Made by a program: the position numbers and the translations under genes. From a plasmid: a stretch of 64,000 bases of DNA. Location of the stretch: sequence record NZ_CP135254.1; one strand, written 5' to 3'. A model generated the notes under the pieces. That model ran no database searches. It was not told where the DNA came from and saw only the letters and a list, made by a program, of their open reading frames with translations. Numbering within the stretch: position 1 is the stretch's first letter; every line of letters begins with the position of its first letter. Positions 1 through 64,000 of the stretch are shown in pieces.

Positions 1-245
1 GGCTTTTGTAGATGCTCTGCCTGCAGCTGAAACCGACTGTAATCAGAAAAAAGAAAAGTATCCTTCTGGGCTCCTACGGCTCGCCAGATTCTGATGGTGC
101 AATGCAAGGTCAAATCCTGCAGCTGGCTAAAGTCCGCTATGAGCGAACAGCGGACGTTGGACTTCCCAACCTTACAAGGTAATCTAGTTTGCAAAGTTAG
201 CGACCTCGCGCAGCCGCACTAATAAAAAGAATAGGAACGGTACAA

Positions 246-2999
246 ATGAACTGGATTGGTTCTCGGTGGTGGAAATTCGACTTCCATAATCACACTCCGG
301 CATCGGACGATTATGGAAAAGGCCCTAATCAGGCCCAGTATATGCAGATCACTCATAAAGATTGGCTGCTCAACTACATGCGACAAGGCATCGATTGTGT
401 CGCTGTCACGGACCATAATTCAGGCGCTTGGATTGATCCGCTCAAGCATGCACTCAAGGAACTGGCATCTGAGAGTCATGAAGATTATCGACCACTCTAC
501 TTATTCCCTGGTGTTGAGCTTACTGTTCAGGGGAATATCCATATTCTGGCCATTTTCGGAGAAGACAAGACAACCTCTGATATCGACTCACTGCTTGGTG
601 CGGTCAGGTATCGCGCCACCAAAGGAAAGAGCGACGGCTGCTCTGAATGCTCGGCAGTTGAGGTGATCGACGAAATTGCTAGGTCAGGAGGGCTTGCAAT
701 ACCTGCTCATGTAGATCAGGTTAGCGGACTTTTTACGGTCTGTACGGGCAACACACTAGAGCAGGTGCTTGACAACAAATGTGTTTTTGCTATGGAGGTA
801 ACGGACCTTGCTAAAGCAAAACCGCAGCTCTACATTAGCAAGAATTTGAATTGGGCAGAGATTCTTGGAACCGATTCCCATCATCCGTCCGGTACCGGAA
901 ATCAACGCTATCCGGGTAGCCATTTCACTTGGGTAAAAATGTCGGAGCCATCTTATGACGGATTACGGCTGGCGCTCATTGATGGTGCTCTTTCACTGAA
1001 GCGGTCGGACAACTTCACTGGTGACCCCAATATCCATGGACAACTTGCCATCGAAAGTATCGTGGTTGATGATGCGAAGTACTTAGGGCGAGGGCAATCT
1101 TTATCTTGTCAACTGAACCCCTGGCTCAACACTATCATTGGTGGACGAGGCACTGGGAAATCGACATCGTTGGAATTCCTGCGGATTGCTCTTAAACGAA
1201 AGGGAGAAATCCCCAAGAGCCTTGAAAAGGAATTTACCAAATACAGTCAAACTTCGAAAGACCGCCAAGATGAAGGGCTGTTAAAAGATTCCACGAAAAT
1301 AACTGTAGGCTTTCGAAAAGACGGTGGCCGTTTCCGAATCACCTGGTCTAATACCGACGACATATACAGCATCGAGGAAGAGACCGCTCCCGGAGTCTGG
1401 TGTGCTTCCGAGGGAGACATAGCACAACGATTTCCTGTCAGGATTTACAGCCAGAAACAGATATTCGAATTGGCAAAGCATCCCCAAGCACTCTTGCAAG
1501 TTGTCGATGATGCCGCGGTGGTCAATCATCGTGATTGGCAGCTTAAGTGGGATGAACTGGTTTCCAAATATTTCTCGCTTCGCGCCCAAGAGCGTGAAGT
1601 TCAGACCGGGCTTCAGGAGGAATCGGTAACCAAAGGTCAGCTTGAAGACGTCAAACGCAAACTCGATGTTTTTGAAAAGGCGGGCCACGCGGATGTCCTT
1701 AAGGCTTACCAACTCAGACAGAACCAGAGTAAGGCTATGGACTCTTGGGTAACGACTTGGGAGGGTTCCGCCGAACAGGTCCGAGATATTTCTGGAAGAC
1801 TGCTGCCAGCAGAATTGGATCTACAATATTTCGACATTGGGAATGCGGATGACAAAGAACTCTTCGATACCATCAAGGGCATCCGTGCGACGTTTGAGAA
1901 GCTTCAGACAGAGATGAACTCGATCGCGCAGCGGATTGATGATGTAAAGAACTCATGGAATCAAACTCGGTCAGACTTGGGAATATCGAAAAGAATTACA
2001 GCGGCGAGCCATGAATACACCGGCCTCCTCGGTCAACTCAGCGCAGCAGACGCAGGTGATCCATCTGCATATGGTGTTCTGGTTAAGCAGCGACAAGATT
2101 TCGAAGATAAGCTCAAGGGATTCGACAAAAAGAGAGAAACTCTTGCGCAGCATCAGAAGAGCGCGGAAGAATACTTGGTCAAGCTCCATGAGCATCGAGC
2201 ATTGATAACCAAGCTCCGTGAGGACTTTCTCAAGGATACCCTCGTCGGCAATTCATATGTACAGATCAATGTCATTCCGTTTGGAAACAAGCTTACGGTT
2301 GAGGAAGAATTCCGTAACCTGATCGGCCGCAGTAGTGGCGGATTTGACCGCGACATTGGAGTTGTTGACGGGGATGAGGGCTTGCTGGCTTATTTAACGC
2401 AAGACCAATCCAATACTATGGATGATAAAATTGAGAAAATAAAATCATCGCTACTTGCAATCCATGAAAACGATACTGTGGCGGTGGATTCCTGCAAAGA
2501 TCGACGTTTTGTATCCCACATTCAGGGGCTAACTCCGGAACAGATAGATCGAATTCAGTGCTGGTTTCCTGGTGATTCTCTGGATATCAGATATAGCCTC
2601 AAGAACGGCGAGAGTTTCAAACCCGTAGAGCAAGGATCTCCGGGGCAAAAAACGGCGGCTCTCCTTGCATTTATCCTTTCATATGGCAATGAGCCTCTTA
2701 TACTTGATCAGCCTGAGGATGATCTTGATAACCACTTGATCTATGATCTGATCGTAACGCAATTGCGTGAGATCAAACAAAAACGGCAGGTTTTAGTAGT
2801 CACGCACAACGCTAACATCGTCGTGAATGGTGATGCGGAAAACGTCATTGCCCTTGATATTCGGTCTGGCCAAACCAGAATTGTGACGCAAGGGGGTCTT
2901 CAAGAACCTTCCATACGCGATGAGATATGCAGAGTGATGGAAGGTGGCAGAGAGGCCTTTACCCAAAGATATAAACGAATCAATGCAGCAATCACATAG
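246..2999 (+). CDS. PHP-domain phosphoesterase fused to ABC/SMC-like ATPase (candidate single-gene defence protein, Ppl/TrlF-like architecture)
   Basis: N-terminal PHP motifs (FDFHNHT, VAVTDHNS, PGVEL, IPAHVDQ, GTDSHHP). Central Walker A GGRGTGKST. Coiled-coil-rich middle. C-terminal ABC-signature-like SPGQKTAALLAFIL and Walker B/D-loop LILDQPEDDLD, plus VLVVTHNANIV. Confidence 0.8.
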   Translation: MNWIGSRWWKFDFHNHTPASDDYGKGPNQAQYMQITHKDWLLNYMRQGIDCVAVTDHNSGAWIDPLKHALKELASESHEDYRPLYLFPGVELTVQGNIHILAIFGEDKTTSDIDSLLGAVRYRATKGKSDGCSECSAVEVIDEIARSGGLAIPAHVDQVSGLFTVCTGNTLEQVLDNKCVFAMEVTDLAKAKPQLYISKNLNWAEILGTDSHHPSGTGNQRYPGSHFTWVKMSEPSYDGLRLALIDGALSLKRSDNFTGDPNIHGQLAIESIVVDDAKYLGRGQSLSCQLNPWLNTIIGGRGTGKSTSLEFLRIALKRKGEIPKSLEKEFTKYSQTSKDRQDEGLLKDSTKITVGFRKDGGRFRITWSNTDDIYSIEEETAPGVWCASEGDIAQRFPVRIYSQKQIFELAKHPQALLQVVDDAAVVNHRDWQLKWDELVSKYFSLRAQEREVQTGLQEESVTKGQLEDVKRKLDVFEKAGHADVLKAYQLRQNQSKAMDSWVTTWEGSAEQVRDISGRLLPAELDLQYFDIGNADDKELFDTIKGIRATFEKLQTEMNSIAQRIDDVKNSWNQTRSDLGISKRITAASHEYTGLLGQLSAADAGDPSAYGVLVKQRQDFEDKLKGFDKKRETLAQHQKSAEEYLVKLHEHRALITKLREDFLKDTLVGNSYVQINVIPFGNKLTVEEEFRNLIGRSSGGFDRDIGVVDGDEGLLAYLTQDQSNTMDDKIEKIKSSLLAIHENDTVAVDSCKDRRFVSHIQGLTPEQIDRIQCWFPGDSLDIRYSLKNGESFKPVEQGSPGQKTAALLAFILSYGNEPLILDQPEDDLDNHLIYDLIVTQLREIKQKRQVLVVTHNANIVVNGDAENVIALDIRSGQTRIVTQGGLQEPSIRDEICRVMEGGREAFTQRYKRINAAIT

Positions 3000-3104
3000 A
3001 ACGGAGTTGCACTTGAACGGCAATTGCGCTGAGCTCAATTGCCGCCAATGCTTGGTCGTTAATGTCTGCTCCTGGCACAAAGCAGACATACTCAGAAAAG
3101 CAAC

Positions 3105-3701
3105 TCATGAACGAGCATCAGCGTCCTCCATTATCGCTTTCACTCTTAAAATGGTCTGCCGTGTGGTGTCAAATTCGCGGGCGATCGCGCTGATACTCTT
3201 CCCTTCACTAAGACGCAAGAACACCGCTTTCTTTTGTTCGTCATCCAGAGCCGGCGGGCGGCCGAAACGCTTTCCGGATGCCTTAGCCCGCGCAATACCA
3301 GCATGTGTACGTTCAAGTAGCAGATCGCGCTCAAATTCAGCAACCGCCGAGATTACCTGCATTGTCATCTTTCCGGCCGGACTGGTGAGGTCTACCCCTC
3401 CCAGCGCCAGGCAGTGTACCCGTATTTCTGACGCAGAAAGTAGCTCAACGGTTTTTCTGATATCCATGGCGTTTCGCCCGAGGCGATCCAGCTTCGTTAC
3501 GATTAAAACGTCCCCGTTTTCCATTCGATCAAGGAGACGCATAAATCCAGGGCGTTCAGCAGCCGCGACTGAACCACTTATGTACTCTTCAATCAGTCGC
3601 TGGGGTCTGATGGAAAAGCCGGCCGCTTCGATCTCACGACGCTGGTTTTCAGTGTTCTGTTCGAGGGTCGATACCCTGCAGTAGGCAAAAACTCGTGACA
3701 T
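3105..3701 (-). CDS. serine recombinase (resolvase/invertase family)
   Basis: N-terminal YCRVSTLEQ catalytic-serine motif; ~198 aa; C-terminal HTH. Confidence 0.9.
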
Positions 3702-3953
3702 ATAGTTATTTTATGTACGAAATGGATGTACTTATTATAGCGCATGTCCGAAACTAAAAACACTAACTTTCGGACATACTATATCTTACATGTACGAAAC
3801 CGGTCGGTTTTGTACATCCCATATTGTATGCTCTATGTGTTCCACTTAAAGTAATATTATTGTGACCACATAAGTTGTGGCTGGCTGGCAAAGTCAGCAC
3901 TGAATGCCTCCCTGCCCAACCAGTTTATATTGGTATCCGATTTTTCTACTTGC

Positions 3954-4472
3954 CTATTTTCTTTTGGCCGGAAACATCAGCATCAGGGTGTGAACACCGT
4001 TGATATCGATCGTATGGGCGCCTTCCGTGAAAGCCTCAAAAATCCCGACGTCTTTCAGACCGCCCAGTATCGCATCGACGTCAGTTTCTGACAGCTGACG
4101 CGCTGTTTTGTATTCCAACATGTTAGTGTTAGGGTTCGATGCGCGCTCAGACTCGACTTTCATTTTAATTTCGGCAATGACCGCAGGAATATTATCGGTG
4201 TTGAGCTCCAGTGCTCTAGCCTGAATACACGCGGCAAACTCCTTGGGGATTACAAACCACACGGGATATCCCCGCGACAGCGGCATACCTTTACTACCCT
4301 CATCCAGATTACCATTCCAGCGTATGCCGGTACATTCGCTGAAGGGCTGGTTCAGTTCGTCCCGGTAGTTAATGCGGGCGACGGACACGTCCCATTCGCC
4401 CGCATCGTAAAGCACATCTAGCACCTCTACATGGCCTCTGGGGGATAAAACATCTGTGGGTTTTACGTACAT
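3954..4472 (-). CDS. hypothetical protein
   Basis: Open frame with likely start MYVKPTDV; no recognisable domain. Confidence 0.4.
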   Translation of the reverse strand: MYVKPTDVLSPRGHVEVLDVLYDAGEWDVSVARINYRDELNQPFSECTGIRWNGNLDEGSKGMPLSRGYPVWFVIPKEFAACIQARALELNTDNIPAVIAEIKMKVESERASNPNTNMLEYKTARQLSETDVDAILGGLKDVGIFEAFTEGAHTIDINGVHTLMLMFPAKRK

Positions 4473-5179
4473 ATTCTCTCTCCTGTAAGCGTGGATGATA
4501 TACAAATTAGCTATGAATTATAGTTATATTACATAACTAGTTTTTTAGCTAGAATTAATCAGTTGAACGTGAAAAAATTGTCCTCAGCTATGCCAACTAC
4601 CATGCTCTGGAGAAGCAGAAGGGAGCCCGGGAGCAGGTTATCGGGGGAGCCAGTACTGGCTGCGCGACCTAGCAGCTCAGAATGGAGCGAGAACAGTAAA
4701 TAGGGGTCTATTTGGATATCGAAAATTATTCAGCCGAGATACGTCTGGTGAGCAGAGTCTCTTAAATGTAAAGCTAGAGCCTTTCAATAATATAAAGGTT
4801 CATTCATCAAAAAATTAGAAACAGTGCCGACAGTAATGCCTATACATAAGCCCGTAGATCGCGTCTGCCAGTCACTCTGGGATATACCCTAATGTGTCAG
4901 GCTAACGCGCCCTCCAGGCTTGTCCAGCCCCTCGCTTTTCCGAGCTGACTCGCGGTTTCGATTTAACACGGTGGTGGAATAGCCAAGCATGGTAGAGGTC
5001 GTGATCTAACGATTGATTGCACAAGGCACAGGATATCGGCTGAAATGTACCGCCTGGCAATTGATGCTTCATAGAACTATTCATCCGTAAACAGAGTCGC
5101 TAATGCGGCTTTTTTTTGGGGGGACGTTTAGTAGCGGAGGTTTCTATGTCAGGACAAGTCAGGTCGCCTTAGTTACTCA

Positions 5180-5368
5180 ATAAATGAAATCATGTTATAA
5201 TTAAATCATGATTTCATTTATTTTTATGCTATTGTAATTTAAGTCATTATTGTTTTGCATGTTTTACTGAAATCATTAAATCATGATTTAATGTTGTTCC
5301 TTTACCTCAGCTATGTCATAGTTAGCTTAGTTGTAGAACTTGATAATGAAATCATGATTTAATGAAGG
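5180..5368. repeat. iteron/palindrome array (AAATCATGATTT(AATG) units), putative parC centromere/operator of type Ib par locus
   Basis: At least three copies of the palindromic AAATCATGATTT core directly upstream of parA. Confidence 0.5.
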
Positions 5369-6003
5369 GTGATACCATGGGAAAGGTTATATCGATCGTT
5401 GGTCAGAAAGGCGGTGGTTCAAAAAGCACCGAAGCTAGAACGCTTGCTGTTGGATTTTCAGAAGCTGGATGGAAGACGCATCTGGCTGATATAGACACCA
5501 AACAACAAACCTCACTGAAGTGGACAGAACGACGCGAGAAAAGTGGGCTAAGCCCGATAGATTGTGCTCTTTACCGCCGGGTTGAAACTGCTGTCAGGAT
5601 GAAAGATAGCTGTCATTTGCTGATCATCGATGGGCGCCCTGCAGCAGAGACAACGTCACTGGATGTCGCAGATGAATCTGACCTCGTCATTATTACCACG
5701 GGGACTACTATTGATGATCTTGAACCCTCACTTGAACTGGCTCGTGAATTGATAAAGAAGGGGATTGATAAGAGCAAGATTGTCTTTATCGTTTCTAAAT
5801 CACCATCTCAATCGCAGGGCGAAAAAGCTCAGGAAACAATCAAAGCGTGGGGTTATAAAGTAATCAATACAGTCATCCCCTTCAAAACCAGTTACGGCGA
5901 AGCTCTTGATACTGGACGGGCATTACATGAAACGCCATTCAAATCGTTGAATGAGACTGCAAAACAAATGATTGAAGAGATTCATGATATAATTAATTCA
6001 TGA
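5362..6003 (+). CDS. parA: ParA-family partition ATPase (small type Ib)
   Basis: Deviant Walker A VGQKGGGSKST; ~210 aa. Confidence 0.9.
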   Translation: MKGDTMGKVISIVGQKGGGSKSTEARTLAVGFSEAGWKTHLADIDTKQQTSLKWTERREKSGLSPIDCALYRRVETAVRMKDSCHLLIIDGRPAAETTSLDVADESDLVIITTGTTIDDLEPSLELARELIKKGIDKSKIVFIVSKSPSQSQGEKAQETIKAWGYKVINTVIPFKTSYGEALDTGRALHETPFKSLNETAKQMIEEIHDIINS

Positions 6004-6035
6004 TAGCATGATTTAACGATATCATTACCCTGAGC

Positions 6036-6275
6036 ATGAGGAAGTTTATGAAAGGCCCTGGTAAATCAATTAAAATTGAGCCCCCGAAAGAGGACGAACC
6101 GACACTGGATGTTACCGGAAAAGGGGCTGTTCCGGATTCGGCTGTCAAACCTATCCAAATCAAAGTTCCGGTGTCGAAACATAAAGAAATGAAGGCATAT
6201 GCAGCAGAGCAGGGGATCTCGATGACCGATATGCTCCTTGCCGGGTATGACATGTACAGAAATAAAATGAAATAA
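6036..6275 (+). CDS. small centromere-binding protein (ParG/RHH-like)
   Basis: 79 aa, immediately after parA; C-terminal ISMTDMLLAGYDMY, RHH-like. Confidence 0.55.
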   Translation: MRKFMKGPGKSIKIEPPKEDEPTLDVTGKGAVPDSAVKPIQIKVPVSKHKEMKAYAAEQGISMTDMLLAGYDMYRNKMK

Positions 6276-6282
6276 TGTTAGC

Positions 6283-6316
6283 ATGACATCATGAAAGTGG
6301 TTTTTCATGATGTCAT
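6283..6316. repeat. perfect 14-bp inverted repeat (ATGACATCATGAAA / TTTCATGATGTCAT), possible bidirectional terminator or extra ParG site
   Basis: Seen directly. Lies between convergent parG-like and umuC stops. A TTTTTT run follows ~14 nt downstream. Confidence 0.4.
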
Positions 6317-6414
6317 TCTTTCATGCGATTTTTTAAGCCTGTCTCTAGCTCCAGAAACCCTCGGTTTTGCACTTCATCGATAATGACACATATGTTTGAG
6401 CGAACCTGAAAAAA

Positions 6415-6445
6415 CATGACTTCATGACTTCATGACTTCATGCTG
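6415..6445. repeat. 4x tandem CATGACTT repeat
   Basis: catgacttcatgacttcatgacttcatgctg, just upstream of the umuC stop. Confidence 0.4.
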
Positions 6446-6449
6446 TTTT

Positions 6450-7724
6450 TTAACAGAGCCTTGCTGACGGAATGTCCGCCCATCTTGTGGTATATGCTGG
6501 CGACAGTAAATCTCGCTTCATCTGCCAGTCAGGAGCGATGCCTCGTCCCGCAAACCAGACTTTCCCAAGTCCTGAATGATTAATCCCGTCCACAACGTTC
6601 ATCAGGGCTTCGCTGTTTGCCCGGGGCTGAACATCATCAAACAGACTCAACTGAGAAACCCCCGCAGGCGTGAAATCGTTCAGCATCACGCCGGCTTTGG
6701 CATAACGGTGCTCGGGGACCCAGATGCGTCCGAGGGCTCTGACGGCAGCGGCGATGATATCCCGCGAGTCTCTGCTCGGGAACGGCAGACTCTCGCTGGC
6801 CATGTTTCCGTAGTAAGGCTCCTTCACGGCAAACGGCGACGTTTTCACAAAGACCGCGATGTGTCTGCAGTACTGCCGCTCACTGCGTAGTTTCTCCGCA
6901 GCACGCTCCGCGTACTGGCAGACAGCCTGGCGCATTGCGTCATATTCCGTGATGCGTTCACCAAAACTCCGGCTGCAGACTATCTGCTGTTTTGGCGGAG
7001 GCGCTTCTTCCAGCGAAATACAGCTTTCTCCGTTGAGTTCCCGGACGGTTCTCTCCAGCACCACGTTGAAATTCTTCCTGATGAATGCTGGATTCGCGCG
7101 CGCCAGCTGCAGTGCTGTGGTGATCCCCATTGTGTTCAGCTTCTTCGAGATCCGGCGCCCAACACCCCATATTTCTTCCACCGGCTGCAGTGAAAGCAGT
7201 TTCTCTGTCCGGCGGGGATTATCCGGGGTCAAAGCCAGTACGCCGCCAAACTGCGGCCACTCTTTGGAAGCCCACTGGGCTGATTTTGCCAGCGTTTTGC
7301 TGGGTCCCATACCGACGCCGATGGTCAGCGCGGTGTGGCGGTGCACATACTCTCGCAACTGGCGCCCAAAATCCTCAAAATCCACGCAGTTGTCGATGCC
7401 GGCGACGTCGAGGAACATCTCATCGATACTGTACTGCTCCACGCGCGGCGCCAGCGCCTCAAGGCAACGCATGACCCGTTCTGACATACTGTGGTACAGC
7501 GAATAATTGCTGGAGAACACGGCCACGTTATGCTTTTCCGCCAGTCCCTTCACCTTAAACCAGGGGGCGCCCATCGGAATACCGATGGCGCGGGCTTCGC
7601 GGCTGCGTGCGATTACGCAGCCGTCATTGTTGCTGAGGACTATCACCGGCCTGTCGCGCAGGTCCGGGCGAAAGACCTTCTCGCAGCTGGCATAGAAGCT
7701 GTTGACGTCAGCCAGGGCAAACAT
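6450..7724 (-). CDS. umuC: Y-family DNA polymerase V subunit UmuC/ImpB
   Basis: MFALADVNSFYASCEKVFRPDLR...; full length 424 aa. Confidence 0.95.
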   Translation of the reverse strand: MFALADVNSFYASCEKVFRPDLRDRPVIVLSNNDGCVIARSREARAIGIPMGAPWFKVKGLAEKHNVAVFSSNYSLYHSMSERVMRCLEALAPRVEQYSIDEMFLDVAGIDNCVDFEDFGRQLREYVHRHTALTIGVGMGPSKTLAKSAQWASKEWPQFGGVLALTPDNPRRTEKLLSLQPVEEIWGVGRRISKKLNTMGITTALQLARANPAFIRKNFNVVLERTVRELNGESCISLEEAPPPKQQIVCSRSFGERITEYDAMRQAVCQYAERAAEKLRSERQYCRHIAVFVKTSPFAVKEPYYGNMASESLPFPSRDSRDIIAAAVRALGRIWVPEHRYAKAGVMLNDFTPAGVSQLSLFDDVQPRANSEALMNVVDGINHSGLGKVWFAGRGIAPDWQMKRDLLSPAYTTRWADIPSARLC

Positions 7725-7735
7725 ACCGGTACTCC

Positions 7736-8185
7736 TTACAGGCGGGCGCGGGTACGATGAATGAAGTGCATCACCACGCCGAACAGCGTGAGTTCTTCCG
7801 GCCAGAGCGTCGGATAAGCCGGATTCATCGGCTCCAGGGCAGGGCGGGGATGCAGACGCAGCCGCTTTACCGTAAACCCGCCGTCCACTTCCGCAATCAC
7901 CACATCGCCGTCCACGGCGGTCTCCGACCGGTCCACGACCAGAATGTCGCCGTCATACAGACCGAGGTCTTTCATACTCTCTCCGCTGGCGCGCAGGAAA
8001 TAAGTGGCTGCCGGATGGCGGATACACAGGCTGTTTAAATCCAGCTCCTGCTCAACATAATCCCCGGCAGGGCTCGGAAAACCCGCCGCACAGGCATCCG
8101 CAAACAGGGGCAGCTGCAGGGAAGATGGCGTGGCCGGAAGAGTGAACACCGCCTCCGGGTCAAACAGGGGCTCCCTGCGACTCAT
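7736..8185 (-). CDS. umuD: UmuD/ImpA (LexA-like S24 peptidase)
   Basis: FPSPAGDYVEQELDLN...ASGESM...KRL motifs. Start MSRREPLF overlaps the upstream gene stop (ATGA). Confidence 0.9.
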   Translation of the reverse strand: MSRREPLFDPEAVFTLPATPSSLQLPLFADACAAGFPSPAGDYVEQELDLNSLCIRHPAATYFLRASGESMKDLGLYDGDILVVDRSETAVDGDVVIAEVDGGFTVKRLRLHPRPALEPMNPAYPTLWPEELTLFGVVMHFIHRTRARL

Positions 8186-8427
8186 TCCGGCAGCCATGTG
8201 TCGTCCTGCCAGATGGCTTCAAGTGTGTTCATGATGTCCGACTTTTCCTTGTCGCTGCGCGCGCCGCTGACATCCAGCGCGGTCTGCGAACTTTTTCCGA
8301 TGTTCAGCCAGAGTTGAGGGTATCGTGGGGTGAGGCGGCGCTCAATTTCCTGCTGCAGTGCGGCAAAGGTGCCGCTGCGCATGGCCTTCACCTGCTCCGG
8401 GGAAAAACGGACGGAAATCTGCAACAT
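8182..8427 (-). CDS. impC: DinI-family protein (ImpC-like)
   Basis: 81 aa; C-terminal TLEAIWQDDTWLPE resembles the DinI C-terminus; first gene of the imp-type operon. Confidence 0.75.
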   Translation of the reverse strand: MLQISVRFSPEQVKAMRSGTFAALQQEIERRLTPRYPQLWLNIGKSSQTALDVSGARSDKEKSDIMNTLEAIWQDDTWLPE

Positions 8428-8439
8428 GGCGCACCTCTT

Positions 8440-8459
8440 TACTGTATGGATGTACAGTT
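8440..8459. promoter_or_regulatory. LexA (SOS) box overlapping the imp operon promoter
   Basis: tACTGTatggatgtACAGtt matches CTGT-N8-ACAG. A -35 TTGCAA / -10 AATAAT pair lies on the minus strand just upstream. Confidence 0.8.
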
Positions 8460-8630
8460 ATTATTTTCCCGGTTGTCAGAATTTGCAAGCCTCTTTATGC
8501 CGTTCCGGGCTAAAACATTGCTGTGGTTGCGAAAAAATGAGTGACCTGAAAAAACGTATATCGGGGCTACACAGGTAGCGGTATCCTGTAATATACAGAT
8601 AACCAATGAATTTTTATCCAGGAGGTCTTT

Positions 8631-8861
8631 ATGTCCCCCGTCTTCAGAAATGCTCTCCGCTTTGCCGGCGTACCCGTCGACAGCAGCGAACCGGTACGCA
8701 GACAGTACGGCAGCCGCATGATTGGTATCGTGACGGTATGCCTGCTCCCGCTCCTGGTGTTCGACGTCCCGCTGTGGGTTTTCGTGCTCTCCCAGGTTAT
8801 CTGGGGCGCGGGCGTGTATATCGGCCTCTCCGTGGCCGGAGATAAATCCCGGAACCGCTGA
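8631..8861 (+). CDS. small two-TM membrane protein (leading-region type); paralog at 39045..39275
   Basis: 76 aa; ~85% identical to the 39045 copy. Confidence 0.6.
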   Translation: MSPVFRNALRFAGVPVDSSEPVRRQYGSRMIGIVTVCLLPLLVFDVPLWVFVLSQVIWGAGVYIGLSVAGDKSRNR

Positions 8862-9020
8862 TGCTTTGTCGCTGATTGTATAAAAAAAACACAGGCGTGA
8901 TGACGCCTGTCCCACCGCGCTTCTCCGCTGTCTGCCTTCAGGTTATCCACAATCTTAAACCCCGTGTTTGTGGACAGGTATGCCGATACTCCTCTTTCCC
9001 TGATGTCGCTGAAGGCCTGC

Positions 9021-9285
9021 CACCCGCTGCCAGTGTCTCGCGTCCGGTCGGGTACGGGACGGGCGGCTTTTCCGCTCAGGCCCGGCGTCGTTGAGAGTGT
9101 ACGCCAGTCCCTCGCCCTTTTAAGGAACGCCCTTCAAGCCGCTTTCGCGGCATATCCTTGCCGTCGAAAAGACTGACGGCTGCGGTATTCCACGGTCGGC
9201 CTGACCCGTGACCGGACGCGATGAACAGGCAGCGTGCGGCAGGGAACGGTATCGCGGTGATGCCTCCTGCCCCCTCTGACTACAG
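9021..9285 (+). repeat. GC-rich dispersed repeat, family 1 copy a (putative ssi/Frpo-like single-strand promoter element)
   Basis: ~265 bp; ~85-90% identical to 39401..39665 and 40368..40648; sits immediately upstream of the methyltransferase start. Confidence 0.4.
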
Positions 9286-9295
9286 GAGTGCTGTC

Positions 9296-9882
9296 ATGTC
9301 CAGATTCATTCTCGGGAACTGTATTGATGTGATGCGCGGATTCCCCGACCGTGCCGTGGACCTTATCGTGACTGACCCACCTTATTTAGTAGGGTTTAAG
9401 GACCGTTCCGGGCGCAGTATTGCCGGCGATAAAACCGATGAATGGCTGGCGCCTGCCACCCTTGAGATGTACCGCGTGCTGAAAAAAGACGCGCTGATGG
9501 TCAGTTTCTACGGCTGGAACCGGGTGGACCGCTTTATGGCCGCGTGGAAGGCGGCGGGGTTCTATGCCGTGGGCCAGCTTGTGTTCACCAAAACCTATGC
9601 TTCCAACCGCCGTAATGCGAAAGACCGTCGCGGATTCGTGGACTACCGCCATGAAGGGGCTTATGTCCTTGCCAAAGGCCGCCCGGTGCCGCCCCTCAGA
9701 CCGCTGCCGGATGTGATGCCTTTTCCGTATACCGGCAACCCACTGCACCCGAACCAGAAACCGGTGGAGGCGCTACAGCCGCTGATTGAGTCATTCAGCG
9801 CCCCGGGCGCGATTGTCCTCGACCCGTTCGCAGGGAGTGCCTCGACCTGCGTCGCCGCATACCGCGCCGGACGCCGCTATAT
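9296..9882 (+). pseudogene. DNA methyltransferase (PF01555-like, DPPY motif), C-terminally truncated by a Tn3-family insertion
   Basis: DLIVTDPPYL motif. Collinear with the intact copy at 40659..41360 up to ...GRRY. The frame then runs into the transposon IR. Confidence 0.75.
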
Positions 9883-9915
9883 GGGGTCGGTTCCGGCTGA
9901 GGGCGAAATGACACC

Positions 9916-12813
9916 CTAAGCTTTCGGTTCCTTGGGCCAAAGATATTCGCCAGTCAGTAGAATGTGCGCCCAGCCCAATGGGGATATGTGGGGAAGAAAT
10001 TCAGGGGGAACATCCAACCCTTCGTTCCGCCGCTCCGTGACGGCATGACCAAGATGGACGGTATTCCAGTAAATGATCACCGCAGTCAATAAATTGAGCC
10101 CAGCGATTCGGTAGTGCTGCCCCTCTGTCGTGCGATCGCGAATTTCCCCCTGCCTCCCGATACGGAGCGCATTTTTGAGCGCATGGTGGGCCTCTCCCTT
10201 GTTAAGACCGATCTGAGCACGCCGCTGCATGTCCGTATCCAGGATCCACTCAATAATGAAAAGGGTCCGTTCAATACGACCAACTTCACGAAGCGCAACT
10301 GCAAGGTTGTTTTGTCGTGGGTAAGAAGCGAGCTTGCGCAGGAGTTGGCTGGGCCTGATTTTGCCAGCGGTCATCGTCGCGGCACAACGGAAAATATCAG
10401 GCCAGTTCGCAACGATAAGATCCTCCCGGGCTTTTCCACCTACCAACTTGCGTAACTCCCTGGGGGTCGTATCGGGATTAAATACGTACAACCGCTTCGA
10501 TGGCAGATCCCTGATTCGCAGAACGAGATTGTAGCCGAGCAGGCTACTGGCTCCGAACAAATGGTCGGTGAATCCTGCTGTATCGGCATACTGTTCGCGA
10601 ACATGGCGACCGACCTCGTTCATCAGTAGTCCATCGAGAATATACGGTGCCTCGCTCACGGTCGCCGGGATCGACTGACAAGCGAATGGCGCGAACTGGT
10701 CGCTTACGTGAGTATACGCTTTGAGGCCGGGAACAGAACCATATTTGGCATTGACCATGTTCATGGCTTCGCCATGCCGCGCTGTCGGGAAAAACTGACC
10801 ATCGCTCGATGCTGACGTGCCCATCCCCCAGACGCGTGACATCGGCAGTTTACCCTGCGCGGCCACCACAATTGCCAATGCCTGGTTCATGGCTTCGCTT
10901 TCAACATGCCAGCGGGCAAGGCGTGAGAGCTGCCAGTAATCATGCGTGTTTGTAGCTTCCGCCATCTTACGCAGGCCCAGATTGAGCCCTTCAGCGAGCA
11001 GGACGTTGAGCAGACCGATCCGGTCGCGACATGGAGCCCCGGTTCTCAGATGGGTAAACGCATCTGTGAAACCAAGGGCTGCATCAACTTCAAGCAGCAT
11101 GTCGGTAATCCGAACGGACGGCATTCGGCGATACAGATCCAGTATGAGTGCCTCGGCACCATCCGGCACGTCTGCTGTCAACCTGTCGATCCGCAACGTT
11201 CCATCTTCTATGCTACCGTGCGGAATAGTGCCGTTACGGGCAGCCCGGGCCAGCCGCTTAAGAGCGATCGTGAGTCGCGCCTTTCTGTCTGCCAGCCAAT
11301 CCTGTGGGTTGGAAGGCACGGCCAGTTTTGCATTTTCCTGCGCCGCGATCATCGGCACCAGTACCTGCTTGAGGTCACCATAGCGGCGCGAATGAGCGAG
11401 CCAGACATCTCCGGAACGAAAAGCATCCCGGAGGTGAAAGAGTACAGCCACTTCCCAAAGACGGGTATCTCCTTTTTCCTGAGCTCGTAAATGACGGTTC
11501 CATTTGGAGCTGGGCCGCAGGAAACGCCTTTCTGGCGATGCAACACCTTTCATCTCTCCGATCGACAAAGCTGCTGCTACCAATGGTCCGGCGACCGGCG
11601 CGGCTTCGAGCTTCAGACAGCGCAACATGCGGGGCGCATAACGACGAAAGCGATGGTATCCCTGCCCGACATATGCAAGAGGCTCATCGGCTAGCGTGTT
11701 GCTGAGTTGAGTCCCTGTCGCTACCAGTTGAGCGAGCCGGTCCCATGCAACCGAACTGGCGACAGCCATCTCCAGCGGGGTTCCGTCACTGCGGGCCTCA
11801 AGCAACGAAGCTCCCAGCGCGGTGAAGGTACGGATCGTATCCGTGAGTGTGGCTTTAGAGCCGGAAATTGTTTCGTCATGCTGGCGCTTCGCTTCCCGCC
11901 AGGTTTTTCCTACGATCCTGTCATGGGTTTCGACTATGGCATCAGCAATCGCCGCTTCCCACTCCACAACACAGACGGCAAGGATCGCCCAGCGGCGGTC
12001 CGAAGTGATGTCACGCAAACCGTCGGTGAAGTAGCGTTCACCCTGCCGACGCAGCCGGGCAATGCGATGGGCAGGTATGCTGGCCAAAGCACTATGATTG
12101 ATATTCAGGGTACGCAGAAATTCGAGCCTGTCGAGCAAACGGTTAGCAGCAGCCGAGTTGTTACCAACCTCGAAGTTGCGAAGCCAGATGAAACGACTGA
12201 TATTGCCGGCGAGCATTTCACTCAGAAGTTTGTCCAGGTGATCGCGAACATCCGCTGTTAAATTTTCCGCAATCCGCGTTTCAATCCGCCGCTCAGCGGC
12301 GACCAGAGCATCCGCGCACAAGCGCTCGATTGTCGATACTGCGGGCAGAATGGTGGAAGTTTCCCGACACCGCACAATAAAACGATGAGCAAGATCCTCG
12401 TTTGATCTGGCATCTTCGGCCTGGCCGAAAGTCCACTCCCGCAGATCACGGGCACCACGGCCCGTGAAGGTCTTGTAGCCGTAAATTTCGCGCAGCGTGT
12501 CCATGTGCTGCTGACGGGTTTGGCGCCGTGTGGCATAAGTGAGAAGCGCATCAGCCGGAACTCCAAGCTGAGCACCGACGAAGGAAAGGACTTCACGCGG
12601 GATCATCTCACCAGGAGCCAGTGCACGGCCCGGATATCGTAAGGCACAAAGTTGCAGGGCAAAGCCAATCCTGTTTTCCGGTCTGCGGCGCTGCCTAATG
12701 TTTTCCAGGTCATCATCGCCCAGCGTGTAGAACTTCAGTAGCGACAGTTCGTCCGTGGGCAGATCGAACAGCGCTGCTCGCTGCCGTTCGGTGAAAATAT
12801 GGCGTCGTGACAT
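9916..12813 (-). CDS. tnpA: Tn3-family transposase TnpA
   Basis: 965 aa; N-terminus MSRRHIFTERQRAALFDLPTDE; the stop lies inside the IR. Confidence 0.95.
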   Translation of the reverse strand: MSRRHIFTERQRAALFDLPTDELSLLKFYTLGDDDLENIRQRRRPENRIGFALQLCALRYPGRALAPGEMIPREVLSFVGAQLGVPADALLTYATRRQTRQQHMDTLREIYGYKTFTGRGARDLREWTFGQAEDARSNEDLAHRFIVRCRETSTILPAVSTIERLCADALVAAERRIETRIAENLTADVRDHLDKLLSEMLAGNISRFIWLRNFEVGNNSAAANRLLDRLEFLRTLNINHSALASIPAHRIARLRRQGERYFTDGLRDITSDRRWAILAVCVVEWEAAIADAIVETHDRIVGKTWREAKRQHDETISGSKATLTDTIRTFTALGASLLEARSDGTPLEMAVASSVAWDRLAQLVATGTQLSNTLADEPLAYVGQGYHRFRRYAPRMLRCLKLEAAPVAGPLVAAALSIGEMKGVASPERRFLRPSSKWNRHLRAQEKGDTRLWEVAVLFHLRDAFRSGDVWLAHSRRYGDLKQVLVPMIAAQENAKLAVPSNPQDWLADRKARLTIALKRLARAARNGTIPHGSIEDGTLRIDRLTADVPDGAEALILDLYRRMPSVRITDMLLEVDAALGFTDAFTHLRTGAPCRDRIGLLNVLLAEGLNLGLRKMAEATNTHDYWQLSRLARWHVESEAMNQALAIVVAAQGKLPMSRVWGMGTSASSDGQFFPTARHGEAMNMVNAKYGSVPGLKAYTHVSDQFAPFACQSIPATVSEAPYILDGLLMNEVGRHVREQYADTAGFTDHLFGASSLLGYNLVLRIRDLPSKRLYVFNPDTTPRELRKLVGGKAREDLIVANWPDIFRCAATMTAGKIRPSQLLRKLASYPRQNNLAVALREVGRIERTLFIIEWILDTDMQRRAQIGLNKGEAHHALKNALRIGRQGEIRDRTTEGQHYRIAGLNLLTAVIIYWNTVHLGHAVTERRNEGLDVPPEFLPHISPLGWAHILLTGEYLWPKEPKA

Positions 12814-12907
12814 ACAAATTCGTCCCTTTTGAAGTATAGTCTGTTTTGGACAACAGCCAGCCCATATAAATCAGGGCGTTCCGATACAAAAATCCAGGAG
12901 GGTTCAA

Positions 12908-13513
12908 TTGGGACATCGTGCCGCCATTTACTGCCGGGTTTCAACAGCGGATCAGTCTTGTGAACGCCAGGAATTTGATCTGCGAGCCTTCGCCGGCCGT
13001 GCCGGCTACGACGTGGTGGGAATATTTAAGGAAACAGGTTCAGGAACTAAACTCGACCGGGCCGAGCGAAAGAAAGTCCTGGCGCTTGCCCAGTCCAGAC
13101 AAATTGATGCAATCCTGGTCACTGAGCTTTCCCGGTGGGGGCGCTCGACGCTCGATCTGCTCAATACGCTACGTGAACTGGAGAACTGGAAGGTTTCCGT
13201 GATAGCCATGAATGGAATGGCGTTCGATCTTTCGTCGCCGTATGGACGAATGCTGGCGACGTTTCTTTCCGGCATTGCGGAGTTTGAGCGGGATCTCATC
13301 AGCGAGCGGGTCAAGTCAGGCCTTGCTGTTGCGAAGGCACGTGGTAAGAGGCTTGGTCGTCAGGCCGGAGTGCGACCAAAATCAGACCGACTTTTGCCTA
13401 AGGTGGTTGCGATGAGGGCCGAGGGACGCAGCTATCGCTGGATCGCACGCGAGCTCGGTATCAGCAAGAATACCGTCGCTGACATCGTGCAACGACACAG
13501 AGCTAACGCTTAG
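12908..13513 (+). CDS. tnpR: serine resolvase TnpR
   Basis: AIYCRVSTADQ motif; 201 aa; the stop lies inside the right IR. Confidence 0.9.
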   Translation: MGHRAAIYCRVSTADQSCERQEFDLRAFAGRAGYDVVGIFKETGSGTKLDRAERKKVLALAQSRQIDAILVTELSRWGRSTLDLLNTLRELENWKVSVIAMNGMAFDLSSPYGRMLATFLSGIAEFERDLISERVKSGLAVAKARGKRLGRQAGVRPKSDRLLPKVVAMRAEGRSYRWIARELGISKNTVADIVQRHRANA

Positions 13514-14172
13514 GGTGTCATTTCGCCCTCAGCCGGAACCGACCCCGGCCATAACCGGGTGAACCCGTCGGTCCGCGGAATGGCCGCCGCGTAAAAGATC
13601 TCACAGCATCCGGCAAGCAATAAATATATCCAGCCCAAAACTTCTGGCCTCAGTGTTAACGAAATGCGCCATTTTGACCTGTGGTATGTCTTTTCTGACA
13701 GCCATTCGTCACCGGCATGGACGGATAATTATCCATCAGCTGCTGTTCAGGCTTTTCAGGATAATGCGGCTCAGAGCAGCATCTGTCTGCAAACGGTGTC
13801 CTGTGTAATCATTTTCCATCACTACCCGTGTCAGTTTACGTTGCCAGCTCTTACTGACAGATACTATTTACTGACACGCGGCGGATAGTAAATTTCAGCC
13901 ATGTTCTGGAAACAGACTGAGCAAATTTCTCAGAATGGAAACGCACCCTAGCCCCGCCAAGGCTTCGCTTTACGATAATTTACCTGAAGGCGGCCATTTA
14001 CCTGACGGTGCATGATAAAATGTAACCACAGACCGACCGAATTTAACTTATTAATTTAATTATCTAAATTTCTTACATCAGTCAATCAGGCTGTGCATTG
14101 CATTTTTGGAGTGCACAGTCTCTGGGTTGCCTGATTCACAATTCGTAAGTCAACATCTCAGGGGGAGATTAA

Positions 14173-15354
14173 GTGACAGAAAACCCAATCGGATTAACCA
14201 GAAAAGTTATCAAGCCCGTTTCTAATTTTTTCAGTTCACCTGTAGCGGGCGGTATTGTGCTTATTATTGCTTCGGCAGCCGCTATCATCGTGGCCAATTC
14301 GCCCCTCAGGGAAGGTTATGAAACACTCCTGAAATACAAAACAGCAGGCCTGTCCGTTGAGCACTGGATAAACGATGCCCTGATGGCCGTATTCTTTATG
14401 ATGGTCGGGCTGGAAATCAAGCGTGAGCTTGTCACCGGCCAGTTAGCCACCTGGAGCCAGCGTGCGTTGCCGGGCTTTGCCGCACTGGGTGGTCTGGCCG
14501 TACCTGCCCTGATTTACGTGGGGTTTAATGCCGGTCATGACGAAACCCTTTCCGGCTGGGCCATCCCGGCGGCCACGGATATTGCTTTTGCGCTCGGTGT
14601 ACTCGCCTTACTGGGCAGTCGTGTGCCAGTCTCGCTAAAAATTTTCCTGTCGGCGCTGGCTATTCTGGATGACATGGGGGCGGTGGCTATCATCGCGCTC
14701 TTCTATACCAGCAACATTTCGCTTCTGATGCTGGGTGGTGCAGCGGCAATGGTTGCTCTGCTGTTTAGCCTGAACCGTGCCGGCGTGACGCGCCTGCTGC
14801 CCTATCTGCTGACGGGGGGAGTACTGTGGTTTTTCATGCTTCAGTCAGGCGTGCATGCCACCGTCGCGGGTATCCTGCTGGCGTTCTTTATCCCGCTGCG
14901 AACCAGGAATGCGGCTGATGAAGTGCCTCTGGACAGGCTTGAGCATGCCATCAACCCCTGGGTCACGTTTATGATACTGCCGCTGTTTGGCTTCGCCAAT
15001 GCGGGCGTCGCGTTGTCGGGCATGACGATGAATGACCTGTTGTCGCCGGTTCCGGTAGGCGTGGCGCTGGGCCTGTTTTTGGGTAAACAGGCAGGTATCT
15101 TTGGCCTGTCGCTACTGGCCGTCAGCCTGGGCCTGGCGAAACGACCAGAGAAAAGTACCTGGTTACAGGTTTATGGTGTCTCGGTACTGTGTGGGATTGG
15201 TTTTACCATGAGCCTGTTTATCGGCAATCTGGCCTTTACAGGCAGCCCTCTGCTCGTTGATGAGGTCAAGGTGGGGGTTCTGGCAGGGTCCATACTGGCC
15301 GCTCTGGCCGGTATTTTGATACTGCGCTTTGCGCCTTCTAAGCAAGTCAGGTAA
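14173..15354 (+). CDS. nhaA: Na+/H+ antiporter NhaA
   Basis: 393 aa polytopic membrane protein with the NhaA-family N-terminus; GTG start. Confidence 0.9.
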
Positions 15355-15374
15355 CGTATTATCTACAGGAAAAT

Positions 15375-15397
15375 CCCCGTGATAACGGGGGTTTTTT
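15375..15397 (+). terminator. rho-independent terminator after nhaA
   Basis: CCCCGTgataACGGGG hairpin followed by TTTTTT. Confidence 0.7.
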
Positions 15398-15780
15398 CAC
15401 ACTGTCAGTGTATATTCTGAAGAGAAAATTGAAATTATTTAATTTTATTATAAATAATTACCTTTCTATCTTTCACATTTTACAGGCGGAGCCCTGTTCA
15501 GATAAGTCAGGATGAACGCTGGCATATCAGTTAAAATATTATGTTATTCAAATAAATAGTCGGCTAACGTGGTTTTTTACACGACTGGCCCTCTAACCCC
15601 GCTACTGAATACTGACCGCCAAAAGGCGGTTTTTTTGTTCAAAGAAACTGATCTCAGTATCGCGCCCGGGGCAGCTGGCCAACGTCGCCGGCATCGCGCC
15701 GGCAAAAATCGAAAAACAGAAATATCAGCAAGATAGCTTAAACAGGTGTCGGGAAATTTCGTTGAGATATTTTGAAGGAA

Positions 15781-16095
15781 TCACAGTGTAAGCAGGCGCT
15801 TTTTCAGGGAGGCGCGTTCTTGCGGGTTGCGTCCCTTGTGATTGGCGATGCGATCCGCCGTGGCGGCCTGGCGCTTGACGGGCCAGTAGGAGCGGCCATC
15901 CTTGCCCATCGACCAGACGCTGCTGGCCTGGTTTTCCAGCAGGGGCAGATGGGCGCTCAGGGCTTCGGGCGACGCGCTGGTCAGCGCCGTGCGCTCACGG
16001 GTGCGCCAGCGCTGATGCCAGAGCTTCTTGTCCTCGCGCTCGCTGCCGCAGGTCGTGTGCCCGACGATGGGTGTTTTGCGGCGGCTGCGGCTCAT
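15781..16095 (-). CDS. hypothetical protein (high-GC passenger region)
   Basis: ORF only; opposite-strand ORFs overlap it in GC-rich DNA. Confidence 0.3.
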   Translation of the reverse strand: MSRSRRKTPIVGHTTCGSEREDKKLWHQRWRTRERTALTSASPEALSAHLPLLENQASSVWSMGKDGRSYWPVKRQAATADRIANHKGRNPQERASLKKRLLTL

Positions 16096-16349
16096 AACGT
16101 AGTGGTCTCCAAGAACATTCAGGACTGATCCCAGGCGTCGATGGTCAAGACCTGATCGGCAGGACAGGCGGCTACGCGGTCGGGAACTGGATGGTGTTCA
16201 GTCTCATGCCGACCCCATTCGATTGATCGCGTCGCTTGCGGCACGCTGCGACGCAAGGAGGTTTGCGACCTGGTTTAGCAGCCGTGTCCGCTGCATGTCT
16301 GTTACCTATCTCCCCGACCGCTCATTGGACCAACTCCAGAGATTGGGCT

Positions 16350-16706
16350 CTATCGCTCAGCCAATACGAAACCGGCATTGGCTGATGCCACAACCGAGAC
16401 TAACACAAATGGCTCGGTACCTGTATTTCGCGCCCCGTGCACTTGGCCCGGTCTTGCCACGGCTATCTCACCTTCCCTGAGGGCACGAACAATCCCATTG
16501 CCCTGAAAGTAATCAGCCATTCCCGACAAAACAGTCCACGTGTCTTGGCCGTGAGGATGAATGTGAGCCGCAATTTCCTGCCCGGGATGGACATGCCAAA
16601 CCACGATAATTGAGTCTCGGGTTTCAAGCACAACGGAACGAATAGGCTCGCCTTCGGACGGCTGAACATACTCGGCTACAGAAAATATTCTCGATTCAAC
16701 AGTCAT
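16350..16706 (-). CDS. cupin-domain protein
   Basis: HVHPGQEIAAHIHPHGQDTW two-His cupin motif. Start chosen at MTVESRIF, just after the HepT stop; the alternative MKTVTT at 16745 overlaps hepT. Confidence 0.55.
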   Translation of the reverse strand: MTVESRIFSVAEYVQPSEGEPIRSVVLETRDSIIVVWHVHPGQEIAAHIHPHGQDTWTVLSGMADYFQGNGIVRALREGEIAVARPGQVHGARNTGTEPFVLVSVVASANAGFVLAER

Positions 16707-17097
16707 CGGAGATCCCTCTTTCACAGTTGTCGTTACGGTCTTCATCGTCGGCATCCTGACGCACGGCGGGCAATTGCTGGAGCAACGCCGGCAGCCATTC
16801 CTGTACCGTCTCCCACACCACATCGAGGTTGATGTCGAAATAGCCGTGAGCCATGCGATTACGCATATTGCGCATGCTGCGCCACGGCACGTCGGCATGC
16901 GCCTGGGTGAACTCGACGTAGCCATCCATCACCTTTGTGGCCGCCTCGCCGATGACGATCAGGCTCATGATGACGGCCTGCTGGGTGCGCTTGTCGGCCA
17001 AGAAGTCGTCCTTGGCCATCCCTTCCACGAAGCTGCGCGCATCGGTTGCGGCCTGCTGAATGTGGTCGAGGTAATCGGGCAGGCGGTTCTCGCTCAT
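16696..17097 (-). CDS. hepT: HepT (DUF86) toxin of HepT/MNT toxin-antitoxin pair
   Basis: 133 aa; RNMRNRMAHGY motif (Rx4HxY). Confidence 0.8.
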   Translation of the reverse strand: MSENRLPDYLDHIQQAATDARSFVEGMAKDDFLADKRTQQAVIMSLIVIGEAATKVMDGYVEFTQAHADVPWRSMRNMRNRMAHGYFDINLDVVWETVQEWLPALLQQLPAVRQDADDEDRNDNCERGISDDC

Positions 17098-17390
17098 ATC
17101 GGTTGCGCCTCCGCGAGCACCTTGGCCCGGAACTTCGGCGGCAGGTCGCCGGGAGTCAGCAGATCGACGTCAACGCCGAGCAGCGATTTCAGTTCTTCTT
17201 CCAAATCGCCCAAGTCCAACAACGTGGCACCGGGCAGCGCATCGACCAACAGGTCGAGGTCGCTGCCATCCCGGTCGGTGCCATGCAGCACCGAGCCGAA
17301 GACGCGCGGGTTCGCGGCGCGAAAGCGGCCTACCGCTTCACGCACTGCGCTTCGCTTCATGTCAAGCACAACAGACGGTCGCATGCGCAT
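17094..17390 (-). CDS. mntA: MNT nucleotidyltransferase antitoxin
   Basis: VFGSVLHGTDRDGSDLDLLVD motif; overlaps the hepT start. Confidence 0.8.
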   Translation of the reverse strand: MRMRPSVVLDMKRSAVREAVGRFRAANPRVFGSVLHGTDRDGSDLDLLVDALPGATLLDLGDLEEELKSLLGVDVDLLTPGDLPPKFRAKVLAEAQPI

Positions 17391-17458
17391 CCTTTCTTAT
17401 CGAAACTCGTTGAGATGATATGCAATCAAGAATAGAATTTCAAGAAGAAGGAAACCGC

Positions 17459-20425
17459 ATGCCCCGCCGTTCGATCCTCTCCGCCGCCGAGCGCGAAAGC
17501 CTGCTGGCGTTGCCGGACACCAAGGATGAGTTGATCCGTCACTACACGTTCAGCGAAAGCGACCTCTCCATCATCCGGCAGCGGCGCGGCCCGGCCAATC
17601 GGCTGGGCTTCGCGGTGCAGCTCTGCTACCTGCGCTTTCCCGGCGTCATCCTTGGCGCTGATGAGCCACCGTTCCCGCCATTGCTGAGACTGGTCGCCAA
17701 CCAGCTCAAGGTCGGCATCGAAAGCTGGGACGAGTACGGGCAGCGTGAGCAGACCCGACGCGAGCACCTGGTCGAGCTGCAAACGGTGTTCGGCTTCCAG
17801 CCGTTCACGATTGGCCACTACCGGCAGGCTGTCCAGTTGCTGACCGAGCTGGCCATGCAAACCGACAAGGGCATCGTGCTGGCCAGAGCCTTGATCGAGC
17901 ACCTGCGGCGGCAGTCGGTCATTGTGCCCGCCCTCAACGCCGTCGAGCGGGCGAGCGCCGAAGCGATTACCCGCGCCAACCGGCGTCTCTACGACGCCTT
18001 GGCTGAGCCGCTGACGGACGTGCATCGCCGTCGCCTCGACGATCTGCTCAAGCGCCGCGACAACGGCAAGACGACGTGGCTGGCCTGGCTGCGGCAATCC
18101 CCGGTCAAACCGAACTCGCGGCACATGCTGGAACACATCGAACGCCTCAAGGCGTGGCAGGCGCTCGACCTGCCCTCCGGCATCGAGCGGCTGGTTCACC
18201 AGAACCGGCTGCTCAAGATCGCCCGCGAGGGCGGCCAGATGACGCCCGCCGACCTGGCGAAGTTCGAGCCGCAGCGGCGTTACGCGACCCTGGTGGCGCT
18301 CGCCATCGAGGGCATGGCCACCGTCACCGACGAAATCATCGACCTGCATGACCGCATCCTGGGCAAGCTGTTCAATGCCGCCAAGAACAAGCATCAGCAG
18401 CAGTTCCAGGCATCCGGCAAGGCGATCAATGCCAAGGTGCGGCTGTTCGGGCGCATCGGCCAGGCGCTGATCGAGGCCAAGCAAGCGGGCCGCGATCCGT
18501 TCGCCGCCATCGAGGCCGTCATGTCCTGGGATGCTTTCGCCGAGAGCGTCACCGAAGCGCAGCGGCTCGCGCAACCCGAGGACTTCGATTTCCTGCACCG
18601 CATCGGCGAGAGCTACGCCACGCTGCGCCGCTACGCGCCGGAATTTCTCGACGTGCTCAAGTTGCGGGCCGCGCCCGCCGCCAAGGACGTACTCGACGCC
18701 ATCGAGGTGCTGCGCAGCATGAACAGCGACAACGCCCGCAAGGTGCCCACCGACGCGCCGACCGAGTTCATCAAGCCGCGCTGGCAGAAGCTGGTGATGA
18801 CCGACACCGGCATCGACCGGCGCTACTACGAACTGTGCGCGCTGTCGGAGCTGAAGAACGCGCTGCGCTCCGGCGACATCTGGGTGCAAGGCTCGCGCCA
18901 GTTCAAGGACTTCGAGGACTACCTGGTGCCGCCCGCGAAATTCGCCAGCCTCAAGCAGGCCAGCGAATTGCCGCTGGCCGTGGCCACCGATTGCGACCAG
19001 TACCTGCATGACCGGCTGACGCTGCTGGAAACGCAGCTCGCCACCGTCAACCGCATGGCGCTGGCCAACGAGCTGCCGGACGCCATCATCACGGAGTCGG
19101 GCCTGAAGATCACGCCGCTCGATGCGGCGGTGCCCGATACCGCACAGGCCCTGATCGACCAGACGGCGATGATCCTACCGCACGTCAAGATCACCGAATT
19201 GCTGCTGGAGGTAGACGAATGGACGGGCTTCACCCGGCACTTCGCCCACCTGAAGTCAGGCGACCTGGCCAAGGACAAAAACCTGTTGCTGACCACGATC
19301 CTCGCCGACGCGATCAACCTGGGCCTGACCAAGATGGCGGAATCGTGCCCCGGCACGACCTACGCCAAGCTGGCCTGGCTGCAAGCCTGGCACATCCGCG
19401 ACGAAACCTACGGGGCGGCACTGGCCGAGCTGGTCAACGCGCAGTTCCGACATCCCTTCGCCGAGCATTGGGGCGACGGCACCACGTCATCGTCGGACGG
19501 CCAGAACTTCCGCACCGGCAGCAAGGCCGAGAGCACCGGCCACATCAATCCGAAATACGGCAGCAGCCCAGGGCGGACGTTCTACACCCATATCTCCGAC
19601 CAGTACGCGCCGTTCCACACCAAGGTCGTGAACGTCGGCGTGCGCGACTCGACCTACGTGCTCGACGGCCTGCTGTATCACGAATCCGACCTGCGGATCG
19701 AGGAGCACTACACCGACACGGCAGGGTTCACGGACCACGTCTTCGCGTTGATGCACCTGCTGGGCTTCCGCTTCGCCCCGCGCATTCGTGACCTGGGCGA
19801 CACCAAGCTCTACATCCCGAAGGGCGATGCCACCTACGAGGCGTTGAAACCGATGATCGGCGGCACGCTCAACATCAAGCACGTCCGCGCCCATTGGGAT
19901 GAAATCCTGCGGATGGCCACCTCGATCAAGCAGGGCACGGCGACGGCCTCGCTGATGCTCAGGAAGCTTGGCAGCTACCCGCGCCAGAACGGCCTGGCCG
20001 TCGCCCTGCGTGAGCTGGGACGCATCGAGCGCACACTGTTCATCCTGGACTGGCTGCAAAGCGTCGAGCTGCGCCGCCGCGTGCATGCCGGGCTGAACAA
20101 AGGCGAGGCGCGCAACGCGCTGGCCCGCGCCGTGTTCTTCAACCGCCTGGGGGAAATCCGCGACCGCAGCTTCGAGCAGCAGCGCTACCGGGCCAGCGGC
20201 CTCAACCTGGTGACGGCGGCCATCGTGCTATGGAACACGGTCTATCTGGAGCGGGCCGCGAACGCCTTGCGTGGCCACGGTCAAGCCGTCGATGACGGCC
20301 TGTTGCAGTACCTGTCGCCGCTCGGCTGGGAGCACATCAACCTGACCGGCGATTACCTCTGGCGCAGCAGCGCCAAGATCGGCGCGGGCAAGTTCAGGCC
20401 GCTACGGCCGCTGCAACCGGCTTAG
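17459..20425 (+). CDS. tnpA: Tn21-subfamily (Tn501/Tn1721-like) transposase TnpA
   Basis: Starts [31 protein letters not shown]...; ~988 aa; the stop lies inside the IR. Confidence 0.95.
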
Positions 20426-20437
20426 CGTGCTTTATTT
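20421..20437. repeat. inner half of Tn21-type 38-bp IR (CTTAGCGTGCTTTATTT), interrupted by IS
   Basis: Continues at 21767..21787 (TCCGTTTTCTGAGGCGACCCC). Confidence 0.8.
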
Positions 20438-21766
20438 AATGAGATGGTCACTCCCTCCTTCCCGGTATTATGCTGAGGACAGGCTTTCATTCGGAGAACT
20501 ATCATGGAAAACATTGCGCTCATTGGTATCGATCTGGGTAAAAACTCTTTCCATATTCATTGCCAGGATCGTCGCGGGAAGGCTGTTTACCGTAAAAAAT
20601 TTACCCGGCCAAAGTTGATCGAATTTTTGGCGACATGCCCCGCTACAACCATCGCAATGGAAGCCTGTGGCGGTTCTCACTTTATGGCACGCAAGTTGGA
20701 AGAGTTGGGGCATTCCCCAAAGCTGATATCACCACAATTTGTCCGCCCGTTCGTTAAAAGCAATAAAAACGACTTTGTCGACGCCGAAGCTATTTGTGAA
20801 GCTGCATCGCGTCCGTCTATGCGTTTTGTGCAGCCCAGAACGGAATCTCAGCAGGCAATGCGGGCTCTGCATCGTGTCCGTGAATCCCTGGTTCAGGATA
20901 AGGTAAAAACAACCAATCAAATGCATGCTTTTCTGCTGGAATTTGGCATTAGCGTTCCCCGAGGAGCTGCCGTTATTAGCCGACTGAGTACCATTCTTGA
21001 GGATAATAGTTTGCCTCTTTACCTCAGCCAGTTATTGCTGAAATTACAACAGCATTATCACTATCTTGTTGAGCAGATTAAAGATTTGGAATCCCAGTTG
21101 AAACGAAAGTTGGACGAAGATGAGGTTGGACAGCGCTTGCTGAGCATTCCCTGCGTCGGAACACTGACAGCGAGTACTATTTCAACTGAGATTGGCGACG
21201 GGAAGCAGTACGCCAGCAGCCGTGACTTTGCGGCGGCAACAGGGCTTGTACCTCGGCAGTACAGCACGGGAGGTAGGACGACATTGCTGGGAATTAGTAA
21301 GCGAGGTAATAAAAAGATCCGAACTTTGTTGGTTCAATGTGCCAGGGTATTCATACAAAAACTGGAACACCAGTCTGGCAAATTGGCCGATTGGGTCAGG
21401 GATTTACTGTGCCGGAAAAGCAACTTTGTCGTCACTTGTGCTCTGGCAAACAAGCTGGCCAGAATAGCCTGGGCCCTAACGGCACGACAGCAAACTTATG
21501 TAGCATAACGGCAGAAATACACCGGTTTAAAGAATTACTGATCTGGTTTTGCGAATACTGATATTGATGATACTAACGGCCCACCGGCCTGTTGAGGAAC
21601 CTGTAAAACGGAAAGGCTCATTGAAGCCGTATATTTTCTGGAGGTTCATCAGGCGCGGAACTCATCAAGGCGCGGGAATAAAATCCCATTCAGACGCCGG
21701 ATAGATTCAAGCAAGCCAACTTGTCGTCAAAATCGGTGTTGCAAAAACGGGAGTGACCATAGATTC
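20438..21766 (+). mobile_element. IS110-family (IS1111 subgroup) element, IS4321/IS5075-like, inserted in the Tn21-type IR
   Basis: ~1329 bp. Subterminal IRs TGGTCACTCCC / GGGAGTGACCA. Exactly splits the transposon IR, the known target of these IS elements. Confidence 0.85.
20504..21508 (+). CDS. IS110-family transposase
   Basis: 334 aa; MENIALIGIDLGKNSFHIH N-terminus (DEDD-type). Confidence 0.9.
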   Translation: MENIALIGIDLGKNSFHIHCQDRRGKAVYRKKFTRPKLIEFLATCPATTIAMEACGGSHFMARKLEELGHSPKLISPQFVRPFVKSNKNDFVDAEAICEAASRPSMRFVQPRTESQQAMRALHRVRESLVQDKVKTTNQMHAFLLEFGISVPRGAAVISRLSTILEDNSLPLYLSQLLLKLQQHYHYLVEQIKDLESQLKRKLDEDEVGQRLLSIPCVGTLTASTISTEIGDGKQYASSRDFAAATGLVPRQYSTGGRTTLLGISKRGNKKIRTLLVQCARVFIQKLEHQSGKLADWVRDLLCRKSNFVVTCALANKLARIAWALTARQQTYVA

Positions 21767-21893
21767 CGTTTTCTGAGGCGACCCCTATCTGGATAGCAAC
21801 CTGTTTTAGCTCAGGAGGGAGGTGTTCCAGATTGATATGATTATCACCCGAAATGTCATCATCCGGACTTTCGAAGAGCCAGCCGTAACTCAT
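21690..21893 (-). CDS. hypothetical protein
   Basis: 67-aa ORF downstream of the hha-like gene. Confidence 0.3.
   Translation of the reverse strand: MSYGWLFESPDDDISGDNHINLEHLPPELKQVAIQIGVASENGIYGHSRFCNTDFDDKLACLNLSGV
21767..21787. repeat. outer half of Tn21-type IR; right end of the Tn21-subfamily remnant
   Basis: TCCGTTTTCTGAGGCGACCCC. Confidence 0.8.
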
Positions 21894-21906
21894 AAGGTCT
21901 CCTGTT

Positions 21907-22110
21907 CTATTTCACAAATTTCCAGACACCTGACGGTACCCGGTCATACAACTTTCCCATCGTCATCTCCGCCAGCCGGTGATCAACCGCGGCATTGAAA
22001 TGCTCAAGCTCATCATCTGACAGAGAATATTTATTTTTTTCTATAATCCTTTCCAGGGTTTCCTTCGATGTACAGCGCCGTAGTCGTAAAATCCATTCCT
22101 GTTTCGTCAT
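21907..22110 (-). CDS. hha: Hha/YmoA-family H-NS co-modulator
   Basis: LRLRRC...[37 protein letters not shown] matches Hha. Confidence 0.8.
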
Positions 22111-22143
22111 TGGTTTTTTATATCCTTAGGTGTCCCGGTAGTT

Positions 22144-22515
22144 TCATTTTGGAAGAAGCTTTCCTTTCAGCCAGTTATGAGTGAACCATTTTGCATATAT
22201 GATGTAACCCACAAAAGTTAAGAGTGCGGACAGACTATATATCCGGAGAACAGGTACCACGTGATGAAAACGTATCATCTGACCGGATTCATCTGCCAGA
22301 CTCATTAATACATTGCTGTATGTTTCAGTCTGAAAAAACTCGTAGTAAGGTACCATCACAACATGAAGAAAAAATAAATTAAGCAGATACGTCAGAGAAA
22401 ACGCGTGTTCCTGCCCGTTATAGGGCGCATACTGCGCAAAGGCGAACATCCATCCGGTGAAAAGCAGAAAACACATCGTTAAATACACCACCACCCATAT
22501 CGCTGTTTTCATCAC
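22144..22515 (-). CDS. hypothetical membrane protein
   Basis: 123 aa; 3-4 predicted TM segments. Confidence 0.4.
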   Translation of the reverse strand: MMKTAIWVVVYLTMCFLLFTGWMFAFAQYAPYNGQEHAFSLTYLLNLFFLHVVMVPYYEFFQTETYSNVLMSLADESGQMIRFHHVVPVLRIYSLSALLTFVGYIIYAKWFTHNWLKGKLLPK

Positions 22516-22555
22516 TGCCCCTCAGTTATATAATTTTTCTGTAACGCAAATTTCT

Positions 22556-23050
22556 TCAGGCGTTATGGCCCGTGCCGTTCTGCTTCAGATAATCACTGAT
22601 GCTCAGGCCGGACAAGCGAATTTTATCAGAAATCTCCCTGAACTGCTCCTCCCAGCCGTCCTGCAGCTCCCTGATTGCCGCGATCTGGAAAGCAACACTG
22701 AAAGGCGTTCTGCCCAGTTTCTCGGAAAGCCAGAACAGATGCCTGCCAATCTCTTCGTCCGGTACCGAATCGAGCGCATCACTCAGTAAGGTTTTTTCGT
22801 CTTCCTGCCAGGGATGACCGGCTCGCGGAAAACGCGGATCAGGCTGGCGGTCTTTTTTCTCCCTTTTTTCCCGTCTGGCAACGGTCGGCGCATCGCCTTT
22901 TTTCAAGCCGACGCGCGCTTTCATGGCGCCGATAGCGGCGACGGCCAGTACCAGCGTTTCACGCTCCTGGCGCGTGAGCAGGCTGTCCTCGCAAATCAGG
23001 GTGTTCAGGTTATCGATCAGCTTATTCAGCCCGGGTTCAGTGACTTTCAT
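22556..23050 (-). CDS. hypothetical protein
   Basis: 164-aa ORF in a minus-strand operon. Confidence 0.45.
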   Translation of the reverse strand: MKVTEPGLNKLIDNLNTLICEDSLLTRQERETLVLAVAAIGAMKARVGLKKGDAPTVARREKREKKDRQPDPRFPRAGHPWQEDEKTLLSDALDSVPDEEIGRHLFWLSEKLGRTPFSVAFQIAAIRELQDGWEEQFREISDKIRLSGLSISDYLKQNGTGHNA

Positions 23051-23080
23051 TTTATGCTCATATTCCTTGTGTGGTGGCGA

Positions 23081-23653
23081 TCAGTCCCGGCTCTCATTCA
23101 CCTGGACGGTGACCGGCAGGCCTGCATCAAAACAGGCCTGATACCAGCTGGCCACCTGCAGGGGATCGCCCTCTTTTATCCGGCGTATGCCGCCGGCATC
23201 CGTCAGCTGCAGGCAGGTGGTACCGTCCAGACGGATCACGTAGGCCGCTTCCCTGATCGTGTAATGGCCGTCATCCAGCTGCAGCTCCACCGCGTCACCG
23301 GCAGCCGTCTGGCGTAACGGCAGACGCCGGACGTCTGTCAGTCGTTTTCGTGCCGTTTCAGCCTCGCGTGCTTCCTGGAAGAGCGGTTCTGCAGTGCAGC
23401 GACCGGCCTCCGTCAGCTCGACGGCCAGCTGCAGGTTCGGGGCGCGCAGGGTGCGCAGCCAGCCCGCGGCTTCCATGCGCCGGCAGGAGGCGCGCAGGTT
23501 CGGCCCGTACACCGGGGCGTCCCCGCCCTGCTCCAGCACCCGCTCAATATCCCGCGTCGCCACCGGGCCCGGCCGTTTCGCATCAAGGGCGGCCAGCACA
23601 ATCAGCACCCGGCGCTGCAGCGGCGACGGACGTCGGGATTTTTCCCGCATCAT
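23081..23653 (-). CDS. hypothetical protein with N-terminal winged-helix-like region
   Basis: 190-aa ORF; basic N-terminus. Confidence 0.45.
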   Translation of the reverse strand: MMREKSRRPSPLQRRVLIVLAALDAKRPGPVATRDIERVLEQGGDAPVYGPNLRASCRRMEAAGWLRTLRAPNLQLAVELTEAGRCTAEPLFQEAREAETARKRLTDVRRLPLRQTAAGDAVELQLDDGHYTIREAAYVIRLDGTTCLQLTDAGGIRRIKEGDPLQVASWYQACFDAGLPVTVQVNESRD

Positions 23654-23907
23654 TGTCCCTCATTCCTCTGGGAAATGAGCGTTTTAAGCCGTTTATAGTC
23701 TGCTTCGACCCGTGTTGTGGCCAGGCCAGTGTGTCCACGCAGCGCCAGGAGATACCAGAAGCGGAGGATGTCATGAGCCTTGTTCACTTCCCAGACATAA
23801 TGGGTGCCATCCCTGCGAAAATCGCATTGCTTTATTTCCTCTTCTGCCATCTGCGTCATCTGCTCATAGCTGAGCGAAAACAACATATCTTCATACATCC
23901 TGCACAC
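23650..23907 (-). CDS. hypothetical protein
   Basis: 85-aa ORF overlapping the downstream gene start. Confidence 0.4.
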   Translation of the reverse strand: MCRMYEDMLFSLSYEQMTQMAEEEIKQCDFRRDGTHYVWEVNKAHDILRFWYLLALRGHTGLATTRVEADYKRLKTLISQRNEGQ

Positions 23908-24322
23908 TCCGTCTGAACATGTCCGGTTTAATCAAAAATCATACTTCGTATAATTTACATCACATTTAGAAAACATCATATCAGATATGATTTTATAATT
24001 AATGAAAAATATCACATTCAGTATGATTTTATGTACTTGGCTTGATTATCATATCCTTTGCGCGTTTCCCGCCGTGCAGATCCGAAAATTGTCTTAAGCG
24101 GATCCGCACGTCTTCTTTTATGAATGGTAGTCCCCCTATACCGTAATTTTTCTGCCCCTCTGTGCATTACAAGCCGTTGTTTAACATTCTCAATCGTTTA
24201 TGCTTTGAGGGTCTGTCAGCACAGCGACAGATACATCGTCCAGCCGGGCATTCTGTCCGGGGGACAAAACATCAAAACGATGGAGATTAAGCCTATGGCT
24301 TATGTTAATCCTTATATGAAAG

Positions 24323-25024
24323 GTGGTGGAAAATATGAGTTCAAAATCAGGGGTAAACCCAAACGACGAAGTTAATCAGACTGTTGAAACTTCTCTAAAT
24401 GCAGGCATGAATGAACAGGACGTGGCATCTCTCGATAAAATCGGGAAGTTACAGGACGAACAGCTCCAGCGGTGCGGAATGACTGTGCCATCAGGAACTG
24501 AGGTGTTCCGGCTTCAGCTCGGTAGTCACGGCGGAAGCAGTGTCTTTTTCAATCGTAATGGCGAGGATTGCCGTTACAGTCTTAATGATGGTGAGAATGG
24601 CTCTATGTACGTGGCCAAAACTCCCGACACGGCAATGAAGGAAGTTTTTCAGCATAAAACAGGGCTCAGGGAATCAGATCTCGATAATTACATAATGGGT
24701 ACAGTAGTCATTGAGAAAGATATTCGGGTCCTTCAGGTCAGTAAGCTGATTAAATGCAGTGATTTAAGGTTGAATGATGTAACAACTTCAACACGTGCAG
24801 TGACTCATCAACTGGCTGAAAAAGTTCATTCAGCAGGGTTTGATGGAATGGAGTTTCCGTCAAATGTCACCAGTGACCCATGCCTTGTGCTATGGCATGA
24901 CGATCCGGCCGGAACCGGGATGGCCATAACCCGGAGCCAGACAAGTCTCAGTCAGTTTGAGTATCAGGGTAAGGAAGCGGCAGATATTCTTGTTTATGAC
25001 CTGGGAATTCCTGTTGAGGAATAA
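24323..25024 (+). CDS. RES-domain protein (putative NAD+-targeting toxin)
   Basis: Motifs alignable to RES toxins: FFNRNGEDCRYS...GSMYVAKTPDTAMKEV and AGFDGMEFPSNVTSDPCLVLW. The true start may be internal. Confidence 0.55.
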   Translation: MVENMSSKSGVNPNDEVNQTVETSLNAGMNEQDVASLDKIGKLQDEQLQRCGMTVPSGTEVFRLQLGSHGGSSVFFNRNGEDCRYSLNDGENGSMYVAKTPDTAMKEVFQHKTGLRESDLDNYIMGTVVIEKDIRVLQVSKLIKCSDLRLNDVTTSTRAVTHQLAEKVHSAGFDGMEFPSNVTSDPCLVLWHDDPAGTGMAITRSQTSLSQFEYQGKEAADILVYDLGIPVEE

Positions 25025-25055
25025 TTGATAAAGGGGGGGCAAGCACCCCCTTTCA

Positions 25056-25745
25056 TTAAACGGCGTTCTGTGTGCCATAGTTGCGAGCCAGCCGGCGTAA
25101 TTCATTCATCACTTTTTCATCCGGATTGCCTTTCAGAACCTCGGCGACGGTAAACGAACGCCCTGCAGGGTTCAGCCCATCCAGGACAGTATTTCTCTGT
25201 TCCATAAAGAAAGAATACTTCATTCGGTCACTGAAGCTGCTCAGCATAGTCAGCAGTTCGGCCACACCCCGGAGCACGCCTTTGTCCGAGATCCCTTCCT
25301 CATCAGTAAACTGAAACACCGGGTAGTAAAACTCACCGTCAATATCAAGAGCAAGTAACTGATCGGTATCTTTCCAGGTTTTAACTGTGGGTTTACTCTT
25401 GCCCACCATTTCTGCAGCTTTAGCTGAGGTGTAAACCCCGCCGTCATTTTCCAGTCTCTGAAGGAAAAGGGCCTTACTGTGTAAACGTCGCTGCTGACGT
25501 TTTTTTTCAGGCGTCAGGCTGTTAACTGCGCGATTTTCAAGTAACTTCAGGATGACATCCATGGTAAAAACCGCATCGGTATTCCCCATACTTTCAGGAG
25601 CAATCGGTGTTTTACCTGACCGAACTTCCTCTACCAGATCCTGAAAAAAATTCTCAAGACGCTCTGCAGCAATGCTGTTGTCCAAAAAATTATGCATAGT
25701 GGAGGAACGATCATTACCGTTTCGTTTTTGAGTTGATGTGTTCAT
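25056..25745 (-). CDS. Xre-HTH protein with C-terminal DUF2384/MbcA-like antitoxin domain
   Basis: HTH SAKAAEMVGKSKPTVKTWKD. C-terminal FFMEQRNTVLDGLNPAGRSFTVAEVLKGNPDEKVMNELRRL resembles the RES-toxin-binding domain. Confidence 0.55.
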   Translation of the reverse strand: MNTSTQKRNGNDRSSTMHNFLDNSIAAERLENFFQDLVEEVRSGKTPIAPESMGNTDAVFTMDVILKLLENRAVNSLTPEKKRQQRRLHSKALFLQRLENDGGVYTSAKAAEMVGKSKPTVKTWKDTDQLLALDIDGEFYYPVFQFTDEEGISDKGVLRGVAELLTMLSSFSDRMKYSFFMEQRNTVLDGLNPAGRSFTVAEVLKGNPDEKVMNELRRLARNYGTQNAV

Positions 25746-26274
25746 AAAACCTCCTTTTCGATTTCATGCTTTATAGACTACGTTAAATCGTTAAGTTGTG
25801 CAAGTTTTGTTCTCACCCCACCTTTTATAGTTTTTAACTATTGATTATTGAATTTTCTTCGGTATTAATTATTTCGTCATTTGAGATCCGAAAAAAGGTT
25901 GTTCCGGATCTGCTTTCCGGCCTCCGGTGCGCAGCGGCCCGGAAACACAAGATGTAGCGTGTTTATCAGCTGACGTTGACGCTATATGTTGTGTCTCCCC
26001 TCTGCCCCGTGACCGCCCGCTCACCACCGGAAAACGCCGCTTTGCTTATTCCCTGACCGTGGTACACTTCCGGAAACTGTGAAATAACGGAAAAGTCGGA
26101 TCACCATAAAACGGGCTTCCGGTAATTTATTAGTGTGGTTATATGTCTGCTTACTATCACTCTTAAAATGATAATGAAATGGGATAATCATCCTGGTGAC
26201 AGACTCAGGGTTGCGCTCAGTAGATTGTGCTGCGCGTCATAATTACTCTGAGTGACTATTTAAGGAATGATGTG

Positions 26275-26592
26275 ATGGATGAAGAAGAACCGGTACCTCA
26301 AAAATTTGACAGCCTTAATGATCTTCTCAATGAACTGAACCGGGCTGGCCACCCAAATGACCAGATATGGTTTTATGGTGCCAACGGCGATTACAGTGAA
26401 CCGGTCGCATTTCTGGCAGTGGACTCGCGTTTAATCGCAGAACGCCGTGATGATGGCTCATGGTGGACCGTCGACGGATACGGGGATGCTAATGATCCGC
26501 GTATGCCTGAACCGGAGGATGCCTGGGATGTTGAATCGTATCGCGGTCAACTGGATATGTGGTTTGATAACGGAATCCGAGAAAATGAATGA
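26275..26592 (+). CDS. hypothetical acidic protein
   Basis: ORF; start taken at MDEEEP. Confidence 0.35.
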   Translation: MDEEEPVPQKFDSLNDLLNELNRAGHPNDQIWFYGANGDYSEPVAFLAVDSRLIAERRDDGSWWTVDGYGDANDPRMPEPEDAWDVESYRGQLDMWFDNGIRENE

Positions 26593-26713
26593 TGGCTGGC
26601 GGGATTTCTAAACAACAATGGAATAAAGGTTTAGTCAGCTTACTCGCGAACTTCAGCTACCCCGATCTGACTGACTCATCCAGGGGCATTACAATAAAAT
26701 AAGGAATGTAGTT

Positions 26714-27049
26714 ATGAATGATATTCAGAACTCTGTGTCAGAACAAATGATTGCCCTGCTGACACGCTGCCTGCAGCTGCAGTCTGAAAAAGACGGTATT
26801 TCACGCCCGATGCCTGACAAAGCCCCGGTAGGTCTGTCTGATACCTTTGATGACTTTGCCCGCCAGATCCACCAGGCCTGCCTGTACGCGTCGATGACCG
26901 ACAGCCTGTTAGCACTTCAGAACCGCCTGGCAGATGCCGGCCGGCAGCTGGAACAGCGTGGTCAGCTCCACGTCGAATACGGTGATAGCTATGCCGCCGC
27001 CGCGCTTGCCTGGCTTGAACGAACCACGGGCACGGTGAAAAGCCAATGA
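26714..27049 (+). CDS. hypothetical protein
   Basis: 111-aa ORF overlapping the recombinase start. Confidence 0.4.
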   Translation: MNDIQNSVSEQMIALLTRCLQLQSEKDGISRPMPDKAPVGLSDTFDDFARQIHQACLYASMTDSLLALQNRLADAGRQLEQRGQLHVEYGDSYAAAALAWLERTTGTVKSQ

Positions 27050-27840
27050 CCGTTCCGGCTATCCCTGCGTACCCCGGGACTCACTCCGGTTCTGCCCTCA
27101 TGCAGCTGCCGGTGGCGATCGACTACCCTGCGGCACTGGCGCTGCGCCAGATGGCTTTGGTACAGAATGAACTGCCGAAATATCTGCTGGCACCGGAAGT
27201 GAGCGCCCTGCTCCACTACGTGCCGGATCTTCACCGCAAGATGCTGCTGGCCACGCTGTGGAATACCGGCGCCCGCATTAACGAAGCGCTGGCGCTGACC
27301 CGGAGTGATTTTTCGCTGGCGCCGCCCTGGCCTTTCGTTCAACTGGCCACTCTGAAACAACGGGCCGAGAAAGCCGCCAGAACGGCCGGCCGTGCTCCGG
27401 CCGGTAATCAGGCTCATCGCCTGGTTCCGCTTTCCGATCACCAGTACGTCAGCCAGCTGCAGATGATGGTGGCCACCCTGAAAATTCCTCTGGAAAGACG
27501 AAACAAGCGCACCGGCAGAATGGAGAAGGCGCGTATCTGGGAGATCACAGACCGTACCGTCCGCACCTGGCTTAGCGAAGCGGTGGAGGCCGCGGCGGTC
27601 GACGGGGTTACGTTTTCAGTACCGGTGACACCCCATACGTTCCGTCACTCCTACGCGATGCACATGTTGTATGCCGGCATCCCCCTGAAAGTTTTGCAGA
27701 GCCTGATGGGCCACAAATCGATTAGCTCGACGGAAGTCTATACGAAGGTGTTTGCGCTCGATGTCGCGGCACGGCACCGGGTGCAGTTCCAGATGCCAGG
27801 CGATGAGGCGGTGGCGCTGCTGAAGGGAAATGGCAGGTGA
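27046..27840 (+). CDS. resD: tyrosine site-specific recombinase (RepFIA ResD-like multimer resolvase)
   Basis: HTFRHSYAMHML...LMGH...TEVYT active-site region; sits next to the RepFIA ori2/repE as in F. Confidence 0.85.
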   Translation: MTVPAIPAYPGTHSGSALMQLPVAIDYPAALALRQMALVQNELPKYLLAPEVSALLHYVPDLHRKMLLATLWNTGARINEALALTRSDFSLAPPWPFVQLATLKQRAEKAARTAGRAPAGNQAHRLVPLSDHQYVSQLQMMVATLKIPLERRNKRTGRMEKARIWEITDRTVRTWLSEAVEAAAVDGVTFSVPVTPHTFRHSYAMHMLYAGIPLKVLQSLMGHKSISSTEVYTKVFALDVAARHRVQFQMPGDEAVALLKGNGR

Positions 27841-28069
27841 CCTCTGTCAGTGTAGTCACCTCCCTGCACATGCTAGGGTATTGTCAGCCAGCAGAACTGG
27901 ACAGGATGATCAGTATGTCAAACTTCCGGCCACGGATATGATCGAGCCAGCAGTGCTCGCCGCAGCCGAGCGACAGGGCGAAGCCCGCGAGTGAGCGAGG
28001 AAGCACCATTGAACAGTACTCATATATTCTGCTTACGCTCAATACCTGAAAAATCTCCTCCTCTCGGGG

Positions 28070-28086
28070 TTATCCACTTATCCACG
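28070..28086. promoter_or_regulatory. two DnaA boxes of ori2
   Basis: TTATCCACT TATCCACGG followed by an AT-rich stretch. Confidence 0.7.
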
Positions 28087-28181
28087 GGGATATTTTTATA
28101 ACTACTTTTTTAATAGTTGTTAGATCTTCTTTTTTAGAATGCCTTGCAGGCCTTTATCCATGCGGGTTTCAGAGGAGGATC

Positions 28182-28272
28182 TGTGACAAACTGCCCTTTC
28201 AGTGTGACAAATCACCCTCACCCCCCCCCCCTTTCTGTGACAAATTGCCCTTAACCCTGTGACAAATTGCCC
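28182..28272 (+). repeat. ori2 (oriS) iterons, 4x TGTGACAAA(T/C)(T/C)(G/A)CCCT
   Basis: Direct 16-mers at 28182, 28203, 28235 and 28257. An 11-C homopolymer (28220..28230) lies between repeats 2 and 3. Confidence 0.85.
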
Positions 28273-28314
28273 TCTGAAGATGTGGCTTTTCACAAAGTTA
28301 TCCCTACTTGTTGA

Positions 28315-29127
<813 letters not shown>

Positions 29128-29139
29128 TCCGAGGGTTAT

Positions 29140-29480
29140 CTGTCACAGATTTGAGGGTGGTTCGTCACATTTGACCTGACCAGCTGAGGGTGATTTGTCA
29201 CAGTTTTGCGGTTCACTCCTGTCAGTTTTCGGCTTACTCATAGTTTTTTTGCCAGTAATTGCTAGTGAAGCCGAATCTGAGGGCAGTTTGTCACTTTCCC
29301 TGAGGGCAGTTTGTCACAGTTAAATGAGTGCAATTTGTCACACAGACCTTTGAATGCTGAGTGCCATTTGTCACAGTTAAACTCTTGCCCTCCCCCTTAT
29401 GAAGCGATTTAACAGCGTACCTGAGACCTAGTTTTATTCGTCATCATTGATGAGGGCAAATTGTCACAGTTATTGCCCTG
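29140..29480 (+). repeat. incC iterons (5x ...TTTGTCACAG...)
   Basis: Repeated GAGGG(C/T)A(G/A)TTTGTCACAG units downstream of repE. Confidence 0.8.
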
Positions 29481-29649
29481 AATCGGCTGTCAACGTATGT
29501 GCATATACTCGGAGTGTTTCCCATAATGGACACATCTTTTTGCACAGAGCGTAAGTGCTACCTGCATGAACGGTTCCCCTGCGCTTCCTCGCCAGTTCGC
29601 TCGCTACTCTCGGTTACATGGCTGCGGCGAGCGCTGCCAGTTTTTAAGT

Positions 29650-30100
29650 AGCAATCTTTCAGCATGATAGCAGCAATCTTTAAGCATGATTGCTGCAATG
29701 ATGTTGATAACAGCAATCATGCTGCATGCTTTTTAAGCGCAATATTTTCACGACATATTTACCAGATAAAAGAATACAGATGCTACGCAAAGGCACACAG
29801 TTCCTGTAGTTTTACCTTTATGATTGCAGCTATCTTGCTGATAGATTGTTGTAAACCAGATAACACATTTTTGTATTGCAGCAAGATTGCATCAAGTTCC
29901 TTTTAACTGTTATTGCTTTCATAAATTTATGACAAGCAACCTGCTGACAGTATCTGCGGTATTCAGAATGGTAGATTTAATCTTGCTGCTAGATTTATGA
30001 TTATTGCAATCTTGCTGCAAGCTGCTATCTTGTTCTGGAATGATTTCTTTTCCTAACCTCAATCAGGTTTATACTAACGTTTGCTGCAAGATAGCAGCAA
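29650..30100. repeat. TGCTGCAAGAT / ATCTTGCTGCA repeat array, putative parC1 of a second type Ib par locus
   Basis: At least 8 direct/inverted copies of GCAGCAAGAT-type motifs upstream of the ParA gene. Confidence 0.5.
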
Positions 30101-30114
30101 GTAAAGGGGGCTGA

Positions 30115-30747
30115 ATGGCCTGGATAGTTGGTTTTATTTCCCAGAAAGGTGGCGTAGGCAAAAGCACTAAAGCGAGAGCGTTAGCGCGTGAAGCATCCGC
30201 CGGTGGTATCAAAACAAAATTAGCTGACCTCGACTTAGAACAGGCAACGAGTGCAGAGTGGCACCGCAGACGTCTGTCGGCAGGTTTGCCACCGGTTGCT
30301 TCAGTTGAAGTATTTTCAACAGCAAAACAAGCGATAGAATCTGCCGGTGAGTTTGAACTTCTCATTCTTGATGGCCCAGCTCGTGCAAGCAAAGGGACTT
30401 CTGAAATTGCTAGGGTTGCCGATCTTATCGTTCAACCAACAGGGGCATCCCTTGACGATCTTGTCCCGGCCATTAAAGTTTTCAATGCGCTGGTAAAAGA
30501 AGGTGTACCACGTACAAAACTGGTATTTGCTTTAAGCCGGGTAGGTACAGAAGCCGAAGAGTTGGATGCTCGTGCGTATATCAGTGAAGCGGGTTATGAA
30601 ACATTAGCTGGATGTCTCTTTGAGAAGCCGGCATACAGAAAAGCGATGAACTCAGGACTCGCGGTTACAGAAACACGCTATAAGGGTTTAAACGAGAGAG
30701 CTGATGAACTCATACAGGCACTCATCGATAAGATTGGAGAAGAATAA
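30115..30747 (+). CDS. parA: ParA-family partition ATPase (type Ib, ParF-like)
   Basis: ISQKGGVGKST deviant Walker A; 210 aa. Confidence 0.9.
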   Translation: MAWIVGFISQKGGVGKSTKARALAREASAGGIKTKLADLDLEQATSAEWHRRRLSAGLPPVASVEVFSTAKQAIESAGEFELLILDGPARASKGTSEIARVADLIVQPTGASLDDLVPAIKVFNALVKEGVPRTKLVFALSRVGTEAEELDARAYISEAGYETLAGCLFEKPAYRKAMNSGLAVTETRYKGLNERADELIQALIDKIGEE

Positions 30748-31121
30748 TGGCTGATACATCAAAACTTAAAGCTAAAAGAGCCCGCGGTGGGCTGGGTGTA
30801 CCTCCTGGCCCCGACGAAGTGGCTACCAGCCTGAACGCACCTGAAATAGCTCCTGCAGTCGCTGCCACTGAAGTACAGATACAGCAGGCTGACTTATCGC
30901 CGGTGTACCATGAGCCTGTGGATACGCAAACAGTGACTGAGGGATATACACGCCGCGATGGTCGTTCTGCGAGAAAAACGAACAGGACGCTGGCATTTGC
31001 AACACGTGTCACACCTACTTTCGATCAAGAAATCCGGGATATAGCTGAACGTGAGGGATTGAAACTGGTAGAAGTCCTTGAGAAAGCCGTTGAGGCATAT
31101 AAGGAAAAACAGGGGTATTAA
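30747..31121 (+). CDS. ParG-like RHH centromere-binding protein
   Basis: 124 aa; disordered N-terminus; C-terminal RHH-like FDQEIRDIAEREGLKLVEVLEKAVEAY. Confidence 0.6.
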   Translation: MADTSKLKAKRARGGLGVPPGPDEVATSLNAPEIAPAVAATEVQIQQADLSPVYHEPVDTQTVTEGYTRRDGRSARKTNRTLAFATRVTPTFDQEIRDIAEREGLKLVEVLEKAVEAYKEKQGY

Positions 31122-31124
31122 GCT

Positions 31125-31215
31125 TGAATGCAGCAAGATTGCTGCATTCTTTATATAGATGATATCTTGCTGCAAGATATATGCTAGCTAAATGCTAGAT
31201 TGCTGCAAGATAAAT
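31125..31215. repeat. second TTGCTGCAAGAT repeat block (parC2) downstream of the parAG-like operon
   Basis: gaatgcagcaagattgctgcattc...atcttgctgcaagatat...agattgctgcaagataaatgc. Confidence 0.5.
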
Positions 31216-31254
31216 GCTATAATACTCAAACTGAGTAACTAAAAGACTTAGTCA

Positions 31255-31345
31255 AGTACGCAAGTTGAGTAGTTACCTGTTGTTTAGAATCATAATTACT
31301 CAATTTGAGTAGTTAAAGCATGTGGATAAATACTCAAATTGAGTA
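31255..31345. repeat. ACTCAA(A/T)TTGAGTA iterons, putative parC of type II parMR locus
   Basis: 4 copies of TACTCAA(A/C)(T/C)TGAGTA(A/G) upstream of parM; an extra copy at ~32812. Confidence 0.5.
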
Positions 31346-31348
31346 TCA

Positions 31349-32335
31349 ATGGAGATGGGTATGAAGATTTTTTGCGATGATGGTTCTACAAACGTGAAAC
31401 TTGCCTGGTTTGAAGACAAGACACTGAAAAGTGCTGTGTCAGTGAATTCTTTTCGCCATAACTGGAAAGTCGAGGGCTTGGGCAGCAGCCGTACCTATAA
31501 CTACCTGCTCGATGGCCGAAAATATACCTATGACCCGGTCAGCGAAGCAGCGATCAACACGACGCACATTGAGTACCAGTACTCCGATACAAACGTGTTG
31601 GCTGTTCACCACGCATTACTGAACAGTGGGATTGAACCCCAGGATATTGATCTCACCGTTACGTTACCTATCAGCGAGTTTTACACAGCTGACTGCCAGA
31701 AAAACATGCTCAACATCGAGAGGAAAATTAGCAACCTGATGCGGGAAGTCACCCTGAACAAAGGGGGCACTTTTACCATCAAAAGCGTTGAAGTTATGCC
31801 TGAATCACTTCCAGCTGTCTTTACTCGCCTGGTTGCTGATAATGTTGGCCAGTACGAAAAATCATTGGTTATCGATCTCGGTGGTACGACCCTAGACGTC
31901 GGGGTTATTGTTGGTCAGTTTGAAGACGTATCGGCAGTACATGGTAATCCGGATATCGGTGTATCAATGGTCACGAAAGCCACGCTGACAGCGCTGAAAA
32001 TGGCCAGCAGTGATACCAGTCCAATGATTGCTGACGAGCTGATTAAAAACAGGCTGAACCAGGATTTTGTAGGGCAAGTTGTAAATGAGGCTGCAAAACA
32101 GAATCTGGTACTGGATACCATTGAGACAGCGATACATAAGCTGGGCGAGCTTGTTGTTGATGATTTGCTGCAGTATCGAAACGTAAACCGCGTATACATT
32201 GTCGGCGGCGGCGCAGCACTTATTGCCGATGCTGTTCGTAAGGCATGGAGCCACCTCGGCGAAAAAGTTGTTCTTATGGACGAACCTCAGACAGCGCTGG
32301 TCCAGGCTATTGCACGCTTCAAAGCGGAGGAGTAA
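31349..32335 (+). CDS. parM: actin-like partition ATPase ParM/StbA
   Basis: KIFCDDGSTNVKLAW...NVLAVHHALL...DLGGTTLD...YIVGGGAAL motifs as in R1 ParM. Confidence 0.9.
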   Translation: MEMGMKIFCDDGSTNVKLAWFEDKTLKSAVSVNSFRHNWKVEGLGSSRTYNYLLDGRKYTYDPVSEAAINTTHIEYQYSDTNVLAVHHALLNSGIEPQDIDLTVTLPISEFYTADCQKNMLNIERKISNLMREVTLNKGGTFTIKSVEVMPESLPAVFTRLVADNVGQYEKSLVIDLGGTTLDVGVIVGQFEDVSAVHGNPDIGVSMVTKATLTALKMASSDTSPMIADELIKNRLNQDFVGQVVNEAAKQNLVLDTIETAIHKLGELVVDDLLQYRNVNRVYIVGGGAALIADAVRKAWSHLGEKVVLMDEPQTALVQAIARFKAEE

Positions 32336-32338
32336 CCG

Positions 32339-32731
32339 ATGCACGACGGCGAAGAAAGGAAAAAACTTTCACTGTACCTTCACCCGGAGGGCTATGCCGA
32401 TCGTCTTGCACTGGCTGAAATCGAAACTGTCCCCCGGAAAAACCGGGGGGAGTTATATCGGCAGGCTTTGATAACCGGCCTGATAATGCATCAACTTGAT
32501 GAGCGAATTCCTGCCATATTAAGCGCGTTGTTCACCAGAAAGCTGAATGCAGATGAGGTCATTAGCCAGATTGCAACGATAACAGGCTGGAAACCTTCTG
32601 TGGCTGATTTAAAAGATGTACTGGCAGCGTTGAGGGAACATAAGGAGACATATTCTCTAAAGCCCTCTGAGGATGATCTGGAACAGGCTCGTCTGAAAGC
32701 GGCCCGGGCGAAGATGAAAAACCTGGTATAG
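32339..32731 (+). CDS. parR: ParR/StbB-like adaptor protein
   Basis: 130-aa ORF immediately after parM. Confidence 0.55.
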   Translation: MHDGEERKKLSLYLHPEGYADRLALAEIETVPRKNRGELYRQALITGLIMHQLDERIPAILSALFTRKLNADEVISQIATITGWKPSVADLKDVLAALREHKETYSLKPSEDDLEQARLKAARAKMKNLV

Positions 32732-32981
32732 CAATGATTACCGAACCCAGCAAAGAATACGAAGTCTAGTGAAGCTCGATGATGTACGATGAATGGCCGT
32801 GACTGTAGATGATTGACTTTTACTCAAATTTGAGTAAGATAATCAGTGAGCGGGAAGCCAACTGCATTAGGGTGCAATAGTTGGTGGATGAACCCCATAG
32901 GAGCCCTAACTTCTGTGCATGGGTGAGACCTCAGCACCTTCCGTCTGGAGGTGTTAAATATAACACAGATGAAAGACTCTT

Positions 32982-33012
32982 AGCCGCACTCAGTTGCGGC
33001 TTTTTGTTATCT
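32982..33012 (+). terminator. putative rho-independent terminator
   Basis: AGCCGCACTCAGTTGCGGCT hairpin followed by TTTTTG. Confidence 0.5.
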
Positions 33013-33507
33013 GCTATACAGCAAAATTCCGCGCCGATGTTTATTGAGGCTCTTTGCTTCGGTATGCATGAAGTTCCAGAGTACTTTCCCTTCCCACGGA
33101 GCCACTACAACAAGCATCTGCTGCCGCTGTTTATAAGTTCCGATAAACATATACCGGCTCATTCCGTCATCGTACTCAGTTTCCCAAATCTCGAAAGGAT
33201 TCTCTAGAGTATCGAGAGCGAGCCTTACATAACGTTCTCTTGCATCAACTCTCTTTTCTACAATATGAGCTAGATTACTGCGAACTATACGCATAGAACC
33301 TATATGAGTTTGCTTTTCAATCTCAACCATATCTGCAACAGCAAAACCCATATGAAACTCGAGTAAGCCAAGGGCTTCTTCAGCGGTTGCACCAGCTGCA
33401 ATCTCATCAAGAGAGTCTCGTCTTTGAGCTGACTCTAAGTTACGAATATCAGGCAGGCCTAGGTCCTTAAAGGTATTCAGTCCCTCAATCGCTCTGGCAG
33501 GTGGCAT
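33007..33507 (-). CDS. hypothetical protein
   Basis: 166-aa ORF. Confidence 0.4.
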   Translation of the reverse strand: MPPARAIEGLNTFKDLGLPDIRNLESAQRRDSLDEIAAGATAEEALGLLEFHMGFAVADMVEIEKQTHIGSMRIVRSNLAHIVEKRVDARERYVRLALDTLENPFEIWETEYDDGMSRYMFIGTYKQRQQMLVVVAPWEGKVLWNFMHTEAKSLNKHRRGILLYSR

Positions 33508-33643
33508 AGAATATTCGTCTCATTAATAACAATTAATGTCGGCATTGTATCACAGCCTAGTTTGCAACTGAGCAGCCTTATTACCAGAGAATTGCGTCAT
33601 ACTAGAAGTATCGACTTGAGAGAGACTACCTACATGGTAGTGA

Positions 33644-33985
33644 TTATTGTTTTTTTATTTTTCTCATTAATGAGGAAAACGTTGATTGAATAACTAGATA
33701 GAAAAGGTATGGAACCATCCAGATAAGCTCGAATATGCTACTGTTTAGATGGGCTCGATGCGCCAGTTCTCGCTCGTGACGCTTATCTTTGATATGCTGC
33801 AATCGGTCATTTTCACAAACTGTCTTATCGATCTCACGTTCTATTTTACGTAAAAGCATTGCAGTGTGTATTTTCCGGAATACACAATATAAGCAAATAG
33901 CTAAACCAATATAAAGCAACAATTTCATGAGCTGTATCCTTATTTGAAAGACATAATAATACGGATAATTTAAGAAATCCATCAT
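33644..33985 (-). CDS. hypothetical small membrane protein
   Basis: 113-aa ORF with hydrophobic segments. Confidence 0.3.
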   Translation of the reverse strand: MMDFLNYPYYYVFQIRIQLMKLLLYIGLAICLYCVFRKIHTAMLLRKIEREIDKTVCENDRLQHIKDKRHERELAHRAHLNSSIFELIWMVPYLFYLVIQSTFSSLMRKIKKQ

Positions 33986-34524
33986 ACTTAAATCACTAAT
34001 TTTCCCCAGGTTTTGTGGCCGCGACTGTACCTCGTCAACATGTTCAGTTGAGAGGCCCCGTTTGGACTGTTATCGTTTAACGTGACCCAGTATTTTGCTT
34101 TCCAGTGGCCAGGAACGTGTCGTGCAAGGGAGTCGCTATTTCCCCTCTAATGCAATTACCCTCAACCGCCAGAAACAATAGAATCTTCACACGGGTTGTC
34201 CACCGTAAGTGGGAATTAAACGAGGGGCATAGAAAAGGCCGCTGGCGCGGCTTTTACCAACGGGAAGGTTCGAGAAGATTTTTAAAGTATACGTGGTCAG
34301 CGGCTATCTGTTCAGATGGTACTTTCCCTGCCAGCGCAATTTCGTACCACATATCCAGGATGGCTTGCCCCTGAGCGTGAAATTTTGCATAGTCATAGGG
34401 CTGTTCTGCCTGTTCTTTCATTTTTAGTCGGTTAAGCAGCATGAGCAGTCCAGAGTTCATCGGTGAATAGTTTTTTCTGGTTTGTATTGGTTTTTTGTTC
34501 AGTTTTTTTGTTATTTATCATGTA

Positions 34525-34812
34525 TTACCTCATCCGTTCGCTGGCCAGATTGTACACGTCACTACGTTCACGCTTTCCGACAGCCACAACAGCAATAATC
34601 AGTTGATCATCTATTACCTGATAGACCAGACGAAAGCCTGACGCGCGAAGTTTAATTTTATAGCAGTCCTTTATCCCTCTCAGCTTTGCTGAGGGGATAT
34701 GTGGTTCGTCACAGCACTTCTTCAGCTTCTTCGCAAACTGTTGCTGAATGGCCTTATCCAGCTTTTGCCATTCCTTCAGCGCATCTTCCCTGAATTTGAC
34801 CGTATAAGTCAT
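34525..34812 (-). CDS. relE: RelE/ParE-family toxin (StbE-like)
   Basis: 95 aa; DALKEWQKLDKAIQQQFAKKLKK...IKLRASGFRLVYQVIDDQLII is a RelE signature. Confidence 0.85.
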   Translation of the reverse strand: MTYTVKFREDALKEWQKLDKAIQQQFAKKLKKCCDEPHIPSAKLRGIKDCYKIKLRASGFRLVYQVIDDQLIIAVVAVGKRERSDVYNLASERMR

Positions 34813-35060
34813 AGATATGTGTCCAGATCCACGTCAAGCAGTCGCTGGTTACTGCGTTCTGAAACCAGCTTTGCCAGTTCCTGATCATCCAGGGCATCGA
34901 GCATCTTCTCGTAAAGCTCTGCCGGGATGCAGTAAAAAGCGGGCTGATTACGGTTCAGAATAGCGACCGGGAAGCCGTCGCCGGCACTGACCGTCGCCAT
35001 CGGGTTTTTTTTAAGTTCGCTGATGCTCGCGCTTGTGTCACTCAGAATAATGTTGGGCAT
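34809..35060 (-). CDS. Phd/YefM-family antitoxin (StbD-like)
   Basis: 83 aa; overlaps the toxin start. Confidence 0.8.
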   Translation of the reverse strand: MPNIILSDTSASISELKKNPMATVSAGDGFPVAILNRNQPAFYCIPAELYEKMLDALDDQELAKLVSERSNQRLLDVDLDTYL

Positions 35061-35076
35061 AGTGCACCTTTAAGAC

Positions 35077-35124
35077 TTGTTAACAGGTCTCAAATATAGC
35101 CCTCACATGACCAGTTAACAAGTC
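35077..35124. promoter_or_regulatory. inverted repeats AAGACTTGTTAAC...GTTAACAAGTCTT, putative TA operator/promoter
   Basis: Seen directly upstream of the antitoxin gene. Confidence 0.5.
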
Positions 35125-35226
35125 TTTTAAACGGTAGGTGTGCAAAATATCCGGAGGGCGAGGGTACTGGTGCTCGTACCCATCCTGGTAGCCATGCAAG
35201 CCAGACCCGGGCTGAGCCACTCCGGG

Positions 35227-36501
35227 TTAAAACCTGGCGACCGGTAACTCTTTCCAGCGGGTTGTATATGCCGGTGACAACATATCCCTCTTCATCTGCC
35301 ACTCAGGAGCAATACCTCTGCCGGCAAACCAGATTTTCCCAAGCCCTGAGTGATTAATGCCATCGAGGACTTTCATCAGAGCATCACTGTGCGGCCGCGG
35401 CTGTATCTCATCGAACAGGTTCAGCTGAGAGACCCCGTTGGGACAGAAATCGTTCAGCATGACTCCCGCTTTTGCGTAGCGGTGACCAGGTACCCAGATC
35501 CTGTCCAGTGCGTTAACTGCAGCGGCGATAATATCCCGGGAGTCTCGCGTTGGCGTACTCAGTTTTTCCGTCGAGATATTCCCGTAGTACGGCTCTTTGA
35601 CGGCGAATGGCGAAGTTTTGATGAAGGCTGAGATATGCCGGCAGTACTGTCGTTCACCACGCAGCTTTTCTGCTGCCCGCTCAGCATACTGACATATGGC
35701 CTGGCGGAGCTCATCATAGGTGGTGATCCGCTGCCCGAAGCTGCGACTGCAGACGATCTGCTGTTTGGGCGGCGGTGCTTCCTCCAGCGAAATACAGCTC
35801 TCTCCGTTCAGCTCCCGGACAGTTCGCTCGAGCACAACGTTAAAGTTCTTCCGGATAAACGTCGGGTTAGTCAGCGACAGCTGCAGGGCTGTTGTGATCC
35901 CCATCGCCTTCAGTTTCTTCGCTATCCGGTTTCCCACCCCCCAGATCTCCTCCACCGGCTGCAGGCTGAGTAATTTTGCTGTCCTGCCAGGATTATCCGG
36001 CGACAGCGCCAGCACTCCCCGGAACTGTGGCCATTCTTTCGATGCCCACTGTGCCGATTTCGCCAGTGTCTTTGTGGCGCCGAAACCGACACCGATTGTG
36101 AGCCCCGTACCACTCAGGACGTGCCCGCGCAGCTGCCTGCCAAATTCTTCCAGATCCATACAGTGGCCAATGCCCCGGGCATCGAGGAAACACTCATCAA
36201 TAGAATACTGCTCAACACGGGGAGATAACTCTTCAAGCAGGGCAACCACGCGGTTACTTAGACTCGCATAAAGCTCATAATTACTTGAAAATACGAACAG
36301 TTTTTCCGGGAATTGTACGTCTTTCAGCTGGAACCACGGCGTACCCATTTTTATGCCCAATCGCCGTTTGGCCTCTGGGCTTCTGGCGATCACGCAGCCG
36401 TCGTTATTACTCAGGCAAATGACGGGTTTTCCTCTTAAATCCGGGCGAAATACTTTCTCGCAGCTGGCATAGAATGAGTTGACATCGGCCAGAGCGAACA
36501 T
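35227..36501 (-). CDS. mucB: Y-family polymerase subunit MucB/UmuC, second paralog
   Basis: 424 aa; ~70% identical to the 6450..7724 product. Confidence 0.95.
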   Translation of the reverse strand: MFALADVNSFYASCEKVFRPDLRGKPVICLSNNDGCVIARSPEAKRRLGIKMGTPWFQLKDVQFPEKLFVFSSNYELYASLSNRVVALLEELSPRVEQYSIDECFLDARGIGHCMDLEEFGRQLRGHVLSGTGLTIGVGFGATKTLAKSAQWASKEWPQFRGVLALSPDNPGRTAKLLSLQPVEEIWGVGNRIAKKLKAMGITTALQLSLTNPTFIRKNFNVVLERTVRELNGESCISLEEAPPPKQQIVCSRSFGQRITTYDELRQAICQYAERAAEKLRGERQYCRHISAFIKTSPFAVKEPYYGNISTEKLSTPTRDSRDIIAAAVNALDRIWVPGHRYAKAGVMLNDFCPNGVSQLNLFDEIQPRPHSDALMKVLDGINHSGLGKIWFAGRGIAPEWQMKRDMLSPAYTTRWKELPVARF

Positions 36502-36926
36502 CAGTCCGTGCCCCGTGTTTTGTGAATAAACGCGGTGACCACGCCAAAAATCTGGAGCGTCTCCGGGTCCGGATACAGGACAGGGTAAGCCGGATTCATC
36601 GCCTGCAGGGCAGGGCGGGGGGTCAGCAGAAGGCGTTTAACCGTGAACTCCCCCTCAATCTCGGCAATGACGATATCGCCATGCCGGGGTTTTTCCGCTT
36701 TATCAACGACCATCAGGTCACCGGAGTAAAGACCGATATCCGTCATGGAGTTTCCGATGGCCCGGACAAAATAGGTCGAATGGCGCCGGCGAATGCAGTA
36801 TTCGTTGAGGTCCAGCTCCGATTCGGTGTAGTCCGCGGCCGGAGAGGGGAAACCGGCCGCACACCGTTCAGTGAAAAGCGGCAGGGTGAGTGTTCCGGGG
36901 TTGAGTGCTGCAGGTGTGAATTCCAC
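36501..36926 (-). CDS. mucA: MucA/UmuD, second paralog (GTG start)
   Basis: FPSPAADYTESELDLN...GNSM...KRL motifs. SD AAGGAG lies 6 nt before a GTG. The longer ORF to 37085 reads into the intron's 3' end. Confidence 0.8.
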   Translation of the reverse strand: MEFTPAALNPGTLTLPLFTERCAAGFPSPAADYTESELDLNEYCIRRRHSTYFVRAIGNSMTDIGLYSGDLMVVDKAEKPRHGDIVIAEIEGEFTVKRLLLTPRPALQAMNPAYPVLYPDPETLQIFGVVTAFIHKTRGTD

Positions 36927-36944
36927 CGTTTCGCTCCTTATTGT

Positions 36945-38851
36945 CGCGGTAGGGATACCCGTTACCGGATACCCCCCGCACAGATCCCGGCGTGCGCGAT
37001 TTACGCACCGGGCTCCTGCCTCGGGTGTCTGGCGGTGAACCGCTCCACAGGCCATGGATGAAGAACCCGAACCCTTGGTAGCCATGCGGCTGCCAGTTTG
37101 TTTGCTTTCGTCCAGGTCGTATCATCCTTCTGGCTCCTGCGCCTGAGCGCCCGGCGCCAGAGGTTTGTTACGTGTGTCCTGAACTTCTGCATGGTGGGGA
37201 AGTTGCCCGGTACCGAGTGATAGTTCAGGTATCCCTGAACCACTCTCCTGAGCCATTTTCCCTGTTCGGGGATTGAGTAATGCCAGCGCCTTCGCAGACC
37301 GTCTTTGATGGCTTTCAGAGTTGCCGTCATCCGATCCCGGCGGGTCTTTCGTATCAGCATGAACCTGCCGTTGCGATCTTTCCCGCTGATGTGCGTGAAC
37401 CCGAGGAAGTTGAACGTTTCTGGTTTGCCTTTTCCCCTGATGGCACGGTTTTCGGCAGCGAAGCGGCCGAACTCCATCAGACGGGTTTTCTCCGGGTGAA
37501 CCGTGAGTCCGAACTCCCTCAGTCTGCGCTGCATGGCTATACGGAAGCGCCGGGCATCGTATCGTTTGTCGAACCCGATGACGATGTCATCGGCGTATCT
37601 GACCATTACCACATTGCCTGTGGCATAGCGACGTCGCCACTGATGCGCCCACAGATCGAAGACGTAGTGGAGGTATATGTTTGCCAGCAGCGGTGAGATG
37701 ACCGCACCCTGTGGGGTGCCTTCCTCCGTTGCTCGCCATTGACCCTCCTCCGACGTCCCGGCTGTGAGCCACTTACGTATGAGCCTGATTACCCTCCGGT
37801 CGCCGATCCGATGCTCTGTGAACCTGATCAGCCATTCGTGGCTCACCCTGTCGAAGAACTGACTGATGTCGGCATCCAGTACCCAGTTTACGTTAGTGCG
37901 TACCAGCCCTGTGGCCAGTGCGTCCAGTGCATCGTGCTGGCTTCGCCCGGGTCTGAACCCGTATGAGAACCCCATAAAGTCGTTTTCATAGACTGCGTTC
38001 AGGATTTTCACCAGCGCATACTGGACGATCTTGTCCTCCAGCGAGGCGATGCCGAGCGGGCGTTGTTTTCCATCCGCTTTTGGGATGTAGTGACGCCTGC
38101 CGGGCTGCGCCCTGTAGCTGCCCTGATGTAGCCTCCGGTGCAGATCTGTTATGTTGTTCTTCATGTTTCCGGCGTAGTCCATCCACCTGATGCCATCCAC
38201 TCCGGCGGCCGCTTTCCTGCTCAGGGAGAGGAATGCGGCTTCCAGTGCTTCGACTGTCAGCAGGTGGAACAATGCTGTAAACCGTTCTTTCTTCCGCTGC
38301 TTCGCAGCTTCCCGCACGCGTGACAGCCTCTGTGACATGCTTTCCCGGCTCTGTGTCCGGCGCATGTGTGGCTGTTCCGCGTTCCCCTTGGCCCCGCTCC
38401 TTCGCTCCACTGACTCCGCTCCTTTCGGGTTGTTCGCCTGCTTCGCCGCTACTATGAGCGAGTCCGACTTCTCCTCTCCGTACATCACCGGCTATGACTC
38501 CTCGTCTTCCCGGTGCGGGCCATCTCCGACGCTGGCAGATGGTCAGAGGGGAGATCTCCCGGTTCCCGCGTAGAGATCGTATTGACATGCCAGGGTCTCA
38601 GACCCCGCCGGGTCCATGTGGCACTCGCAGTATCGCACCCTATGATGTTGCCTTCCGTTAACAGTACAACGTCGGCACCCGGTAATTTAATATACATTTC
38701 GTGGCTCAATGGCTGGCCTGTCAACACCCCTGTCAACGCTTCGCCCCATACCTCGCGGTATGCAACGCATGACTCGGGGACCTTGTGGATTGCTGGTCCT
38801 TCAATGGTCGGGGACTTTCACCCCTTGATCTCTACCGGTCTCCCGGCGCAC
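36945..38851 (-). mobile_element. bacterial group II intron (~1.9 kb) with RT/maturase ORF; 5' end GTGCG abuts the LexA box
   Basis: The minus strand reads ...ACAGT|GTGCGCCGGGAGACCGG at 38851. IEP ORF with RT motifs inside. The 3' boundary is approximate, just upstream of the mucA SD. Confidence 0.7.
37001..38365 (-). CDS. group II intron-encoded reverse transcriptase/maturase
   Basis: RT domains 0-7: FTALFHLLTVEALEAAF...AAGVDGI, PQGAVISPLLANIYL, VRYADDIVIGF (YADD); C-terminal X/maturase domain. Confidence 0.85.
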   Translation of the reverse strand: MRRTQSRESMSQRLSRVREAAKQRKKERFTALFHLLTVEALEAAFLSLSRKAAAGVDGIRWMDYAGNMKNNITDLHRRLHQGSYRAQPGRRHYIPKADGKQRPLGIASLEDKIVQYALVKILNAVYENDFMGFSYGFRPGRSQHDALDALATGLVRTNVNWVLDADISQFFDRVSHEWLIRFTEHRIGDRRVIRLIRKWLTAGTSEEGQWRATEEGTPQGAVISPLLANIYLHYVFDLWAHQWRRRYATGNVVMVRYADDIVIGFDKRYDARRFRIAMQRRLREFGLTVHPEKTRLMEFGRFAAENRAIRGKGKPETFNFLGFTHISGKDRNGRFMLIRKTRRDRMTATLKAIKDGLRRRWHYSIPEQGKWLRRVVQGYLNYHSVPGNFPTMQKFRTHVTNLWRRALRRRSQKDDTTWTKANKLAAAWLPRVRVLHPWPVERFTARHPRQEPGA

Positions 38852-38870
38852 ACTGTATTTATATACAGTA
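38851..38870. promoter_or_regulatory. LexA (SOS) box of the second mucAB-like operon
   Basis: caCTGTatttatatACAGta. -35 TTGCAA (38894..38899) and -10 AATAAT (38871..38876) lie on the minus strand upstream. Confidence 0.75.
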
Positions 38871-39044
38871 ATTATTTTATCTGCAGCGCTTTTTTGCAAG
38901 CCTCTTTCACATCGAAATCGCTAAGGCTCTGCTGCCAGAGCGAAAACAGGCCGTGGTTGCAGAAAGAGAGTCCCGGGCCCCTTTGACCCGGATATGCTGT
39001 AATATACTGATATCATCTGGTTTTCATCCCTTCAGGAGATACTC

Positions 39045-39275
39045 ATGTCACCAGGCTTCAGAAATGTGCTCCGGTTCGCCGGCGTGCCCGTGGACAGCGC
39101 TGAACCTGTCCGCAGAAAATATGGCAGTCGCATGATTGGGATTGTGACGCTCTGCCTGCTCCCGCTCCTGGTGTTCGACGTCCCGCAGTGGGTTTTCATT
39201 TTATCGCAGATTATCTGGGGGGCGGGCGTATATATCGGCCTGTCCGTGGCCGGGGATAACTCCCGGAATCGCTGA
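39045..39275 (+). CDS. small two-TM membrane protein (paralog of 8631..8861)
   Basis: 76 aa. Confidence 0.6.
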   Translation: MSPGFRNVLRFAGVPVDSAEPVRRKYGSRMIGIVTLCLLPLLVFDVPQWVFILSQIIWGAGVYIGLSVAGDNSRNR

Positions 39276-39400
39276 TGCTTTGTTTTTGATTGTACAAAAA
39301 AAGAACAGGTTTGGTGACACCTGTCTTCCCGTGCCTCTCAGGCTTCTGCCTTCAGGTTATCCACAGCCTTAAGCCCTGCGTTTGTGGACAGGTATTCTGA

Positions 39401-39665
39401 TGATCCTTCCTTCGCCCGCTGCCAGTGTTCCGCGTCCGGCTGTTCACGGGACGGGCGGCTTTTCCGCTCCGGCCCGGCGCCGCTGGTATTTTGCGCCAGT
39501 CCCTCGCCATTCTAAGGATCGGCCTTCAAGCCGCTTTCGCGGCATAGCCTCGCCGTCGAAACGACTGACGGCTGCGGTATTCCACGGTCGGCATTGACCC
39601 GTTACCGGCCGCGGCGTACAGGCAGCGTGCGGCAGGGAAGGGTATCGCGGTGATATCTCCTGCAC
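39401..39665 (+). repeat. family 1 repeat copy b
   Basis: Alignable to 9021..9285 and 40368..40648. Confidence 0.4.
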
Positions 39666-39709
39666 ACACTGACCACAGAGGAGTCGGCGGGATACCGCCC
39701 GAAAAGCGA

Positions 39710-39943
39710 ATGGAAAAACGTATGACCGTAAAAGCTTTCATCACACGCCTGTCAGCCTTCCCTGAAGAGACACTCTGCTGCGGGACATTCTGGCTGGCTG
39801 ATGACTTTCTGGCGCTCGACAGCACCCTCACTGAAGACGATATTGATGCTGCAATGGAGTGGGCACAGGACAGCCATGATGCGAATGACGGATTTAACTG
39901 GAGCCACCTGCAGGCGGCAATCGATGAGGTGAAGCGCGTATGA
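39710..39943 (+). CDS. hypothetical acidic protein
   Basis: ORF; stop overlaps the next start (ATGA). Confidence 0.4.
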   Translation: MEKRMTVKAFITRLSAFPEETLCCGTFWLADDFLALDSTLTEDDIDAAMEWAQDSHDANDGFNWSHLQAAIDEVKRV

Positions 39944-40275
39944 ATACCTGGCTTGCAGGGTTAAGTGTCGAACTCGAAGGCACAGAAATGATAGTACATC
40001 ACCTGATTACAGCGACAGACCTGGAACAGGCAGAATCCGCCATCATGGAAATGGGGCGCACCTGGTGGCCAGCGCTGAAGCGGGAGGATGACCGGCACCG
40101 ATGGGAATATCCGCAGGGTGTGGTCTGGTTCAACAGCATCATCCTGCTTGAGGACGTGGAAAACAGTATTTTGCGCGGCCTCAAATTCCTCGACGCATGG
40201 ACAGTAACCGGTATGCCTGATGCTCCTTTACTGTGTGATGAGTGGGGCAATGACTGGCGGGATATCACTCGCTGA
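39940..40275 (+). CDS. hypothetical protein
   Basis: 111-aa ORF. Confidence 0.45.
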   Translation: MNTWLAGLSVELEGTEMIVHHLITATDLEQAESAIMEMGRTWWPALKREDDRHRWEYPQGVVWFNSIILLEDVENSILRGLKFLDAWTVTGMPDAPLLCDEWGNDWRDITR

Positions 40276-40367
40276 CCTGTTCCTGACCGGGCACCTGGCC
40301 CGGTTTTTCGCTTTCTCATGCCATCGCCTTTTCAGGCTCCGCTTTTATCCGCGACCGCCATGCGGCG

Positions 40368-40648
40368 TGGGGGATGAACCTGCCACCCGCTGCCAGTGTC
40401 TCGCGTCCGGTCTGATACGGGACGGGCGGTTTTTCCGCTCCGGCCCGGCGCCGCTGGTATTTTGCGCCAGCCCCTCGCCACGTTAAGGAACGCCCTTCAA
40501 GCCGCTTTCGCGGCATATCCTTGCCGCCATAAAAACTGACGGCTGCGGTATTCCACGGTCGGCCTGACCCGTGACCGGACGCGATGAACAGGCAGCGTGC
40601 GGCAGGGAACGGTATCGCGGTGATGCCTCCTGCCCCCTCTGACTACAG
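40368..40648 (+). repeat. family 1 repeat copy c
   Basis: Alignable to copies a and b; directly upstream of the methyltransferase. Confidence 0.4.
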
Positions 40649-40658
40649 GAGTGCTGCC

Positions 40659-41360
40659 ATGTCCAGATTCATTCTCGGAAACTGTATTGATGTGATGCGC
40701 GGATTCCCCGACCGCGCCGTTGACCTCATTGTGACCGATCCGCCTTACCTGGTCGGTTTTAAGGACCGTTCCGGACGGGCTATTGCCGGGGATGTGACGG
40801 ACGAATGGCTGCAACCGGCCACGCTGGAGATGTACCGCGTCCTCAAAAAAGACGCGCTGATGGTCAGTTTCTATGGCTGGAACCGCGTCGATCGTTTTAT
40901 GGCGGCATGGAAAGCGGCAGGATTCTACGCTGTGGGCCAGATTGTGTTCACCAAAACCTATGCCTCCAACCGCCGTAACGCTAAGGTCAGGCGCGGATTC
41001 GTGGACTACTGCCATGAAGGGGCTTATGTCCTCGCTAAAGGGCGCCCGGTGCCACCCGAAAAACCGCTGCCGGACGTGCTGCCGTTTCCTTATACCGGCA
41101 ATCCGCTGCATCCCACCCAGAAACCGGTGGAGGCTCTGCAACCGCTGATTGAGTCATTCAGCGCCCCGGGGGCGATTGTCCTTGACCCCTTTGCCGGCAG
41201 CGGTTCGACCTGTGTCGCCGCATACCGTGCCGGACGTCGCTATATCGGCATCGAAGTGCTGGCGCAGTACCACAGAGCCGGAGCCGGACGACTGGCCGCC
41301 ATGCACCGGGCCGTTAATACCCCGGCGGCGAACGATGAATGGCTCCCGGAGGCGGCGTGA
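40659..41360 (+). CDS. DNA methyltransferase (N6-A/N4-C, DPPY type), intact leading-region copy
   Basis: DLIVTDPPYL...; SD ACAGGAG before the ATG. Confidence 0.85.
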   Translation: MSRFILGNCIDVMRGFPDRAVDLIVTDPPYLVGFKDRSGRAIAGDVTDEWLQPATLEMYRVLKKDALMVSFYGWNRVDRFMAAWKAAGFYAVGQIVFTKTYASNRRNAKVRRGFVDYCHEGAYVLAKGRPVPPEKPLPDVLPFPYTGNPLHPTQKPVEALQPLIESFSAPGAIVLDPFAGSGSTCVAAYRAGRRYIGIEVLAQYHRAGAGRLAAMHRAVNTPAANDEWLPEAA

Positions 41361-41581
41361 TGAACTACGGCGGACACAAAGCCCTGCGCCGCAACATGGC
41401 CGGGCTGGCCAATAACCTGTGCGACCTGAAAACCACCCTGAAAGTGCTGGAAGAAACGTATCACTACCGGCATGACGAACTGCCGGAGCGACTTGCCGGA
41501 ATAAGCCTGCGGCGTATCAGCGTCCTGATGGATGAGGCATTCAATATCGCCCTGATGCTGGACGAAAGTTTTCAGGACTGA
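41360..41581 (+). CDS. hypothetical protein
   Basis: Start overlaps the methyltransferase stop (ATGA). Confidence 0.45.
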   Translation: MNYGGHKALRRNMAGLANNLCDLKTTLKVLEETYHYRHDELPERLAGISLRRISVLMDEAFNIALMLDESFQD

Positions 41582-41627
41582 CACCCGGGCGGTAAAGCCG
41601 CCCCCACTGGATCACGGAGAAATAACC

Positions 41628-42038
41628 ATGCTGTACGGCACCCGCAAAGAACTGAACAAAAAACTCAAACGCATGTTCGGCAACGAAGAACGTTACGCCC
41701 TGCTGGTCTGGACGAAAGAAGACGTGATGGCCCAGGCCTGGAACATGACGGAGGCCGAGGCTCACACCCTGCTTGAGCTTATCGGCCGCACGGGAACCGG
41801 GGAGCACACCGAAGAAGGCGTGTCATTCCGCACCGTGCAGGCGCTGTACGCCGGGATTCGCCCGGGCATTCCCCGCGTGAGCGTCCCCGTCGATACGCTG
41901 CATCGCATCACGGACATTGCCGCACAGGCGATTAACGGAGAAGACGAGCATTCGCCGTCCCTGACGGTCGATCACTACCCGAGTGTCGCTGACGCTCAGG
42001 CAGAAATCGCCTGGCTGAAACGCGAAATCGCCGCTTAA
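41628..42038 (+). CDS. hypothetical protein
   Basis: 136-aa ORF. Confidence 0.5.
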   Translation: MLYGTRKELNKKLKRMFGNEERYALLVWTKEDVMAQAWNMTEAEAHTLLELIGRTGTGEHTEEGVSFRTVQALYAGIRPGIPRVSVPVDTLHRITDIAAQAINGEDEHSPSLTVDHYPSVADAQAEIAWLKREIAA

Positions 42039-42089
42039 CCCGACCGCCCCGCTGAACGGCGGGGCGATATCACGCGAACTGAGACGACA

Positions 42090-42857
42090 ATGATGAAAAA
42101 TGAAACCCTTAACGCCCTTATCCTGCGCCACGGAGACCGGATGCTGCGTCAGTCTGGCTGGCCCGACGCCATTGATATGGCGCCCGTCGCACCCGGAACC
42201 GTACCCGGCTGGCTCGCCGCCTGCGGCTCTCTCAGCGGTACGCAAATCCTCACGCTGACAGAACAGCTTTGCCAGCCGCTGACGTATGGCCGGGCAGCGT
42301 TGTTGCTCGCCAGCGCCCGGCGGCTGGCGGGAACCCCGGCGCGTCTGCATCTCTTTCCGGTGCAGGCATATCCGCATCCGGAGCGGCTGGCTGACTGTCA
42401 GGTTATCCGCCTGCCTTACGCTCAGGAGTGGCTGACGGCAGCGGAATGTGACGATCTGCTGGCCTTCCTGAAAGCCTCCCTCACGCAGATAACGGAAATC
42501 GTGCGCCGGGATACGAAACGTATTGCTGCCGCGCTGGTGCCGTCCGCCGTCCCGCGCCTGATGGACAGGCGTTTCGGGGACTGGCGGTTGCTGGCCGACG
42601 AGTATGACCATGAAAACTGGCTGGACGCAGGCGAGACCGACAGGCTGGATCAGGTCCTTGATGCCATTCTGGTTCGCAGTGCGCGATTCTGCCCGGTCCT
42701 GCTCACCCTGGTAAATGAGCGGGAGGAAAACATGGAGGGCGCAGGGGTTATTACAGACCTGCTGCGTTTTCCGGGCGATCCGGTTCGCCGCTGGCTTGAT
42801 CGCCGCGTATTGCGGGACGTGGTGAGAGAGGCCCGCGGCGTCAGCGCTCTGGTGTGA
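42090..42857 (+). CDS. hypothetical protein
   Basis: 255-aa ORF. Confidence 0.5.
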   Translation: MMKNETLNALILRHGDRMLRQSGWPDAIDMAPVAPGTVPGWLAACGSLSGTQILTLTEQLCQPLTYGRAALLLASARRLAGTPARLHLFPVQAYPHPERLADCQVIRLPYAQEWLTAAECDDLLAFLKASLTQITEIVRRDTKRIAAALVPSAVPRLMDRRFGDWRLLADEYDHENWLDAGETDRLDQVLDAILVRSARFCPVLLTLVNEREENMEGAGVITDLLRFPGDPVRRWLDRRVLRDVVREARGVSALV

Positions 42858-43295
42858 CAGGCCCTTTCTGTGGGGGAGGGGAAACCTCCCCTTGTCTGCC
42901 TGCCGGCGCAGGAGGAACCGTGCGATAAGGATGTCCCCGTGCCGGCTCCGCGTTTACCCGGCCCGGCCTCCGGGCCTCTGGGATAAAAACCCGCCTCTGT
43001 TATCGCCGTGTCGTGTGCGGGCTGTGCCGTGCCTTCACTTTAGCCCGGCCGCTGCAGATGCAAGGGTGCGCTGACGCCGTCATCCTCGCCCGGTCGCAGT
43101 GTTTTTAATGAGTCTCGCCGTTCTTCCCGTCGTTTTCTCGCTCAGATTTCGCTCCAAAACCGTCCAGACCGGCTTCGCGCTTTATCTGCGCTGCGGCCTC
43201 CGGTGTCGCCCCTGCATCTTCCGCTTTTCGCCGGGCTGTCGTGTCGGCACGGCACCGCCCGGTGTCGCAGTCCATGTGATTACGGAGGTTTTACC

Positions 43296-43724
43296 ATGCA
43301 GTCTGTGAAAGCACGCCCCGTCCTGAATGTTGAAGAGTGTGACCGCCTGTCTTTTATGCCCTACATGTTCGGCAATGATTTTATGCTCGCTGAATTGCAG
43401 GTGTATGCACTGGCAAAAAAATGGATGCCCGAATATGAAGTCGAATTCTGGCACTTTATCCGGCTGCCTGAGGGCGGCGGTTACATGATGCCCGATTGTG
43501 GCCGCGTCCATATGGTCAGCACGGAAAGCTGGTTTGACCGCATTGTGAGCGCCGACGCGGCGGGCATTATTCTGACATCCCTGGCCGTTAACCGTCGTCT
43601 GGCGGCAAATCATGACAGCGGCAACCCGGCCCTGACTCACCTTTACATGCTGCGTGATGCCCAGCTCTGGAATCACATCACCCTTCACCCGGAATGCAAC
43701 GCCATTTACGCCGCGCTGGACTGA
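43296..43724 (+). CDS. klcA: KlcA/ArdB-family antirestriction protein
   Basis: SADAAGIILTSLA and C-terminal AIYAALD match KlcA (LSADAAGIVATL...AIYRAID). Confidence 0.8.
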   Translation: MQSVKARPVLNVEECDRLSFMPYMFGNDFMLAELQVYALAKKWMPEYEVEFWHFIRLPEGGGYMMPDCGRVHMVSTESWFDRIVSADAAGIILTSLAVNRRLAANHDSGNPALTHLYMLRDAQLWNHITLHPECNAIYAALD

Positions 43725-43768
43725 TTAACGACCGGGGCGGCCATGCCGCCCCGCAGGGAGACGAAAAA

Positions 43769-44275
43769 ATGAATTCATCAATTACGGTTCCGGCTGTCTA
43801 TGTGGGTACCTATCACCAGTACAACTGCGGCAGCATTTTCGGCAAATGGTTTGATTTAACCGATTTCGACGACGAAGACGCATTCTATGACGCCTGCCGG
43901 ACGCTGCACGCCGGCGAGGAAGACCCCGAGCTGATGTTTCAGGATATCGAGGGCATTCCGTCACAGTTTGCCTCTGAATCCTCTGTTAAGTGGGCGTTTA
44001 TTGAGGCCTTCCGGCAGGCGCAGGACGACGGGCGCCCCGCCGCGTTTGTGGCCTGGGCAGAGTATACCGGCGAGTGCGACTATGACGCCTTTGATGACGC
44101 GTACTACGGCGAAGCGGAAAGTGAGGAAGATTTTGCTTATGGCTTTGTGGAGGACAACGGCCTGTTAAACGAGGTGCCCGAATCATTGCGCATGTATTTC
44201 GATTATGAGGCATACGCGCGGGATTTATTCAGCAGCGGGTATGTGCTCCATGACGGTTATGTCTTCAGAAACTGA
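43769..44275 (+). CDS. ardA: ArdA antirestriction protein (DNA mimic)
   Basis: PAVYVGTYHQYNCGSIFGKWFDLTDFDDEDAFYDACRTLH...WAEYTGECDYDAFDD signature. Confidence 0.9.
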   Translation: MNSSITVPAVYVGTYHQYNCGSIFGKWFDLTDFDDEDAFYDACRTLHAGEEDPELMFQDIEGIPSQFASESSVKWAFIEAFRQAQDDGRPAAFVAWAEYTGECDYDAFDDAYYGEAESEEDFAYGFVEDNGLLNEVPESLRMYFDYEAYARDLFSSGYVLHDGYVFRN

Positions 44276-44317
44276 ATGATGTCCGGCGGGGAAGCCCGCC
44301 GGTTAAGGAAAATACGT

Positions 44318-44509
44318 ATGAAACTTGCACCACAAAGCCGTGAGATCCTGCGCCAGTACAAAGCCCTGATAAATGCCCGCCGCCGGGATGCCGGGCAGCG
44401 GGAACTGACCACCGCCCAGGTAATGGACGAAATCTGCTATTACATGACCTGTCAGTGTGCCGTCTACATCGGCGGACACTTCATCTTACAGGGCGGTAAA
44501 GGACAGTAA
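44318..44509 (+). CDS. hypothetical small protein
   Basis: ORF with a short RBS spacing. Confidence 0.35.
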
Positions 44510-44655
44510 TCAGTAAGTTCGATGACAGGCGTCCGGGCCGGAGGGCGCCTGTCTGCCCGCGCCCAAAACCCTGGCAGGCTGCGCCTGCCGGAGAGAAACG
44601 TCGCCGCGCCTCCGGCGCCGCTCGCTCTCTTCTCCGTTCTCAGTCGCTGAAGTCT

Positions 44656-44973
44656 GTGAATGCGCGTATTATCCACAATAGCTTTCTGGAAAACGTTGCA
44701 GGTGCAGATTTGTCAAAATGGAATATCGCCTCATTCTCAAAAGACGAGCAGGATAAAGTCTCTGTCGATAAAGCGGCCGCCGCTGTTGCATGGCAGGAAC
44801 GCATGAACAAGCCTGTTGTTCACGAACTCGTTGAACGGGAGCAGCCTGAACATCTGCGCGAATATTTTCGTGAACGGCTCCGCGTACATCGACTGAACAG
44901 TCAGCAGCTGCCCCGCGCCAATGCGCCCGAATACCAGAAGCCGGAAGACGGTGGCAGTGAGAGTAAGCCTTAA
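44656..44973 (+). CDS. hypothetical protein
   Basis: 105-aa ORF. Confidence 0.4.
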
Positions 44974-44997
44974 TTTTTTTCCCAGGGAGGGACTGCG

Positions 44998-45318
44998 GTG
45001 CGTATGTCTGCTTTATTTGCTCTGACGTCTGTGTTCAGCGCGTTGAATCTTGTATTTATGCCATTCCATCCCGTCATGATGTTATGGGCTTTCGGCCTCT
45101 CTGTCGCCTTCATTATTGTCAATATAATTGCCGACAGACTGCGTCTGTGGTCCGGTATTGCATGGGGAATGGCTGCCGCCGTAATAGTCGCTTTTATGCT
45201 TAACGGCGCACAGCCCGATGAAGAAAACCGGGTACTCATCAGTTCATTCGCATGTATTGTCTCAGCATGGTATGCCGTGATTCAGTTCAGAAAAGAGAAG
45301 AAAGAGTCTCTGTCCTGA
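44998..45318 (+). CDS. hypothetical membrane protein
   Basis: 3 predicted TM segments. Confidence 0.4.
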   Translation: MRMSALFALTSVFSALNLVFMPFHPVMMLWAFGLSVAFIIVNIIADRLRLWSGIAWGMAAAVIVAFMLNGAQPDEENRVLISSFACIVSAWYAVIQFRKEKKESLS

Positions 45319-45384
45319 CCGGTATTCTTTCTGTCTCTGCCTCTTCCGCTGCCTCTTCCTCATTTACTTTTCACACAATCTGCC

Positions 45385-45950
45385 ACAGGGCCACCTTCGG
45401 CTCCCGACCCGCTGGCGCGGTTCAGTCGTCGAGCCACACTCCGCTAACCGCGAAAGGATGCGGTAAGCTCCGCCGAACCCGCCAGGCGGTTTCGGGCTAT
45501 CGCTAGTGTCTGATGTCTGAGGTCAACGGCAGGCTTGCAGCATCCCTGTCAGGATGCGCCGCCCCTTTTACGCGCCGTCACCTGCGCTTTTCGCACCCCG
45601 GCAAACGGCCGCCGGGCTGTAAGGCGCAACGCCGTTTCGCGCCCGCGCGTTTCGTCGTTGCGGCGGGTTCCTGCTCATTCCTTGCCTGGTTTTTTCACCC
45701 CTTTGAGTCCATTCGCCGGGGCTGAGACAAGCACAGTCGCTGTCAGCCGTCCAGGGTAAATGACACGCGGTAAACCGCGCCCTGGACATCTGCCATCGCC
45801 GGTGCTCGTTTACGCCCTTGCGGCGAACGGCTCTCAAACGGGTGAAGGTAACAACCAGGGGGAACAGAGCAGCAGGTCCCCGCAAAACGTCAAAACCGCG
45901 GCCCCGGCAACTCAACGGGTGACGGTTTTTAAAGGCAAAACAACAGAGTA
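45385..45950 (+). repeat. family 2 dispersed repeat copy A (Frpo/ssi-like single-strand promoter element) upstream of ssb
   Basis: ~570 bp; conserved core ...CCACCTTCGGCTCCCGACC...GTCGAGCCACACTCCGCTAACCGCGAAAG...TGTCTGATGTCTGA(G/C)GTCAACGGCAGGCTTGCAGCATCC...; shared with 50610..51195 and 52885..53490. Confidence 0.5.
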
Positions 45951-45962
45951 AGGAGATTCATC

Positions 45963-46520
45963 ATGGCAGCACGTGGCGTTAATAAAGTCATTCTGGTCGG
46001 ACATCTGGGGCAGGACCCGGACGTGCGTTATATGCCCAACGGCGGCGCAGTGGCAAACCTGACGCTGGCCACGTCCGAAACATGGCGTGATAAGCAGACG
46101 GGAGAGATGCGCGAAAACACCGAATGGCACCGTGTTGTCATGTTCGGCAAGCTCGCGGAAGTGGCGGGAGAATACCTGCGTAAAGGCGCGCAGGTCTACA
46201 TCGAGGGCCAGATGCGTACCCGTAGCTGGCAGGACGATACCGGCGCCACGCGCTACGTCACCGAGGTGCTGGTCGGGCAGAGCGGCACCATGCAGATGCT
46301 CGGCGGTCGTCGTGGAACCGGTGAGCCTGAGAGTGCTGCGCCGCAGCAGCCCCCGCAGCCGCAGAGTCCTGCCGCCCCGGCTCAACCTGCTCAGGCCCCG
46401 GCTAAATCCCCGAAAGCGAAGGGCGGTAAAAAAGGCCGTCAGAGCGCCGCCCCGTCTCAGCTTCCTCCCCAGACTTTCCCGGACGATTACCCGCTGACCG
46501 ATGACGATGTGCCCTTTTAA
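45963..46520 (+). CDS. ssb: plasmid single-stranded DNA-binding protein
   Basis: [44 protein letters not shown]...; C-terminal DDDVPF. Confidence 0.95.
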
Positions 46521-46887
46521 ACCATGATGAATACGCCCCGCTCAGGCGGGGCAGAAAAGGAGAAACACATGGACCACAACGTTTTGTCCCCCCTTGAATC
46601 CCTGCCGGATGGCACATTCACCCGTAGTCAGGCGCAGGCGGTCGCGGCGCAGTATCAGAATGTGGCGATTGAAGATGACCAGGGGACCCATTTTCGCCTT
46701 GTCGTCCGTCATCAGGATGACGGCAGCATGGTCTGGCGCGTCTGGAATTTTGAACCGGGCGGTGAGTTCCTGATGAACCGTTACATCCGGGACTACGGAG
46801 TACGTAAAACGCAATAAGCCGTAAGAGGTGCCGGACAGGGTGGACTGTCCGGCAGACAGTCATCAATAATCTGAAGGAGTATTAACT

Positions 46888-48888
46888 ATGTCAGTGACCG
46901 AGTCTAAAACAAAAACCCCCGCGAAAACCAGCAAAAAAGCGGTGAAACCTGCCGAATCCGCCGCCCTGAAAGCCGCGCTTGAGGCCGCACAGATTGAGAT
47001 GGTGCCGCTGTCGGCGCTGGTCAAATCCCCGCTTAACGTCCGCACTATCCCGTATCCGCCGGAGAGTGTCCGGGAAATGGCTGACTCCATTCTCGCGGTC
47101 GGCCTCATTCAGAATCTGGTGGTTCATACCCTGCCTGATGGCCTTTCAGGTGTGGCGGCGGGCGGTCGTCGTCTGGCGGCCCTGCAGCTTTTACAGCGCG
47201 AGCAGCGCATCGGTGCCGGGCATCAGGTCATCGTGAAGCGCGTCAGCGACGAACTGGCGGTGGTGGCTTCGATGGTCGAGAACAATAACCGGGTGGCGAT
47301 GCACCCGGCAGAGCAAATCAGCGGTTTCCGCACGCTGTCTGAGCAGGGCAAGACCCCGGCGCAAATCGGGGACCAGCTGGGGTACAGTTCGCGCCACGTC
47401 CAGCGCATGCTGAAGCTCGCCAGCCTTGCCCCGGAACTGATTGCCCTGCTGGCAGAGAACACGCTCGACGTGGAGCAGTGTCAGGCCCTGAGTCTGGAAA
47501 GCGACCCGGCGCGTCAGGTGGAGATTTACCAGCGCGTGAAAGCGCAGCACAGCTACGCCCCCGCTCATATGCTTAAACGCGCCATCACGGACACCGAAAT
47601 ATCGGTTCGCGACGCCCGCTTTGTGTTTGTCGGACGCGAAGCGTATGAGGCCGCAGGGGGCGGGGTGCGCGAGGATCTGTTCAGCGCCCAGGAGGGCGAC
47701 GGAACGGCAGACGGGGTGCTGGTTGAACGTCTGGTACAGGAGAAGCTGGAGTCCGCCGCGCTGACTATTGAGATGCAGGAGGGCTGGTCATGGTCACTGG
47801 CTCGGGAAGGGGCTGTGCGGAACTACGGTGGCGACCGGGAGCATTATCTGGTGCTGCCGGAGCCGGAGGGCGAACTCAGCGCTGACGAGCAGCAGCGCCT
47901 CAATGAACTGTACGCCACGCAGGAAGCCACAGAAACATTTGAGGATGAAGCCGCCATTCAGGTGCTGATTGACGAGATTGAATATGCCGCATCGGTCCGG
48001 GCATGGACACCGGAGCAGAAAGCGGCCTGTGGCGTGGTGGTCAGCCTGTGTGATGGTGAGCTTCGTATCCAGCGCGGTGTGCAGAAGAAGGTGCAGGAGG
48101 TGGTCGCTGACGGACAGGAAAGTACGGGCGCTCAGGCCTCCCTGCATGTGGTCGCCAGCAGTACCCCGGATGTGGCAGAGGGTATCAGTGTGCCGCTTCT
48201 GAAAAAAATGTCCTCCGAAAGAACGCTGGCGGTACAGGCGGAACTGGTCCGGCAGCCACAGAAAGCCGTGGCCCTGATGGTCTGGCGGCTGTGCAGTTGC
48301 GTGTTCCACTACTGTATCACCACCCGGCACCCGTTTGTCCTGCGTCTTGAGGTCCACCACAGCGGCCTCACCAGCGAAGCCCCGACCGGAGAAAACGGTC
48401 AGGCATGGCAGTCTCTGATGCAGGAGAAAGCACGTCTGGAGGCGCTGCTGCCGGAGGGCTGGAAGACGGATTTCACCACCTTCTTTGCCCTCGACGGACA
48501 GACCCTCATGTCGCTGATGGCCTTCTGTACTGCCTGTTCCGTGGATGGTGTCCAGACCCGCGAACACGGACATACCAGCCGCAGTGACCTTGACGGTGTC
48601 GAGGCTGCGCTCGGGTTCCACCTGCGCGACTGGTGGCAGCCAACAGCAGATAACTTCCTCGGGTTACTCAGCAAAAATCAGATTGTGGCGGCGCTGAACG
48701 ACGCCGGACTGACCGGAGCCGCCTCGGATGCTGAAAAAATGAAGAAGGGCGATGCCGCCACTCACGCCGAACAGTGGCTCTCCGGGACCCGATGGGTGCC
48801 GGGATGGATGCAGTCCCCGGATGCCGCAACGCCGGACGATGCACAAACCACACCTGACACTGACGAACCGACTTCCCACGCTGCCTGA
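46888..48888 (+). CDS. ParB-like nuclease-domain protein (leading-region YubM-type)
   Basis: N-terminal ParB/Srx fold (LVKSPLNVRTIPY...GGRRLAALQLL); 666 aa. Confidence 0.8.
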   Translation: MSVTESKTKTPAKTSKKAVKPAESAALKAALEAAQIEMVPLSALVKSPLNVRTIPYPPESVREMADSILAVGLIQNLVVHTLPDGLSGVAAGGRRLAALQLLQREQRIGAGHQVIVKRVSDELAVVASMVENNNRVAMHPAEQISGFRTLSEQGKTPAQIGDQLGYSSRHVQRMLKLASLAPELIALLAENTLDVEQCQALSLESDPARQVEIYQRVKAQHSYAPAHMLKRAITDTEISVRDARFVFVGREAYEAAGGGVREDLFSAQEGDGTADGVLVERLVQEKLESAALTIEMQEGWSWSLAREGAVRNYGGDREHYLVLPEPEGELSADEQQRLNELYATQEATETFEDEAAIQVLIDEIEYAASVRAWTPEQKAACGVVVSLCDGELRIQRGVQKKVQEVVADGQESTGAQASLHVVASSTPDVAEGISVPLLKKMSSERTLAVQAELVRQPQKAVALMVWRLCSCVFHYCITTRHPFVLRLEVHHSGLTSEAPTGENGQAWQSLMQEKARLEALLPEGWKTDFTTFFALDGQTLMSLMAFCTACSVDGVQTREHGHTSRSDLDGVEAALGFHLRDWWQPTADNFLGLLSKNQIVAALNDAGLTGAASDAEKMKKGDAATHAEQWLSGTRWVPGWMQSPDAATPDDAQTTPDTDEPTSHAA

Positions 48889-48928
48889 TAACGGAGACGC
48901 CGCCCTGCGGGGCGGCGATAAGGAGACT

Positions 48929-49363
48929 ATGATGCGCAATGTTATTACCCCCGATGTCCTGAAAACCATGATCCCACAGGAATACGAAGACTGGCGCGAA
49001 GGAGGGGAGGATTTGCGCCGCGAACTGACCCATGCCGTGATGCGTGACCTGAACTGCCCGGATAACTGGGACATGAACGGGGAGTACCGCAGCGAGTTCG
49101 GGGGCTTTTTCCCGGTACAGATCCGCTTCACGCCTTCACACGGTAACTATCATCTCGCCGTGTGCAGTCCCGGTGATATCTCTCCGGCCTGGATGGTGGT
49201 GTTTGTCCCCGCCAGTGGTCGTCCGTTCTCGGTTATCAGCACCCTGTCTGACTGGTCGCCGGAAGCGATCAGCCACACGCTGAGTCTGGTTGCCCGGCTC
49301 GATACCGATGGCTACAGTCAGGCCAGCATCATCAGCATGCTGGTCATGGAGGGCGCGCAGTGA
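48929..49363 (+). CDS. psiB: PsiB (plasmid SOS inhibition protein B)
   Basis: QEYEDWREGGEDLRRELTHAVMRDLNCPDNWDMNGEYRSEFGGFFPVQIRFTP matches PsiB; SD AAGGAG before the ATG. Confidence 0.9.
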   Translation: MMRNVITPDVLKTMIPQEYEDWREGGEDLRRELTHAVMRDLNCPDNWDMNGEYRSEFGGFFPVQIRFTPSHGNYHLAVCSPGDISPAWMVVFVPASGRPFSVISTLSDWSPEAISHTLSLVARLDTDGYSQASIISMLVMEGAQ

Positions 49364-50088
49364 ACGCATCAACAACGTCTCTGGTGACCCTGAAGCCAGC
49401 CCGACAGGCAGCGCTGCAGGCGGTCCTGTCCGTGGAGGAATCCCGCCGTCTCGGTGCGCGTCTGCCCGCCATGCCATACGTGCGCACCTTCCTGCGTCTG
49501 CTGACCGGGAACAGCCGCATGAACACGACCGTGGCACAGCGCATTCCCGGCCTCAACTGGGACCCGAAGCATCGCCTGAGCAGCCTCAAACAGGTGGAGG
49601 AGGCGCTTGATGAACTGATTGCCAGCCACGGGGAGTGCTGCCCGCTGCCGCTGCCGGTGGATGTCCAGGCTGAACTGTTCCCGGAGGTGCTGCACACCCG
49701 GACTGAACGCCGGTTGCAGCGCAGAAACATCGCGTTCACCCGCAGGATGCGCCGGGAAGAACGGACGCTGGCGCATCACTGGCGGCTGCGGCAGAACCTG
49801 CTGGGGCAGGCCGTCACGGAGCTGAACTTTCAGTCCCCGGAGACGGTCAGCAGCTGGTACCGCCGGTGGGCCGAAGAGTTTGACGCGCGCGAGCTGGAGC
49901 CGGCTTTCTGGCACTGGCGGTCGCGGTTTACCTCGCTGGCGTCCCTGGACTGGCTGCGTGACGCGAAGGAACCGCTGTACGGTGTCATTCATGAAATCGG
50001 CTTCATTGTGCGTGACACCCCGGAGGCTGTGCGTCAGGCAGAGCGCTGGCAGGTGCCGAACAAGCTCACAGACCGGAGGCGGGGATGA
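49360..50088 (+). CDS. psiA: PsiA
   Basis: 242 aa immediately after psiB with an overlapping start. Confidence 0.85.
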   Translation: MNASTTSLVTLKPARQAALQAVLSVEESRRLGARLPAMPYVRTFLRLLTGNSRMNTTVAQRIPGLNWDPKHRLSSLKQVEEALDELIASHGECCPLPLPVDVQAELFPEVLHTRTERRLQRRNIAFTRRMRREERTLAHHWRLRQNLLGQAVTELNFQSPETVSSWYRRWAEEFDARELEPAFWHWRSRFTSLASLDWLRDAKEPLYGVIHEIGFIVRDTPEAVRQAERWQVPNKLTDRRRG

Positions 50089-50408
50089 GGTGGCGTTACT
50101 CCCTGCGCTGGAAATTACCATCACCGTGTCCCGGTCCGCATGAACTGGCATCCGAAGTGGTGGAGGCCGGACAGCCTGCGCCCGAATCCATTATGTCGCT
50201 CTGGGTGGCGGGCGCCGGGTATGCGGTGTGCGTGGATTTTCCCGATGAGCGGCAGATTAAGCGCTGGAGCGATGAGCGCAAAGCCGCTGCGCGTCGAAGG
50301 AATCTTGAGCGGCGGGTCAACAAAATAGCGCCTCTGTTTGCTGATGAGCTGATAGATCGGGAGCTTGAGAGGCGACCAGACTATTTCCGGGGAAAATCTC
50401 AGACCTGA
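50085..50408 (+). CDS. hypothetical protein
   Basis: Start overlaps the psiA stop. Confidence 0.4.
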   Translation: MRWRYSLRWKLPSPCPGPHELASEVVEAGQPAPESIMSLWVAGAGYAVCVDFPDERQIKRWSDERKAAARRRNLERRVNKIAPLFADELIDRELERRPDYFRGKSQT

Positions 50409-50609
50409 ATCTGGTTAAGCACGGTTGAGGCGTGCATCGATGTGGAGCCTGCGACATCTGACAGACAAAGTGCACAAAGTCGGATAGAGAGAGGAGCGCT
50501 GACGCGCCCCTCTTTTTCCTGGCACTTCATTATCGCCCTCAAATCCTTTGCCTCTCTGATATTGCTTTCTGACAGCGTGAGTATCGCTGTTTCTTTCTGG
50601 CAGGCCTGA

Positions 50610-51195
50610 CCAGGGGACACCTTCGGCTCCCGACCGCTACGCGTCCGGTCGTCGAGCCACACTCCGCTAACCGCGAAATGACGCGGTAAGCTCCGCCGAA
50701 CCCGCTCGCGGTTTCGGGCCTGCCGGCTAGTGTCTGATGTCTGACGTCAACGGCAGGCTTGCAGCATCCTTGTCAGGATGCGCCGCCCTTTTACGCGCCG
50801 TGACCTGCGCTCCCTGCATCCCGGCAAAAAAAACGCCGGGACGTAAGGCGCAACGCCGTTTCGCTCGTCGCGCCCCGTCGTTGCCGGGGTGCCTGCCCTG
50901 GTGCTCCGTGCGCCTTTCACCGTTTAAGCCCCTTCGCCCGGGAATATCCCGCCACAAACCGCCTGGCTGTCCAGTACCGCTGATGCTCTCCGGCGACATT
51001 TTTTGCCGAAAACCCGACAAATAATGTCGCCTCCGTACCGGACATCTGCACCGGCCCGTGTCTGTTCTTTCCCGTTGCGGCGAAGGTTCTCAAACGGGTG
51101 AGGTTCACAACCCGGAAACAACCGGCAGCCACCCCACGAAACGTCAACACCGCGACGAATGAAACTCAACGGGTGATGTTCTTTAAAAATCAGGA
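50610..51195 (+). repeat. family 2 repeat copy B
   Basis: Aligned to copies A and C. Confidence 0.5.
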
Positions 51196-51203
51196 GGAAA
51201 AAA

Positions 51204-51431
51204 ATGCAGACACAGGCGATGCGTGTTTATCAGATCACATTTACCGGACGCGATGCAAAAGGCGTTATTCCGATGTTTACCCGCGTGAAAGCCATGACCG
51301 GAAAGGGCGCGATTAAGGCGTTTATTGAGCGTTACAAACCTGTTCAGGGCTGGTTTCTGGGCGATCCCGAAGACATTACCGACAACGTGCAAAAGGAGGC
51401 AGAAGAAGCAGAGAGCAAAACGCAGAGATGA
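51204..51431 (+). CDS. hypothetical protein
   Basis: 75 aa; SD AGGAGG. Confidence 0.45.
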   Translation: MQTQAMRVYQITFTGRDAKGVIPMFTRVKAMTGKGAIKAFIERYKPVQGWFLGDPEDITDNVQKEAEEAESKTQR

Positions 51432-51523
51432 AAAAAGCCGGGTAAACCCGGCTTGTTCCACGCCGCAGAAATCGCAGCAACGATTTTTTGCGGCTTCATT
51501 AACTACCAAAGGAAGTTAACTCA

Positions 51524-51754
51524 ATGATCCTTTCTATTGTTTCACCGTCTGACGGCGCTGTAAAGCCCCGCCGTCATTCCCGCATCCCCCGCGTCGATAT
51601 TCCCGCACCGGAAATTGACCCCACGCTCAGGGCATTCGGGCGGCATATCGCAAAAAGCATACGCAAGGGGCGTGGTGTTCACATCCCCGCGATGAAAAAC
51701 GCCGATTTTGGTCAGGTGCTCCGCACCCTCGAACTGACACGCGCATTTAACTAA
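51524..51754 (+). CDS. small hypothetical protein (paralog of 54329..54559)
   Basis: ~70% identical to the 54329 product (AVKPRRH.RI.R.DI.A.EIDP.L.AFGRHIA.SIRKGRGVHIPAM.N..FGQVLRTLEL.RA.N). Confidence 0.5.
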   Translation: MILSIVSPSDGAVKPRRHSRIPRVDIPAPEIDPTLRAFGRHIAKSIRKGRGVHIPAMKNADFGQVLRTLELTRAFN

Positions 51755-51802
51755 CCAGGTGAGCCGCTCCGAAAGGGGCGGCAACAGCAGAAGGAGGACA
51801 TC

Positions 51803-52678
51803 ATGAATCACACCACCACACAGGCTGTCAGCGTCGACATTACCCCCCATAGCGGCGCGGGAGAGGTCATCCCGTCTTTGCCCGTCGAGCGCATTGTGGC
51901 GCAGCGTAACAGTGGCGTGGCGGCTTTTCTGGAAGCCATAAGGCTGCTACGTGACGCGCAGAAACTCATTTTTGAAGCATCCGGGCGCGGGTGGATCTCA
52001 GGCATGACCGAAATCATCGAACGCAGCCTGTCAGCCGACTGCAGCACCACGCGGGAAGCCGCCTTAAAACGCAGTATCTGCCGTTATGCCGATCGCGACA
52101 TCTGGACGCGCCTGATGAATGACACGGGCATGTTTACGCTGATGAGCGAGGCGCAGCGCAAGGAGTGGGACACGCAGCTCTACAGCGACGACTGCCCCGA
52201 AATCACACTCGACAACGTGATCGCCACGTTCCGGGCGCTTAACGCCAGCAAGGGAGAAACGTTTGAGCAGGGCGTGATTGACGTGTTCCGCAACCTCTCA
52301 TGGGACTATAAAACGCATAACCCGTGCTTTCTGGGAAAAAAAATTATCATTGATGGTGTCCTGGATAATCATCGCGGGCTGTATTTTTCCGTGCGCACGT
52401 ATGCACAGAACCGCATCGATGACCTTGCCCGCCCGTTCTGGATCCTCGACGGAAAGACCATACCCGACAATCGCGTCTCCGAGGGGGCAAACCTGAGCGC
52501 GTTTATCAGTCAGGGCGGTGCGAAGAGCGTGGGGGAGGTGTTTACGTGCGAGTATTTCACAGTACGCACATACAAAAAAGGCTCCGCGCACGTCACCTTT
52601 ACCCGGCCCGACCTGGTGGAGAAGGTGAACGACATTATCGCGCGGCACTATCCGGGGGCGCTGCCGCCGGTGGTCTGA
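51803..52678 (+). CDS. hypothetical protein, 291 aa
   Basis: ORF with an SD; no recognised motif. Confidence 0.55.
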   Translation: MNHTTTQAVSVDITPHSGAGEVIPSLPVERIVAQRNSGVAAFLEAIRLLRDAQKLIFEASGRGWISGMTEIIERSLSADCSTTREAALKRSICRYADRDIWTRLMNDTGMFTLMSEAQRKEWDTQLYSDDCPEITLDNVIATFRALNASKGETFEQGVIDVFRNLSWDYKTHNPCFLGKKIIIDGVLDNHRGLYFSVRTYAQNRIDDLARPFWILDGKTIPDNRVSEGANLSAFISQGGAKSVGEVFTCEYFTVRTYKKGSAHVTFTRPDLVEKVNDIIARHYPGALPPVV

Positions 52679-52884
52679 TGCACTGGCGGGGGACTCGTTC
52701 CCCCGTCACTGTCTGACCGCCCGCCGAAAACCTGCCTGCGGCGCGTGGCAGGGCTGCGCTGACGCGCCGCCACGGCCACTCTGTCACAGATTTGGTATCT
52801 CTGTTTCGGGCTGACTCTGGCTGTTCTGCTGATATCTTCCCCTGTTCCATTCTCTCTTCTGCTGTTTCTTTCTGACAGGCCAGA

Positions 52885-53490
52885 CCCGGGGACACCTTCG
52901 GCTCCCGACCGCTGCGCGTCCGGTCGTCGAGCCACACTCCGCTAACCGCGAAAGGACGCGGTAAGCTCCGCCGAACCCGCCAGGCGGTTTCGGGCCTGCC
53001 GGCTAGTGTCTGATGTCTGACGTCAACGGCAGGCTTGCAGCATCCGTTCCGGATGCGCCGCCCCTTTTACGCGCCGTCACCTGCGCTTTTCGCACCCCGG
53101 CAAACTGACGCCGGGCTGTAAGGGGCAACGCCGTTTTCGCTGCCGCTTCTCCGACGTTGCGGCGGGTTCCTGCTCTTTCCTTACCTGGTGCCGTTTCACC
53201 CCTTTGAGTCCTTTCGCCGGGGCTGAGACAAGCACAACCCGTCTTGCCGTCCATGCACTGCTGGCGCACGGCCATAAAAACTTTTTGCCTGAATCCGCAA
53301 AAACTTTTCACGTCCGGCATGGACGGCTTCACCGGGCCGTGCTCGTTTACGCCCTTGCGGCGAACGGCTCTCAAACGGGTGAAGGTAACAACCAGCGGAG
53401 CAGAGCAGCAGGTCCCCGCAAAACGTCAAAACCGCGGCCCCGGCAACTCAACGGGTGACGGTTTTAAAACCTCAAAGTCAGAAAAAGGAA
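52885..53490 (+). repeat. family 2 repeat copy C
   Basis: Aligned to copies A and B. Confidence 0.5.
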
Positions 53491-53497
53491 AACACTC

Positions 53498-53836
53498 ATG
53501 AATACCCGCATCGTTCATTCCATATCGTCCGTTCTGCGTACTGATGGCTTTGTGCGCAACATCCACGCCGCTAACCCGTTCGATGTTATCCGCGCCGATG
53601 TGGTGCTGGCACGCATCGAGAAAGAGGCGGGGCGCTGCTGCGGGATGCATTACGAGCTGTATCAGGCGCGCGTGCTGGGCGATGCGCTGGATTATCTGGG
53701 CGCGCTGCCGCTGAAAGACCGCCCGGCATTCATGGGTGCGGCGGCAAAACGTGGGTATCTGCTGACGTTAGCCGAAGAAGAGTGTGCGCAGGAAGCCCGC
53801 GATGTGCTGCTGAGTGAACTGGCGGCAAACGAGTAG
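53498..53836 (+). CDS. hypothetical protein
   Basis: 112-aa ORF. Confidence 0.5.
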   Translation: MNTRIVHSISSVLRTDGFVRNIHAANPFDVIRADVVLARIEKEAGRCCGMHYELYQARVLGDALDYLGALPLKDRPAFMGAAAKRGYLLTLAEEECAQEARDVLLSELAANE

Positions 53837-53890
53837 ACAACCCCGGATGGCGGCATGTAGCTGCCATCCCTTAACCCGAAGGAGAAAACC

Positions 53891-54238
53891 ATGCACTTAC
53901 ATCTCACCGAATCCTCAGCCCGTCCGGGAATGCAGGTCACAGCAGAAGCCGAGCGCGAATACTGGCTGAGTCGCCAGAAAGCAGCGGTGAAAGCGCCCGC
54001 TGAAATCGATGTTCACGCCTTCCATGATGCGCTGGGTCTGATGTACCCGCTCAACTGGTCAACGAGTGAGAGCGGTGGCTGGGAGACGTTCATGCTGCAG
54101 GAAATGGTCTGTGGTGACGTGACAGAGATTTATGCCCGCTACGGAGCCAGATATTTCCGGCTGCGGGATGTGTGCAACCTGAGCCATGCGCAGATTAAAA
54201 CGCGCATTAAGGAGGAATTTAACCTGTTCCGGAAATGA
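53891..54238 (+). CDS. hypothetical protein
   Basis: 115-aa ORF. Confidence 0.5.
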   Translation: MHLHLTESSARPGMQVTAEAEREYWLSRQKAAVKAPAEIDVHAFHDALGLMYPLNWSTSESGGWETFMLQEMVCGDVTEIYARYGARYFRLRDVCNLSHAQIKTRIKEEFNLFRK

Positions 54239-54328
54239 AAAAAGCAGGGAAAACCCTGCTTTATCCACGCCGTAAAAGTCGCGGGAACGATTTTTTCGGC
54301 TTCACATACACGATATATGGAGGTCTGT

Positions 54329-54559
54329 ATGACCCTGACTATTCTTTCACCTTCCACTGAGGCTGTAAAGCCCCGCCGTCACCAGCGCATTCTGCGCGAT
54401 GACATCGCCGCGCGGGAGATTGACCCGGCGCTGAAAGCCTTCGGACGGCATATTGCCCGGAGCATTCGCAAGGGGCGCGGCGTCCATATCCCGGCGATGA
54501 ACAACACCGCCTTCGGGCAGGTGCTCCGCACGCTTGAACTCAAACGCGCATGTAACTGA
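54329..54559 (+). CDS. small hypothetical protein (paralog of 51524..51754)
   Basis: See the paralog. Confidence 0.5.
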   Translation: MTLTILSPSTEAVKPRRHQRILRDDIAAREIDPALKAFGRHIARSIRKGRGVHIPAMNNTAFGQVLRTLELKRACN

Positions 54560-54605
54560 TAAGGTGAGCCGCTCCTTCGGGAGCGGCAACAGCGGAGGTA
54601 ATTGT

Positions 54606-55439
54606 ATGTCGCAGCTGAGTTTTGCCGATGTGTTCAACATGGCCAGAGAAACCGCTGAGAATAGCCCTGTGATCCAGGTCAGGGCGCAGGTCGCGGAAGT
54701 GGTGCCTTCTGTTCAGCGTTTGATGAGTGAGCAGCACAGCCGGAGCCGGTTTATCCACGTGTTTAAAGACACGGGTCGCCATCTGGGACGCTGGGAGGTG
54801 TTCAGTGATTTTCTGTCACTGGCCGCCAGTGAACTGGATATGGCCCGGATAAGAGCGCCGGAAAGCATTGAGCACTGCCGGAAAATCTGCGCGCGTTATG
54901 AGGCGTCAGATATCGCGAAGATGCAGGAGATGTTCTGCATGATGGTGTGCGCACTGGAGGCTAAATTTCATGATTTCCTCGGCGCCATTTTCATGGTGCT
55001 TGAGCTGGGCGATAACTTTCGCGGGCAGTATTTTACCCCATATCCGGTCCAGTCCCTCATGGCCCGGATGCTGATGCCGGGCGTCAGGGACACTATCCGC
55101 CGGGAAGGGATAGCCACGGTCAGCGACCCGGCCTGTGGTGCCGCCGGGATGCTGATTGCGTATGCGGAGTGCCTGCTTGAGGCAGATATCAATCCTTCCA
55201 TGCACATGTTCGGCAGCTGCATCGATATCGATCCGGTGGCGGCGGATATGGCATTCATCCAGCTGTATGTGCTGGGAATAGCCGCCGAAGTGGTGACGGG
55301 GAACACGCTGACGATGCAGATCCGGCGGGTAAGATACACCCCCGTGTATTATCTCAATGAGTTCGAAAAACGTCTGGCAGACCAGAACCGATACCGGGCT
55401 ATGCTGGAGTTTATGCGCGGAATACCGGAGGCTGCGTAA
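54606..55439 (+). CDS. HsdM-like N6-adenine methyltransferase fold lacking catalytic motif IV (possible decoy/antirestriction protein)
   Basis: Motif X/I RGQYFTPYPVQSLMARMLMP...DPACGAAGMLIAY. Motif II/III-like FGSCIDIDPVAADMAFIQLYVLGI. No NPP(F/Y/W) before the stop. Confidence 0.55.
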   Translation: MSQLSFADVFNMARETAENSPVIQVRAQVAEVVPSVQRLMSEQHSRSRFIHVFKDTGRHLGRWEVFSDFLSLAASELDMARIRAPESIEHCRKICARYEASDIAKMQEMFCMMVCALEAKFHDFLGAIFMVLELGDNFRGQYFTPYPVQSLMARMLMPGVRDTIRREGIATVSDPACGAAGMLIAYAECLLEADINPSMHMFGSCIDIDPVAADMAFIQLYVLGIAAEVVTGNTLTMQIRRVRYTPVYYLNEFEKRLADQNRYRAMLEFMRGIPEAA

Positions 55440-55699
55440 ATAACCGGAAGGGCAGGGGATAACCTGCCCGACTGCGGAAAAAAGGCCGCGCACCTGCGGT
55501 GCAGACTAATACCGGCTGCGCTACGCGCCGCCCGTATTAGTCCGTCGCGGGTTTCTCTCTTCATTAATATTTATTTGTCACTGTTATATTTCATCCGGCA
55601 TCCTGCTGTTTATCTCTTCTGGTATTTACCCTTTGCGCTGAAAATAATAAAAACTGGTCCGGGCGTCGTCCCTGGCGGGACACGGCTGTCGTGAACAGA

Positions 55700-56085
55700 G
55701 CCAGCAAGCTGTCTCTGCCCGGCCCTTCGGTAAACCTCCGGGCAGCGGGCTTCCATCCTGACGCAAATTCAAAATTGCGCTTGCTGCATCCTTATCAGGA
55801 TGCGCCGCTGTCACCGTGGCGATAAATACCCGCCACTCTGATGGCCGGAACGTGAATTCGATAAAGACCGAATTGGCGTTCCGGGTTGTGTGCATGCTCA
55901 CCCCCGCGCTATATCGCCCGACATCATCTTTTCGCGGAGGGCGGCTTTTAGCATCAGCCGTGGCGAAAATAAAGGGGTATATAAACGCTTCGCGCCCCTT
56001 TATTTCCTCCCCGTCGGCTGCAAATTGCCCTTTGCCGCTCAGTGATGAAGTCGAACGATTTAATAAACCGCGAAGGAGAAGTTCA
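55700..56085 (+). repeat. degenerate partial family 2 element upstream of the second klcA-like gene
   Basis: Core GCTTGCTGCATCCTTATCAGGATGCGCCGC matches the family 2 GCTTGCAGCATCC(C/T)TGTCAGGATGCGCCGCC. Confidence 0.3.
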
Positions 56086-56087
56086 GC

Positions 56088-56630
56088 ATGCACACAATTA
56101 ACGTCAACACCAAGGTCAACACCGCCACTCGTGAATCAGACGAACAATTTAAAACAGACAAATATCTGCGTTATGCAGTGACCGATGGTGATGAGCGTCT
56201 GGATTTTATCCCGGCCCTCTTTTTTACGCCGTCAGCAGATAATATGGCGGCTAGCTGGTTACGCCAGCACTCCGATTACGACGGTGGTTTCTGGTCTTAC
56301 TGGATCATTCCGCAGGGTGTCGGCGGAAATATCACGCCTAATCGCATCCAGTTCATCACTACGCAGACCGGGTATATCGCACCGGAAGGAAAACAGTCTT
56401 ACAGGATGCGCATCCCCGGCAATTATTTTGACGGTGACGTCAGCGCCGATGCTGCAGGAATTATTGCTACACTAATGATAATGAACTGGCTGTCATGGCA
56501 AGTGGCTGATATGGGACCGGAATATGCCCGCGTCTGTAAATATCTTGTTTCCCGTCAGGATGCGCTGAAAGATTATCTCAGCATTATTCATCATCCCGAA
56601 CGGCATTTAATCTGGCGGGCGATAGACTAA
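56088..56630 (+). CDS. KlcA/ArdB-family antirestriction protein, divergent paralog
   Basis: DVSADAAGIIATLMIMNWL and C-terminal HLIWRAID match the KlcA signature. Confidence 0.6.
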   Translation: MHTINVNTKVNTATRESDEQFKTDKYLRYAVTDGDERLDFIPALFFTPSADNMAASWLRQHSDYDGGFWSYWIIPQGVGGNITPNRIQFITTQTGYIAPEGKQSYRMRIPGNYFDGDVSADAAGIIATLMIMNWLSWQVADMGPEYARVCKYLVSRQDALKDYLSIIHHPERHLIWRAID

Positions 56631-56652
56631 TCATATACCTGAAAAAAAGACC

Positions 56653-57147
56653 TCATTCATGAGGTCTTTCGTTTTTAACCAGCCGGGATTGTCCGGCATT
56701 TTTATTTGCCTTGATGGCCCGGTAGATAGCTTCAATCTTTCTGGCATATGCCAGTCGTCGCATGGCCTGCCTGTCCGTTCTGCGGAATCCTGCGTTGTAG
56801 GCACCGACTGCCTCCCAGCTGACGCCCCACTTCTTAAACGCCAGCGCCAGATAATACGCACCGGTATAAATATTCAGGCAGGCATCCGTCAGAAGATGTT
56901 CCGGTTTAATACCGAACTCCGATAACCGGGCATGGTGCTGCGAATCGATTTGCATCAGTCCGGCACCGTAGCCCGATCCCGGATTTTTTCCGATGGCATT
57001 CACCACCCATTTAGACTCCTGCCATGAAATAGCCCGGAGCAGATCCGGATCTATTTGATAATCCCGACCCGCCATATCAAAACAATCCGTAGCCCATGCA
57101 GGCGTGGATATTAAAAGCAGGGCGGCAAACGCCAGTTTTTTTCTCAA
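56653..57147 (-). CDS. lytic transglycosylase (F orf169/geneX-like, SLT domain)
   Basis: Signal peptide; ISWQESKW...GLMQI...AYNAG SLT motifs; adjacent to oriT. Confidence 0.85.
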
Positions 57148-57179
57148 AAGACTCCCTCCGGGCCGATTCCTGCAAATAC

Positions 57180-57560
57180 GTTAACCCAGACCAGGGCCAG
57201 ACTCAACAAATATGCACTCCTCACCACAAAATCACCACACACTACGCAAAATTAAAATTTTGCAGATTTGCATTTAAGAACAGTGGTTTAGTGTGAGTTA
57301 AATTAATTTATTTAATATAAGATTATACGATAGCGAATCGTCAATGAATTACCGACGATTCATTAACGAATCGCTAATGAATCGCTTACGATTCATAATA
57401 TTAAATTCAGGTGGTTAAGGTGAATTGACTCTAGATTCAATTCGTGATGTGATTCGCCTGGTGAATTGCAAAAAAACAGTATGAATCTAGATTCGATTCA
57501 CGATTCGAATCGTGGACGATTCATGCGTAATGGCTGGAGTTTATAAAATATGAAATCTGG
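57180..57560. other. oriT: origin of transfer oriT (F-like); nic inferred on the minus strand between 57236 and 57237
   Basis: The minus strand reads GCAAAATTTTAATTTTGCGTAGTGTGT|GGTGATTTTGTGGTGAGG, like the F nic region GCAAAAACTTGTTTTTGCGTGGGGTGT|GGTGCTTTTGGTGGTGAG. An AT-rich IHF-type stretch follows. GAATCG/CGATTC repeats (TraM sbm sites) lie at 57330..57550. Confidence 0.65.
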
Positions 57561-57580
57561 ATTTTTATAAGGAGTATGAC

Positions 57581-57973
57581 GTGGCTAAAGTTCAGGCTTA
57601 TGTCAGTGATGAGGTTGCTGATAAAATTAATGCGATTGTTGAGAAAAGACGTGTTGAAGGGGCAAAAGATAAGGACATCAGCTTTTCAAGCATATCAACA
57701 ATGTTGCTGGAACTAGGCTTGCGTGTTTATGAAGCTCAGATGGAACGCAAAGAATCTGGTTTCAATCAGATGGCCTTCAACAAGGCCTTACTGGAAAGTG
57801 TGATTAAAACGCAATTTACAGTTAATAAAGTTCTCGGCATTGAATGCCTGAGTCCTCATGTCAGTGGAAATCCGAGATGGGAGTGGCCGGGACTTATTGA
57901 AAATATCCGGGATGATGTTCAGGAGGTTATGCTCCGATTTTTCCCTGACGAGGAGAGCGAAGACGAAGAGTAG
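57581..57973 (+). CDS. traM: TraM relaxosome accessory protein
   Basis: MAKVQAYVSDEVADKINAIVEKRR... matches F-like TraM. Confidence 0.9.
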   Translation: MAKVQAYVSDEVADKINAIVEKRRVEGAKDKDISFSSISTMLLELGLRVYEAQMERKESGFNQMAFNKALLESVIKTQFTVNKVLGIECLSPHVSGNPRWEWPGLIENIRDDVQEVMLRFFPDEESEDEE

Positions 57974-58124
57974 AATAAGACTTTTCGTAGGAAGGTGATT
58001 GATTGTATAAATAGAGTGCTTTTTTATTCAAGGATGAATAATTGTTCTATTCATTGATGATTATTCAGAATAAAGATCTATGCTTATTTAGTGACTTTAT
58101 TGAAAGTGAGTTTTATAATTCAGG

Positions 58125-58205
58125 TGTAGTTTGAAAATTTGAGAAGCATTAGCGTCAGAAGGTGTGACTTCTGACGCTAACTATCCATAGAACCTTCTAA
58201 GGAGG
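58125..58205 (-). ncRNA. finP: putative FinP antisense RNA (position inferred)
   Basis: Perfect 11-bp stem hairpin AGCGTCAGAAG-GTGTGAC-CTTCTGACGCT at 58151..58178 in the traJ leader, overlapping the traJ RBS region. Ends not determined. Confidence 0.3.
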
Positions 58206-58211
58206 CAACCT

Positions 58212-58886
58212 ATGTGTGCGAAGGATCGTAGTCAAAACTCAGTATGCAGTCAAACGGAATTCATCCAATACCTCGATGATGTGTTTTCTATTTCTTCAAG
58301 TCTCTCCCTCATCCGTGACTCGCAGGGTGAGCTAGTTCATTTAAGTCCTCTTTTTGAGACACTCCTGTTGAAAGGTAGTGAACTAAAAGTATGGTTTTCA
58401 TTTATTCCACTTGATGTTCGGTTAGAGCTTTTTAATGCTGAGCTCAACTCTCTATCAGGAGAGGGGCCATATTTTTCAAAAAATGTGAAGTCGATGAATC
58501 AAGTGTTGAACATATTCATTGAGTGCATATATGTAAAAGGTCGTAAATTTACGCGTTGGGTTTTTTTTCCAGAGTCTAATGGTTTTTTTCATTTGCATCA
58601 TGAATATGACAAAGCTTCTAAGATAATTGATGATATTTTTTACTTGAGAAGGAAAGTGGATCTGCAGTTTTGGAAGGTTTTTAATTTATACGCCTTTGGT
58701 TTTACTAACTCGAAAATTTCAAGCTCAACTAATTTGACTGAGGATCAGGTTAAAAAAACAATTAAGAAGATTAAGGCTGAATGCTTTGTGAGCAGCAGTG
58801 ATTGTCTGGCTTTATTGACTTTGTATACACTAAATTATAATAGGCTAGCTATTAATGTGATTAACATTTTATCTAATAAATGTTAA
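58212..58886 (+). CDS. traJ: TraJ transfer activator (divergent)
   Basis: Position between traM and traY; AT-rich 224-aa ORF; SD AAGGAGG. Confidence 0.7.
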   Translation: MCAKDRSQNSVCSQTEFIQYLDDVFSISSSLSLIRDSQGELVHLSPLFETLLLKGSELKVWFSFIPLDVRLELFNAELNSLSGEGPYFSKNVKSMNQVLNIFIECIYVKGRKFTRWVFFPESNGFFHLHHEYDKASKIIDDIFYLRRKVDLQFWKVFNLYAFGFTNSKISSSTNLTEDQVKKTIKKIKAECFVSSSDCLALLTLYTLNYNRLAINVINILSNKC

Positions 58887-59025
58887 AAAAATGTAACTTC
58901 GTGCGCACTTTTAGTGCGCGTGAATGTGAAATTAATTTACTAAAAACCCCTCCTTTGTTTGTTTACTTTTTATTTTGTCAATGTAAACTTTATTAAAGTT
59001 TATTAACTGTTTTTTTGGAGGACGA

Positions 59026-59241
59026 TTGGAAAGAGCGGTTAGGAGTAACGCACGATCTGCGCCAGGAAAAAATGTGCTTCTGAAGCTGGATGAAGAGACT
59101 AATCGTCGGCTAATCAAAGCTAAAGACAGAAGCAGAAGAAGTAAAACGTCTGAGGCATATTTGCGATTGAAAGATCACCTTGAACGATTCCCGGATTTTT
59201 ATAATTCAGAAATCACTGAGCCAGGAGGTAAAAAGACATAA
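59026..59241 (+). CDS. traY: TraY (RHH relaxosome protein)
   Basis: LKLDEETNRRLIKAKDRSRRSKTSEAYLRLKDHLERFPDFYNSEI resembles the F TraY repeat. The true start may be an upstream non-ATG. Confidence 0.75.
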   Translation: MERAVRSNARSAPGKNVLLKLDEETNRRLIKAKDRSRRSKTSEAYLRLKDHLERFPDFYNSEITEPGGKKT

Positions 59242-59305
59242 TAAATTATGTAGTTTAAAGTTTACTAGCTGTTTTAAATAATCATTCTTTTTAAAGGAAA
59301 TAAAT

Positions 59306-59674
59306 ATGAATGCTGTATTAAGTGTTCAGGGAAATTCTTTCTCTGAAGAAACCAAACCGTCTTTTCTGTCACGCGTTTTCAATAAAAAGACAGCGCTGAA
59401 AGTGACCAAGGCTGCGCTGCCGTTGGCTGTTCTGGCATCGTTCTTCCCGGACGTAGCTATGGCCACCACTACCGCAACAGACCTGATGAAATCCGGTGAT
59501 ACCACCGTGAAAGGCACCTTCGGTAAATCATCCAGCGTGGTCAAATGGGTTGTTCTGGCAGAAGTTATCGCGGGCGGCATCATGTACATGATGACCAAAA
59601 ACGTGAAGTTCCTGTTCGGCTTCGCCATCATTTCTACCTTTATTACCATCGGTATGTCGGTCGCCGGTTACTGA
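59306..59674 (+). CDS. traA: TraA propilin
   Basis: 122 aa; leader plus mature pilin ...[34 protein letters not shown]. Confidence 0.9.
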
Positions 59675-59684
59675 CAGGAAATAC

Positions 59685-59993
59685 GTGATGACGGGAGACG
59701 AATTAAAGCAATACCGTTTCCCGGAAACACTGACTAACCAGAGCCGCTGGTTTGGCTTATATCTTGATGAACTTATCCCGGCCGTGATTTGTCTCGGCTG
59801 GGGTTTCTGGACCAGTAAGTTTCTTTTTGGTATAGCTGCAGCGGCACTGGTTTTCTGGGGTATCAAGAAACTGAAAAAAGGAAGAGGCAGTTCGTGGTTA
59901 CGCGATTTAATTTACTGGTATCTGCCCACCTCTCTTCTTAAAGGTTTCTTTCATGATGTTCCGGACTCCTGTTTCCGGCAGTGGATTAAATAA
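59685..59993 (+). CDS. traL: TraL
   Basis: F-like TraL. Confidence 0.85.
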
Positions 59994-60012
59994 ATCAACG
60001 GGGAAATAACAT

Positions 60013-60579
60013 ATGGAACATGGTGCCAGACAAAGTACCACGCGTGTTATCGCCGTGGGGTTTATCTGTCTGGGGACGCTTTTTACCCTCAGCCTTGCGA
60101 CAAATATCATACAGGGCATTAATAACTATCGCCTGCAGACAGAACAGAAAGTAGCAGTCACCCCAATGTTGTTCAGCGCGCCATTTGCTGTATCACAGAA
60201 TCAGGCGGACGCGTCATATCTGGAGCAGCTGGGCCTGAGCTTTATTGCATTACGTCTTAACGTCACGCCGGAAACAGTGGACGCCCAGCATGCCCAGCTG
60301 CTCCGGTATGTTTTTCCCGGGGCGCAGAACAGCCTCAAAATCCAGCTGGCAGAGGATGCGAAGCGGATAAAAGACAACAATGTGAATGCCTCTTTTTATA
60401 TGACGTCTGTCCGTGCATACCCGGCTGAAAATCGGGTGGATATCCGCGGAGAACTGAAAACGTGGATAGGGGATTCTGCCCCCTACAGTGAAATTAAAAG
60501 TTACGTCCTGCAGTTTAATCGTGTGGATGGTGTCAGCTGGCTGGCGCGTTTTGGAGAAATAAATAATGAAAAAAATTAA
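60013..60579 (+). CDS. traE: TraE
   Basis: [12 protein letters not shown]...NNYRLQTEQ matches F TraE. Confidence 0.85.
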
Positions 60580-61300
60580 CCCGTTATTTCTCTCCGGTTG
60601 CCTGTTCTTTTCGCTACCTGCGATATCGGCCACCCTTAGCGGTACGCTGGCGCCGACCGTTGTTCCCCTGGCGAACGGCGGGCAGGCAAACATTGCCGTG
60701 AGTAACACGGACCCCAACCTCTTCACCGTTCCCGGTGACCGTATTACTGCGATTAACAGTCTGGACGGTGGTCTGACAAACCAGGAGCAGACCGACAGCG
60801 GTGGAGCGATTCTGGCCACGGTCAGCAAAAAGCCGTTCACCTTCATTGTGGAAACCGAGCGCGGACTGAACTTCTCCATCCGGGCGGTACCACGCGCCGG
60901 GGTGGGGCGCACTATCCAGCTGGTCTCCGAGCTCGTGGGGACACCGGGTCCCGCTAAATCATGGGAAGAATCCGGTCCGTATGAAGGCATTCTGGTTTCC
61001 CTGAACCGTGCTGTTCGCCAGGGTCAGATCCCTGATGAATACCAGGCTGTTCCTGTCACATCGGAATCACTGCAGGTGCCCGCTGGTCTGCGTGCGACAG
61101 CGGAAAAAGTCTGGACCGGGCATCACCTGAAAGTGGTGCGTTACAGCCTCGAAAATATCAGTTTTTCGCCCCGGATGATCCGCGAAAGCGATTTCTGGCA
61201 ACCCGGCACCCGCGCCATCATGCTCAGCAGCCCTGCTGGCCAGCTGACCGGAGGTGGCCGGATGCAGGTCTGGATCACCACCTCTGAAGGGGGTCGCTGA
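60566..61300 (+). CDS. traK: TraK (secretin-like)
   Basis: [33 protein letters not shown] matches F TraK. Confidence 0.85.
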
Positions 61301-62721
61301 TGGCCAACTTCAATACGATCATCAAACGTAAGCAGTACCTGTGGCTGGGCCTCATTCTGGTCGGTGGCGCGGGCGCCATCGGGGGGGGAATGTATCTTTC
61401 TGACCTGAACCTGAGTTCGGAAGAAGAGGCCCCTGTGCAGGGAGAGCCGGCCCCGGATATGACCGGTGTGGTTGACAGTAATTTCAACAGCAAAGTGGAG
61501 CAGCATGCGACAACGGAGATGCAGGCCACTGCTGCGGACCTGAACAAGCGCTTTGGCGCGCTGCAGGGCGAAGTGGACATACTGAGTAAGGGCCGTGCTG
61601 CCGATCAGGTTCGTATCGAGCAACTCAGCAATGAGAATGCCGCGATGCAGGAGCAACTGAGGACGCTGGGCGTCAGGCCATCCGTTCCCGGTGGAGAGCC
61701 GGCGCCGACCCCTCCCTCGCCGGCACCCGGGCCGGAAGGCGAACCGCAACCGGCAAATTATCCGCCACAGCCTGGTGGTGCGGTACCACCGCCGACCGCT
61801 TTCTATCCGGGTAACGGTGCTGTGCAACCCCCGCAGGTCAGTTATCAGTCTGTACCGGTACCGAACCAGATCAACCGTAAAACGTTCATCTACAACAAAG
61901 GGAAAAAGGGCAGGGAGCTGCCGTATATCCCGTCAGGCAGTTTTGCGAAAAGCAGTCTGATCGAAGGCGCCGATGCGAATGCTTCCGTGACCGGGAATGA
62001 ATCAACCGTACCGATGCAGTTACGCATCATCGGTCGGGTGGAATTGCCAAACAGTAAAACCTATGACCTGACCGGCTGCTTTGTCGGACTGGAAGCCTGG
62101 GGGGATGTCTCCAGTGAGCGCGCCATTGTCCGGACCCGCAATATCAGCTGCATCAAAGGGGATAAAACCATCGACCAGCCGATTAACGGTCACGTCTCGT
62201 TTATGGGCAAGAACGGTGTGAAAGGCGAAGTGGTGATGCGTAACGGCAAAATCCTCGGCTGGGCCTGGGGCGCAGGTTTTGTTGACGGGATTGGTCAGGG
62301 CATGGAGCGGGCTTCGCAACCTGCTGTTGGCCTGGGTGCAACGGCATCCGTTGGCGCCGGGGATGTGCTTAAGATGGGGATTGGCGGCGGGGCATCCAAA
62401 GCCGCACAGACCCTGAGTGAGTATTACATCAAACGCGCTGAACAGTATCACCCGGTCATCCCGATTGGCGCCGGTAACGAAGTCACGGTGGTGTTCCAGG
62501 ATGGTTTCCAGCTGAAAACCATTGAAGAGCTGGAAGCGGAAAAGAACGGGCAACAGCAGGCGCAGAACCAGGCACAACCTGAACAATCCGGGAGCAGGTC
62601 ACAGCAATCCGGCGGGAACCTCAATGGTTTTAATACCGATGAGATGCTGAAGAAACTGGGCAAGCTTGACCCGCGCGAGTTCTCGCCAGGGGCTGCATCT
62701 CAGGGAGAAAACAATGGTTAA
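61300..62721 (+). CDS. traB: TraB (VirB10-like)
   Basis: 473 aa; proline-rich linker; VirB10-like C-terminus. Confidence 0.9.
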   Translation: MANFNTIIKRKQYLWLGLILVGGAGAIGGGMYLSDLNLSSEEEAPVQGEPAPDMTGVVDSNFNSKVEQHATTEMQATAADLNKRFGALQGEVDILSKGRAADQVRIEQLSNENAAMQEQLRTLGVRPSVPGGEPAPTPPSPAPGPEGEPQPANYPPQPGGAVPPPTAFYPGNGAVQPPQVSYQSVPVPNQINRKTFIYNKGKKGRELPYIPSGSFAKSSLIEGADANASVTGNESTVPMQLRIIGRVELPNSKTYDLTGCFVGLEAWGDVSSERAIVRTRNISCIKGDKTIDQPINGHVSFMGKNGVKGEVVMRNGKILGWAWGAGFVDGIGQGMERASQPAVGLGATASVGAGDVLKMGIGGGASKAAQTLSEYYIKRAEQYHPVIPIGAGNEVTVVFQDGFQLKTIEELEAEKNGQQQAQNQAQPEQSGSRSQQSGGNLNGFNTDEMLKKLGKLDPREFSPGAASQGENNG

Positions 62722-63310
62722 GTCTCTCATCACTCTCGTGCTGTCAACGCTGCGCTGGACTCACTGGCTGGTTCAGTATGCGGTGGTGTATCCGCTGGCC
62801 ATGATGATGTTACTGGTTGTTCTGGTATTCCGGACGGGACCGTACACGTTCGGCCAGACGCTGGTGAAAACCGTAGAGTCTGTGCAGCAGGAGGGATATG
62901 TCATTCAGGACTGCACCGGGCCGAAAGAACTTAATGGTGATGCGGTGAACGCTCCACTGCCTCCGGTTTTACAGGAAGACTGCACCACCGTCAGTACGGA
63001 TGCGGCAGGGTATGCAGCGTATATCGACCAGAGCTATACGCATAATATTCTCTGGCTCTGGCTGCTGATGGCGGTGGTGTTTACCGGGATCGCTGTGGTT
63101 TTCCGTCGGACTCCTGTCCGCAGGGGGATCATACGGAAAAACGGTGTTGTCGTCGGAGAGTCTGTTTTGGGTTCTTCAGGGCTGATTCTAGCCCGATCTG
63201 ATGTCAGCCAGATTAAGCGTGTTTACGATGAAATGAGTCCGGGTGAAGGGGATAAATTTGTTCGGACGATTAAGGAAAATACCCAAATCAGGATGAACCT
63301 GAAGAAATAA
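62714..63310 (+). CDS. traP: TraP
   Basis: Start MVKSLITLV overlaps the traB end; membrane N-terminus. Confidence 0.65.
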   Translation: MVKSLITLVLSTLRWTHWLVQYAVVYPLAMMMLLVVLVFRTGPYTFGQTLVKTVESVQQEGYVIQDCTGPKELNGDAVNAPLPPVLQEDCTTVSTDAAGYAAYIDQSYTHNILWLWLLMAVVFTGIAVVFRRTPVRRGIIRKNGVVVGESVLGSSGLILARSDVSQIKRVYDEMSPGEGDKFVRTIKENTQIRMNLKK

Positions 63311-63332
63311 CCGATAAATAGCGAGAAATATC

Positions 63333-63902
63333 ATGAAGGAATTAATGCTGTTAATTCCTCTGGGCAGCGCTTTGCTTTTAACCGGGTGCGCGGGCACAGA
63401 GACGGAATTCGAATGTAATGCCACGACATCGGATACCTGTATGACGATGGAGCAGGCAAATGAAAAGGCGAAAGCAAAAGAGGAAAGTGCTTCGGCAAAG
63501 CCGGCTGCGGCCGGGTTGCCACGACTGGCTGACGGCAATTTCAGAACGACGTCGCCGGGATCATATCCGTTGCCGCCACAACCCGGGTTTGTGCAGACAA
63601 AAACCACATCGGTTGCGCCGGTAAATAAAAGCAATTCCGGTTTGCTGAATAATACCGCTGCGGCAGCCAGACCGGTTTATACCGTGAATACGGTTATGCC
63701 GTCAGTGCGTCCGGTAACGGTATCAACCCTGACTTCACCGCCGACGGTACCCGGTCAATATCCGCGCCCCCTGAGAAAGGGGGAACAGATAACGTCATTG
63801 TGGGTGGCGCCCTATATCGACACCGATGATGTTTATCACCAGCCGGCGACGGTTTTATTTGTTGTCACACCATCGGCATGGGGGCAGCCCCGCATTAACT
63901 AA
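63333..63902 (+). CDS. traV: TraV outer-membrane lipoprotein
   Basis: LLTGCAGTETEFECNATTSDTCMTMEQANEKAK... and C-terminal YHQPATVLFVVTPSAWGQPRIN match F TraV. Confidence 0.9.
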   Translation: MKELMLLIPLGSALLLTGCAGTETEFECNATTSDTCMTMEQANEKAKAKEESASAKPAAAGLPRLADGNFRTTSPGSYPLPPQPGFVQTKTTSVAPVNKSNSGLLNNTAAAARPVYTVNTVMPSVRPVTVSTLTSPPTVPGQYPRPLRKGEQITSLWVAPYIDTDDVYHQPATVLFVVTPSAWGQPRIN

Positions 63903-64000
63903 TCAACAGCGCCGTAAAAGGCGCTGTGAAGACGCAATGAATACCGGAATTAAAACGAGTGCCCTGTGCGTTGAAAGGGATGGGCGGTAGCGTGTTTTAT

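Follow-up and report, generated by a model that had tools for sequence, protein, structure and literature searches.

Gao et al. (2020) reported a set of anti-phage systems that includes Ppl. This single-gene system is carried on mobile elements and plasmids, and in its protein a PHP domain is followed, in collinear order, by the N-terminal lobe of an ABC ATPase, a coiled coil, and the C-terminal ABC lobe. Ppl restricts T7, and Bas63 gp130 counteracts it (PMC11482910). The Escherichia coli protein is reported to be an ssDNA 3′-5′ exonuclease that is inhibited by NTPs on both of its domains and is activated by NTP depletion together with 3′-OH ends (PMC12904381); PMC13434339 cites Xu et al. (Mol Cell 2026) for the Ppl mechanism. 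NTP-level sensing has also been reported for Gabija and Septu. More distantly comparable are SbcCD/Mre11-Rad50, JetC, and LmuB, in which an antiparallel coiled coil divides a nuclease-coupled ABC head, and OLD, Gabija GajA, PARIS AriA, and Septu PtuA, in which an ABC ATPase serves as the defense sensor.

Here we analyzed a 64,000-nucleotide stretch of plasmid sequence record NZ_CP135254.1 (hereafter, the window), which encodes a protein with the same domain order as Ppl, likewise as a single gene on a mobile, plasmid-borne element. We consider it probable (roughly 0.8) that this is a stand-alone Ppl-family anti-phage gene, carried as cargo of a conjugative KPC-2 Klebsiella plasmid beside a type II restriction-modification (R-M) pair, and likely acting by a mechanism like that of E. 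coli Ppl.

A TrlF/Ppl-Family Protein in a Sister Clade of Ppl

The gene lies at 246–2999 on the + strand of the window and is an intact ORF of 917 codons with an ATG start, on which the PGAP annotation agrees, and an AGGA sequence 8 nt upstream. The RefSeq entry for the identical protein, WP_075606932.1, is already named as TrlF family, and the same protein is found on KPC-2 IncFII/IncU Klebsiella plasmids. Our analyses confirm that the fusion is genuine and intact, with a metal-dependent nuclease domain joined to an SMC-like ATPase. The earlier note had read it from the letters alone as a PHP domain joined to a coiled-coil-containing ABC/Rad50-like ATPase, and the undisrupted ORF, the full set of motifs, and the support for both folds bear that reading out.

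The earlier suggestion that the protein is TrlF-like also proved correct, as it scores 640.6 bits against the NCBIfam model NF045780 (TrlF family AAA-like ATPase), well above the curated cutoff of 350 bits, with residues 5–912 aligned to positions 2–943 of the 944-position profile. We found no feature that sets it apart from this family; a literature search did not trace the origin of the name TrlF. The name Ppl, which had been suggested alongside, is likewise correct at the level of the family. Among PADLOC profiles, the HMM of the single-gene Ppl system, PDLC02208, gave an end-to-end match (E = 3.7e-156, 519.7 bits; residues 4–912 against 3–892 of 894), and the NCBIfam model for anti-phage protein Ppl, NF042955, also aligned over the full length (5–912 against 1–882). 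The NF042955 score of 625.8 bits, however, falls short of the equivalog cutoff of 1000 bits, whereas one PGAP-named Ppl reaches 1330.5 bits. Identity to the PGAP-named Ppl WP_000233113.1 is 30% over 99% of the length (E = 8e-124), and every catalytic and nucleotide-binding motif is common to the two proteins, including the unusual DQPEDDLD Walker B. The missed cutoff and the ∼30% identity argue that the protein is not an equivalog of the characterized Ppl. The same separation is seen among its relatives: the 150 nearest 50%-identity representatives include no Ppl equivalog, and all 270 collected relatives are about 25–46% identical to Ppl (median 29.5%). Judged by sequence, the 917-residue protein is thus a member of the Ppl/TrlF family in a large sister clade rather than Ppl itself. 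A homologue from a P2-like Yersinia phage, located between gpA and gpQ, was also considered as a possible Ppl and was rejected; it belongs to the TrlF family, and with 126.5 bits lies much farther from Ppl than our query. The Spaf_1101 family (NF045781) comprises related proteins that also combine PHP with an ABC ATPase, but our protein matches its model only partially (278.6 bits against a cutoff of 475), with the best-scoring stretch confined to the C-terminal head (615–911).

The PHP Domain Has a Complete Metal Site

The PHP phosphoesterase/nuclease domain spans residues 1–262 (window 246–1031, + strand). The earlier claim that its His/Asp/Glu motifs are complete withstood alignment. The metal-binding set HxH, DH, E, H, H, DxH is present in full, within the motifs DFHNHT (D12, H14, H16), TDHN (D56, H57), GVELT (E91), HILA (H99), PAHVD (H155), and GTDSHH (D210, H212), and all ten ligands are invariant in an alignment of 54 diverse relatives with a mean identity of 40%. 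The Pfam search that had been proposed as a check gave a divided answer: PF02811 (PHP) had no match when searched with the full-length protein, but the domain profile, the relatives, and the structural model all give PHP. A profile of the N-terminal domain matched the solved PHP proteins 9etk (1.5e-7) and RNase AM (7ug9; 1.1e-6), as well as 2anu, 3e0f, and EndoQ, and Pfam searches of 19 relatives recovered PHP in 7 and PHP_C in 9. The AF2 model of residues 1–262 has a pLDDT of 95.1, and Foldseek searches with it retrieved EndoQ, PHP phosphoesterases, RNase AM, and the Pol III alpha PHP domain, with E values down to 7e-10. The PHP assignment thus rests on the PDB profile matches, the Pfam hits in relatives, and the modeled fold.

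An SMC-like ATPase Head with a Short Coiled Coil

The rest of the protein is an ABC/SMC-type ATPase head in two lobes, all encoded on the + strand. The N-terminal lobe (residues ∼267–427; window 1044–1526) contains the Walker A motif GGRGTGKST (G299–S306) and the Q-loop YSQ (Q403). The C-terminal lobe (residues ∼666–917; window 2241–2996) contains the signature SPGQK (from S798), the Walker B LILDQPEDDLD (D821-Q822-P-E824, with DDLD as the D-loop), and the H-loop VVTHN (H854). Between the lobes lies an antiparallel coiled-coil insert at residues ∼428–665 (window 1527–2240), seen as helices inserted in the head in the full-length AF2 model (pLDDT 88.8). The Walker A, the signature-like SPGQKT, and the Walker B/D-loop that had been picked out from the letters are present, and the ABC motifs are invariant across the same 54-sequence alignment. 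The DQPE form of Walker B is found in 257 of the 257 family sequences with a recognizable motif. This family-wide glutamine at the catalytic position is consistent with a head that works chiefly by binding and sensing nucleotide, not by rapid ATP cycling. Searching the PDB by sequence retrieved no more than ABC-F and Rad50 fragments, with PoxtA as the best match and the LDQP motif in common; the PoxtA entries with LDQP are presumably engineered E-to-Q mutants.

The best PDB matches of the full model in Foldseek are the heads of SMC, MukB, JetC, Rad50, and RecN, and no solved Ppl-like structure was found in PDB releases through April 2026. These similarities raise the question of whether the protein is instead a nuclease for DNA repair or hairpin processing, a fused analogue of SbcCD or Mre11-Rad50 that aids plasmid maintenance, as would fit its umuDC and par neighbors. 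A weak PHROG match to SbcC-like proteins (3.3e-6) and the fact that polymerase PHP domains work as proofreading exonucleases point the same way as the fold. However, there is no cysteine in the coiled coil (428–665) and therefore no zinc hook, and neither the CxxC hook nor the separate calcineurin-like, Mre11-type phosphoesterase that define SbcCD/Mre11-Rad50 is present. The gene also moves alone, unlinked to repair genes elsewhere, and its GC content (47.7%) differs from that of the window (53.4%). It is present in only 17 of 5,426 complete E. coli genomes, as expected of accessory cargo. A repair role is therefore very improbable.

The protein differs in several respects from SbcCD/Mre11-Rad50 and the SMC-like defense ATPases, which are its best structural matches. 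Where those have a separate Mre11, TOPRIM, or Cap4 subunit, it carries its nuclease as a fused PHP domain, its coiled coil is short (∼240 residues) and without zinc hook or hinge, unlike those of SbcCD, Rad50, and SMC-like ATPases, and it is without a kleisin or accessory subunits. The LmuB (Lamassu) HMM matches it weakly (1.4e-7). The matches of OLD, GajA, AriA, and PtuA HMMs are also weak and restricted to the ATPase (Walker A or C-terminal motifs; E = 1e-4 to 1e-7, and 1e-5 to 1e-7 for OLD, GajA, and AriA), and, unlike those systems, our protein lacks a TOPRIM nuclease, whether joined or paired, and an HNH partner.

The Gene Moves Alone between Defense-Type Neighborhoods

Comparison with E. 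coli chromosomal copies shows that positions 129–3079 alone are common to them and the window, at 98% nucleotide identity, while with a Dethiosulfovibrio copy only the ORF is in common, at 82% nucleotide identity. These alignments indicate a single-gene mobile cassette at 129–3079. It includes a conserved 117-bp leader (129–245, + strand), which starts where the identity to the E. coli copies begins and presumably provides the native promoter and RBS, and a conserved 80-bp trailer (3000–3079, + strand) with a 13-bp-stem hairpin at 3018–3044, which marks the cassette end. A promoter and terminator scan gave nothing above background, with no convincing promoter upstream of the gene.

The neighbors of the cassette differ in every context examined, and no partner is conserved. 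In this plasmid the gene lies beside a type II REase/MTase pair; the E. coli copies are at the end of Mu-like prophages, and the Proteus copy is likewise terminal in a lambdoid prophage. The Dethiosulfovibrio and Prosthecochloris copies lie between hsdM and hsdS of type I R-M operons, the Sphaerochaeta copy is inside BREX, and a 37.6%-identical relative on an E. coli F-type plasmid follows a helicase and an N6-methylase. Whereas Ppl proper adjoins pifC/pifA on F-type plasmids, our gene adjoins type II R-M or sits in R-M or BREX operons. Where genomic context was examined, in E. coli, Proteus, Dethiosulfovibrio, Sphaerochaeta, and Prosthecochloris, every copy is in a defense-type neighborhood, and seven independent settings in all support the proposal that this is a defense gene. 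The gene has near-identical copies in Enterobacteriaceae, Acidithiobacillus, Synergistota, Spirochaetota, and Chlorobiota.

Downstream of the cassette, a serine recombinase of the resolvase/invertase type (198 residues; 3105–3701, − strand) is encoded, as had been noticed, with Resolvase (PF00239, 4.4e-38) and HTH_7 (PF02796, 2.1e-11) domains and a PHROG match to DNA invertase (1.2e-65). Upstream of the recombinase gene is a res-like palindrome, TGTCCGAAA-N14-TTTCGGACA, at 3745–3776. ParA and umuDC, reported earlier as backbone genes nearby, are indeed found downstream; an Rfam search gave only spurious miRNA matches, on the par repeats. With its res-like site beside par, the resolvase looks like part of the plasmid backbone and does not appear to travel with the 917-residue gene. 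The picture of a mobile defense islet with a resolvase therefore needs revision, in that the gene is mobile but the cassette excludes the resolvase. Likewise, the gene can be called resolvase-flanked only by counting a second recombinase, which lies outside the window, ∼3.1 kb upstream of its first base. The two recombinases are 30% identical, which ruled out that they are a duplicated pair.

The next ORF, a 172-residue hypothetical (3954–4472, − strand), had been suggested as a partner. A two-gene system that needs this ORF or the resolvase as partner or antitoxin would have physical adjacency alone in its favor, but the conserved cassette stops at 3079, short of both neighbors, and the copies in R-M and BREX operons are without such a neighbor. 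The ORF is also missing from ∼145 of 166 related plasmids, in which homology stops at 3829, near the res-like palindrome, and a different gene follows. Family searches with the 172-residue protein (Pfam, PADLOC, NCBIfam, and PHROG) gave no match, and its homologues form only 8 clusters, as against 1,281 for the ATPase (E ≤ 1e-30). The ORF is thus not a partner of the defense gene, and a two-gene system is extremely improbable.

A Probable Mechanism Modeled on E. coli Ppl

By analogy, the mechanism most likely follows that of E. coli Ppl, an NTP-inhibited 3′-5′ ssDNA exonuclease. The protein would be a single-chain analogue of a nuclease-plus-Rad50 machine, with the PHP domain and its complete metal site as the predicted nuclease effector, and the SMC/Rad50-like head with its short coiled coil as the predicted nucleotide- and DNA-sensing module. 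As in E. coli Ppl, bound NTPs would keep the enzyme off in the uninfected cell. A phage that drains the NTP pool and makes free 3′-OH DNA ends or overhangs would then release it, and the PHP domain would degrade ssDNA 3′-5′ and so halt phage replication. The DQPE head would chiefly bind and sense nucleotide in this scheme.

The ∼30% identity and the missed Ppl equivalog cutoff also mean that trigger and substrate could differ from those of Ppl. One version of this, which we regard as possible but unlikely, is that the gene represents a distinct TrlF clade with a very recent single-gene spread across at least five phyla (83–98% protein identity), that its trigger or target may not be that of E. 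coli Ppl but, say, ssDNA entering by conjugation or from a plasmid, and that its naturally "EQ-type" Walker B (DQPE) may act purely as an NTP-level sensor. Another alternative, which we find distinctly improbable, is a defense gene of the same architecture whose trigger or target is not that of E. coli Ppl; it could act, for instance, on incoming plasmid or conjugative ssDNA, or on another DNA-end structure, and on a conjugative plasmid would then serve mainly in competition between plasmids. The ∼30% identity to Ppl and the large separate clade are in keeping with it, as are TrlF-family matches in 1,170 plasmid records, 845 of them conjugative. Conjugation would, moreover, bring in ssDNA with a free 3′-OH, the kind of substrate reported for Ppl (PMC12904381). 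Against this, the same allele is found on chromosomes at the ends of prophages and in R-M and BREX operons, which points to a general anti-phage role, and the catalytic and nucleotide-binding motifs are all common with Ppl.

Significance

The family, its architecture, and a mechanism for one member are in the literature, and the exact protein already bears a name in databases. As one more member of Ppl/TrlF, a described family of single-gene anti-phage proteins, it is an ordinary find and opens no new question. The near-identical copies across distant groups show the high mobility of the gene. With it, the cargo of epidemic Klebsiella plasmids that carry the KPC-2 carbapenemase gains a probable anti-phage nuclease, which is relevant to plasmid ecology and to phage therapy against KPC-2 Klebsiella strains.

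Family Assignment

The ORF at window positions 246-2999 on the plus strand starts with ATG, carries an AGGA 8 nt 5′ of the start and encodes 917 aa. It belongs to a published, database-curated family and is already known: RefSeq names the identical protein, WP_075606932.1, "TrlF family AAA-like ATPase." The NCBIfam TrlF family model matches the query over its full length at 640.6 bits (cutoff 350), and the NCBIfam "anti-phage protein Ppl" equivalog aligns with it end to end at 625.8 bits, below its cutoff of 1000. The PADLOC Ppl HMM covers residues 4-912 (E 3.7e-156). Scores were calibrated with the PGAP-named plasmid ppl gene (WP_000233113.1), which adjoins pifC/pifA on an F-type plasmid and whose product reaches 1330.5 bits on the NCBIfam Ppl model. 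With this Ppl the query shares 30% identity across 99% of the length (E 8e-124); every motif is conserved between the two proteins, including all catalytic and nucleotide-binding residues. All 270 of the closest relatives collected show about 25-46% identity to WP_000233113.1 (median 29.5%), which places the query in a large sister clade to the characterized Ppl, within one family. The earlier note had offered both "Ppl" and "TrlF-like ATPase" as labels, and both are right, the TrlF cutoff being passed and the Ppl models matched end to end; its coordinates and sizes for this locus are also all correct.

The bona fide ppl gene lies on the E. coli plasmid pCY706 (locus L010, 227-7673), where pifC and a P-loop NTPase, presumably pifA of the F-plasmid T7-exclusion locus, are ∼1.5 kb upstream of it. 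Two small genes in the opposite orientation separate the pif genes from ppl, and together ppl and the pif genes form a small defense cluster near the replication genes of this F-type (IncFIA/IncFIC) plasmid. The P2-like Yersinia phage vB_YenM_42.18 (locus L002, 3992-6610) has a distant member of the TrlF family between replication gene A and portal gene Q, with about 21-38% identity when local alignments are taken separately; the phage record labels it "chromosome partition protein Smc."

PHP Domain

When 1.84 billion representatives were searched exhaustively with phmmer, relatives in 1281 clusters were obtained at E ≤ 1e-30, and conservation was assessed in an alignment of 54 sequences (mean identity 40%). 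In this alignment, the columns without variation are exactly the functional residues, among them the PHP metal ligands D12, H14, H16, D56, H57, E91, H99, H155, D210, and H212. The Pfam PHP search that the earlier note had proposed gave no match for the query alone, and the only PHP-related NCBIfam matches of the query fall well short, with 45.8 bits against a cutoff of 80 for CehA/McbA metallohydrolase and 18.7 bits against 375 for RNase RNM. Thus, the PHP assignment was tested independently with a profile, with relatives and with a structure model. A profile of residues 1-262 built from 19 relatives finds the solved PHP proteins 9etk (1.5e-7) and RNase AM (7ug9; 1.1e-6), as well as TM0559 (2anu), 3e0f, and EndoQ, and among its 19 members Pfam PHP is matched by seven and PHP_C by nine. 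The domain as modeled by AlphaFold2 (pLDDT 95.1, pTM 0.92) matches EndoQ (TM 0.66, E 7e-10) and, in addition, several PHP phosphoesterases, RNase AM and the Pol III alpha PHP domain.

ATPase Head and Coiled Coil

The nucleotide-binding motifs are also invariant among the 54 sequences: Walker A (G299, G302, G304, K305, and S306), the Q-loop (Q403), the signature serine (S798, in SPGQK), Walker B (D821-Q822-P823-E824), and the H-loop (H854). In the full-length AlphaFold2 model (pLDDT 88.8, pTM 0.72), long helices formed by residues 428-665 interrupt the ABC head, and the closest PDB structures are the coiled-coil-bearing heads of SMC, MukB, Wadjet JetC, Rad50, and RecN. Both halves of the architecture proposed earlier, an intact PHP domain joined to a Rad50-like ABC ATPase with a coiled coil, are therefore borne out by invariant motifs and fold matches.

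A repair role like that of SbcCD is unlikely. The query has a cysteine-free coiled coil and thus lacks a Rad50-type zinc hook. Mre11-Rad50 systems have both a hook and Mre11, and the query lacks both; in addition, the TrlF gene is distributed like accessory cargo and moves alone.

The Walker B segment (window 2706-2717) carries Gln where ABC ATPases have the catalytic Glu. The same Gln follows the Walker B Asp in 257 of 257 family sequences with a recognizable motif and in bona fide Ppl, and by sequence the ATPase of the family is thus a natural "EQ" head. When this Glu is changed to Gln in ABC ATPases, the protein is trapped with its nucleotide bound. The Walker B Gln therefore fits a head that senses NTP occupancy, a predicted role to which an EQ-type head would be well suited.

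Plasmid Locus and Cassette Limits

The first 5.3 kb of the window are 100% identical to a group of conjugative IncFII/IncU KPC-2 Klebsiella plasmids, for example NZ_CP084988.1, in which plasmid base 32001 corresponds to window base 1. Directly upstream of that base, outside the window, a type II restriction endonuclease, a cytosine methyltransferase and a recombinase occupy plasmid bases 28257-31938 (8257-11938 of the fetched locus L001). Downstream of the TrlF gene lie a 198-aa serine recombinase (3105-3701, minus strand; Pfam Resolvase 4.4e-38 plus HTH_7), a 172-aa hypothetical ORF (3954-4472, minus strand), parA and then umuDC (polymerase V and Y-family polymerase). Because the restriction-modification (R-M) pair is directly 5′ of the TrlF gene, the three form a defense cluster, flanked by two unrelated serine recombinases that are 30% identical.

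The limits of the mobile unit were set by comparing window 1-5400 with the retrieved loci in BLASTN. Only 129-3079, comprising the ORF with flanks of 117 bp on its 5′ side and 80 bp on its 3′ side, is common to the chromosomal E. coli copies (98% nucleotide identity), and in Dethiosulfovibrio only the ORF is shared (82%). The resolvase and the 172-aa ORF both fall outside this unit, and a two-gene system is accordingly rejected. The 172-aa ORF, which the earlier note had raised as a possible partner, is also discounted because homology ends at window 3829 in about 145 of 166 related plasmids, where a different gene follows the resolvase, and because its product has just 8 homologue clusters among 5.8 billion proteins.

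Several other features were seen in the window. The palindrome TGTCCGAAA-N14-TTTCGGACA (3745-3776), which precedes the start of the serine recombinase gene by 44 bp, resembles a res crossover site. Just 5′ of parA (5179-5366), AATGAAATCATGATTTAAT is iterated three to four times in partly palindromic copies, which are probably a par operator or centromere; Rfam miRNA matches here are spurious products of the repeats. A DUF86 (HEPN-like) gene paired with a nucleotidyltransferase gene (16696-17384, minus strand), known from the RefSeq annotation of an identical plasmid, is probably a HEPN/MNT toxin-antitoxin module.

Genomic Contexts and Spread

Close homologues consistently have the genomic surroundings of defense cargo. 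In E. coli the gene is found at the end of Mu-like prophages beside the tail-fiber invertase, and in Proteus it follows the tail-tip genes where a lambdoid prophage ends. Type I R-M operons of Dethiosulfovibrio and Prosthecochloris carry it between hsdM and hsdS, and in Sphaerochaeta it sits between the methyltransferase and downstream genes of a BREX locus. On an E. coli F-type plasmid, a 37.6% identical relative follows a DEAD helicase and an N6-methylase, and on the NZ_CP135254.1 plasmid the TrlF gene neighbors the type II R-M pair. Its GC content is 47.7% versus 53.4% for the window. The allele has only 17 carriers among 5426 complete E. coli genomes, and a search of 72,556 plasmid records gave TrlF-family matches in 1170.

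Homologues that are 83-88% identical at the protein level (proteins P0093, P0107, P0116, and P0120; loci L009, L012, and L020) come from Acidithiobacillus, Dethiosulfovibrio (Synergistota), Sphaerochaeta (Spirochaetota), Prosthecochloris (Chlorobiota), and Proteus. Together with the 82% nucleotide identity in Dethiosulfovibrio, these values point to very recent movement of the single-gene cassette between phyla.

Disrupted copies were also observed. In the Klebsiella plasmids CP052160.1, CP052145.1, and CP052165.1 (plasmid matches H15, H16, and H40) the gene is either interrupted, in at least CP052145.1 by IS26, or truncated after residue 498; one E. coli chromosome (H109) has an IS3 insertion.

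Mechanism and Significance

Gao et al. reported Ppl among their anti-phage systems; it restricts T7 and is countered by gp130 of phage Bas63 (PMC11482910). According to PMC12904381, E. coli Ppl is a 3′-5′ ssDNA exonuclease that NTPs bound to both domains inhibit and NTP depletion activates, and it detects 3′-OH ends created by phage homing endonucleases as well. The primary source is Xu et al. (Mol Cell 2026;86:180-193), as cited in PMC13434339 and a Druantia preprint. As all catalytic and nucleotide-binding residues are shared with Ppl, the query would use the same basic mechanism. The 30% identity to Ppl and the abundance of TrlF genes on conjugative plasmids could instead indicate a different trigger or target, such as incoming plasmid ssDNA; we consider this improbable, and the prophage, R-M and BREX contexts favor general anti-phage action. 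What the earlier note saw in the sequence was accurate, and its reading as a candidate Ppl-like defense protein is essentially right, with support from family models and contexts.

The new findings are modest: a divergent clade of predicted defense proteins, the strikingly recent spread that it appears to have undergone across phyla, and the placement of a TrlF gene beside an R-M pair on KPC-2 plasmids.

Follow-up and report, generated by a model that had tools for sequence, protein, structure and literature searches.

The window, by which we mean the whole 64,000 nt stretch of plasmid sequence analysed (NZ_CP135254.1), carries on its minus strand an operon of the umuDC/mucAB type, in which a gene for an S24 UmuD-like protein is followed by one for an IMS polymerase, with overlapping stop and start codons at position 36501 (Table 1). 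The GTG start of the umuD-like gene is also the one used in the RefSeq annotation of an identical plasmid. Upstream, the -10 element of a sigma-70-like promoter directly adjoins a LexA operator (SOS box), and the order that follows is LexA box, a group II intron, the Shine-Dalgarno (SD) sequence and GTG of the umuD-like gene, and the umuC-like gene. The box meets the definition of a gamma/betaproteobacterial SOS box, with a 16-mer CTGT-N8-ACAG core within TACTGTATAT-N-ATACAGTA adjoining a promoter, and is one of four such cores in the window, where 0.6 would be expected. A paralogous operon (6450..8427) containing DinI-like, S24 and IMS genes has its own LexA box (8442..8457), which is unoccupied. 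A sequence-only reading had described the promoter, the LexA box and the 5' end of a group II intron, had placed the intron exactly between the SOS promoter/operator and the first gene, and had noted the paralogous operon with a dinI-like gene and no intron. All of this held, and intron-less alleles (see below) confirm the precision of the placement.

Table 1. Features of the intron-interrupted umuDC-like operon (positions in the window)
Feature	Position	Strand	Basis or comment
Sigma-70-like promoter of the umuDC-like operon	38871..38899	-	Direct sequence reading; 9/12 matches in promoter scan; predicted start only
-35 TTGCAA	38899..38894	-	17 nt spacer to -10
-10 AATAAT	38876..38871	-	
LexA operator TACTGTATATAAATACAGT	38852..38870	-	End of 5' exon; sequence motif, no LexA binding data
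Proposed IBS2 ATATAAA	38864..38858	-	LexA box spacer
IBS1 ACAGT	38856..38852	-	Right end of LexA box
Group II intron, complete and very likely mobile, 1,909 nt	36943..38851	-	5' end GTGCGCCGGGAGACCGG begins at 38851; 5' GUGCG to GCGAC 3'; Rfam RF02005, empty sites, varied flanks
Proposed EBS2 UGUAUAU	38690..38696	-	In domain I internal loop GAAAUGUAUAUUAAAUUA (38700..38683); would pair with -13..-7 of the box
EBS1 ACUGU	38661..38665	-	Terminal loop of hairpin 38676..38650; pairs with IBS1 ACAGU
Candidate EBS3, U252 in GGUC-U-GAGACC	38600	-	Would pair with first base of 3' exon (A 36942)
Reverse transcriptase/maturase ORF, 495 aa	37001..38488	-	Domain IV; TIGR04416, RVT_1; YADD at 37597..37586
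Domain V, including AGC triad	36983..37015	-	RNAalifold consensus, 6 diverged copies
Domain VI, bulged branch-point A at 36950	36946..36979	-	RNAalifold, 6 diverged copies
3' exon	36501..36942	-	A (IBS3) 36942; SD AAGGAG 36939..36934; GTG 36926
UmuD/MucA-like protein, 141 aa	GTG at 36926	-	Peptidase_S24, 7.8e-25
UmuC/MucB-like Y-family DNA polymerase, 424 aa	35227..36501	-	IMS, IMS_C, DUF4113, IMS_HHH domains

The Rfam model RF02005 (group-II-D1D4-6) matches 38818..38593 over its full length (1-225 of 225) with 186.6 bits (E = 1e-54; gathering score 49). The DV/DVI model Intron_gpII (RF00029) returned no match to the intron at E <= 1. Despite this, manual and RNAalifold analysis shows that domains V and VI are present, with the caveats that domain V has a 3 nt loop and a G-A opposite the triad G. 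In domain VI, the bulged A lies 7 nt from the 3' end and three pairs have compensatory changes on both sides. The intron-encoded protein (IEP) matches the TIGR04416 equivalog at residues 81-451 with 376 bits (cut-off 300) and RVT_1 at 4.6e-47, and is 99% identical to a protein cluster of 3,157 members. It has no endonuclease domain, and beyond RVT_1 no other Pfam domain was found in it even at E <= 5. A GUGYG 5' end, ribozyme domains, DV/DVI, an IEP, EBS-IBS pairing and precise insertion are all in place, and the element is a group II intron. It also looks active, a judgement made from sequence alone in the absence of a splicing or mobility assay. The intron of about 1.9 kb with an RT/maturase ORF and a YADD motif that had been claimed earlier thus held, as did the SD and GTG start of the first gene; the letters given for the 3' junction were wrong (AACGTG for AACGGTG). 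The Intron_gpII search that had been proposed was silent, with RF02005 matching and the DV/DVI and EBS-IBS pairings found by other means, and the IEP ORF, which it was suggested might prove a fragment, is uninterrupted.

Intron-less alleles of the same site were found in 13 plasmids, in which the joined exons are contiguous and 100% identical over 699 nt in a single piece. The LexA box is intact in all 13, and the occupied allele is present in only one record. As the 13 plasmids carry an identical site without the intron, insertion was precise, and comparison of the empty and occupied alleles revealed no target duplication. The intron boundaries are fixed by these empty sites and by copies with different flanks, and the 3' exon reads AATAAGGAGCGAAACGGTGGAA. 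Insertion leaves positions 1-19 of the 20 nt box unchanged and replaces the A at position 20 with G; given this, LexA binding to the box-intron junction is presumed to be kept.

The intron was present in 4,312/72,556 plasmid records and in 219/5,426 complete E. coli genomes, and copies at 10 different sites are 99.8-100% identical. Near-identical copies at 10 or more sites, together with tandem re-insertions, suggest recent mobility, though this support is only indirect. In all, 78 distinct 5' flanks of the intron and its Burkholderia-type relatives were collected from plasmids, prophages and chromosomes, with 67 prophage/viral contigs added. A perfect CTGT-N8-ACAGT abuts the intron in 64 of the 78 junctions; the remainder are 12 other flanks, mostly boxes with one mismatch, and two tandem intron-intron junctions. 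Among the first 26 distinct 5' exons, CAGT occupies -4..-1 in every one (26/26), and C, T, G and T occupy -17..-14 in 23, 24, 23 and 21, respectively. The +1 base was A at 16/18 sites in the first set of distinct sites.

The occupied boxes belong to genuine or typical SOS genes, and include those of the E. coli chromosomal umuDC and sbmC genes, both of which are LexA-regulated, and of several plasmid umuDC alleles, a colicin-like bacteriocin gene, integrases and dinI-sized prophage genes. A Ralstonia relative that is 69% identical precedes an imuB/dnaE2 cassette (IMS and DnaE2). Sites lacking the distal half-box are still used (L010, L061 and L006, and the Ralstonia ectopic sites L107 and L109), and the rare non-box sites retain a match to IBS1. 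A gene begins within 120 nt downstream, in the sense orientation, at 34 of 47 assessable sites. Many other copies are antisense to the SOS gene, those of the commonest K. pneumoniae plasmid lineages among them, and cannot be expressed from that SOS promoter. Both orientations occur because the LexA box is palindromic.

An alternative is that a single insertion fell by chance beside a LexA box and then spread by vertical inheritance and on one plasmid backbone. Most of the 4,312 plasmid records are indeed Klebsiella, and many share the same umuDC-adjacent context. However, the box is found with dozens of flanks that are unrelated on both sides (E. coli umuDC and sbmC, a colicin-like gene, prophage genes and Burkholderiales chromosomes), the same site occurs both with and without the intron, and EBS1 is complementary to the box. 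The diversity of 3' exons and of distal 5' flanks at occupied boxes rules this explanation out for practical purposes. We conclude that this intron lineage very likely targets LexA boxes systematically, in both orientations and in many replicons. The sequence-only reading treated the locus alone and missed this. No report of LexA-operator homing by group II introns was found in the literature searched.

The basis of this specificity lies in pairing between domain I and the exons. The loop of the EBS1 hairpin is conserved while its stem covaries, and EBS1 changes with the end of the 5' exon across five lineages. The Enterobacterales and Burkholderia types both have EBS1 ACUGU with ACAGU, the Ralstonia type has UACUG with CAGUA and an insertion point shifted by 1 nt, a Rhodospirillales MAG has ACAGAU with AUCUGU, and a metagenomic relative has UCAGAU with AUCUGA. 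In the alignment of domain I, only the EBS3 candidate column varies in step with the first base of the 3' exon (U/A, A/T, G/C); a three-way split was seen in only four domain I columns, two of which are within EBS1. Relatives at <= 65% IEP identity have different EBS1 loops and occupy non-LexA sites. As EBS1 and the candidate EBS3 follow the target in five lineages and these more distant relatives differ, we conclude that targeting is guided by the intron RNA. EBS2 is less certain. Its complementarity sits just upstream of IBS1, and pairing to -13..-7 averages 6.06 of 7 pairs over 54 sites. In the enterobacterial type the register is ambiguous because the target is a TA repeat (-15 scores 6.52); in the Burkholderia and Ralstonia types the corresponding register scores highest. 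We regard EBS2 as plausible and EBS3 as no more than a candidate. Intron integrity, precise insertion, specificity across many sites and EBS/IBS covariation are established.

The distal CTGT half lies outside the proposed pairings, yet it is present in approximately 90% of occupied sites. This may reflect contacts made by the IEP, the structure of the DNA or no more than the distribution of such sequences, and two alternatives build on it. In the first, the palindromic box, extruded into a hairpin or cruciform where the DNA is single-stranded or supercoiled, is read by shape, as IIC introns read terminator or attC stem-loops, so that a short IBS1 pairing suffices. The near-perfect palindrome, the conservation of the distal CTGT and the IIC-like lack of an endonuclease domain, which suggests use of replication-fork DNA, are in its favour. 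However, a hairpin would sequester IBS1 (ACAGT) in its stem, the insertion point of IIC introns is a few nucleotides past the stem and not at its last base pair, the best register of a plausible EBS2 is at the canonical IBS2 position, and sites without the distal half are used. We consider this explanation unlikely. In the second, host LexA, or the IEP contacting the distal half-site, helps to steer the RNP to operators, as in the tethered integration of some eukaryotic retroelements, and base pairing sets only the exact position. The distal CTGT is present at 50/56 occupied but roughly 8/30 unoccupied proximal-target matches, a sample that is heavily biased as loci were chosen for containing occupied sites. 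Against this, LexA sitting on the operator ought to hide the site and not open it, and no interaction domain is detectable in the IEP. In addition, when about 13 nt and the +1 base have to pair, most of the good matches in a genome are already real LexA boxes. Tethering also appears improbable.

A further possibility is that insertion is broad and that selection has kept only those copies lying in the 5' UTRs of SOS genes that are non-essential and carried by mobile elements. The usual location of group II introns, in intergenic regions and mobile elements (PMC12584367; PMC7306698), is consistent with this. However, the insertion point is constant to the nucleotide with respect to the box, EBS1/EBS3 complementarity and covariation account for its position, and even the rare non-box sites match IBS1. 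Selection after insertion is therefore a very unlikely explanation.

Returning to RNA-guided targeting, we consider it very likely that the element is a mobile group II intron without an endonuclease domain whose homing site is the LexA operator, though there is no mobility assay. In the mechanism that we propose, the three exon-binding sites of domain I would recognise, by base pairing, the right half of the SOS box, its spacer and the base that follows: EBS1 with ACAGT at -5..-1, EBS2 probably with the TA-rich spacer at approximately -13..-7, and EBS3 U with A at +1. The intron RNP would then reverse-splice between positions 19 and 20 of the 20 nt box (at the slash in TACTGTATAT-N-ATACAGT/A), leaving the CTGT-N8-ACAG core intact upstream of the inserted intron, and the palindrome would open either strand to insertion. 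As LexA boxes overlap or adjoin promoters, an intron inserted in sense comes to lie right at the beginning of an SOS-controlled transcript. LexA cleavage would lead to production of the intron and RT, splicing from a short 5' exon would restore the umuDC mRNA, and the freed RNP may invade other LexA boxes unmasked at the same moment.

LexA binding at the junction, SOS induction, splicing and the effect on umuDC are all inferences from the sequence. The earlier proposals that the intron RNA and RT are SOS-inducible and that umuDC expression needs read-through or splicing follow from the layout, without expression data, and are strengthened because the same sense arrangement recurs at many other SOS promoters. 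The 5' exon, previously put at about 10 nt, is predicted from the -10 position to be approximately 11-13 nt; the transcription start is unmapped. A start downstream of the box would leave an RNA without IBS1/IBS2 that is unable to splice. A bolder reading, which we stop just short of favouring, is that the LexA box has become, through evolution, the homing site of a clade found in Enterobacterales, Burkholderiaceae and Ralstonia, and that DNA damage both induces the intron and RT and strips LexA from the targets. Retrohoming would then come in a burst gated by damage, reach the SOS regulon, plasmids and prophages, and as a by-product rewire SOS genes.

A few kinds of site are known on which group II introns specialise, namely particular genes, terminators, attC hairpins, and start or stop codons. 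If our interpretation is correct, the operator of a stress regulon is a new kind of homing site, and it becomes clear why thousands of Klebsiella and E. coli plasmids and prophages of clinical importance carry the "ltrA" element. The SOS response would also be linked to retroelement mobility in a direct and testable way, and nature would have supplied an RNA-programmable means of placing cargo at SOS promoters. On the bolder reading, sense copies would make expression of umuDC, sbmC, dinI-like, colicin and imuB/dnaE2 genes dependent on splicing, and antisense copies, which are frequent on epidemic K. pneumoniae plasmids, would separate a promoter from its operator and gene by 1.9 kb. Carriers are predicted to control their error-prone polymerases (umuDC, imuB/dnaE2), colicins and other SOS genes differently, which bears on stress-induced mutagenesis and the evolution of resistance.

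Among umuDC/mucAB/impCAB operons, the window locus is an ordinary member, with a promoter-overlapping CTGT-N8-ACAG and S24 and IMS genes, but differs in having a 1.9 kb intron between operator and SD/start that 13 otherwise identical plasmids lack. RmInt1-type introns resemble the window intron in having an IEP with RT and maturase regions and no DNA endonuclease. RmInt1 homes to an insertion sequence, and its target is not known to be linked to a host regulatory site. Reverse transcription primed at replication forks, also a subject of the discussion in PMC12584367, would by analogy be expected for the window intron.

Class C (IIC) introns, such as B.h.I1 and the attC-targeting S.ma.I2 group, are likewise compact, lack an endonuclease domain and specialise on a recurrent functional DNA motif and not on a single gene, occupying many unrelated loci per genome. 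Their motif is an intrinsic terminator or attC stem-loop (PMC12584367; PMC7306698), while that of the window lineage is an operator at the start rather than the end of a transcription unit. IIC introns lack EBS2 and read a hairpin, whereas the window lineage apparently uses EBS1, EBS2 and EBS3. The Rfam structural type of the window intron is D1D4-6, and it was not placed in IIC in view of the promoter-proximal operator site, insertion at the last base of the palindrome and the candidate EBS2 loop. The IIB1 start/stop-codon introns Avi.groEL and EcKTE56.groEL (PMC12584367) are also a specialised clade in a stress-response gene context, with expression from host promoters and high-specificity retrohoming. 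However, their target is one conserved coding end, that at the groEL stop codon, and they have a large additional subdomain Ia, whereas the window lineage, without a subdomain Ia insertion, targets a regulon-wide operator and many mobile elements in both orientations.

The sequence-only reading placed a group II intron at the LexA box of a mucAB-like operon, and this layout held: promoter, LexA box, intron and umuDC-like operon can be read in that order on the minus strand (see table). The earlier reading of the 3' exon lacked one G; the correct reading is AATAAGGAGCGAAACGGTG. The CTGT-N8-ACAG core occurs four times in the 64 kb window, against 0.6 expected by chance, and the umuDC box is one of these. 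An operon described as paralogous, with a dinI-like gene and no intron, was also confirmed, and its LexA box is unoccupied. The window matches plasmid p3 (IncFIA/FII/IncU) of K. michiganensis BSI-KPN166, and an identical K. michiganensis IncF plasmid has the same umuD- and umuC-like genes in its RefSeq annotation. As it encodes a FinP antisense RNA, the window is part of an F-like conjugative plasmid. A toxin-antitoxin pair directly 3' of the umuC-like gene is also found beside umuDC in related plasmids (fetched loci L011 and L118). A direct repeat of approximately 265 nt (86-88% identical, approximately 970 nt spacing) precedes the umuDC promoter by a short distance, in the apparent plasmid leading region, with a DNA methylase gene nearby.

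Coordinates of the intron, its target operon and neighbouring features in the window
Feature	Position	Strand	Remark
FinP antisense RNA	58142..58218	-	Rfam, 47.4 bits
DNA methylase gene	40584..41360
Direct repeat copies	39415..39678; 40386..40648
Sigma-70-like promoter TTGCAA, 17 nt, AATAAT	38899..38871	-	promoter scan
LexA box TACTGTATATAAATACAGT	38870..38852	-	adjoins promoter directly
Group II intron, 1,909 nt	38851..36943	-	5' end GTGCGCCGGGAGACCGG
group-II-D1D4-6 (Rfam)	38818..38593	-	full-length model match, 186.6 bits
Domain I hairpin with EBS1	38676..38650	-	U-ACUGU in loop
IEP ORF	38488..37001	-	495 aa, YADD
S24 (UmuD-like) protein gene	GTG at 36926	-	141 aa
IMS-family (UmuC-like) polymerase gene	after S24 gene	-
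Phd/YefM-RelE/ParE toxin-antitoxin pair	34525..35060	-
LexA box of paralogous operon	8442..8457	-	AACTGTACATCCATACAGT/AAAGAGG
Paralogous operon	6450..8427	-	DinI-like, S24, IMS

Either a missing domain V/VI or a fragmentary ORF for the intron-encoded RT/maturase (IEP) would have refuted the intron. The Rfam model for these domains, Intron_gpII, had no match in the intron at E <= 1, but when an alignment fold of six diverged copies (73-100% identical) was used in its place, both domains were recovered, domain VI with a bulged A 7 nt from the intron 3' end and three compensatory pairs. The IEP ORF is uninterrupted in the window sequence and its product scores 376 bits on the NCBI curated group II RT/maturase model (cut-off 300). 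No endonuclease domain was found in it by domain search.

When 349 nt of 5' exon joined to 350 nt of 3' exon was used to query the plasmid collection, the joined exons were contiguous at 100% identity in 13 plasmids, while the occupied allele of this site was found in one record only. The empty site reads TACTGTATATAAATACAGT/AATAAGG (a slash marks the insertion point), and the predicted ligated-exon junction is …AAATACAGU/AAUAAGGAG…. Insertion was precise, directly after position 19 of the 20-nt operator, and at this site it was probably recent. That the box was carried along with the intron is ruled out, as empty sites retain the full box, which is thus part of the host promoter and not of the intron.

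The intron was found in 4312 plasmid records and in 219 of 5426 complete E. coli genomes. Nearly all BLAST alignments reach 13-27 nt upstream of the intron, over the box, and many end exactly at its 3' end. Target sites were sampled from diverse fetched loci and from scans of species-representative genomes and viral contigs; copies were mapped with blastn, as strict end-pattern matching had missed those with a 1-nt indel. Among 26 distinct 5' exons in a first set, CAGT at -4..-1 was invariant and C, T, G and T at -17..-14 were present in 23, 24, 23 and 21, respectively; +1 was A in 16/18. A larger set of 78 distinct flanks included 64 with a perfect CTGT-N8-ACAGT, 12 with other boxes, mostly one-mismatch, and two intron-intron junctions in tandem arrays. 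Occupied sites included several unrelated plasmid umuDC alleles, a colicin-like bacteriocin gene, integrase genes, many prophage positions upstream of 79-aa (DinI-sized) and 139-aa (UmuD-sized) ORFs, and the classical umuDC and sbmC operators of E. coli chromosomes. In chromosomes of Burkholderia cenocepacia, Trinickia and Paraburkholderia, relatives with approximately 73% identity have the same box pattern. The sequence evidence for specificity is strong, and placement at LexA boxes is very likely a property of the intron and not an accident.

Three insertions match only IBS1, the exon sequence paired by exon-binding site EBS1: at 2506 in L006, near blaCTX-M-15, and at 2136 in the Ralstonia loci L107 and L109 (…GGCACAGT/T, …CATCCGGTA/T and …GTTCCAGTA/T). 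One of the three interrupts a gene for a type IV secretion coupling protein. These insertions point to occasional retrotransposition outside LexA boxes. Locus L113 (approximately 2180..4064) holds a copy 5'-truncated from about intron position 72 yet still beside the box-like TATGTATATTTATACAGTA, possibly the decayed remnant of an insertion at a former target.

Lack of exon-binding pairings would also have refuted the intron, and here pairings were found. EBS1 is in a domain I hairpin with a loop kept in all copies and a stem that covaries; its ACUGU is the complement of ACAGU. With distant relatives retrieved via IEP homologues, EBS1 and IBS1 were seen to covary over five lineages (see table), and among these homing to LexA boxes is limited to a subclade. 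One Ralstonia site is directly upstream of an IMS and DnaE2 (imuB/dnaE2-type) cassette.

EBS1 and 5' exon ends in five intron lineages
Lineage	EBS1	5' exon end	Site
Window / Enterobacterales type	ACUGU	ACAGU	LexA box
Burkholderia / Trinickia type (intron DNA ~73% identical)	ACUGU(A)	(U)ACAGU	LexA box
Ralstonia solanacearum (IEP 69%)	UACUG	CAGUA	LexA box, insertion one base further downstream
Rhodospirillales MAG (IEP 64%)	ACAGAU	AUCUGU	non-LexA site
Metagenomic relative (IEP 65%)	UCAGAU	AUCUGA	non-LexA site

EBS2 and EBS3 remain candidates only. The first 3'-exon base is A, T or C depending on lineage, and U252 (GGUC-U-GAGACC) is the sole domain I alignment column that tracks it as a Watson-Crick partner; the three-way split is seen in only four domain I columns, two of them inside EBS1. 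U252 is therefore taken as the candidate EBS3, and its column is consistent with all five lineages. Pairing of +1 with the base 5' of EBS1 (IIA-type delta-delta') was considered and rejected, as it does not hold for the Ralstonia, Rhodospirillales or metagenomic relatives. The internal loop GAAAUGUAUAUUAAAUUA holds a candidate EBS2. Its best or near-best register in each of the three LexA-box lineages places IBS2 immediately 5' of IBS1 (-13/-12..-7), though the register is ambiguous for the enterobacterial type because its target is a TA repeat. The unoccupied box of the paralogous impCAB-like operon is a plausible target, with EBS2 pairing (5/7) at the low end of the range for occupied sites. 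The element meets all sequence-testable criteria of a mobile group II intron; its splicing and mobility are untested.

The proposed pairings span approximately 13 nt of the box and position +1, leaving the distal CTGT uncovered. Within the fetched DNA, this half was present at 50 of 56 occupied sites, compared with about 8 of 30 unoccupied proximal matches, which is suggestive, but the sample is biased because loci were fetched for occupied sites. A few occupied sites lack it (L006, L010, L061, L107 and L109). It may serve as a contact point for the IEP or act via DNA structure, or it may be kept merely because such sequences fall mainly within real operators.

As a LexA box overlaps the -10 region or adjoins it, sense insertion places the intron at the extreme 5' end of an SOS-controlled transcript. 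The predicted transcription start in the window is approximately 11-13 nt upstream of the intron, enough for IBS1 and most of IBS2, and insertion leaves the operator core unaltered, the sole change being A to G at position 20. Given this layout, LexA would repress the intron and its RT, DNA damage would induce them, and splicing would be needed for umuDC mRNA. The sequence-only reading had proposed SOS induction and dependence on the intron, and these remain reasonable inferences; expression, LexA binding and splicing are untested. By a crude ORF heuristic, a sense gene starts within 120 nt downstream in 34 of 47 sites with both flanks assessable, and 10 have antisense genes only. Antisense copies occur because the LexA box is palindromic. 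They predominate in abundant K. pneumoniae IncFII(K)/IncR lineages, where the 1.9 kb intron lies between the -10 and the operator plus umuD; examples are in L002, L004, L005, L007 and L008 (approximately 2480..2530 in each), with 90-92%-identical variants at the same sites.

Head-to-tail arrays follow a single LexA box. L051 has four copies (6088, 7997, 9906 and 11815; span 6088..13700) at exactly 1909-nt spacing, and pairs are present in L081 (1103 and 3012) and L026 (1..2378). Such arrays may arise by repeated re-insertion at the box/G(UGCG) junction, which is feasible since a G at +1 is tolerated, as it can form a wobble pair with the EBS3 U. After insertion, every occupied box remains an intact target on its other strand (…GGCGCAC/ACTGT…ACAGT/A; window 38852..38870, plus strand). 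None of approximately 80 sites had a head-to-head double insertion, possibly through strand or replication bias, or interference.

Thousands of existing annotations label this intron ltrA, and public records already show it close to umuDC in Klebsiella plasmids. However, the full-text literature searched held no report of LexA-operator homing by group II introns. LexA operators are absent from the specialised contexts listed in the introduction of a 2025 paper, and a 2020 paper on intron neighbourhoods has nothing on such homing. Waldern et al. 2020 ("hiding and hijacking") was considered as a prior account of SOS-box insertion and ruled out, as neither "LexA" nor "SOS" is in its text. A group II intron lineage that homes to LexA operators thus appears to be new, though an earlier description is not excluded because most subscription journals were outside the search. 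The target specificity has strong sequence support, and the proposed SOS coupling can be tested directly.

In a PDB sequence search, the GsI-IIC, T.el4h, E.r. and LtrA RTs all came out at similar distances from the IEP, and no class was assigned. Like class C (IIC) introns, the element is specialised on a recurrent motif, but those insert after terminator or attC hairpins and lack EBS2, and it shares neither feature. Like the IIB1 introns at groEL stop codons (PMC12584367), it is tied to a stress-response context, but its target is a regulatory operator common to a whole regulon.

Follow-up and report, generated by a model that had tools for sequence, protein, structure and literature searches.

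Probable single-stranded DNA promoter elements and operon organisation in the leading region of an IncFII-type Klebsiella plasmid

Hairpin promoters active on single-stranded DNA (ssDNA) have been described in the leading regions of several conjugative plasmids, and the arrangement reported here is not new in kind (Masai and Arai 1997; Couturier 2023; Samuel 2024; NAR 2025; PMC11541004, PMC9849209, PMC12672017). The F plasmid carries two class 1 elements, Frpo1/Frpo2 (ssiD; ssp1a/ssp1b), which are long imperfect hairpins with an A+T-rich tip, together with ssp2 and a single ssp3 upstream of a klcA/ardB-type gene and a methylase, respectively. ColIb-P9 (ssi1-3) and pESBL follow the same concept, with several dispersed hairpin promoters that fall into three sequence classes; transcription start sites were mapped there, and each promoter stands at the head of a leading operon that is induced early (ssb/psiB, ardA/klcA, methyltransferase) (PMC12672017). 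The function of these homologous elements is experimentally established (PMC9849209; PMC12672017; bioRxiv 2026.01.09.698686; PMC11541004). Samuel et al. 2024 (Nature, PMC11541004) described islands close to oriT that are oriented by the T-strand, encode ArdA, KlcA, methyltransferases, SSB and PsiB, contain Frpo-like elements and are flanked by umuDC.

All of these island features are found in the 64,000-nt stretch of plasmid record NZ_CP135254.1 analysed here (the window). By analogy with the described systems, its positions ∼39.0-57.2 kb are very probably the leading region of an IncFII-type (MOBF/MPF_F) conjugative Klebsiella plasmid, consisting of seven operons, each preceded by an ssDNA-promoter hairpin. 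The initial annotation had read this DNA as a leading-region anti-defence island with Frpo/ssi-like repeats, a reading that is supported overall; the island is real, but the bounds given to it (41360-56630) were too narrow, since it extends to edges formed by umuDC and a group II intron. The island is collinear with the F plasmid and with K. variicola pKp5-1 (CP008701.1), which is 81-86% identical over 39.0-50.0 and 53.9-57.3 kb and which Samuel 2024 depicts as an anti-defence island (Extended Data Fig. 5d, PMC11541004). The middle segment of pKp5-1 holds hok-type and other genes; the window instead has the second class 1 repeat and its operon, part of the third repeat and ORF 53498. As initially claimed, all real genes of 39.0-56.6 kb lie on the + strand, each with a good ribosome-binding site. 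The GC content of the island is 0.58, compared with 0.53 for the window.

The minus strand carries an R100-type nic-like site, TGCGTAGTGTGT|GGTGATTT, at 57248-57229, between an SLT gene (56653-57147, minus strand) and traM (57581, + strand). The site differs from the F nic region at three positions, and none of 100 shuffles gave a match. Its strand and position make the minus strand the T-strand, entering from ∼57236 toward lower coordinates, in agreement with the transfer polarity proposed earlier. The T-strand is thus the template for all leading-region genes.

Each intergenic gap of at least 383 nt between 39.0 and 57.2 kb contains one hairpin element and the remaining gaps are all 200 nt or shorter, which delimits seven operons. 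When the DNA of 30-60 kb was folded in sliding 300-nt segments, minima appeared at the seven large gaps; two extra minima below -70 kcal/mol lie in or beside the GC-rich ORF 42090 (42.0-43.1 kb). The minus strand gives the more stable fold at all seven elements, its advantage over the plus strand being 3.5-15.8 kcal/mol. Scanning the seven gaps for + strand sigma-70-like double-stranded (ds) DNA promoters returned none in six of them. The sole site, 39816-39844, lies downstream of the hairpin at 39405-39641, just before ORF 39940, and the overall promoter count in the scan equals the shuffle expectation.

All operons are on the + strand. The seventh, a klcA/ardB-like antirestriction gene (56088-56630; Pfam Antirestrict, 1.3e-16), encodes a protein 28% identical to the KlcA-type protein of 43296 and would be the first T-strand-templated gene to enter the recipient. 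Operon 6 (53498-55439) comprises ORFs 53498 (112 aa), 53891 (115 aa) and 54329 (76 aa) and an N6_Mtase-domain protein (54606-55439), with 46-90 nt between genes, and operon 5 (51204-52678) comprises ORFs 51204 (75 aa) and 51524 (76 aa) and a DUF4942 protein (51803-52678); these two operons replace the flm and ygeA/ygeB genes of F. Operon 4 (45963-50408) is collinear with ssb-yfjA-yfjB-psiB-psiA of F and contains ssb, a DUF905 gene (46569), a gene for a ParB-like protein (46888-48888) that is 51% identical to F YfjB/HerB, psiB, psiA and ORF 50085. Operon 3 (43296-45318) carries a klcA-type gene (Antirestrict; 43296-43724), ardA (43769-44275), ORF 44318, a DNA polymerase III theta homologue (44710; Pfam DNA_pol3_theta, 3.5e-35) and the membrane-like ORF 44998. 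Operon 2 (40659-42857) holds a DNA methylase gene (40659-41360), homologous to the gene downstream of the F ssp3 element, ORF 41360, a DUF1380 gene (41628) and ORF 42090 (255 aa). Pfam and annotation thus bear out the antirestriction and SOS-inhibition genes first listed (methyltransferase, klcA, ardA, ssb, psiB, psiA). The gene content agrees with published leading-region families, DUF905, DUF1380, DUF4942, the theta homologue and the ParB-like protein being among the largest of those of Samuel et al. 2024 (PMC11541004).

At least 15 further ORFs had been listed as unannotated candidates for new anti-defence functions. Four of them have recognizable domains (41628, DUF1380; 44710, DNA_pol3_theta; 51803, DUF4942; 54606, N6_Mtase); the others returned no Pfam or NCBIfam family, and a function could be assigned to none of these ∼10 ORFs. 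Anti-defence is only one option for them. We put at about even the chance that most of them instead help the plasmid establish itself in other ways, for example by reprogramming the host, handling ssDNA, modifying DNA, controlling SOS or replication, or acting as regulators. The ParB-like neighbour is a homologue of F HerB/YfjB, which is reported to reprogram host transcription rather than to block a defence system (PMC13370423); replication and SOS are the targets of the theta homologue, SSB and PsiA/PsiB; the small, basic 76-aa paralogues (ORFs 51524 and 54329) precede methyltransferase-like genes and are under predicted antisense RNA control; and no uncharacterised ORF matches any known anti-defence family. 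A missing family match, however, says little for small, fast-evolving inhibitors, anti-defence genes are statistically over-represented in leading regions, and families of uncharacterised proteins found there are reasonable candidates (PMC11541004).

Three of the hairpin elements are class 1 (Frpo/ssp1-type) repeats on the minus strand: R1 (45363-45950; core hairpin ∼45638-45906), R2 (50586-51200; core ∼50858-51165) and R3 (52861-53480; core ∼53122-53441). These direct repeats of 590-620 bp, with a GC content of 0.61-0.62 and a global pairwise identity of 72-82%, stop 4-18 nt short of the start codons of ssb (45963), ORF 51204 and ORF 53498, respectively; they are the three ∼580-bp GC-rich repeats seen initially upstream of gene blocks, with slightly wider bounds. 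Their identity to one another is mosaic, which shows recombination or gene conversion among the copies. Their T-strand is homologous to F Frpo/ssiD (∼70-83%), including Frpo1/Frpo2, and to Frpo' candidates that Samuel et al. list from Serratia and insects (E 1e-24 to 1e-119 for all of these). The match to Frpo1/Frpo2 is ∼70-72% over 420-440 nt and up to 83% over 99 nt. R1 is 83% and 74% identical to the two halves of F ssiD and 85.5% to the insect-metagenome Frpo'5, R2 is 70-72% identical to F Frpo1/Frpo2, and R3 is 71-72% identical to F ssiD and Frpo1/Frpo2 and 78% to Serratia Frpo'1. Relative to oriT, the repeats occupy the strand that F Frpo occupies, R1 is upstream of ssb as in F, and R2 and R3 have the A+T-rich tip of the F hairpin, which R1 lacks. 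The IncI1 elements are far more diverged than those of F, a 25-nt exact match being all that blastn detected between ColIb Frpo3 and the repeats.

A stable hairpin alone is also expected of any inverted repeat. The T-strands of R1, R2 and R3 fold into imperfect hairpins of ∼300 nt with dG of -125.1, -111 and -127.8 kcal/mol (z -8.23, -6.44 and -7.49), and the cores are more stable on the T-strand than on the + strand (-101.8 versus -86.9, -88.4 versus -73.7 and -98.3 versus -82.8 kcal/mol); the R2 core forms 11 G.T pairs on the T-strand and one on the + strand. An alignment of eight class 1 sequences revealed compensatory changes at 13 of 88 pairs, as well as conserved G.T pairs. Homology, T-strand stability and covariation together bear out the Frpo/ssi assignment. 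No convincing -35/-10 pair could be placed on the class 1 hairpins. There are three candidates: a TTGACG that is invariant in the gene-proximal arm; TTGAGA-N17-19-TAAACG/CATCAC, which spans a conserved internal loop; and, in the distal arm, TGGACn-N16-18-TGTCTC. A good -10 is missing from at least one copy in each case, and R2 is the weakest.

The initial annotation overlooked three further elements, also on the minus strand. A class 2 (ssp2-type) hairpin at 43018-43261, upstream of klcA-ardA, matches, with 71% identity over 292 nt, the sequence that directly precedes the antirestriction gene of F, and is 74% identical to Frpo'4 of Samuel; its dG is -66.6 kcal/mol on the T-strand versus -60.5 on the + strand, with a modest excess over shuffles (z -2.85). 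A class 3 (ssp3-type) hairpin at 40379-40606, upstream of the methylase, is 80.5% identical to positions 53895-54114 of the F record, just upstream of the F methylase (z -4.45; -79.8 versus -73.3 kcal/mol). A second class 3-type hairpin (39405-39641; z -3.12), upstream of ORFs 39650/39940, is a direct repeat (88%) of the one at 40386-40648. The ssp2- and ssp3-type elements thus stand before the same genes and in the same order as in F, whereas the class 1 and class 3 copies number three and two here. By homology, the class 1 repeats would be just one of at least three known ssDNA-promoter classes in the island.

The seventh element, R4, located next to oriT on the minus strand, had been taken for a degenerate fourth repeat at ∼55700. 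Its distal part (55640-55885) does share short stretches with the class 1 distal flank: 55658-55720 is 86% identical over 64 nt to that of F Frpo, and R1/R2 share 30 nt with 55779-55808. This part also contains a second small conserved hairpin. Its gene-proximal part (55886-56097, 212 nt), in contrast, is an unrelated, separately conserved hairpin directly upstream of the oriT-proximal klcA-like gene and overlapping its ATG. It was found full-length in 713 plasmids, with an 'antirestriction protein' gene next in every case, shows compensatory changes at 14 of 90 pairs and invariant T.G pairs, and is more stable on the T-strand (-58.1 versus -50.2 kcal/mol); the 531-nt fold of R4 has a z of -4.96. 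This hairpin and its klcA-like gene are extra relative to F. The hairpin is non-homologous to F ssp1, ssp2 and ssp3 and represents a separate type of candidate ssDNA promoter.

By analogy with experiments on F, ColIb-P9 and pESBL, the minus strand would be nicked at ∼57236/57237 during conjugation and enter the recipient 5' end first, and the 210-320 nt element of each operon would form a long, imperfect hairpin while the T-strand is still single-stranded. Such hairpins would mimic double-stranded sigma-70 promoters, as their homology with F Frpo1/Frpo2 (ssp1), ssp2 and ssp3 suggests, so that host RNA polymerase could transcribe ssb, psiB/psiA, ardA, the klcA-type, methyltransferase and HerB-homologue genes and their neighbours before the complementary strand exists. 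Early induction is predicted here by the same analogy. Synthesis of the complementary strand would then iron out the hairpins and switch the operons off.

The repeats might instead be mainly DNA-processing signals, that is, sites of complementary-strand priming ('ssi' activity) or programmed replication roadblocks, and only incidentally promoters, which we consider unlikely. F Frpo was isolated as a single-strand initiation signal, Frpo transcripts prime DNA synthesis, and at F ssp2 synthesis of the complementary strand is held up until the element is resolved by UvrD (bioRxiv 2026.01.09.698686; PMC7736820). Each class 1 repeat here also contains a conserved ∼200-nt distal module with its own structure (dG -78 to -82 kcal/mol) and no assigned role. 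The two roles are nevertheless compatible, and each element stands directly 5' of an operon that, apart from the site at 39816-39844, has no other promoter-like site. We consider it most improbable that the repeats are scars left by duplication or recombination, or ordinary regulatory regions acting as dsDNA, with the operons using conventional promoters once the plasmid is double-stranded: the mosaic identity of R1-R3 would fit recombining or gene-converting copies, but homologues of experimentally active F elements are conserved across Escherichia, Klebsiella, Serratia and insect-gut plasmids, dsDNA function would not select for compensatory changes and strand-biased stability, and six of the seven gaps lack a + strand sigma-70-like site.

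Two minus-strand antisense RNAs were predicted within the ssDNA-promoter operons, opposite the ribosome-binding site and ATG of the 76-aa paralogues. Both are full-length matches to AS-pc01 (Rfam RF02875), the antisense RNA of the IncFII plasmid pHK01, scoring just under the Rfam gathering threshold of 79. The first (51432-51529; 76.7 bits, E 4.6e-14; RNA fold z -5.2) covers the start of ORF 51524 and has a dsDNA promoter-like site at 51564-51536 and a terminator at 51454-51435; the second (54239-54334; 61 bits, E 1.1e-08; z -5.9) covers that of ORF 54329, with a promoter-like site at 54369-54341 and a terminator at 54262-54241. We infer that they may take part in the shut-off of the ssDNA-promoter operons, which is not a described property of AS-pc01. 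Finally, the RefSeq CDSs 53319-53501 (+ strand) and 55626-56093 (minus strand), each entirely within a repeat hairpin, are probably spurious.

The direction in which the plasmid enters a recipient was read from a nic-like site on the minus strand (TGCGTAGTGTGTGGTGATTT, 57248-57229), situated between the SLT gene and traM. This site differs from the F nic region (TGCGTGGGGTGT/GGTGCTTT) by 3 mismatches, and 0 of 100 shuffled sequences gave a match. For relaxases of the F type, transfer of the nicked strand runs 5' to 3' and begins immediately 3' of the nick. Therefore the minus strand is the transferred strand (T-strand); it enters from about 57236 toward lower coordinates and serves as template for the plus-strand genes, which bears out the polarity and entry direction proposed in the initial annotation. 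The all-plus gene orientation described there holds as well, since the 25 credible genes between 39.0 and 56.6 kb all lie on the plus strand, each with a good Shine-Dalgarno sequence.

The three direct repeats on which the hairpin-promoter proposal had been built are real. They span 45363-45950 (R1, upstream of ssb), 50586-51200 (R2, upstream of ORF 51204; ORFs are named by their start coordinate) and 52861-53480 (R3, upstream of ORF 53498), share 72-82% identity overall, and stop 4-18 nt short of the start codon of a plus-strand gene block. As blastn queries we used the known and candidate Frpo/ssi sequences, in T-strand orientation, of Supplementary Table 2 of Samuel et al. 2024 (PMC11541004). 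These queries matched the minus strand of all three repeats: Serratia Frpo'1 is 78% identical to R3, and the insect-metagenome Frpo'5 is 85.5% identical to R1 over 380 nt. Matches to F ssiD, on which the definition of Frpo was based, had E-values of 1.9e-27, 3.5e-24 and 5e-22 across R1-R3; R2 and R3 align over 344 nt at 70-71% identity, R1 in its two halves at 83% and 74%. Compared with the F plasmid itself (NC_002483), the repeats are 69-72% identical over 426-441 nt to both Frpo2, which precedes ssb, and Frpo1, which precedes ygeA.

Folded as T-strand ssDNA, each repeat forms a stable, imperfect hairpin of about 300 nt (-111 to -128 kcal/mol; z-scores of -6.4 to -8.2 against dinucleotide shuffles), as the initial annotation had anticipated. 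An A+T-rich hairpin tip is present in R2, R3 and F and absent from R1 and the insect elements Frpo'5 and Frpo'6. We aligned eight elements (R1-R3, F Frpo1 and Frpo2, the Serratia element and two insect elements): the consensus fold retains the long hairpin, with changes on both sides in 13 of 88 pairs and several conserved G.T pairs. A G.T pair becomes an A.C mismatch on the opposite strand, and the core hairpins of R1-R3 are indeed more stable on the T-strand, by 14-16 kcal/mol relative to the plus strand. This difference is consistent with these conserved pairs and ranks in the extreme 1% when all 1500 windows of the 30-60 kb region are compared. This strand-biased stability favours selection on the fold of the T-strand DNA over selection on mRNA or on double-stranded DNA. 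By homology, leading-region T-strand position and fold, R1-R3 thus fit the class 1 (ssp1) ssDNA promoters, and a promoter role is predicted for them.

Where RNA polymerase would bind within these elements was addressed by a position-weight scan of the eight aligned elements for -35 and -10 hexamers, combined with inspection of the predicted hairpins. Three competing candidates emerged, none with a good -10 in all copies of the alignment. The gene-proximal arm carries an invariant TTGAC(G/T), with no conserved -10 downstream; a TTGAGA is followed after 17-19 nt by TAAAC(G/C) over a conserved internal loop, the latter reading CATCAC in F and AAAGAA in R2; and on the distal arm a TGGACn is followed by TGTCTC-like hexamers over the same internal loop. 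Beyond the Frpo-homologous hairpin, each repeat contains a conserved distal module of about 180-200 nt (45363-45560, 50586-50770 and 52861-53040) that has T-strand structure of its own (dG -78 to -82 per 300 nt), and parts of it recur in F, in R4 (the repeat annotated as a degenerate fourth copy) and in the Salmonella Frpo* candidates. This module may serve for priming, as terminator of the preceding operon, or in another way. The repeats resemble one another in a mosaic fashion: R2 and R3 agree at 96% over the 5' 120 nt, R1 and R3 at 96-98% over most of the 3' half, and R1 and R2 at 96% over a middle block of 67 nt. This pattern indicates gene conversion or recombination between copies, and such recombination could shuffle or delete the intervening operons.

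The repeats are only part of the system. The mining procedure published in PMC12672017 was repeated over 30-60 kb (T-strand windows of 300 nt, DNA parameters) and gave minima below -70 kcal/mol at seven intergenic places as well as inside ORF 42090, which is GC-rich. The peaks within that ORF (42041-42600) show no strand bias and were rejected as elements. Besides R1-R3 and R4, the intergenic minima comprise three hairpins that had escaped the initial annotation, so that its Frpo/ssi arrangement stands for the three repeats placed before gene blocks and was otherwise incomplete. The first, at 43018-43261, lies upstream of klcA; the stretch 43004-43288 is 71% identical, over 292 nt, to a segment of F whose end lies 9 nt short of the F antirestriction gene. 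F ssp2 is located upstream of that same gene, and is 86% identical to an insect-gut candidate of Samuel et al. (PMC13478746; bioRxiv 2026.01.09.698686). Because of the F homology and this published position, we call the hairpin ssp2-type. The second, at 40379-40606, lies upstream of the methylase gene, and the third, at 39405-39641, is an 88% direct repeat of the second; both are 80% identical (over 40394-40612 and 39423-39642) to one and the same F segment, which ends about 50 nt before the F methylase. Class 3 (ssp3) elements are positioned upstream of a methylase of the M.EcoGIX type (PMC12672017). The class 2 and class 3 homologues thus occupy the same positions as the F and pESBL elements, before klcA/ardB and before the methylase, F ssp2 and ssp3 being placed here from the positions described in the papers rather than from published coordinates. 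Among the blastn queries, Frpo'4 is 74% identical to the element upstream of klcA, and Frpo*1 also matched among the class 2 and class 3 elements. In the F record, a CDS annotated as hypothetical protein (NC_002483, 53784-54089) overlaps the stretch to which the ssp3-type hairpins are homologous, and may be a hairpin element miscalled as a gene.

Conventional double-stranded promoters would be an alternative source of transcription for these gene blocks. The island has seven intergenic gaps of at least 383 nt (664, 383, 438, 644, 795, 819 and 648 nt), all others being at most 200 nt, and each large gap holds one hairpin element. A consensus scan for plus-strand sigma-70-like promoters found none in six of the seven; the sole promoter-like site (39816-39844) lies in the gap of the 39405-39641 hairpin, 3' of the hairpin and just before ORF 39940, and promoter-like sites are overall as numerous as expected from shuffles. 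We therefore rejected conventional promoters and, from the one-to-one match of elements to large gaps and the near-absence of double-stranded promoters, describe the island as seven operons with one hairpin element at the head of each.

R4 proved to be something other than what had been annotated. Short distal stretches are shared with the class 1 family, namely 55658-55720, 86% identical over 64 nt to the distal flank of F Frpo1/2, and 30 nt (55779-55808) in common with R1 and R2, but the gene-proximal 212 nt form a different structure. With only some 60-110 nt of distal flank in common and an unrelated proximal hairpin, a degenerate Frpo copy is rejected. The proximal hairpin (55886-56097, minus strand) lies directly upstream of the oriT-proximal klcA-like gene and folds into a stem, whose base includes the start codon of that gene, and a side hairpin. 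At blastn sensitivity, F and E. coli plasmids contain no match to it. It is present at full length in 713 IncF plasmids (Klebsiella, Serratia, Citrobacter, Enterobacter and Pantoea), in every case directly 5' of an "antirestriction protein" gene adjoining the SLT gene and oriT. The fold is supported by six copies of 76-100% identity, in which 14 of 90 pairs are changed on both sides and T.G pairs are invariant. On the distal arm, at the helix junction, the copies carry an invariant TTTATT-N17-TAAAAG with TGc preceding TAAAAG, which lacks the usual final T. Were this arm to act as the non-template strand, transcription would start near 56030, leaving a 5' UTR of about 58 nt with a ribosome-binding site. 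The R4 hairpin may be a fourth sequence class of ssDNA promoter; no such class, as "ssp4" or an equivalent, appeared in the literature searched, which is weak negative evidence.

Two open reading frames annotated in RefSeq copies of the plasmid coincide with these elements: CDS 53319-53501 (plus strand) falls entirely within the R3 hairpin element, and CDS 55626-56093 (minus strand), on the strand opposite to all other leading genes, falls entirely within R4. Both are probably annotation artefacts.

Following the T-strand backwards from the far end of the island, operon 1 (headed by the 39405-39641 hairpin) contains ORFs 39650 and 39940; operon 2 (ssp3-type) the methylase 40659, ORF 41360, the DUF1380 gene 41628 and ORF 42090; operon 3 (ssp2-type) the KlcA-type gene 43296, ArdA 43769, ORF 44318, a Pol III theta homologue (44710) and the membrane-like ORF 44998; and operon 4 (R1) ssb, DUF905, a ParB-like protein, psiB, psiA and ORF 50085. 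Operon 5 (R2) comprises ORFs 51204 and 51524 and a DUF4942 protein, operon 6 (R3) ORFs 53498, 53891 and 54329 and an N6_Mtase-domain protein, and operon 7 (R4) the KlcA-like gene 56088. The known anti-restriction and SOS-inhibition genes listed in the initial annotation are present: with ArdA, two Antirestrict-domain proteins, three methyltransferase-type genes, ssb, psiB and psiA, the T-strand orientation and a umuDC flank, the region is a leading-region anti-defence island as defined by Samuel et al. 2024. Several of the genes, namely DUF905, DUF1380, DUF4942, the theta homologue and that for the ParB-like protein, belong to the largest leading-region families tabulated in PMC11541004. The ParB-like protein is 51% identical to F YfjB. 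YfjB has been described, under the name HerB, as a ParB-like protein that binds CTP and is reported to reprogram host transcription (PMC13370423), so that leading genes are not all defence inhibitors.

Ten ORFs (41360, 42090, 44318, 44998, 50085, 51204, 51524, 53498, 53891 and 54329) have no Pfam or NCBIfam family, and three of them match only PHROG families of no assigned function. None of the ten resembled a known anti-defence protein in Pfam, NCBIfam and PHROGs or, for some, in PDB and structure searches; PDB sequence searches with 42090, 53498 and 53891 returned nothing. The 53891 family consists of 160 proteins, all from Enterobacterales plasmids, and its AlphaFold model (pLDDT 55.6) is too poor to use. 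ORF 42090 (42090-42857, plus strand, 255 aa) has an F counterpart of 39% identity and is conserved in many Enterobacterales plasmids; its AlphaFold model is fair (pLDDT 80), of mixed alpha/beta type, and had no significant relative among solved or viral predicted structures. It is reasonable to regard these ORFs as candidate anti-defence genes, roles outside defence being equally likely.

The R2 and R3 operons each contain, in addition, a putative antisense RNA on the minus strand. The segments 51432-51529 and 54239-54334 match the whole Rfam model RF02875 (AS-pc01, antisense to pHK01_035) with 76.7 and 61 bits, both below its gathering score of 79. Each is preceded by a sigma-70-like site with a TG extension (TTTACA-17-AACAAT at 51564-51536 and TTTACA-17-AAGAAT at 54369-54341, minus strand) and a strong intrinsic terminator lies about 100 nt after each of these promoter-like sites; the RNA folds have z-scores of -5.2 and -5.9. 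The two RNAs are complementary to the ribosome-binding site and start codon of 76-aa ORFs that precede the DUF4942 and N6_Mtase genes. These two small ORFs are paralogous (76% identity); the DUF4942 and N6_Mtase proteins themselves, considered as possible paralogues, have no significant similarity. Since the template for such an RNA would be the plus strand, missing from the incoming T-strand until the complementary strand is made, the RNAs would plausibly help to silence the R2 and R3 operons only after conversion to double-stranded DNA. The class 1-driven methyltransferase-type operons may thus carry a built-in off-switch of the AS-pc01 type, a pairing absent from the literature searched. 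The combined proposal, that R4 represents a fourth class of ssDNA promoter and that two class 1 operons carry an antisense off-switch, is tentative, and we lean somewhat against its holding in full.

Most of this architecture has precedents. Frpo was defined in F in 1997, as cited in PMC11541004 and PMC12672017, and a 2023 study demonstrated its role in vivo and a further copy upstream of ssb (PMC9849209). Leading-region anti-defence islands with Frpo-like promoters were catalogued in 2024 (21,907 elements, 13,089 Frpo homologues; PMC11541004), three promoter classes with mapped start sites, reported to be conserved in F, were described in pESBL in 2025 (PMC12672017), and ssp2 has been shown to be a replication roadblock resolved by UvrD (bioRxiv 2026.01.09.698686). 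The island of K. variicola pKp5-1, illustrated by Samuel et al., is collinear with the window, at 81-86% identity over 39.0-50.0 and 53.9-57.3 kb. The initial observation is therefore confirmed, and its interpretation supported with corrections, yet it is of a kind already known, the principle, the element families and the pKp5-1 island having been published. Novelty is low, the possible exceptions being the R4 hairpin class and the AS-pc01-type RNAs paired with the R2 and R3 operons, and existing knowledge is unchanged by the window. Its interest is that leading regions decide the survival of resistance plasmids in the first minutes within a new host, and that in clinical Enterobacterales KPC carbapenemase genes are carried on plasmids of this type. 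The window offers a clean, gene-rich instance of the published hairpin-promoter model for early anti-defence and establishment operons, and a possible test bed with seven candidate ssDNA promoters, which represent at least three classes, together with some ten uncharacterised early genes.

The stretch 41360-56630 is 100% identical to many conjugative plasmids of IncFII type (MOBF/MPF_F) from Klebsiella, Raoultella and Enterobacter, for example pKPC2_EClY2403, and parts of it are common to more than 5000 plasmid records. The full segment 34000-41400 is matched only by plasmid p3 of Klebsiella michiganensis BSI-KPN166 (NZ_CP102106.1). On the oriT side, traM, traY, traA and subsequent tra genes follow on the plus strand from 57.6 kb, with FinP and the traJ 5' UTR at 58.1-58.2 kb. 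On the side away from oriT the island is flanked by a umuC/umuD operon (35227-36926, minus strand), as is often the case for leading-region anti-defence islands (Samuel et al. 2024, PMC11541004), and a RelE/ParE-Phd toxin-antitoxin pair (34526-35061) lies just beyond. A group II intron has inserted in the interval from umuD to the far end of the leading region (37001-38818, minus strand; Rfam D1-D4-6 domain at 38593-38818, 186.6 bits; reverse transcriptase/maturase ORF 37001-38488), an insertion shared, among the plasmids searched, only by BSI-KPN166 p3.
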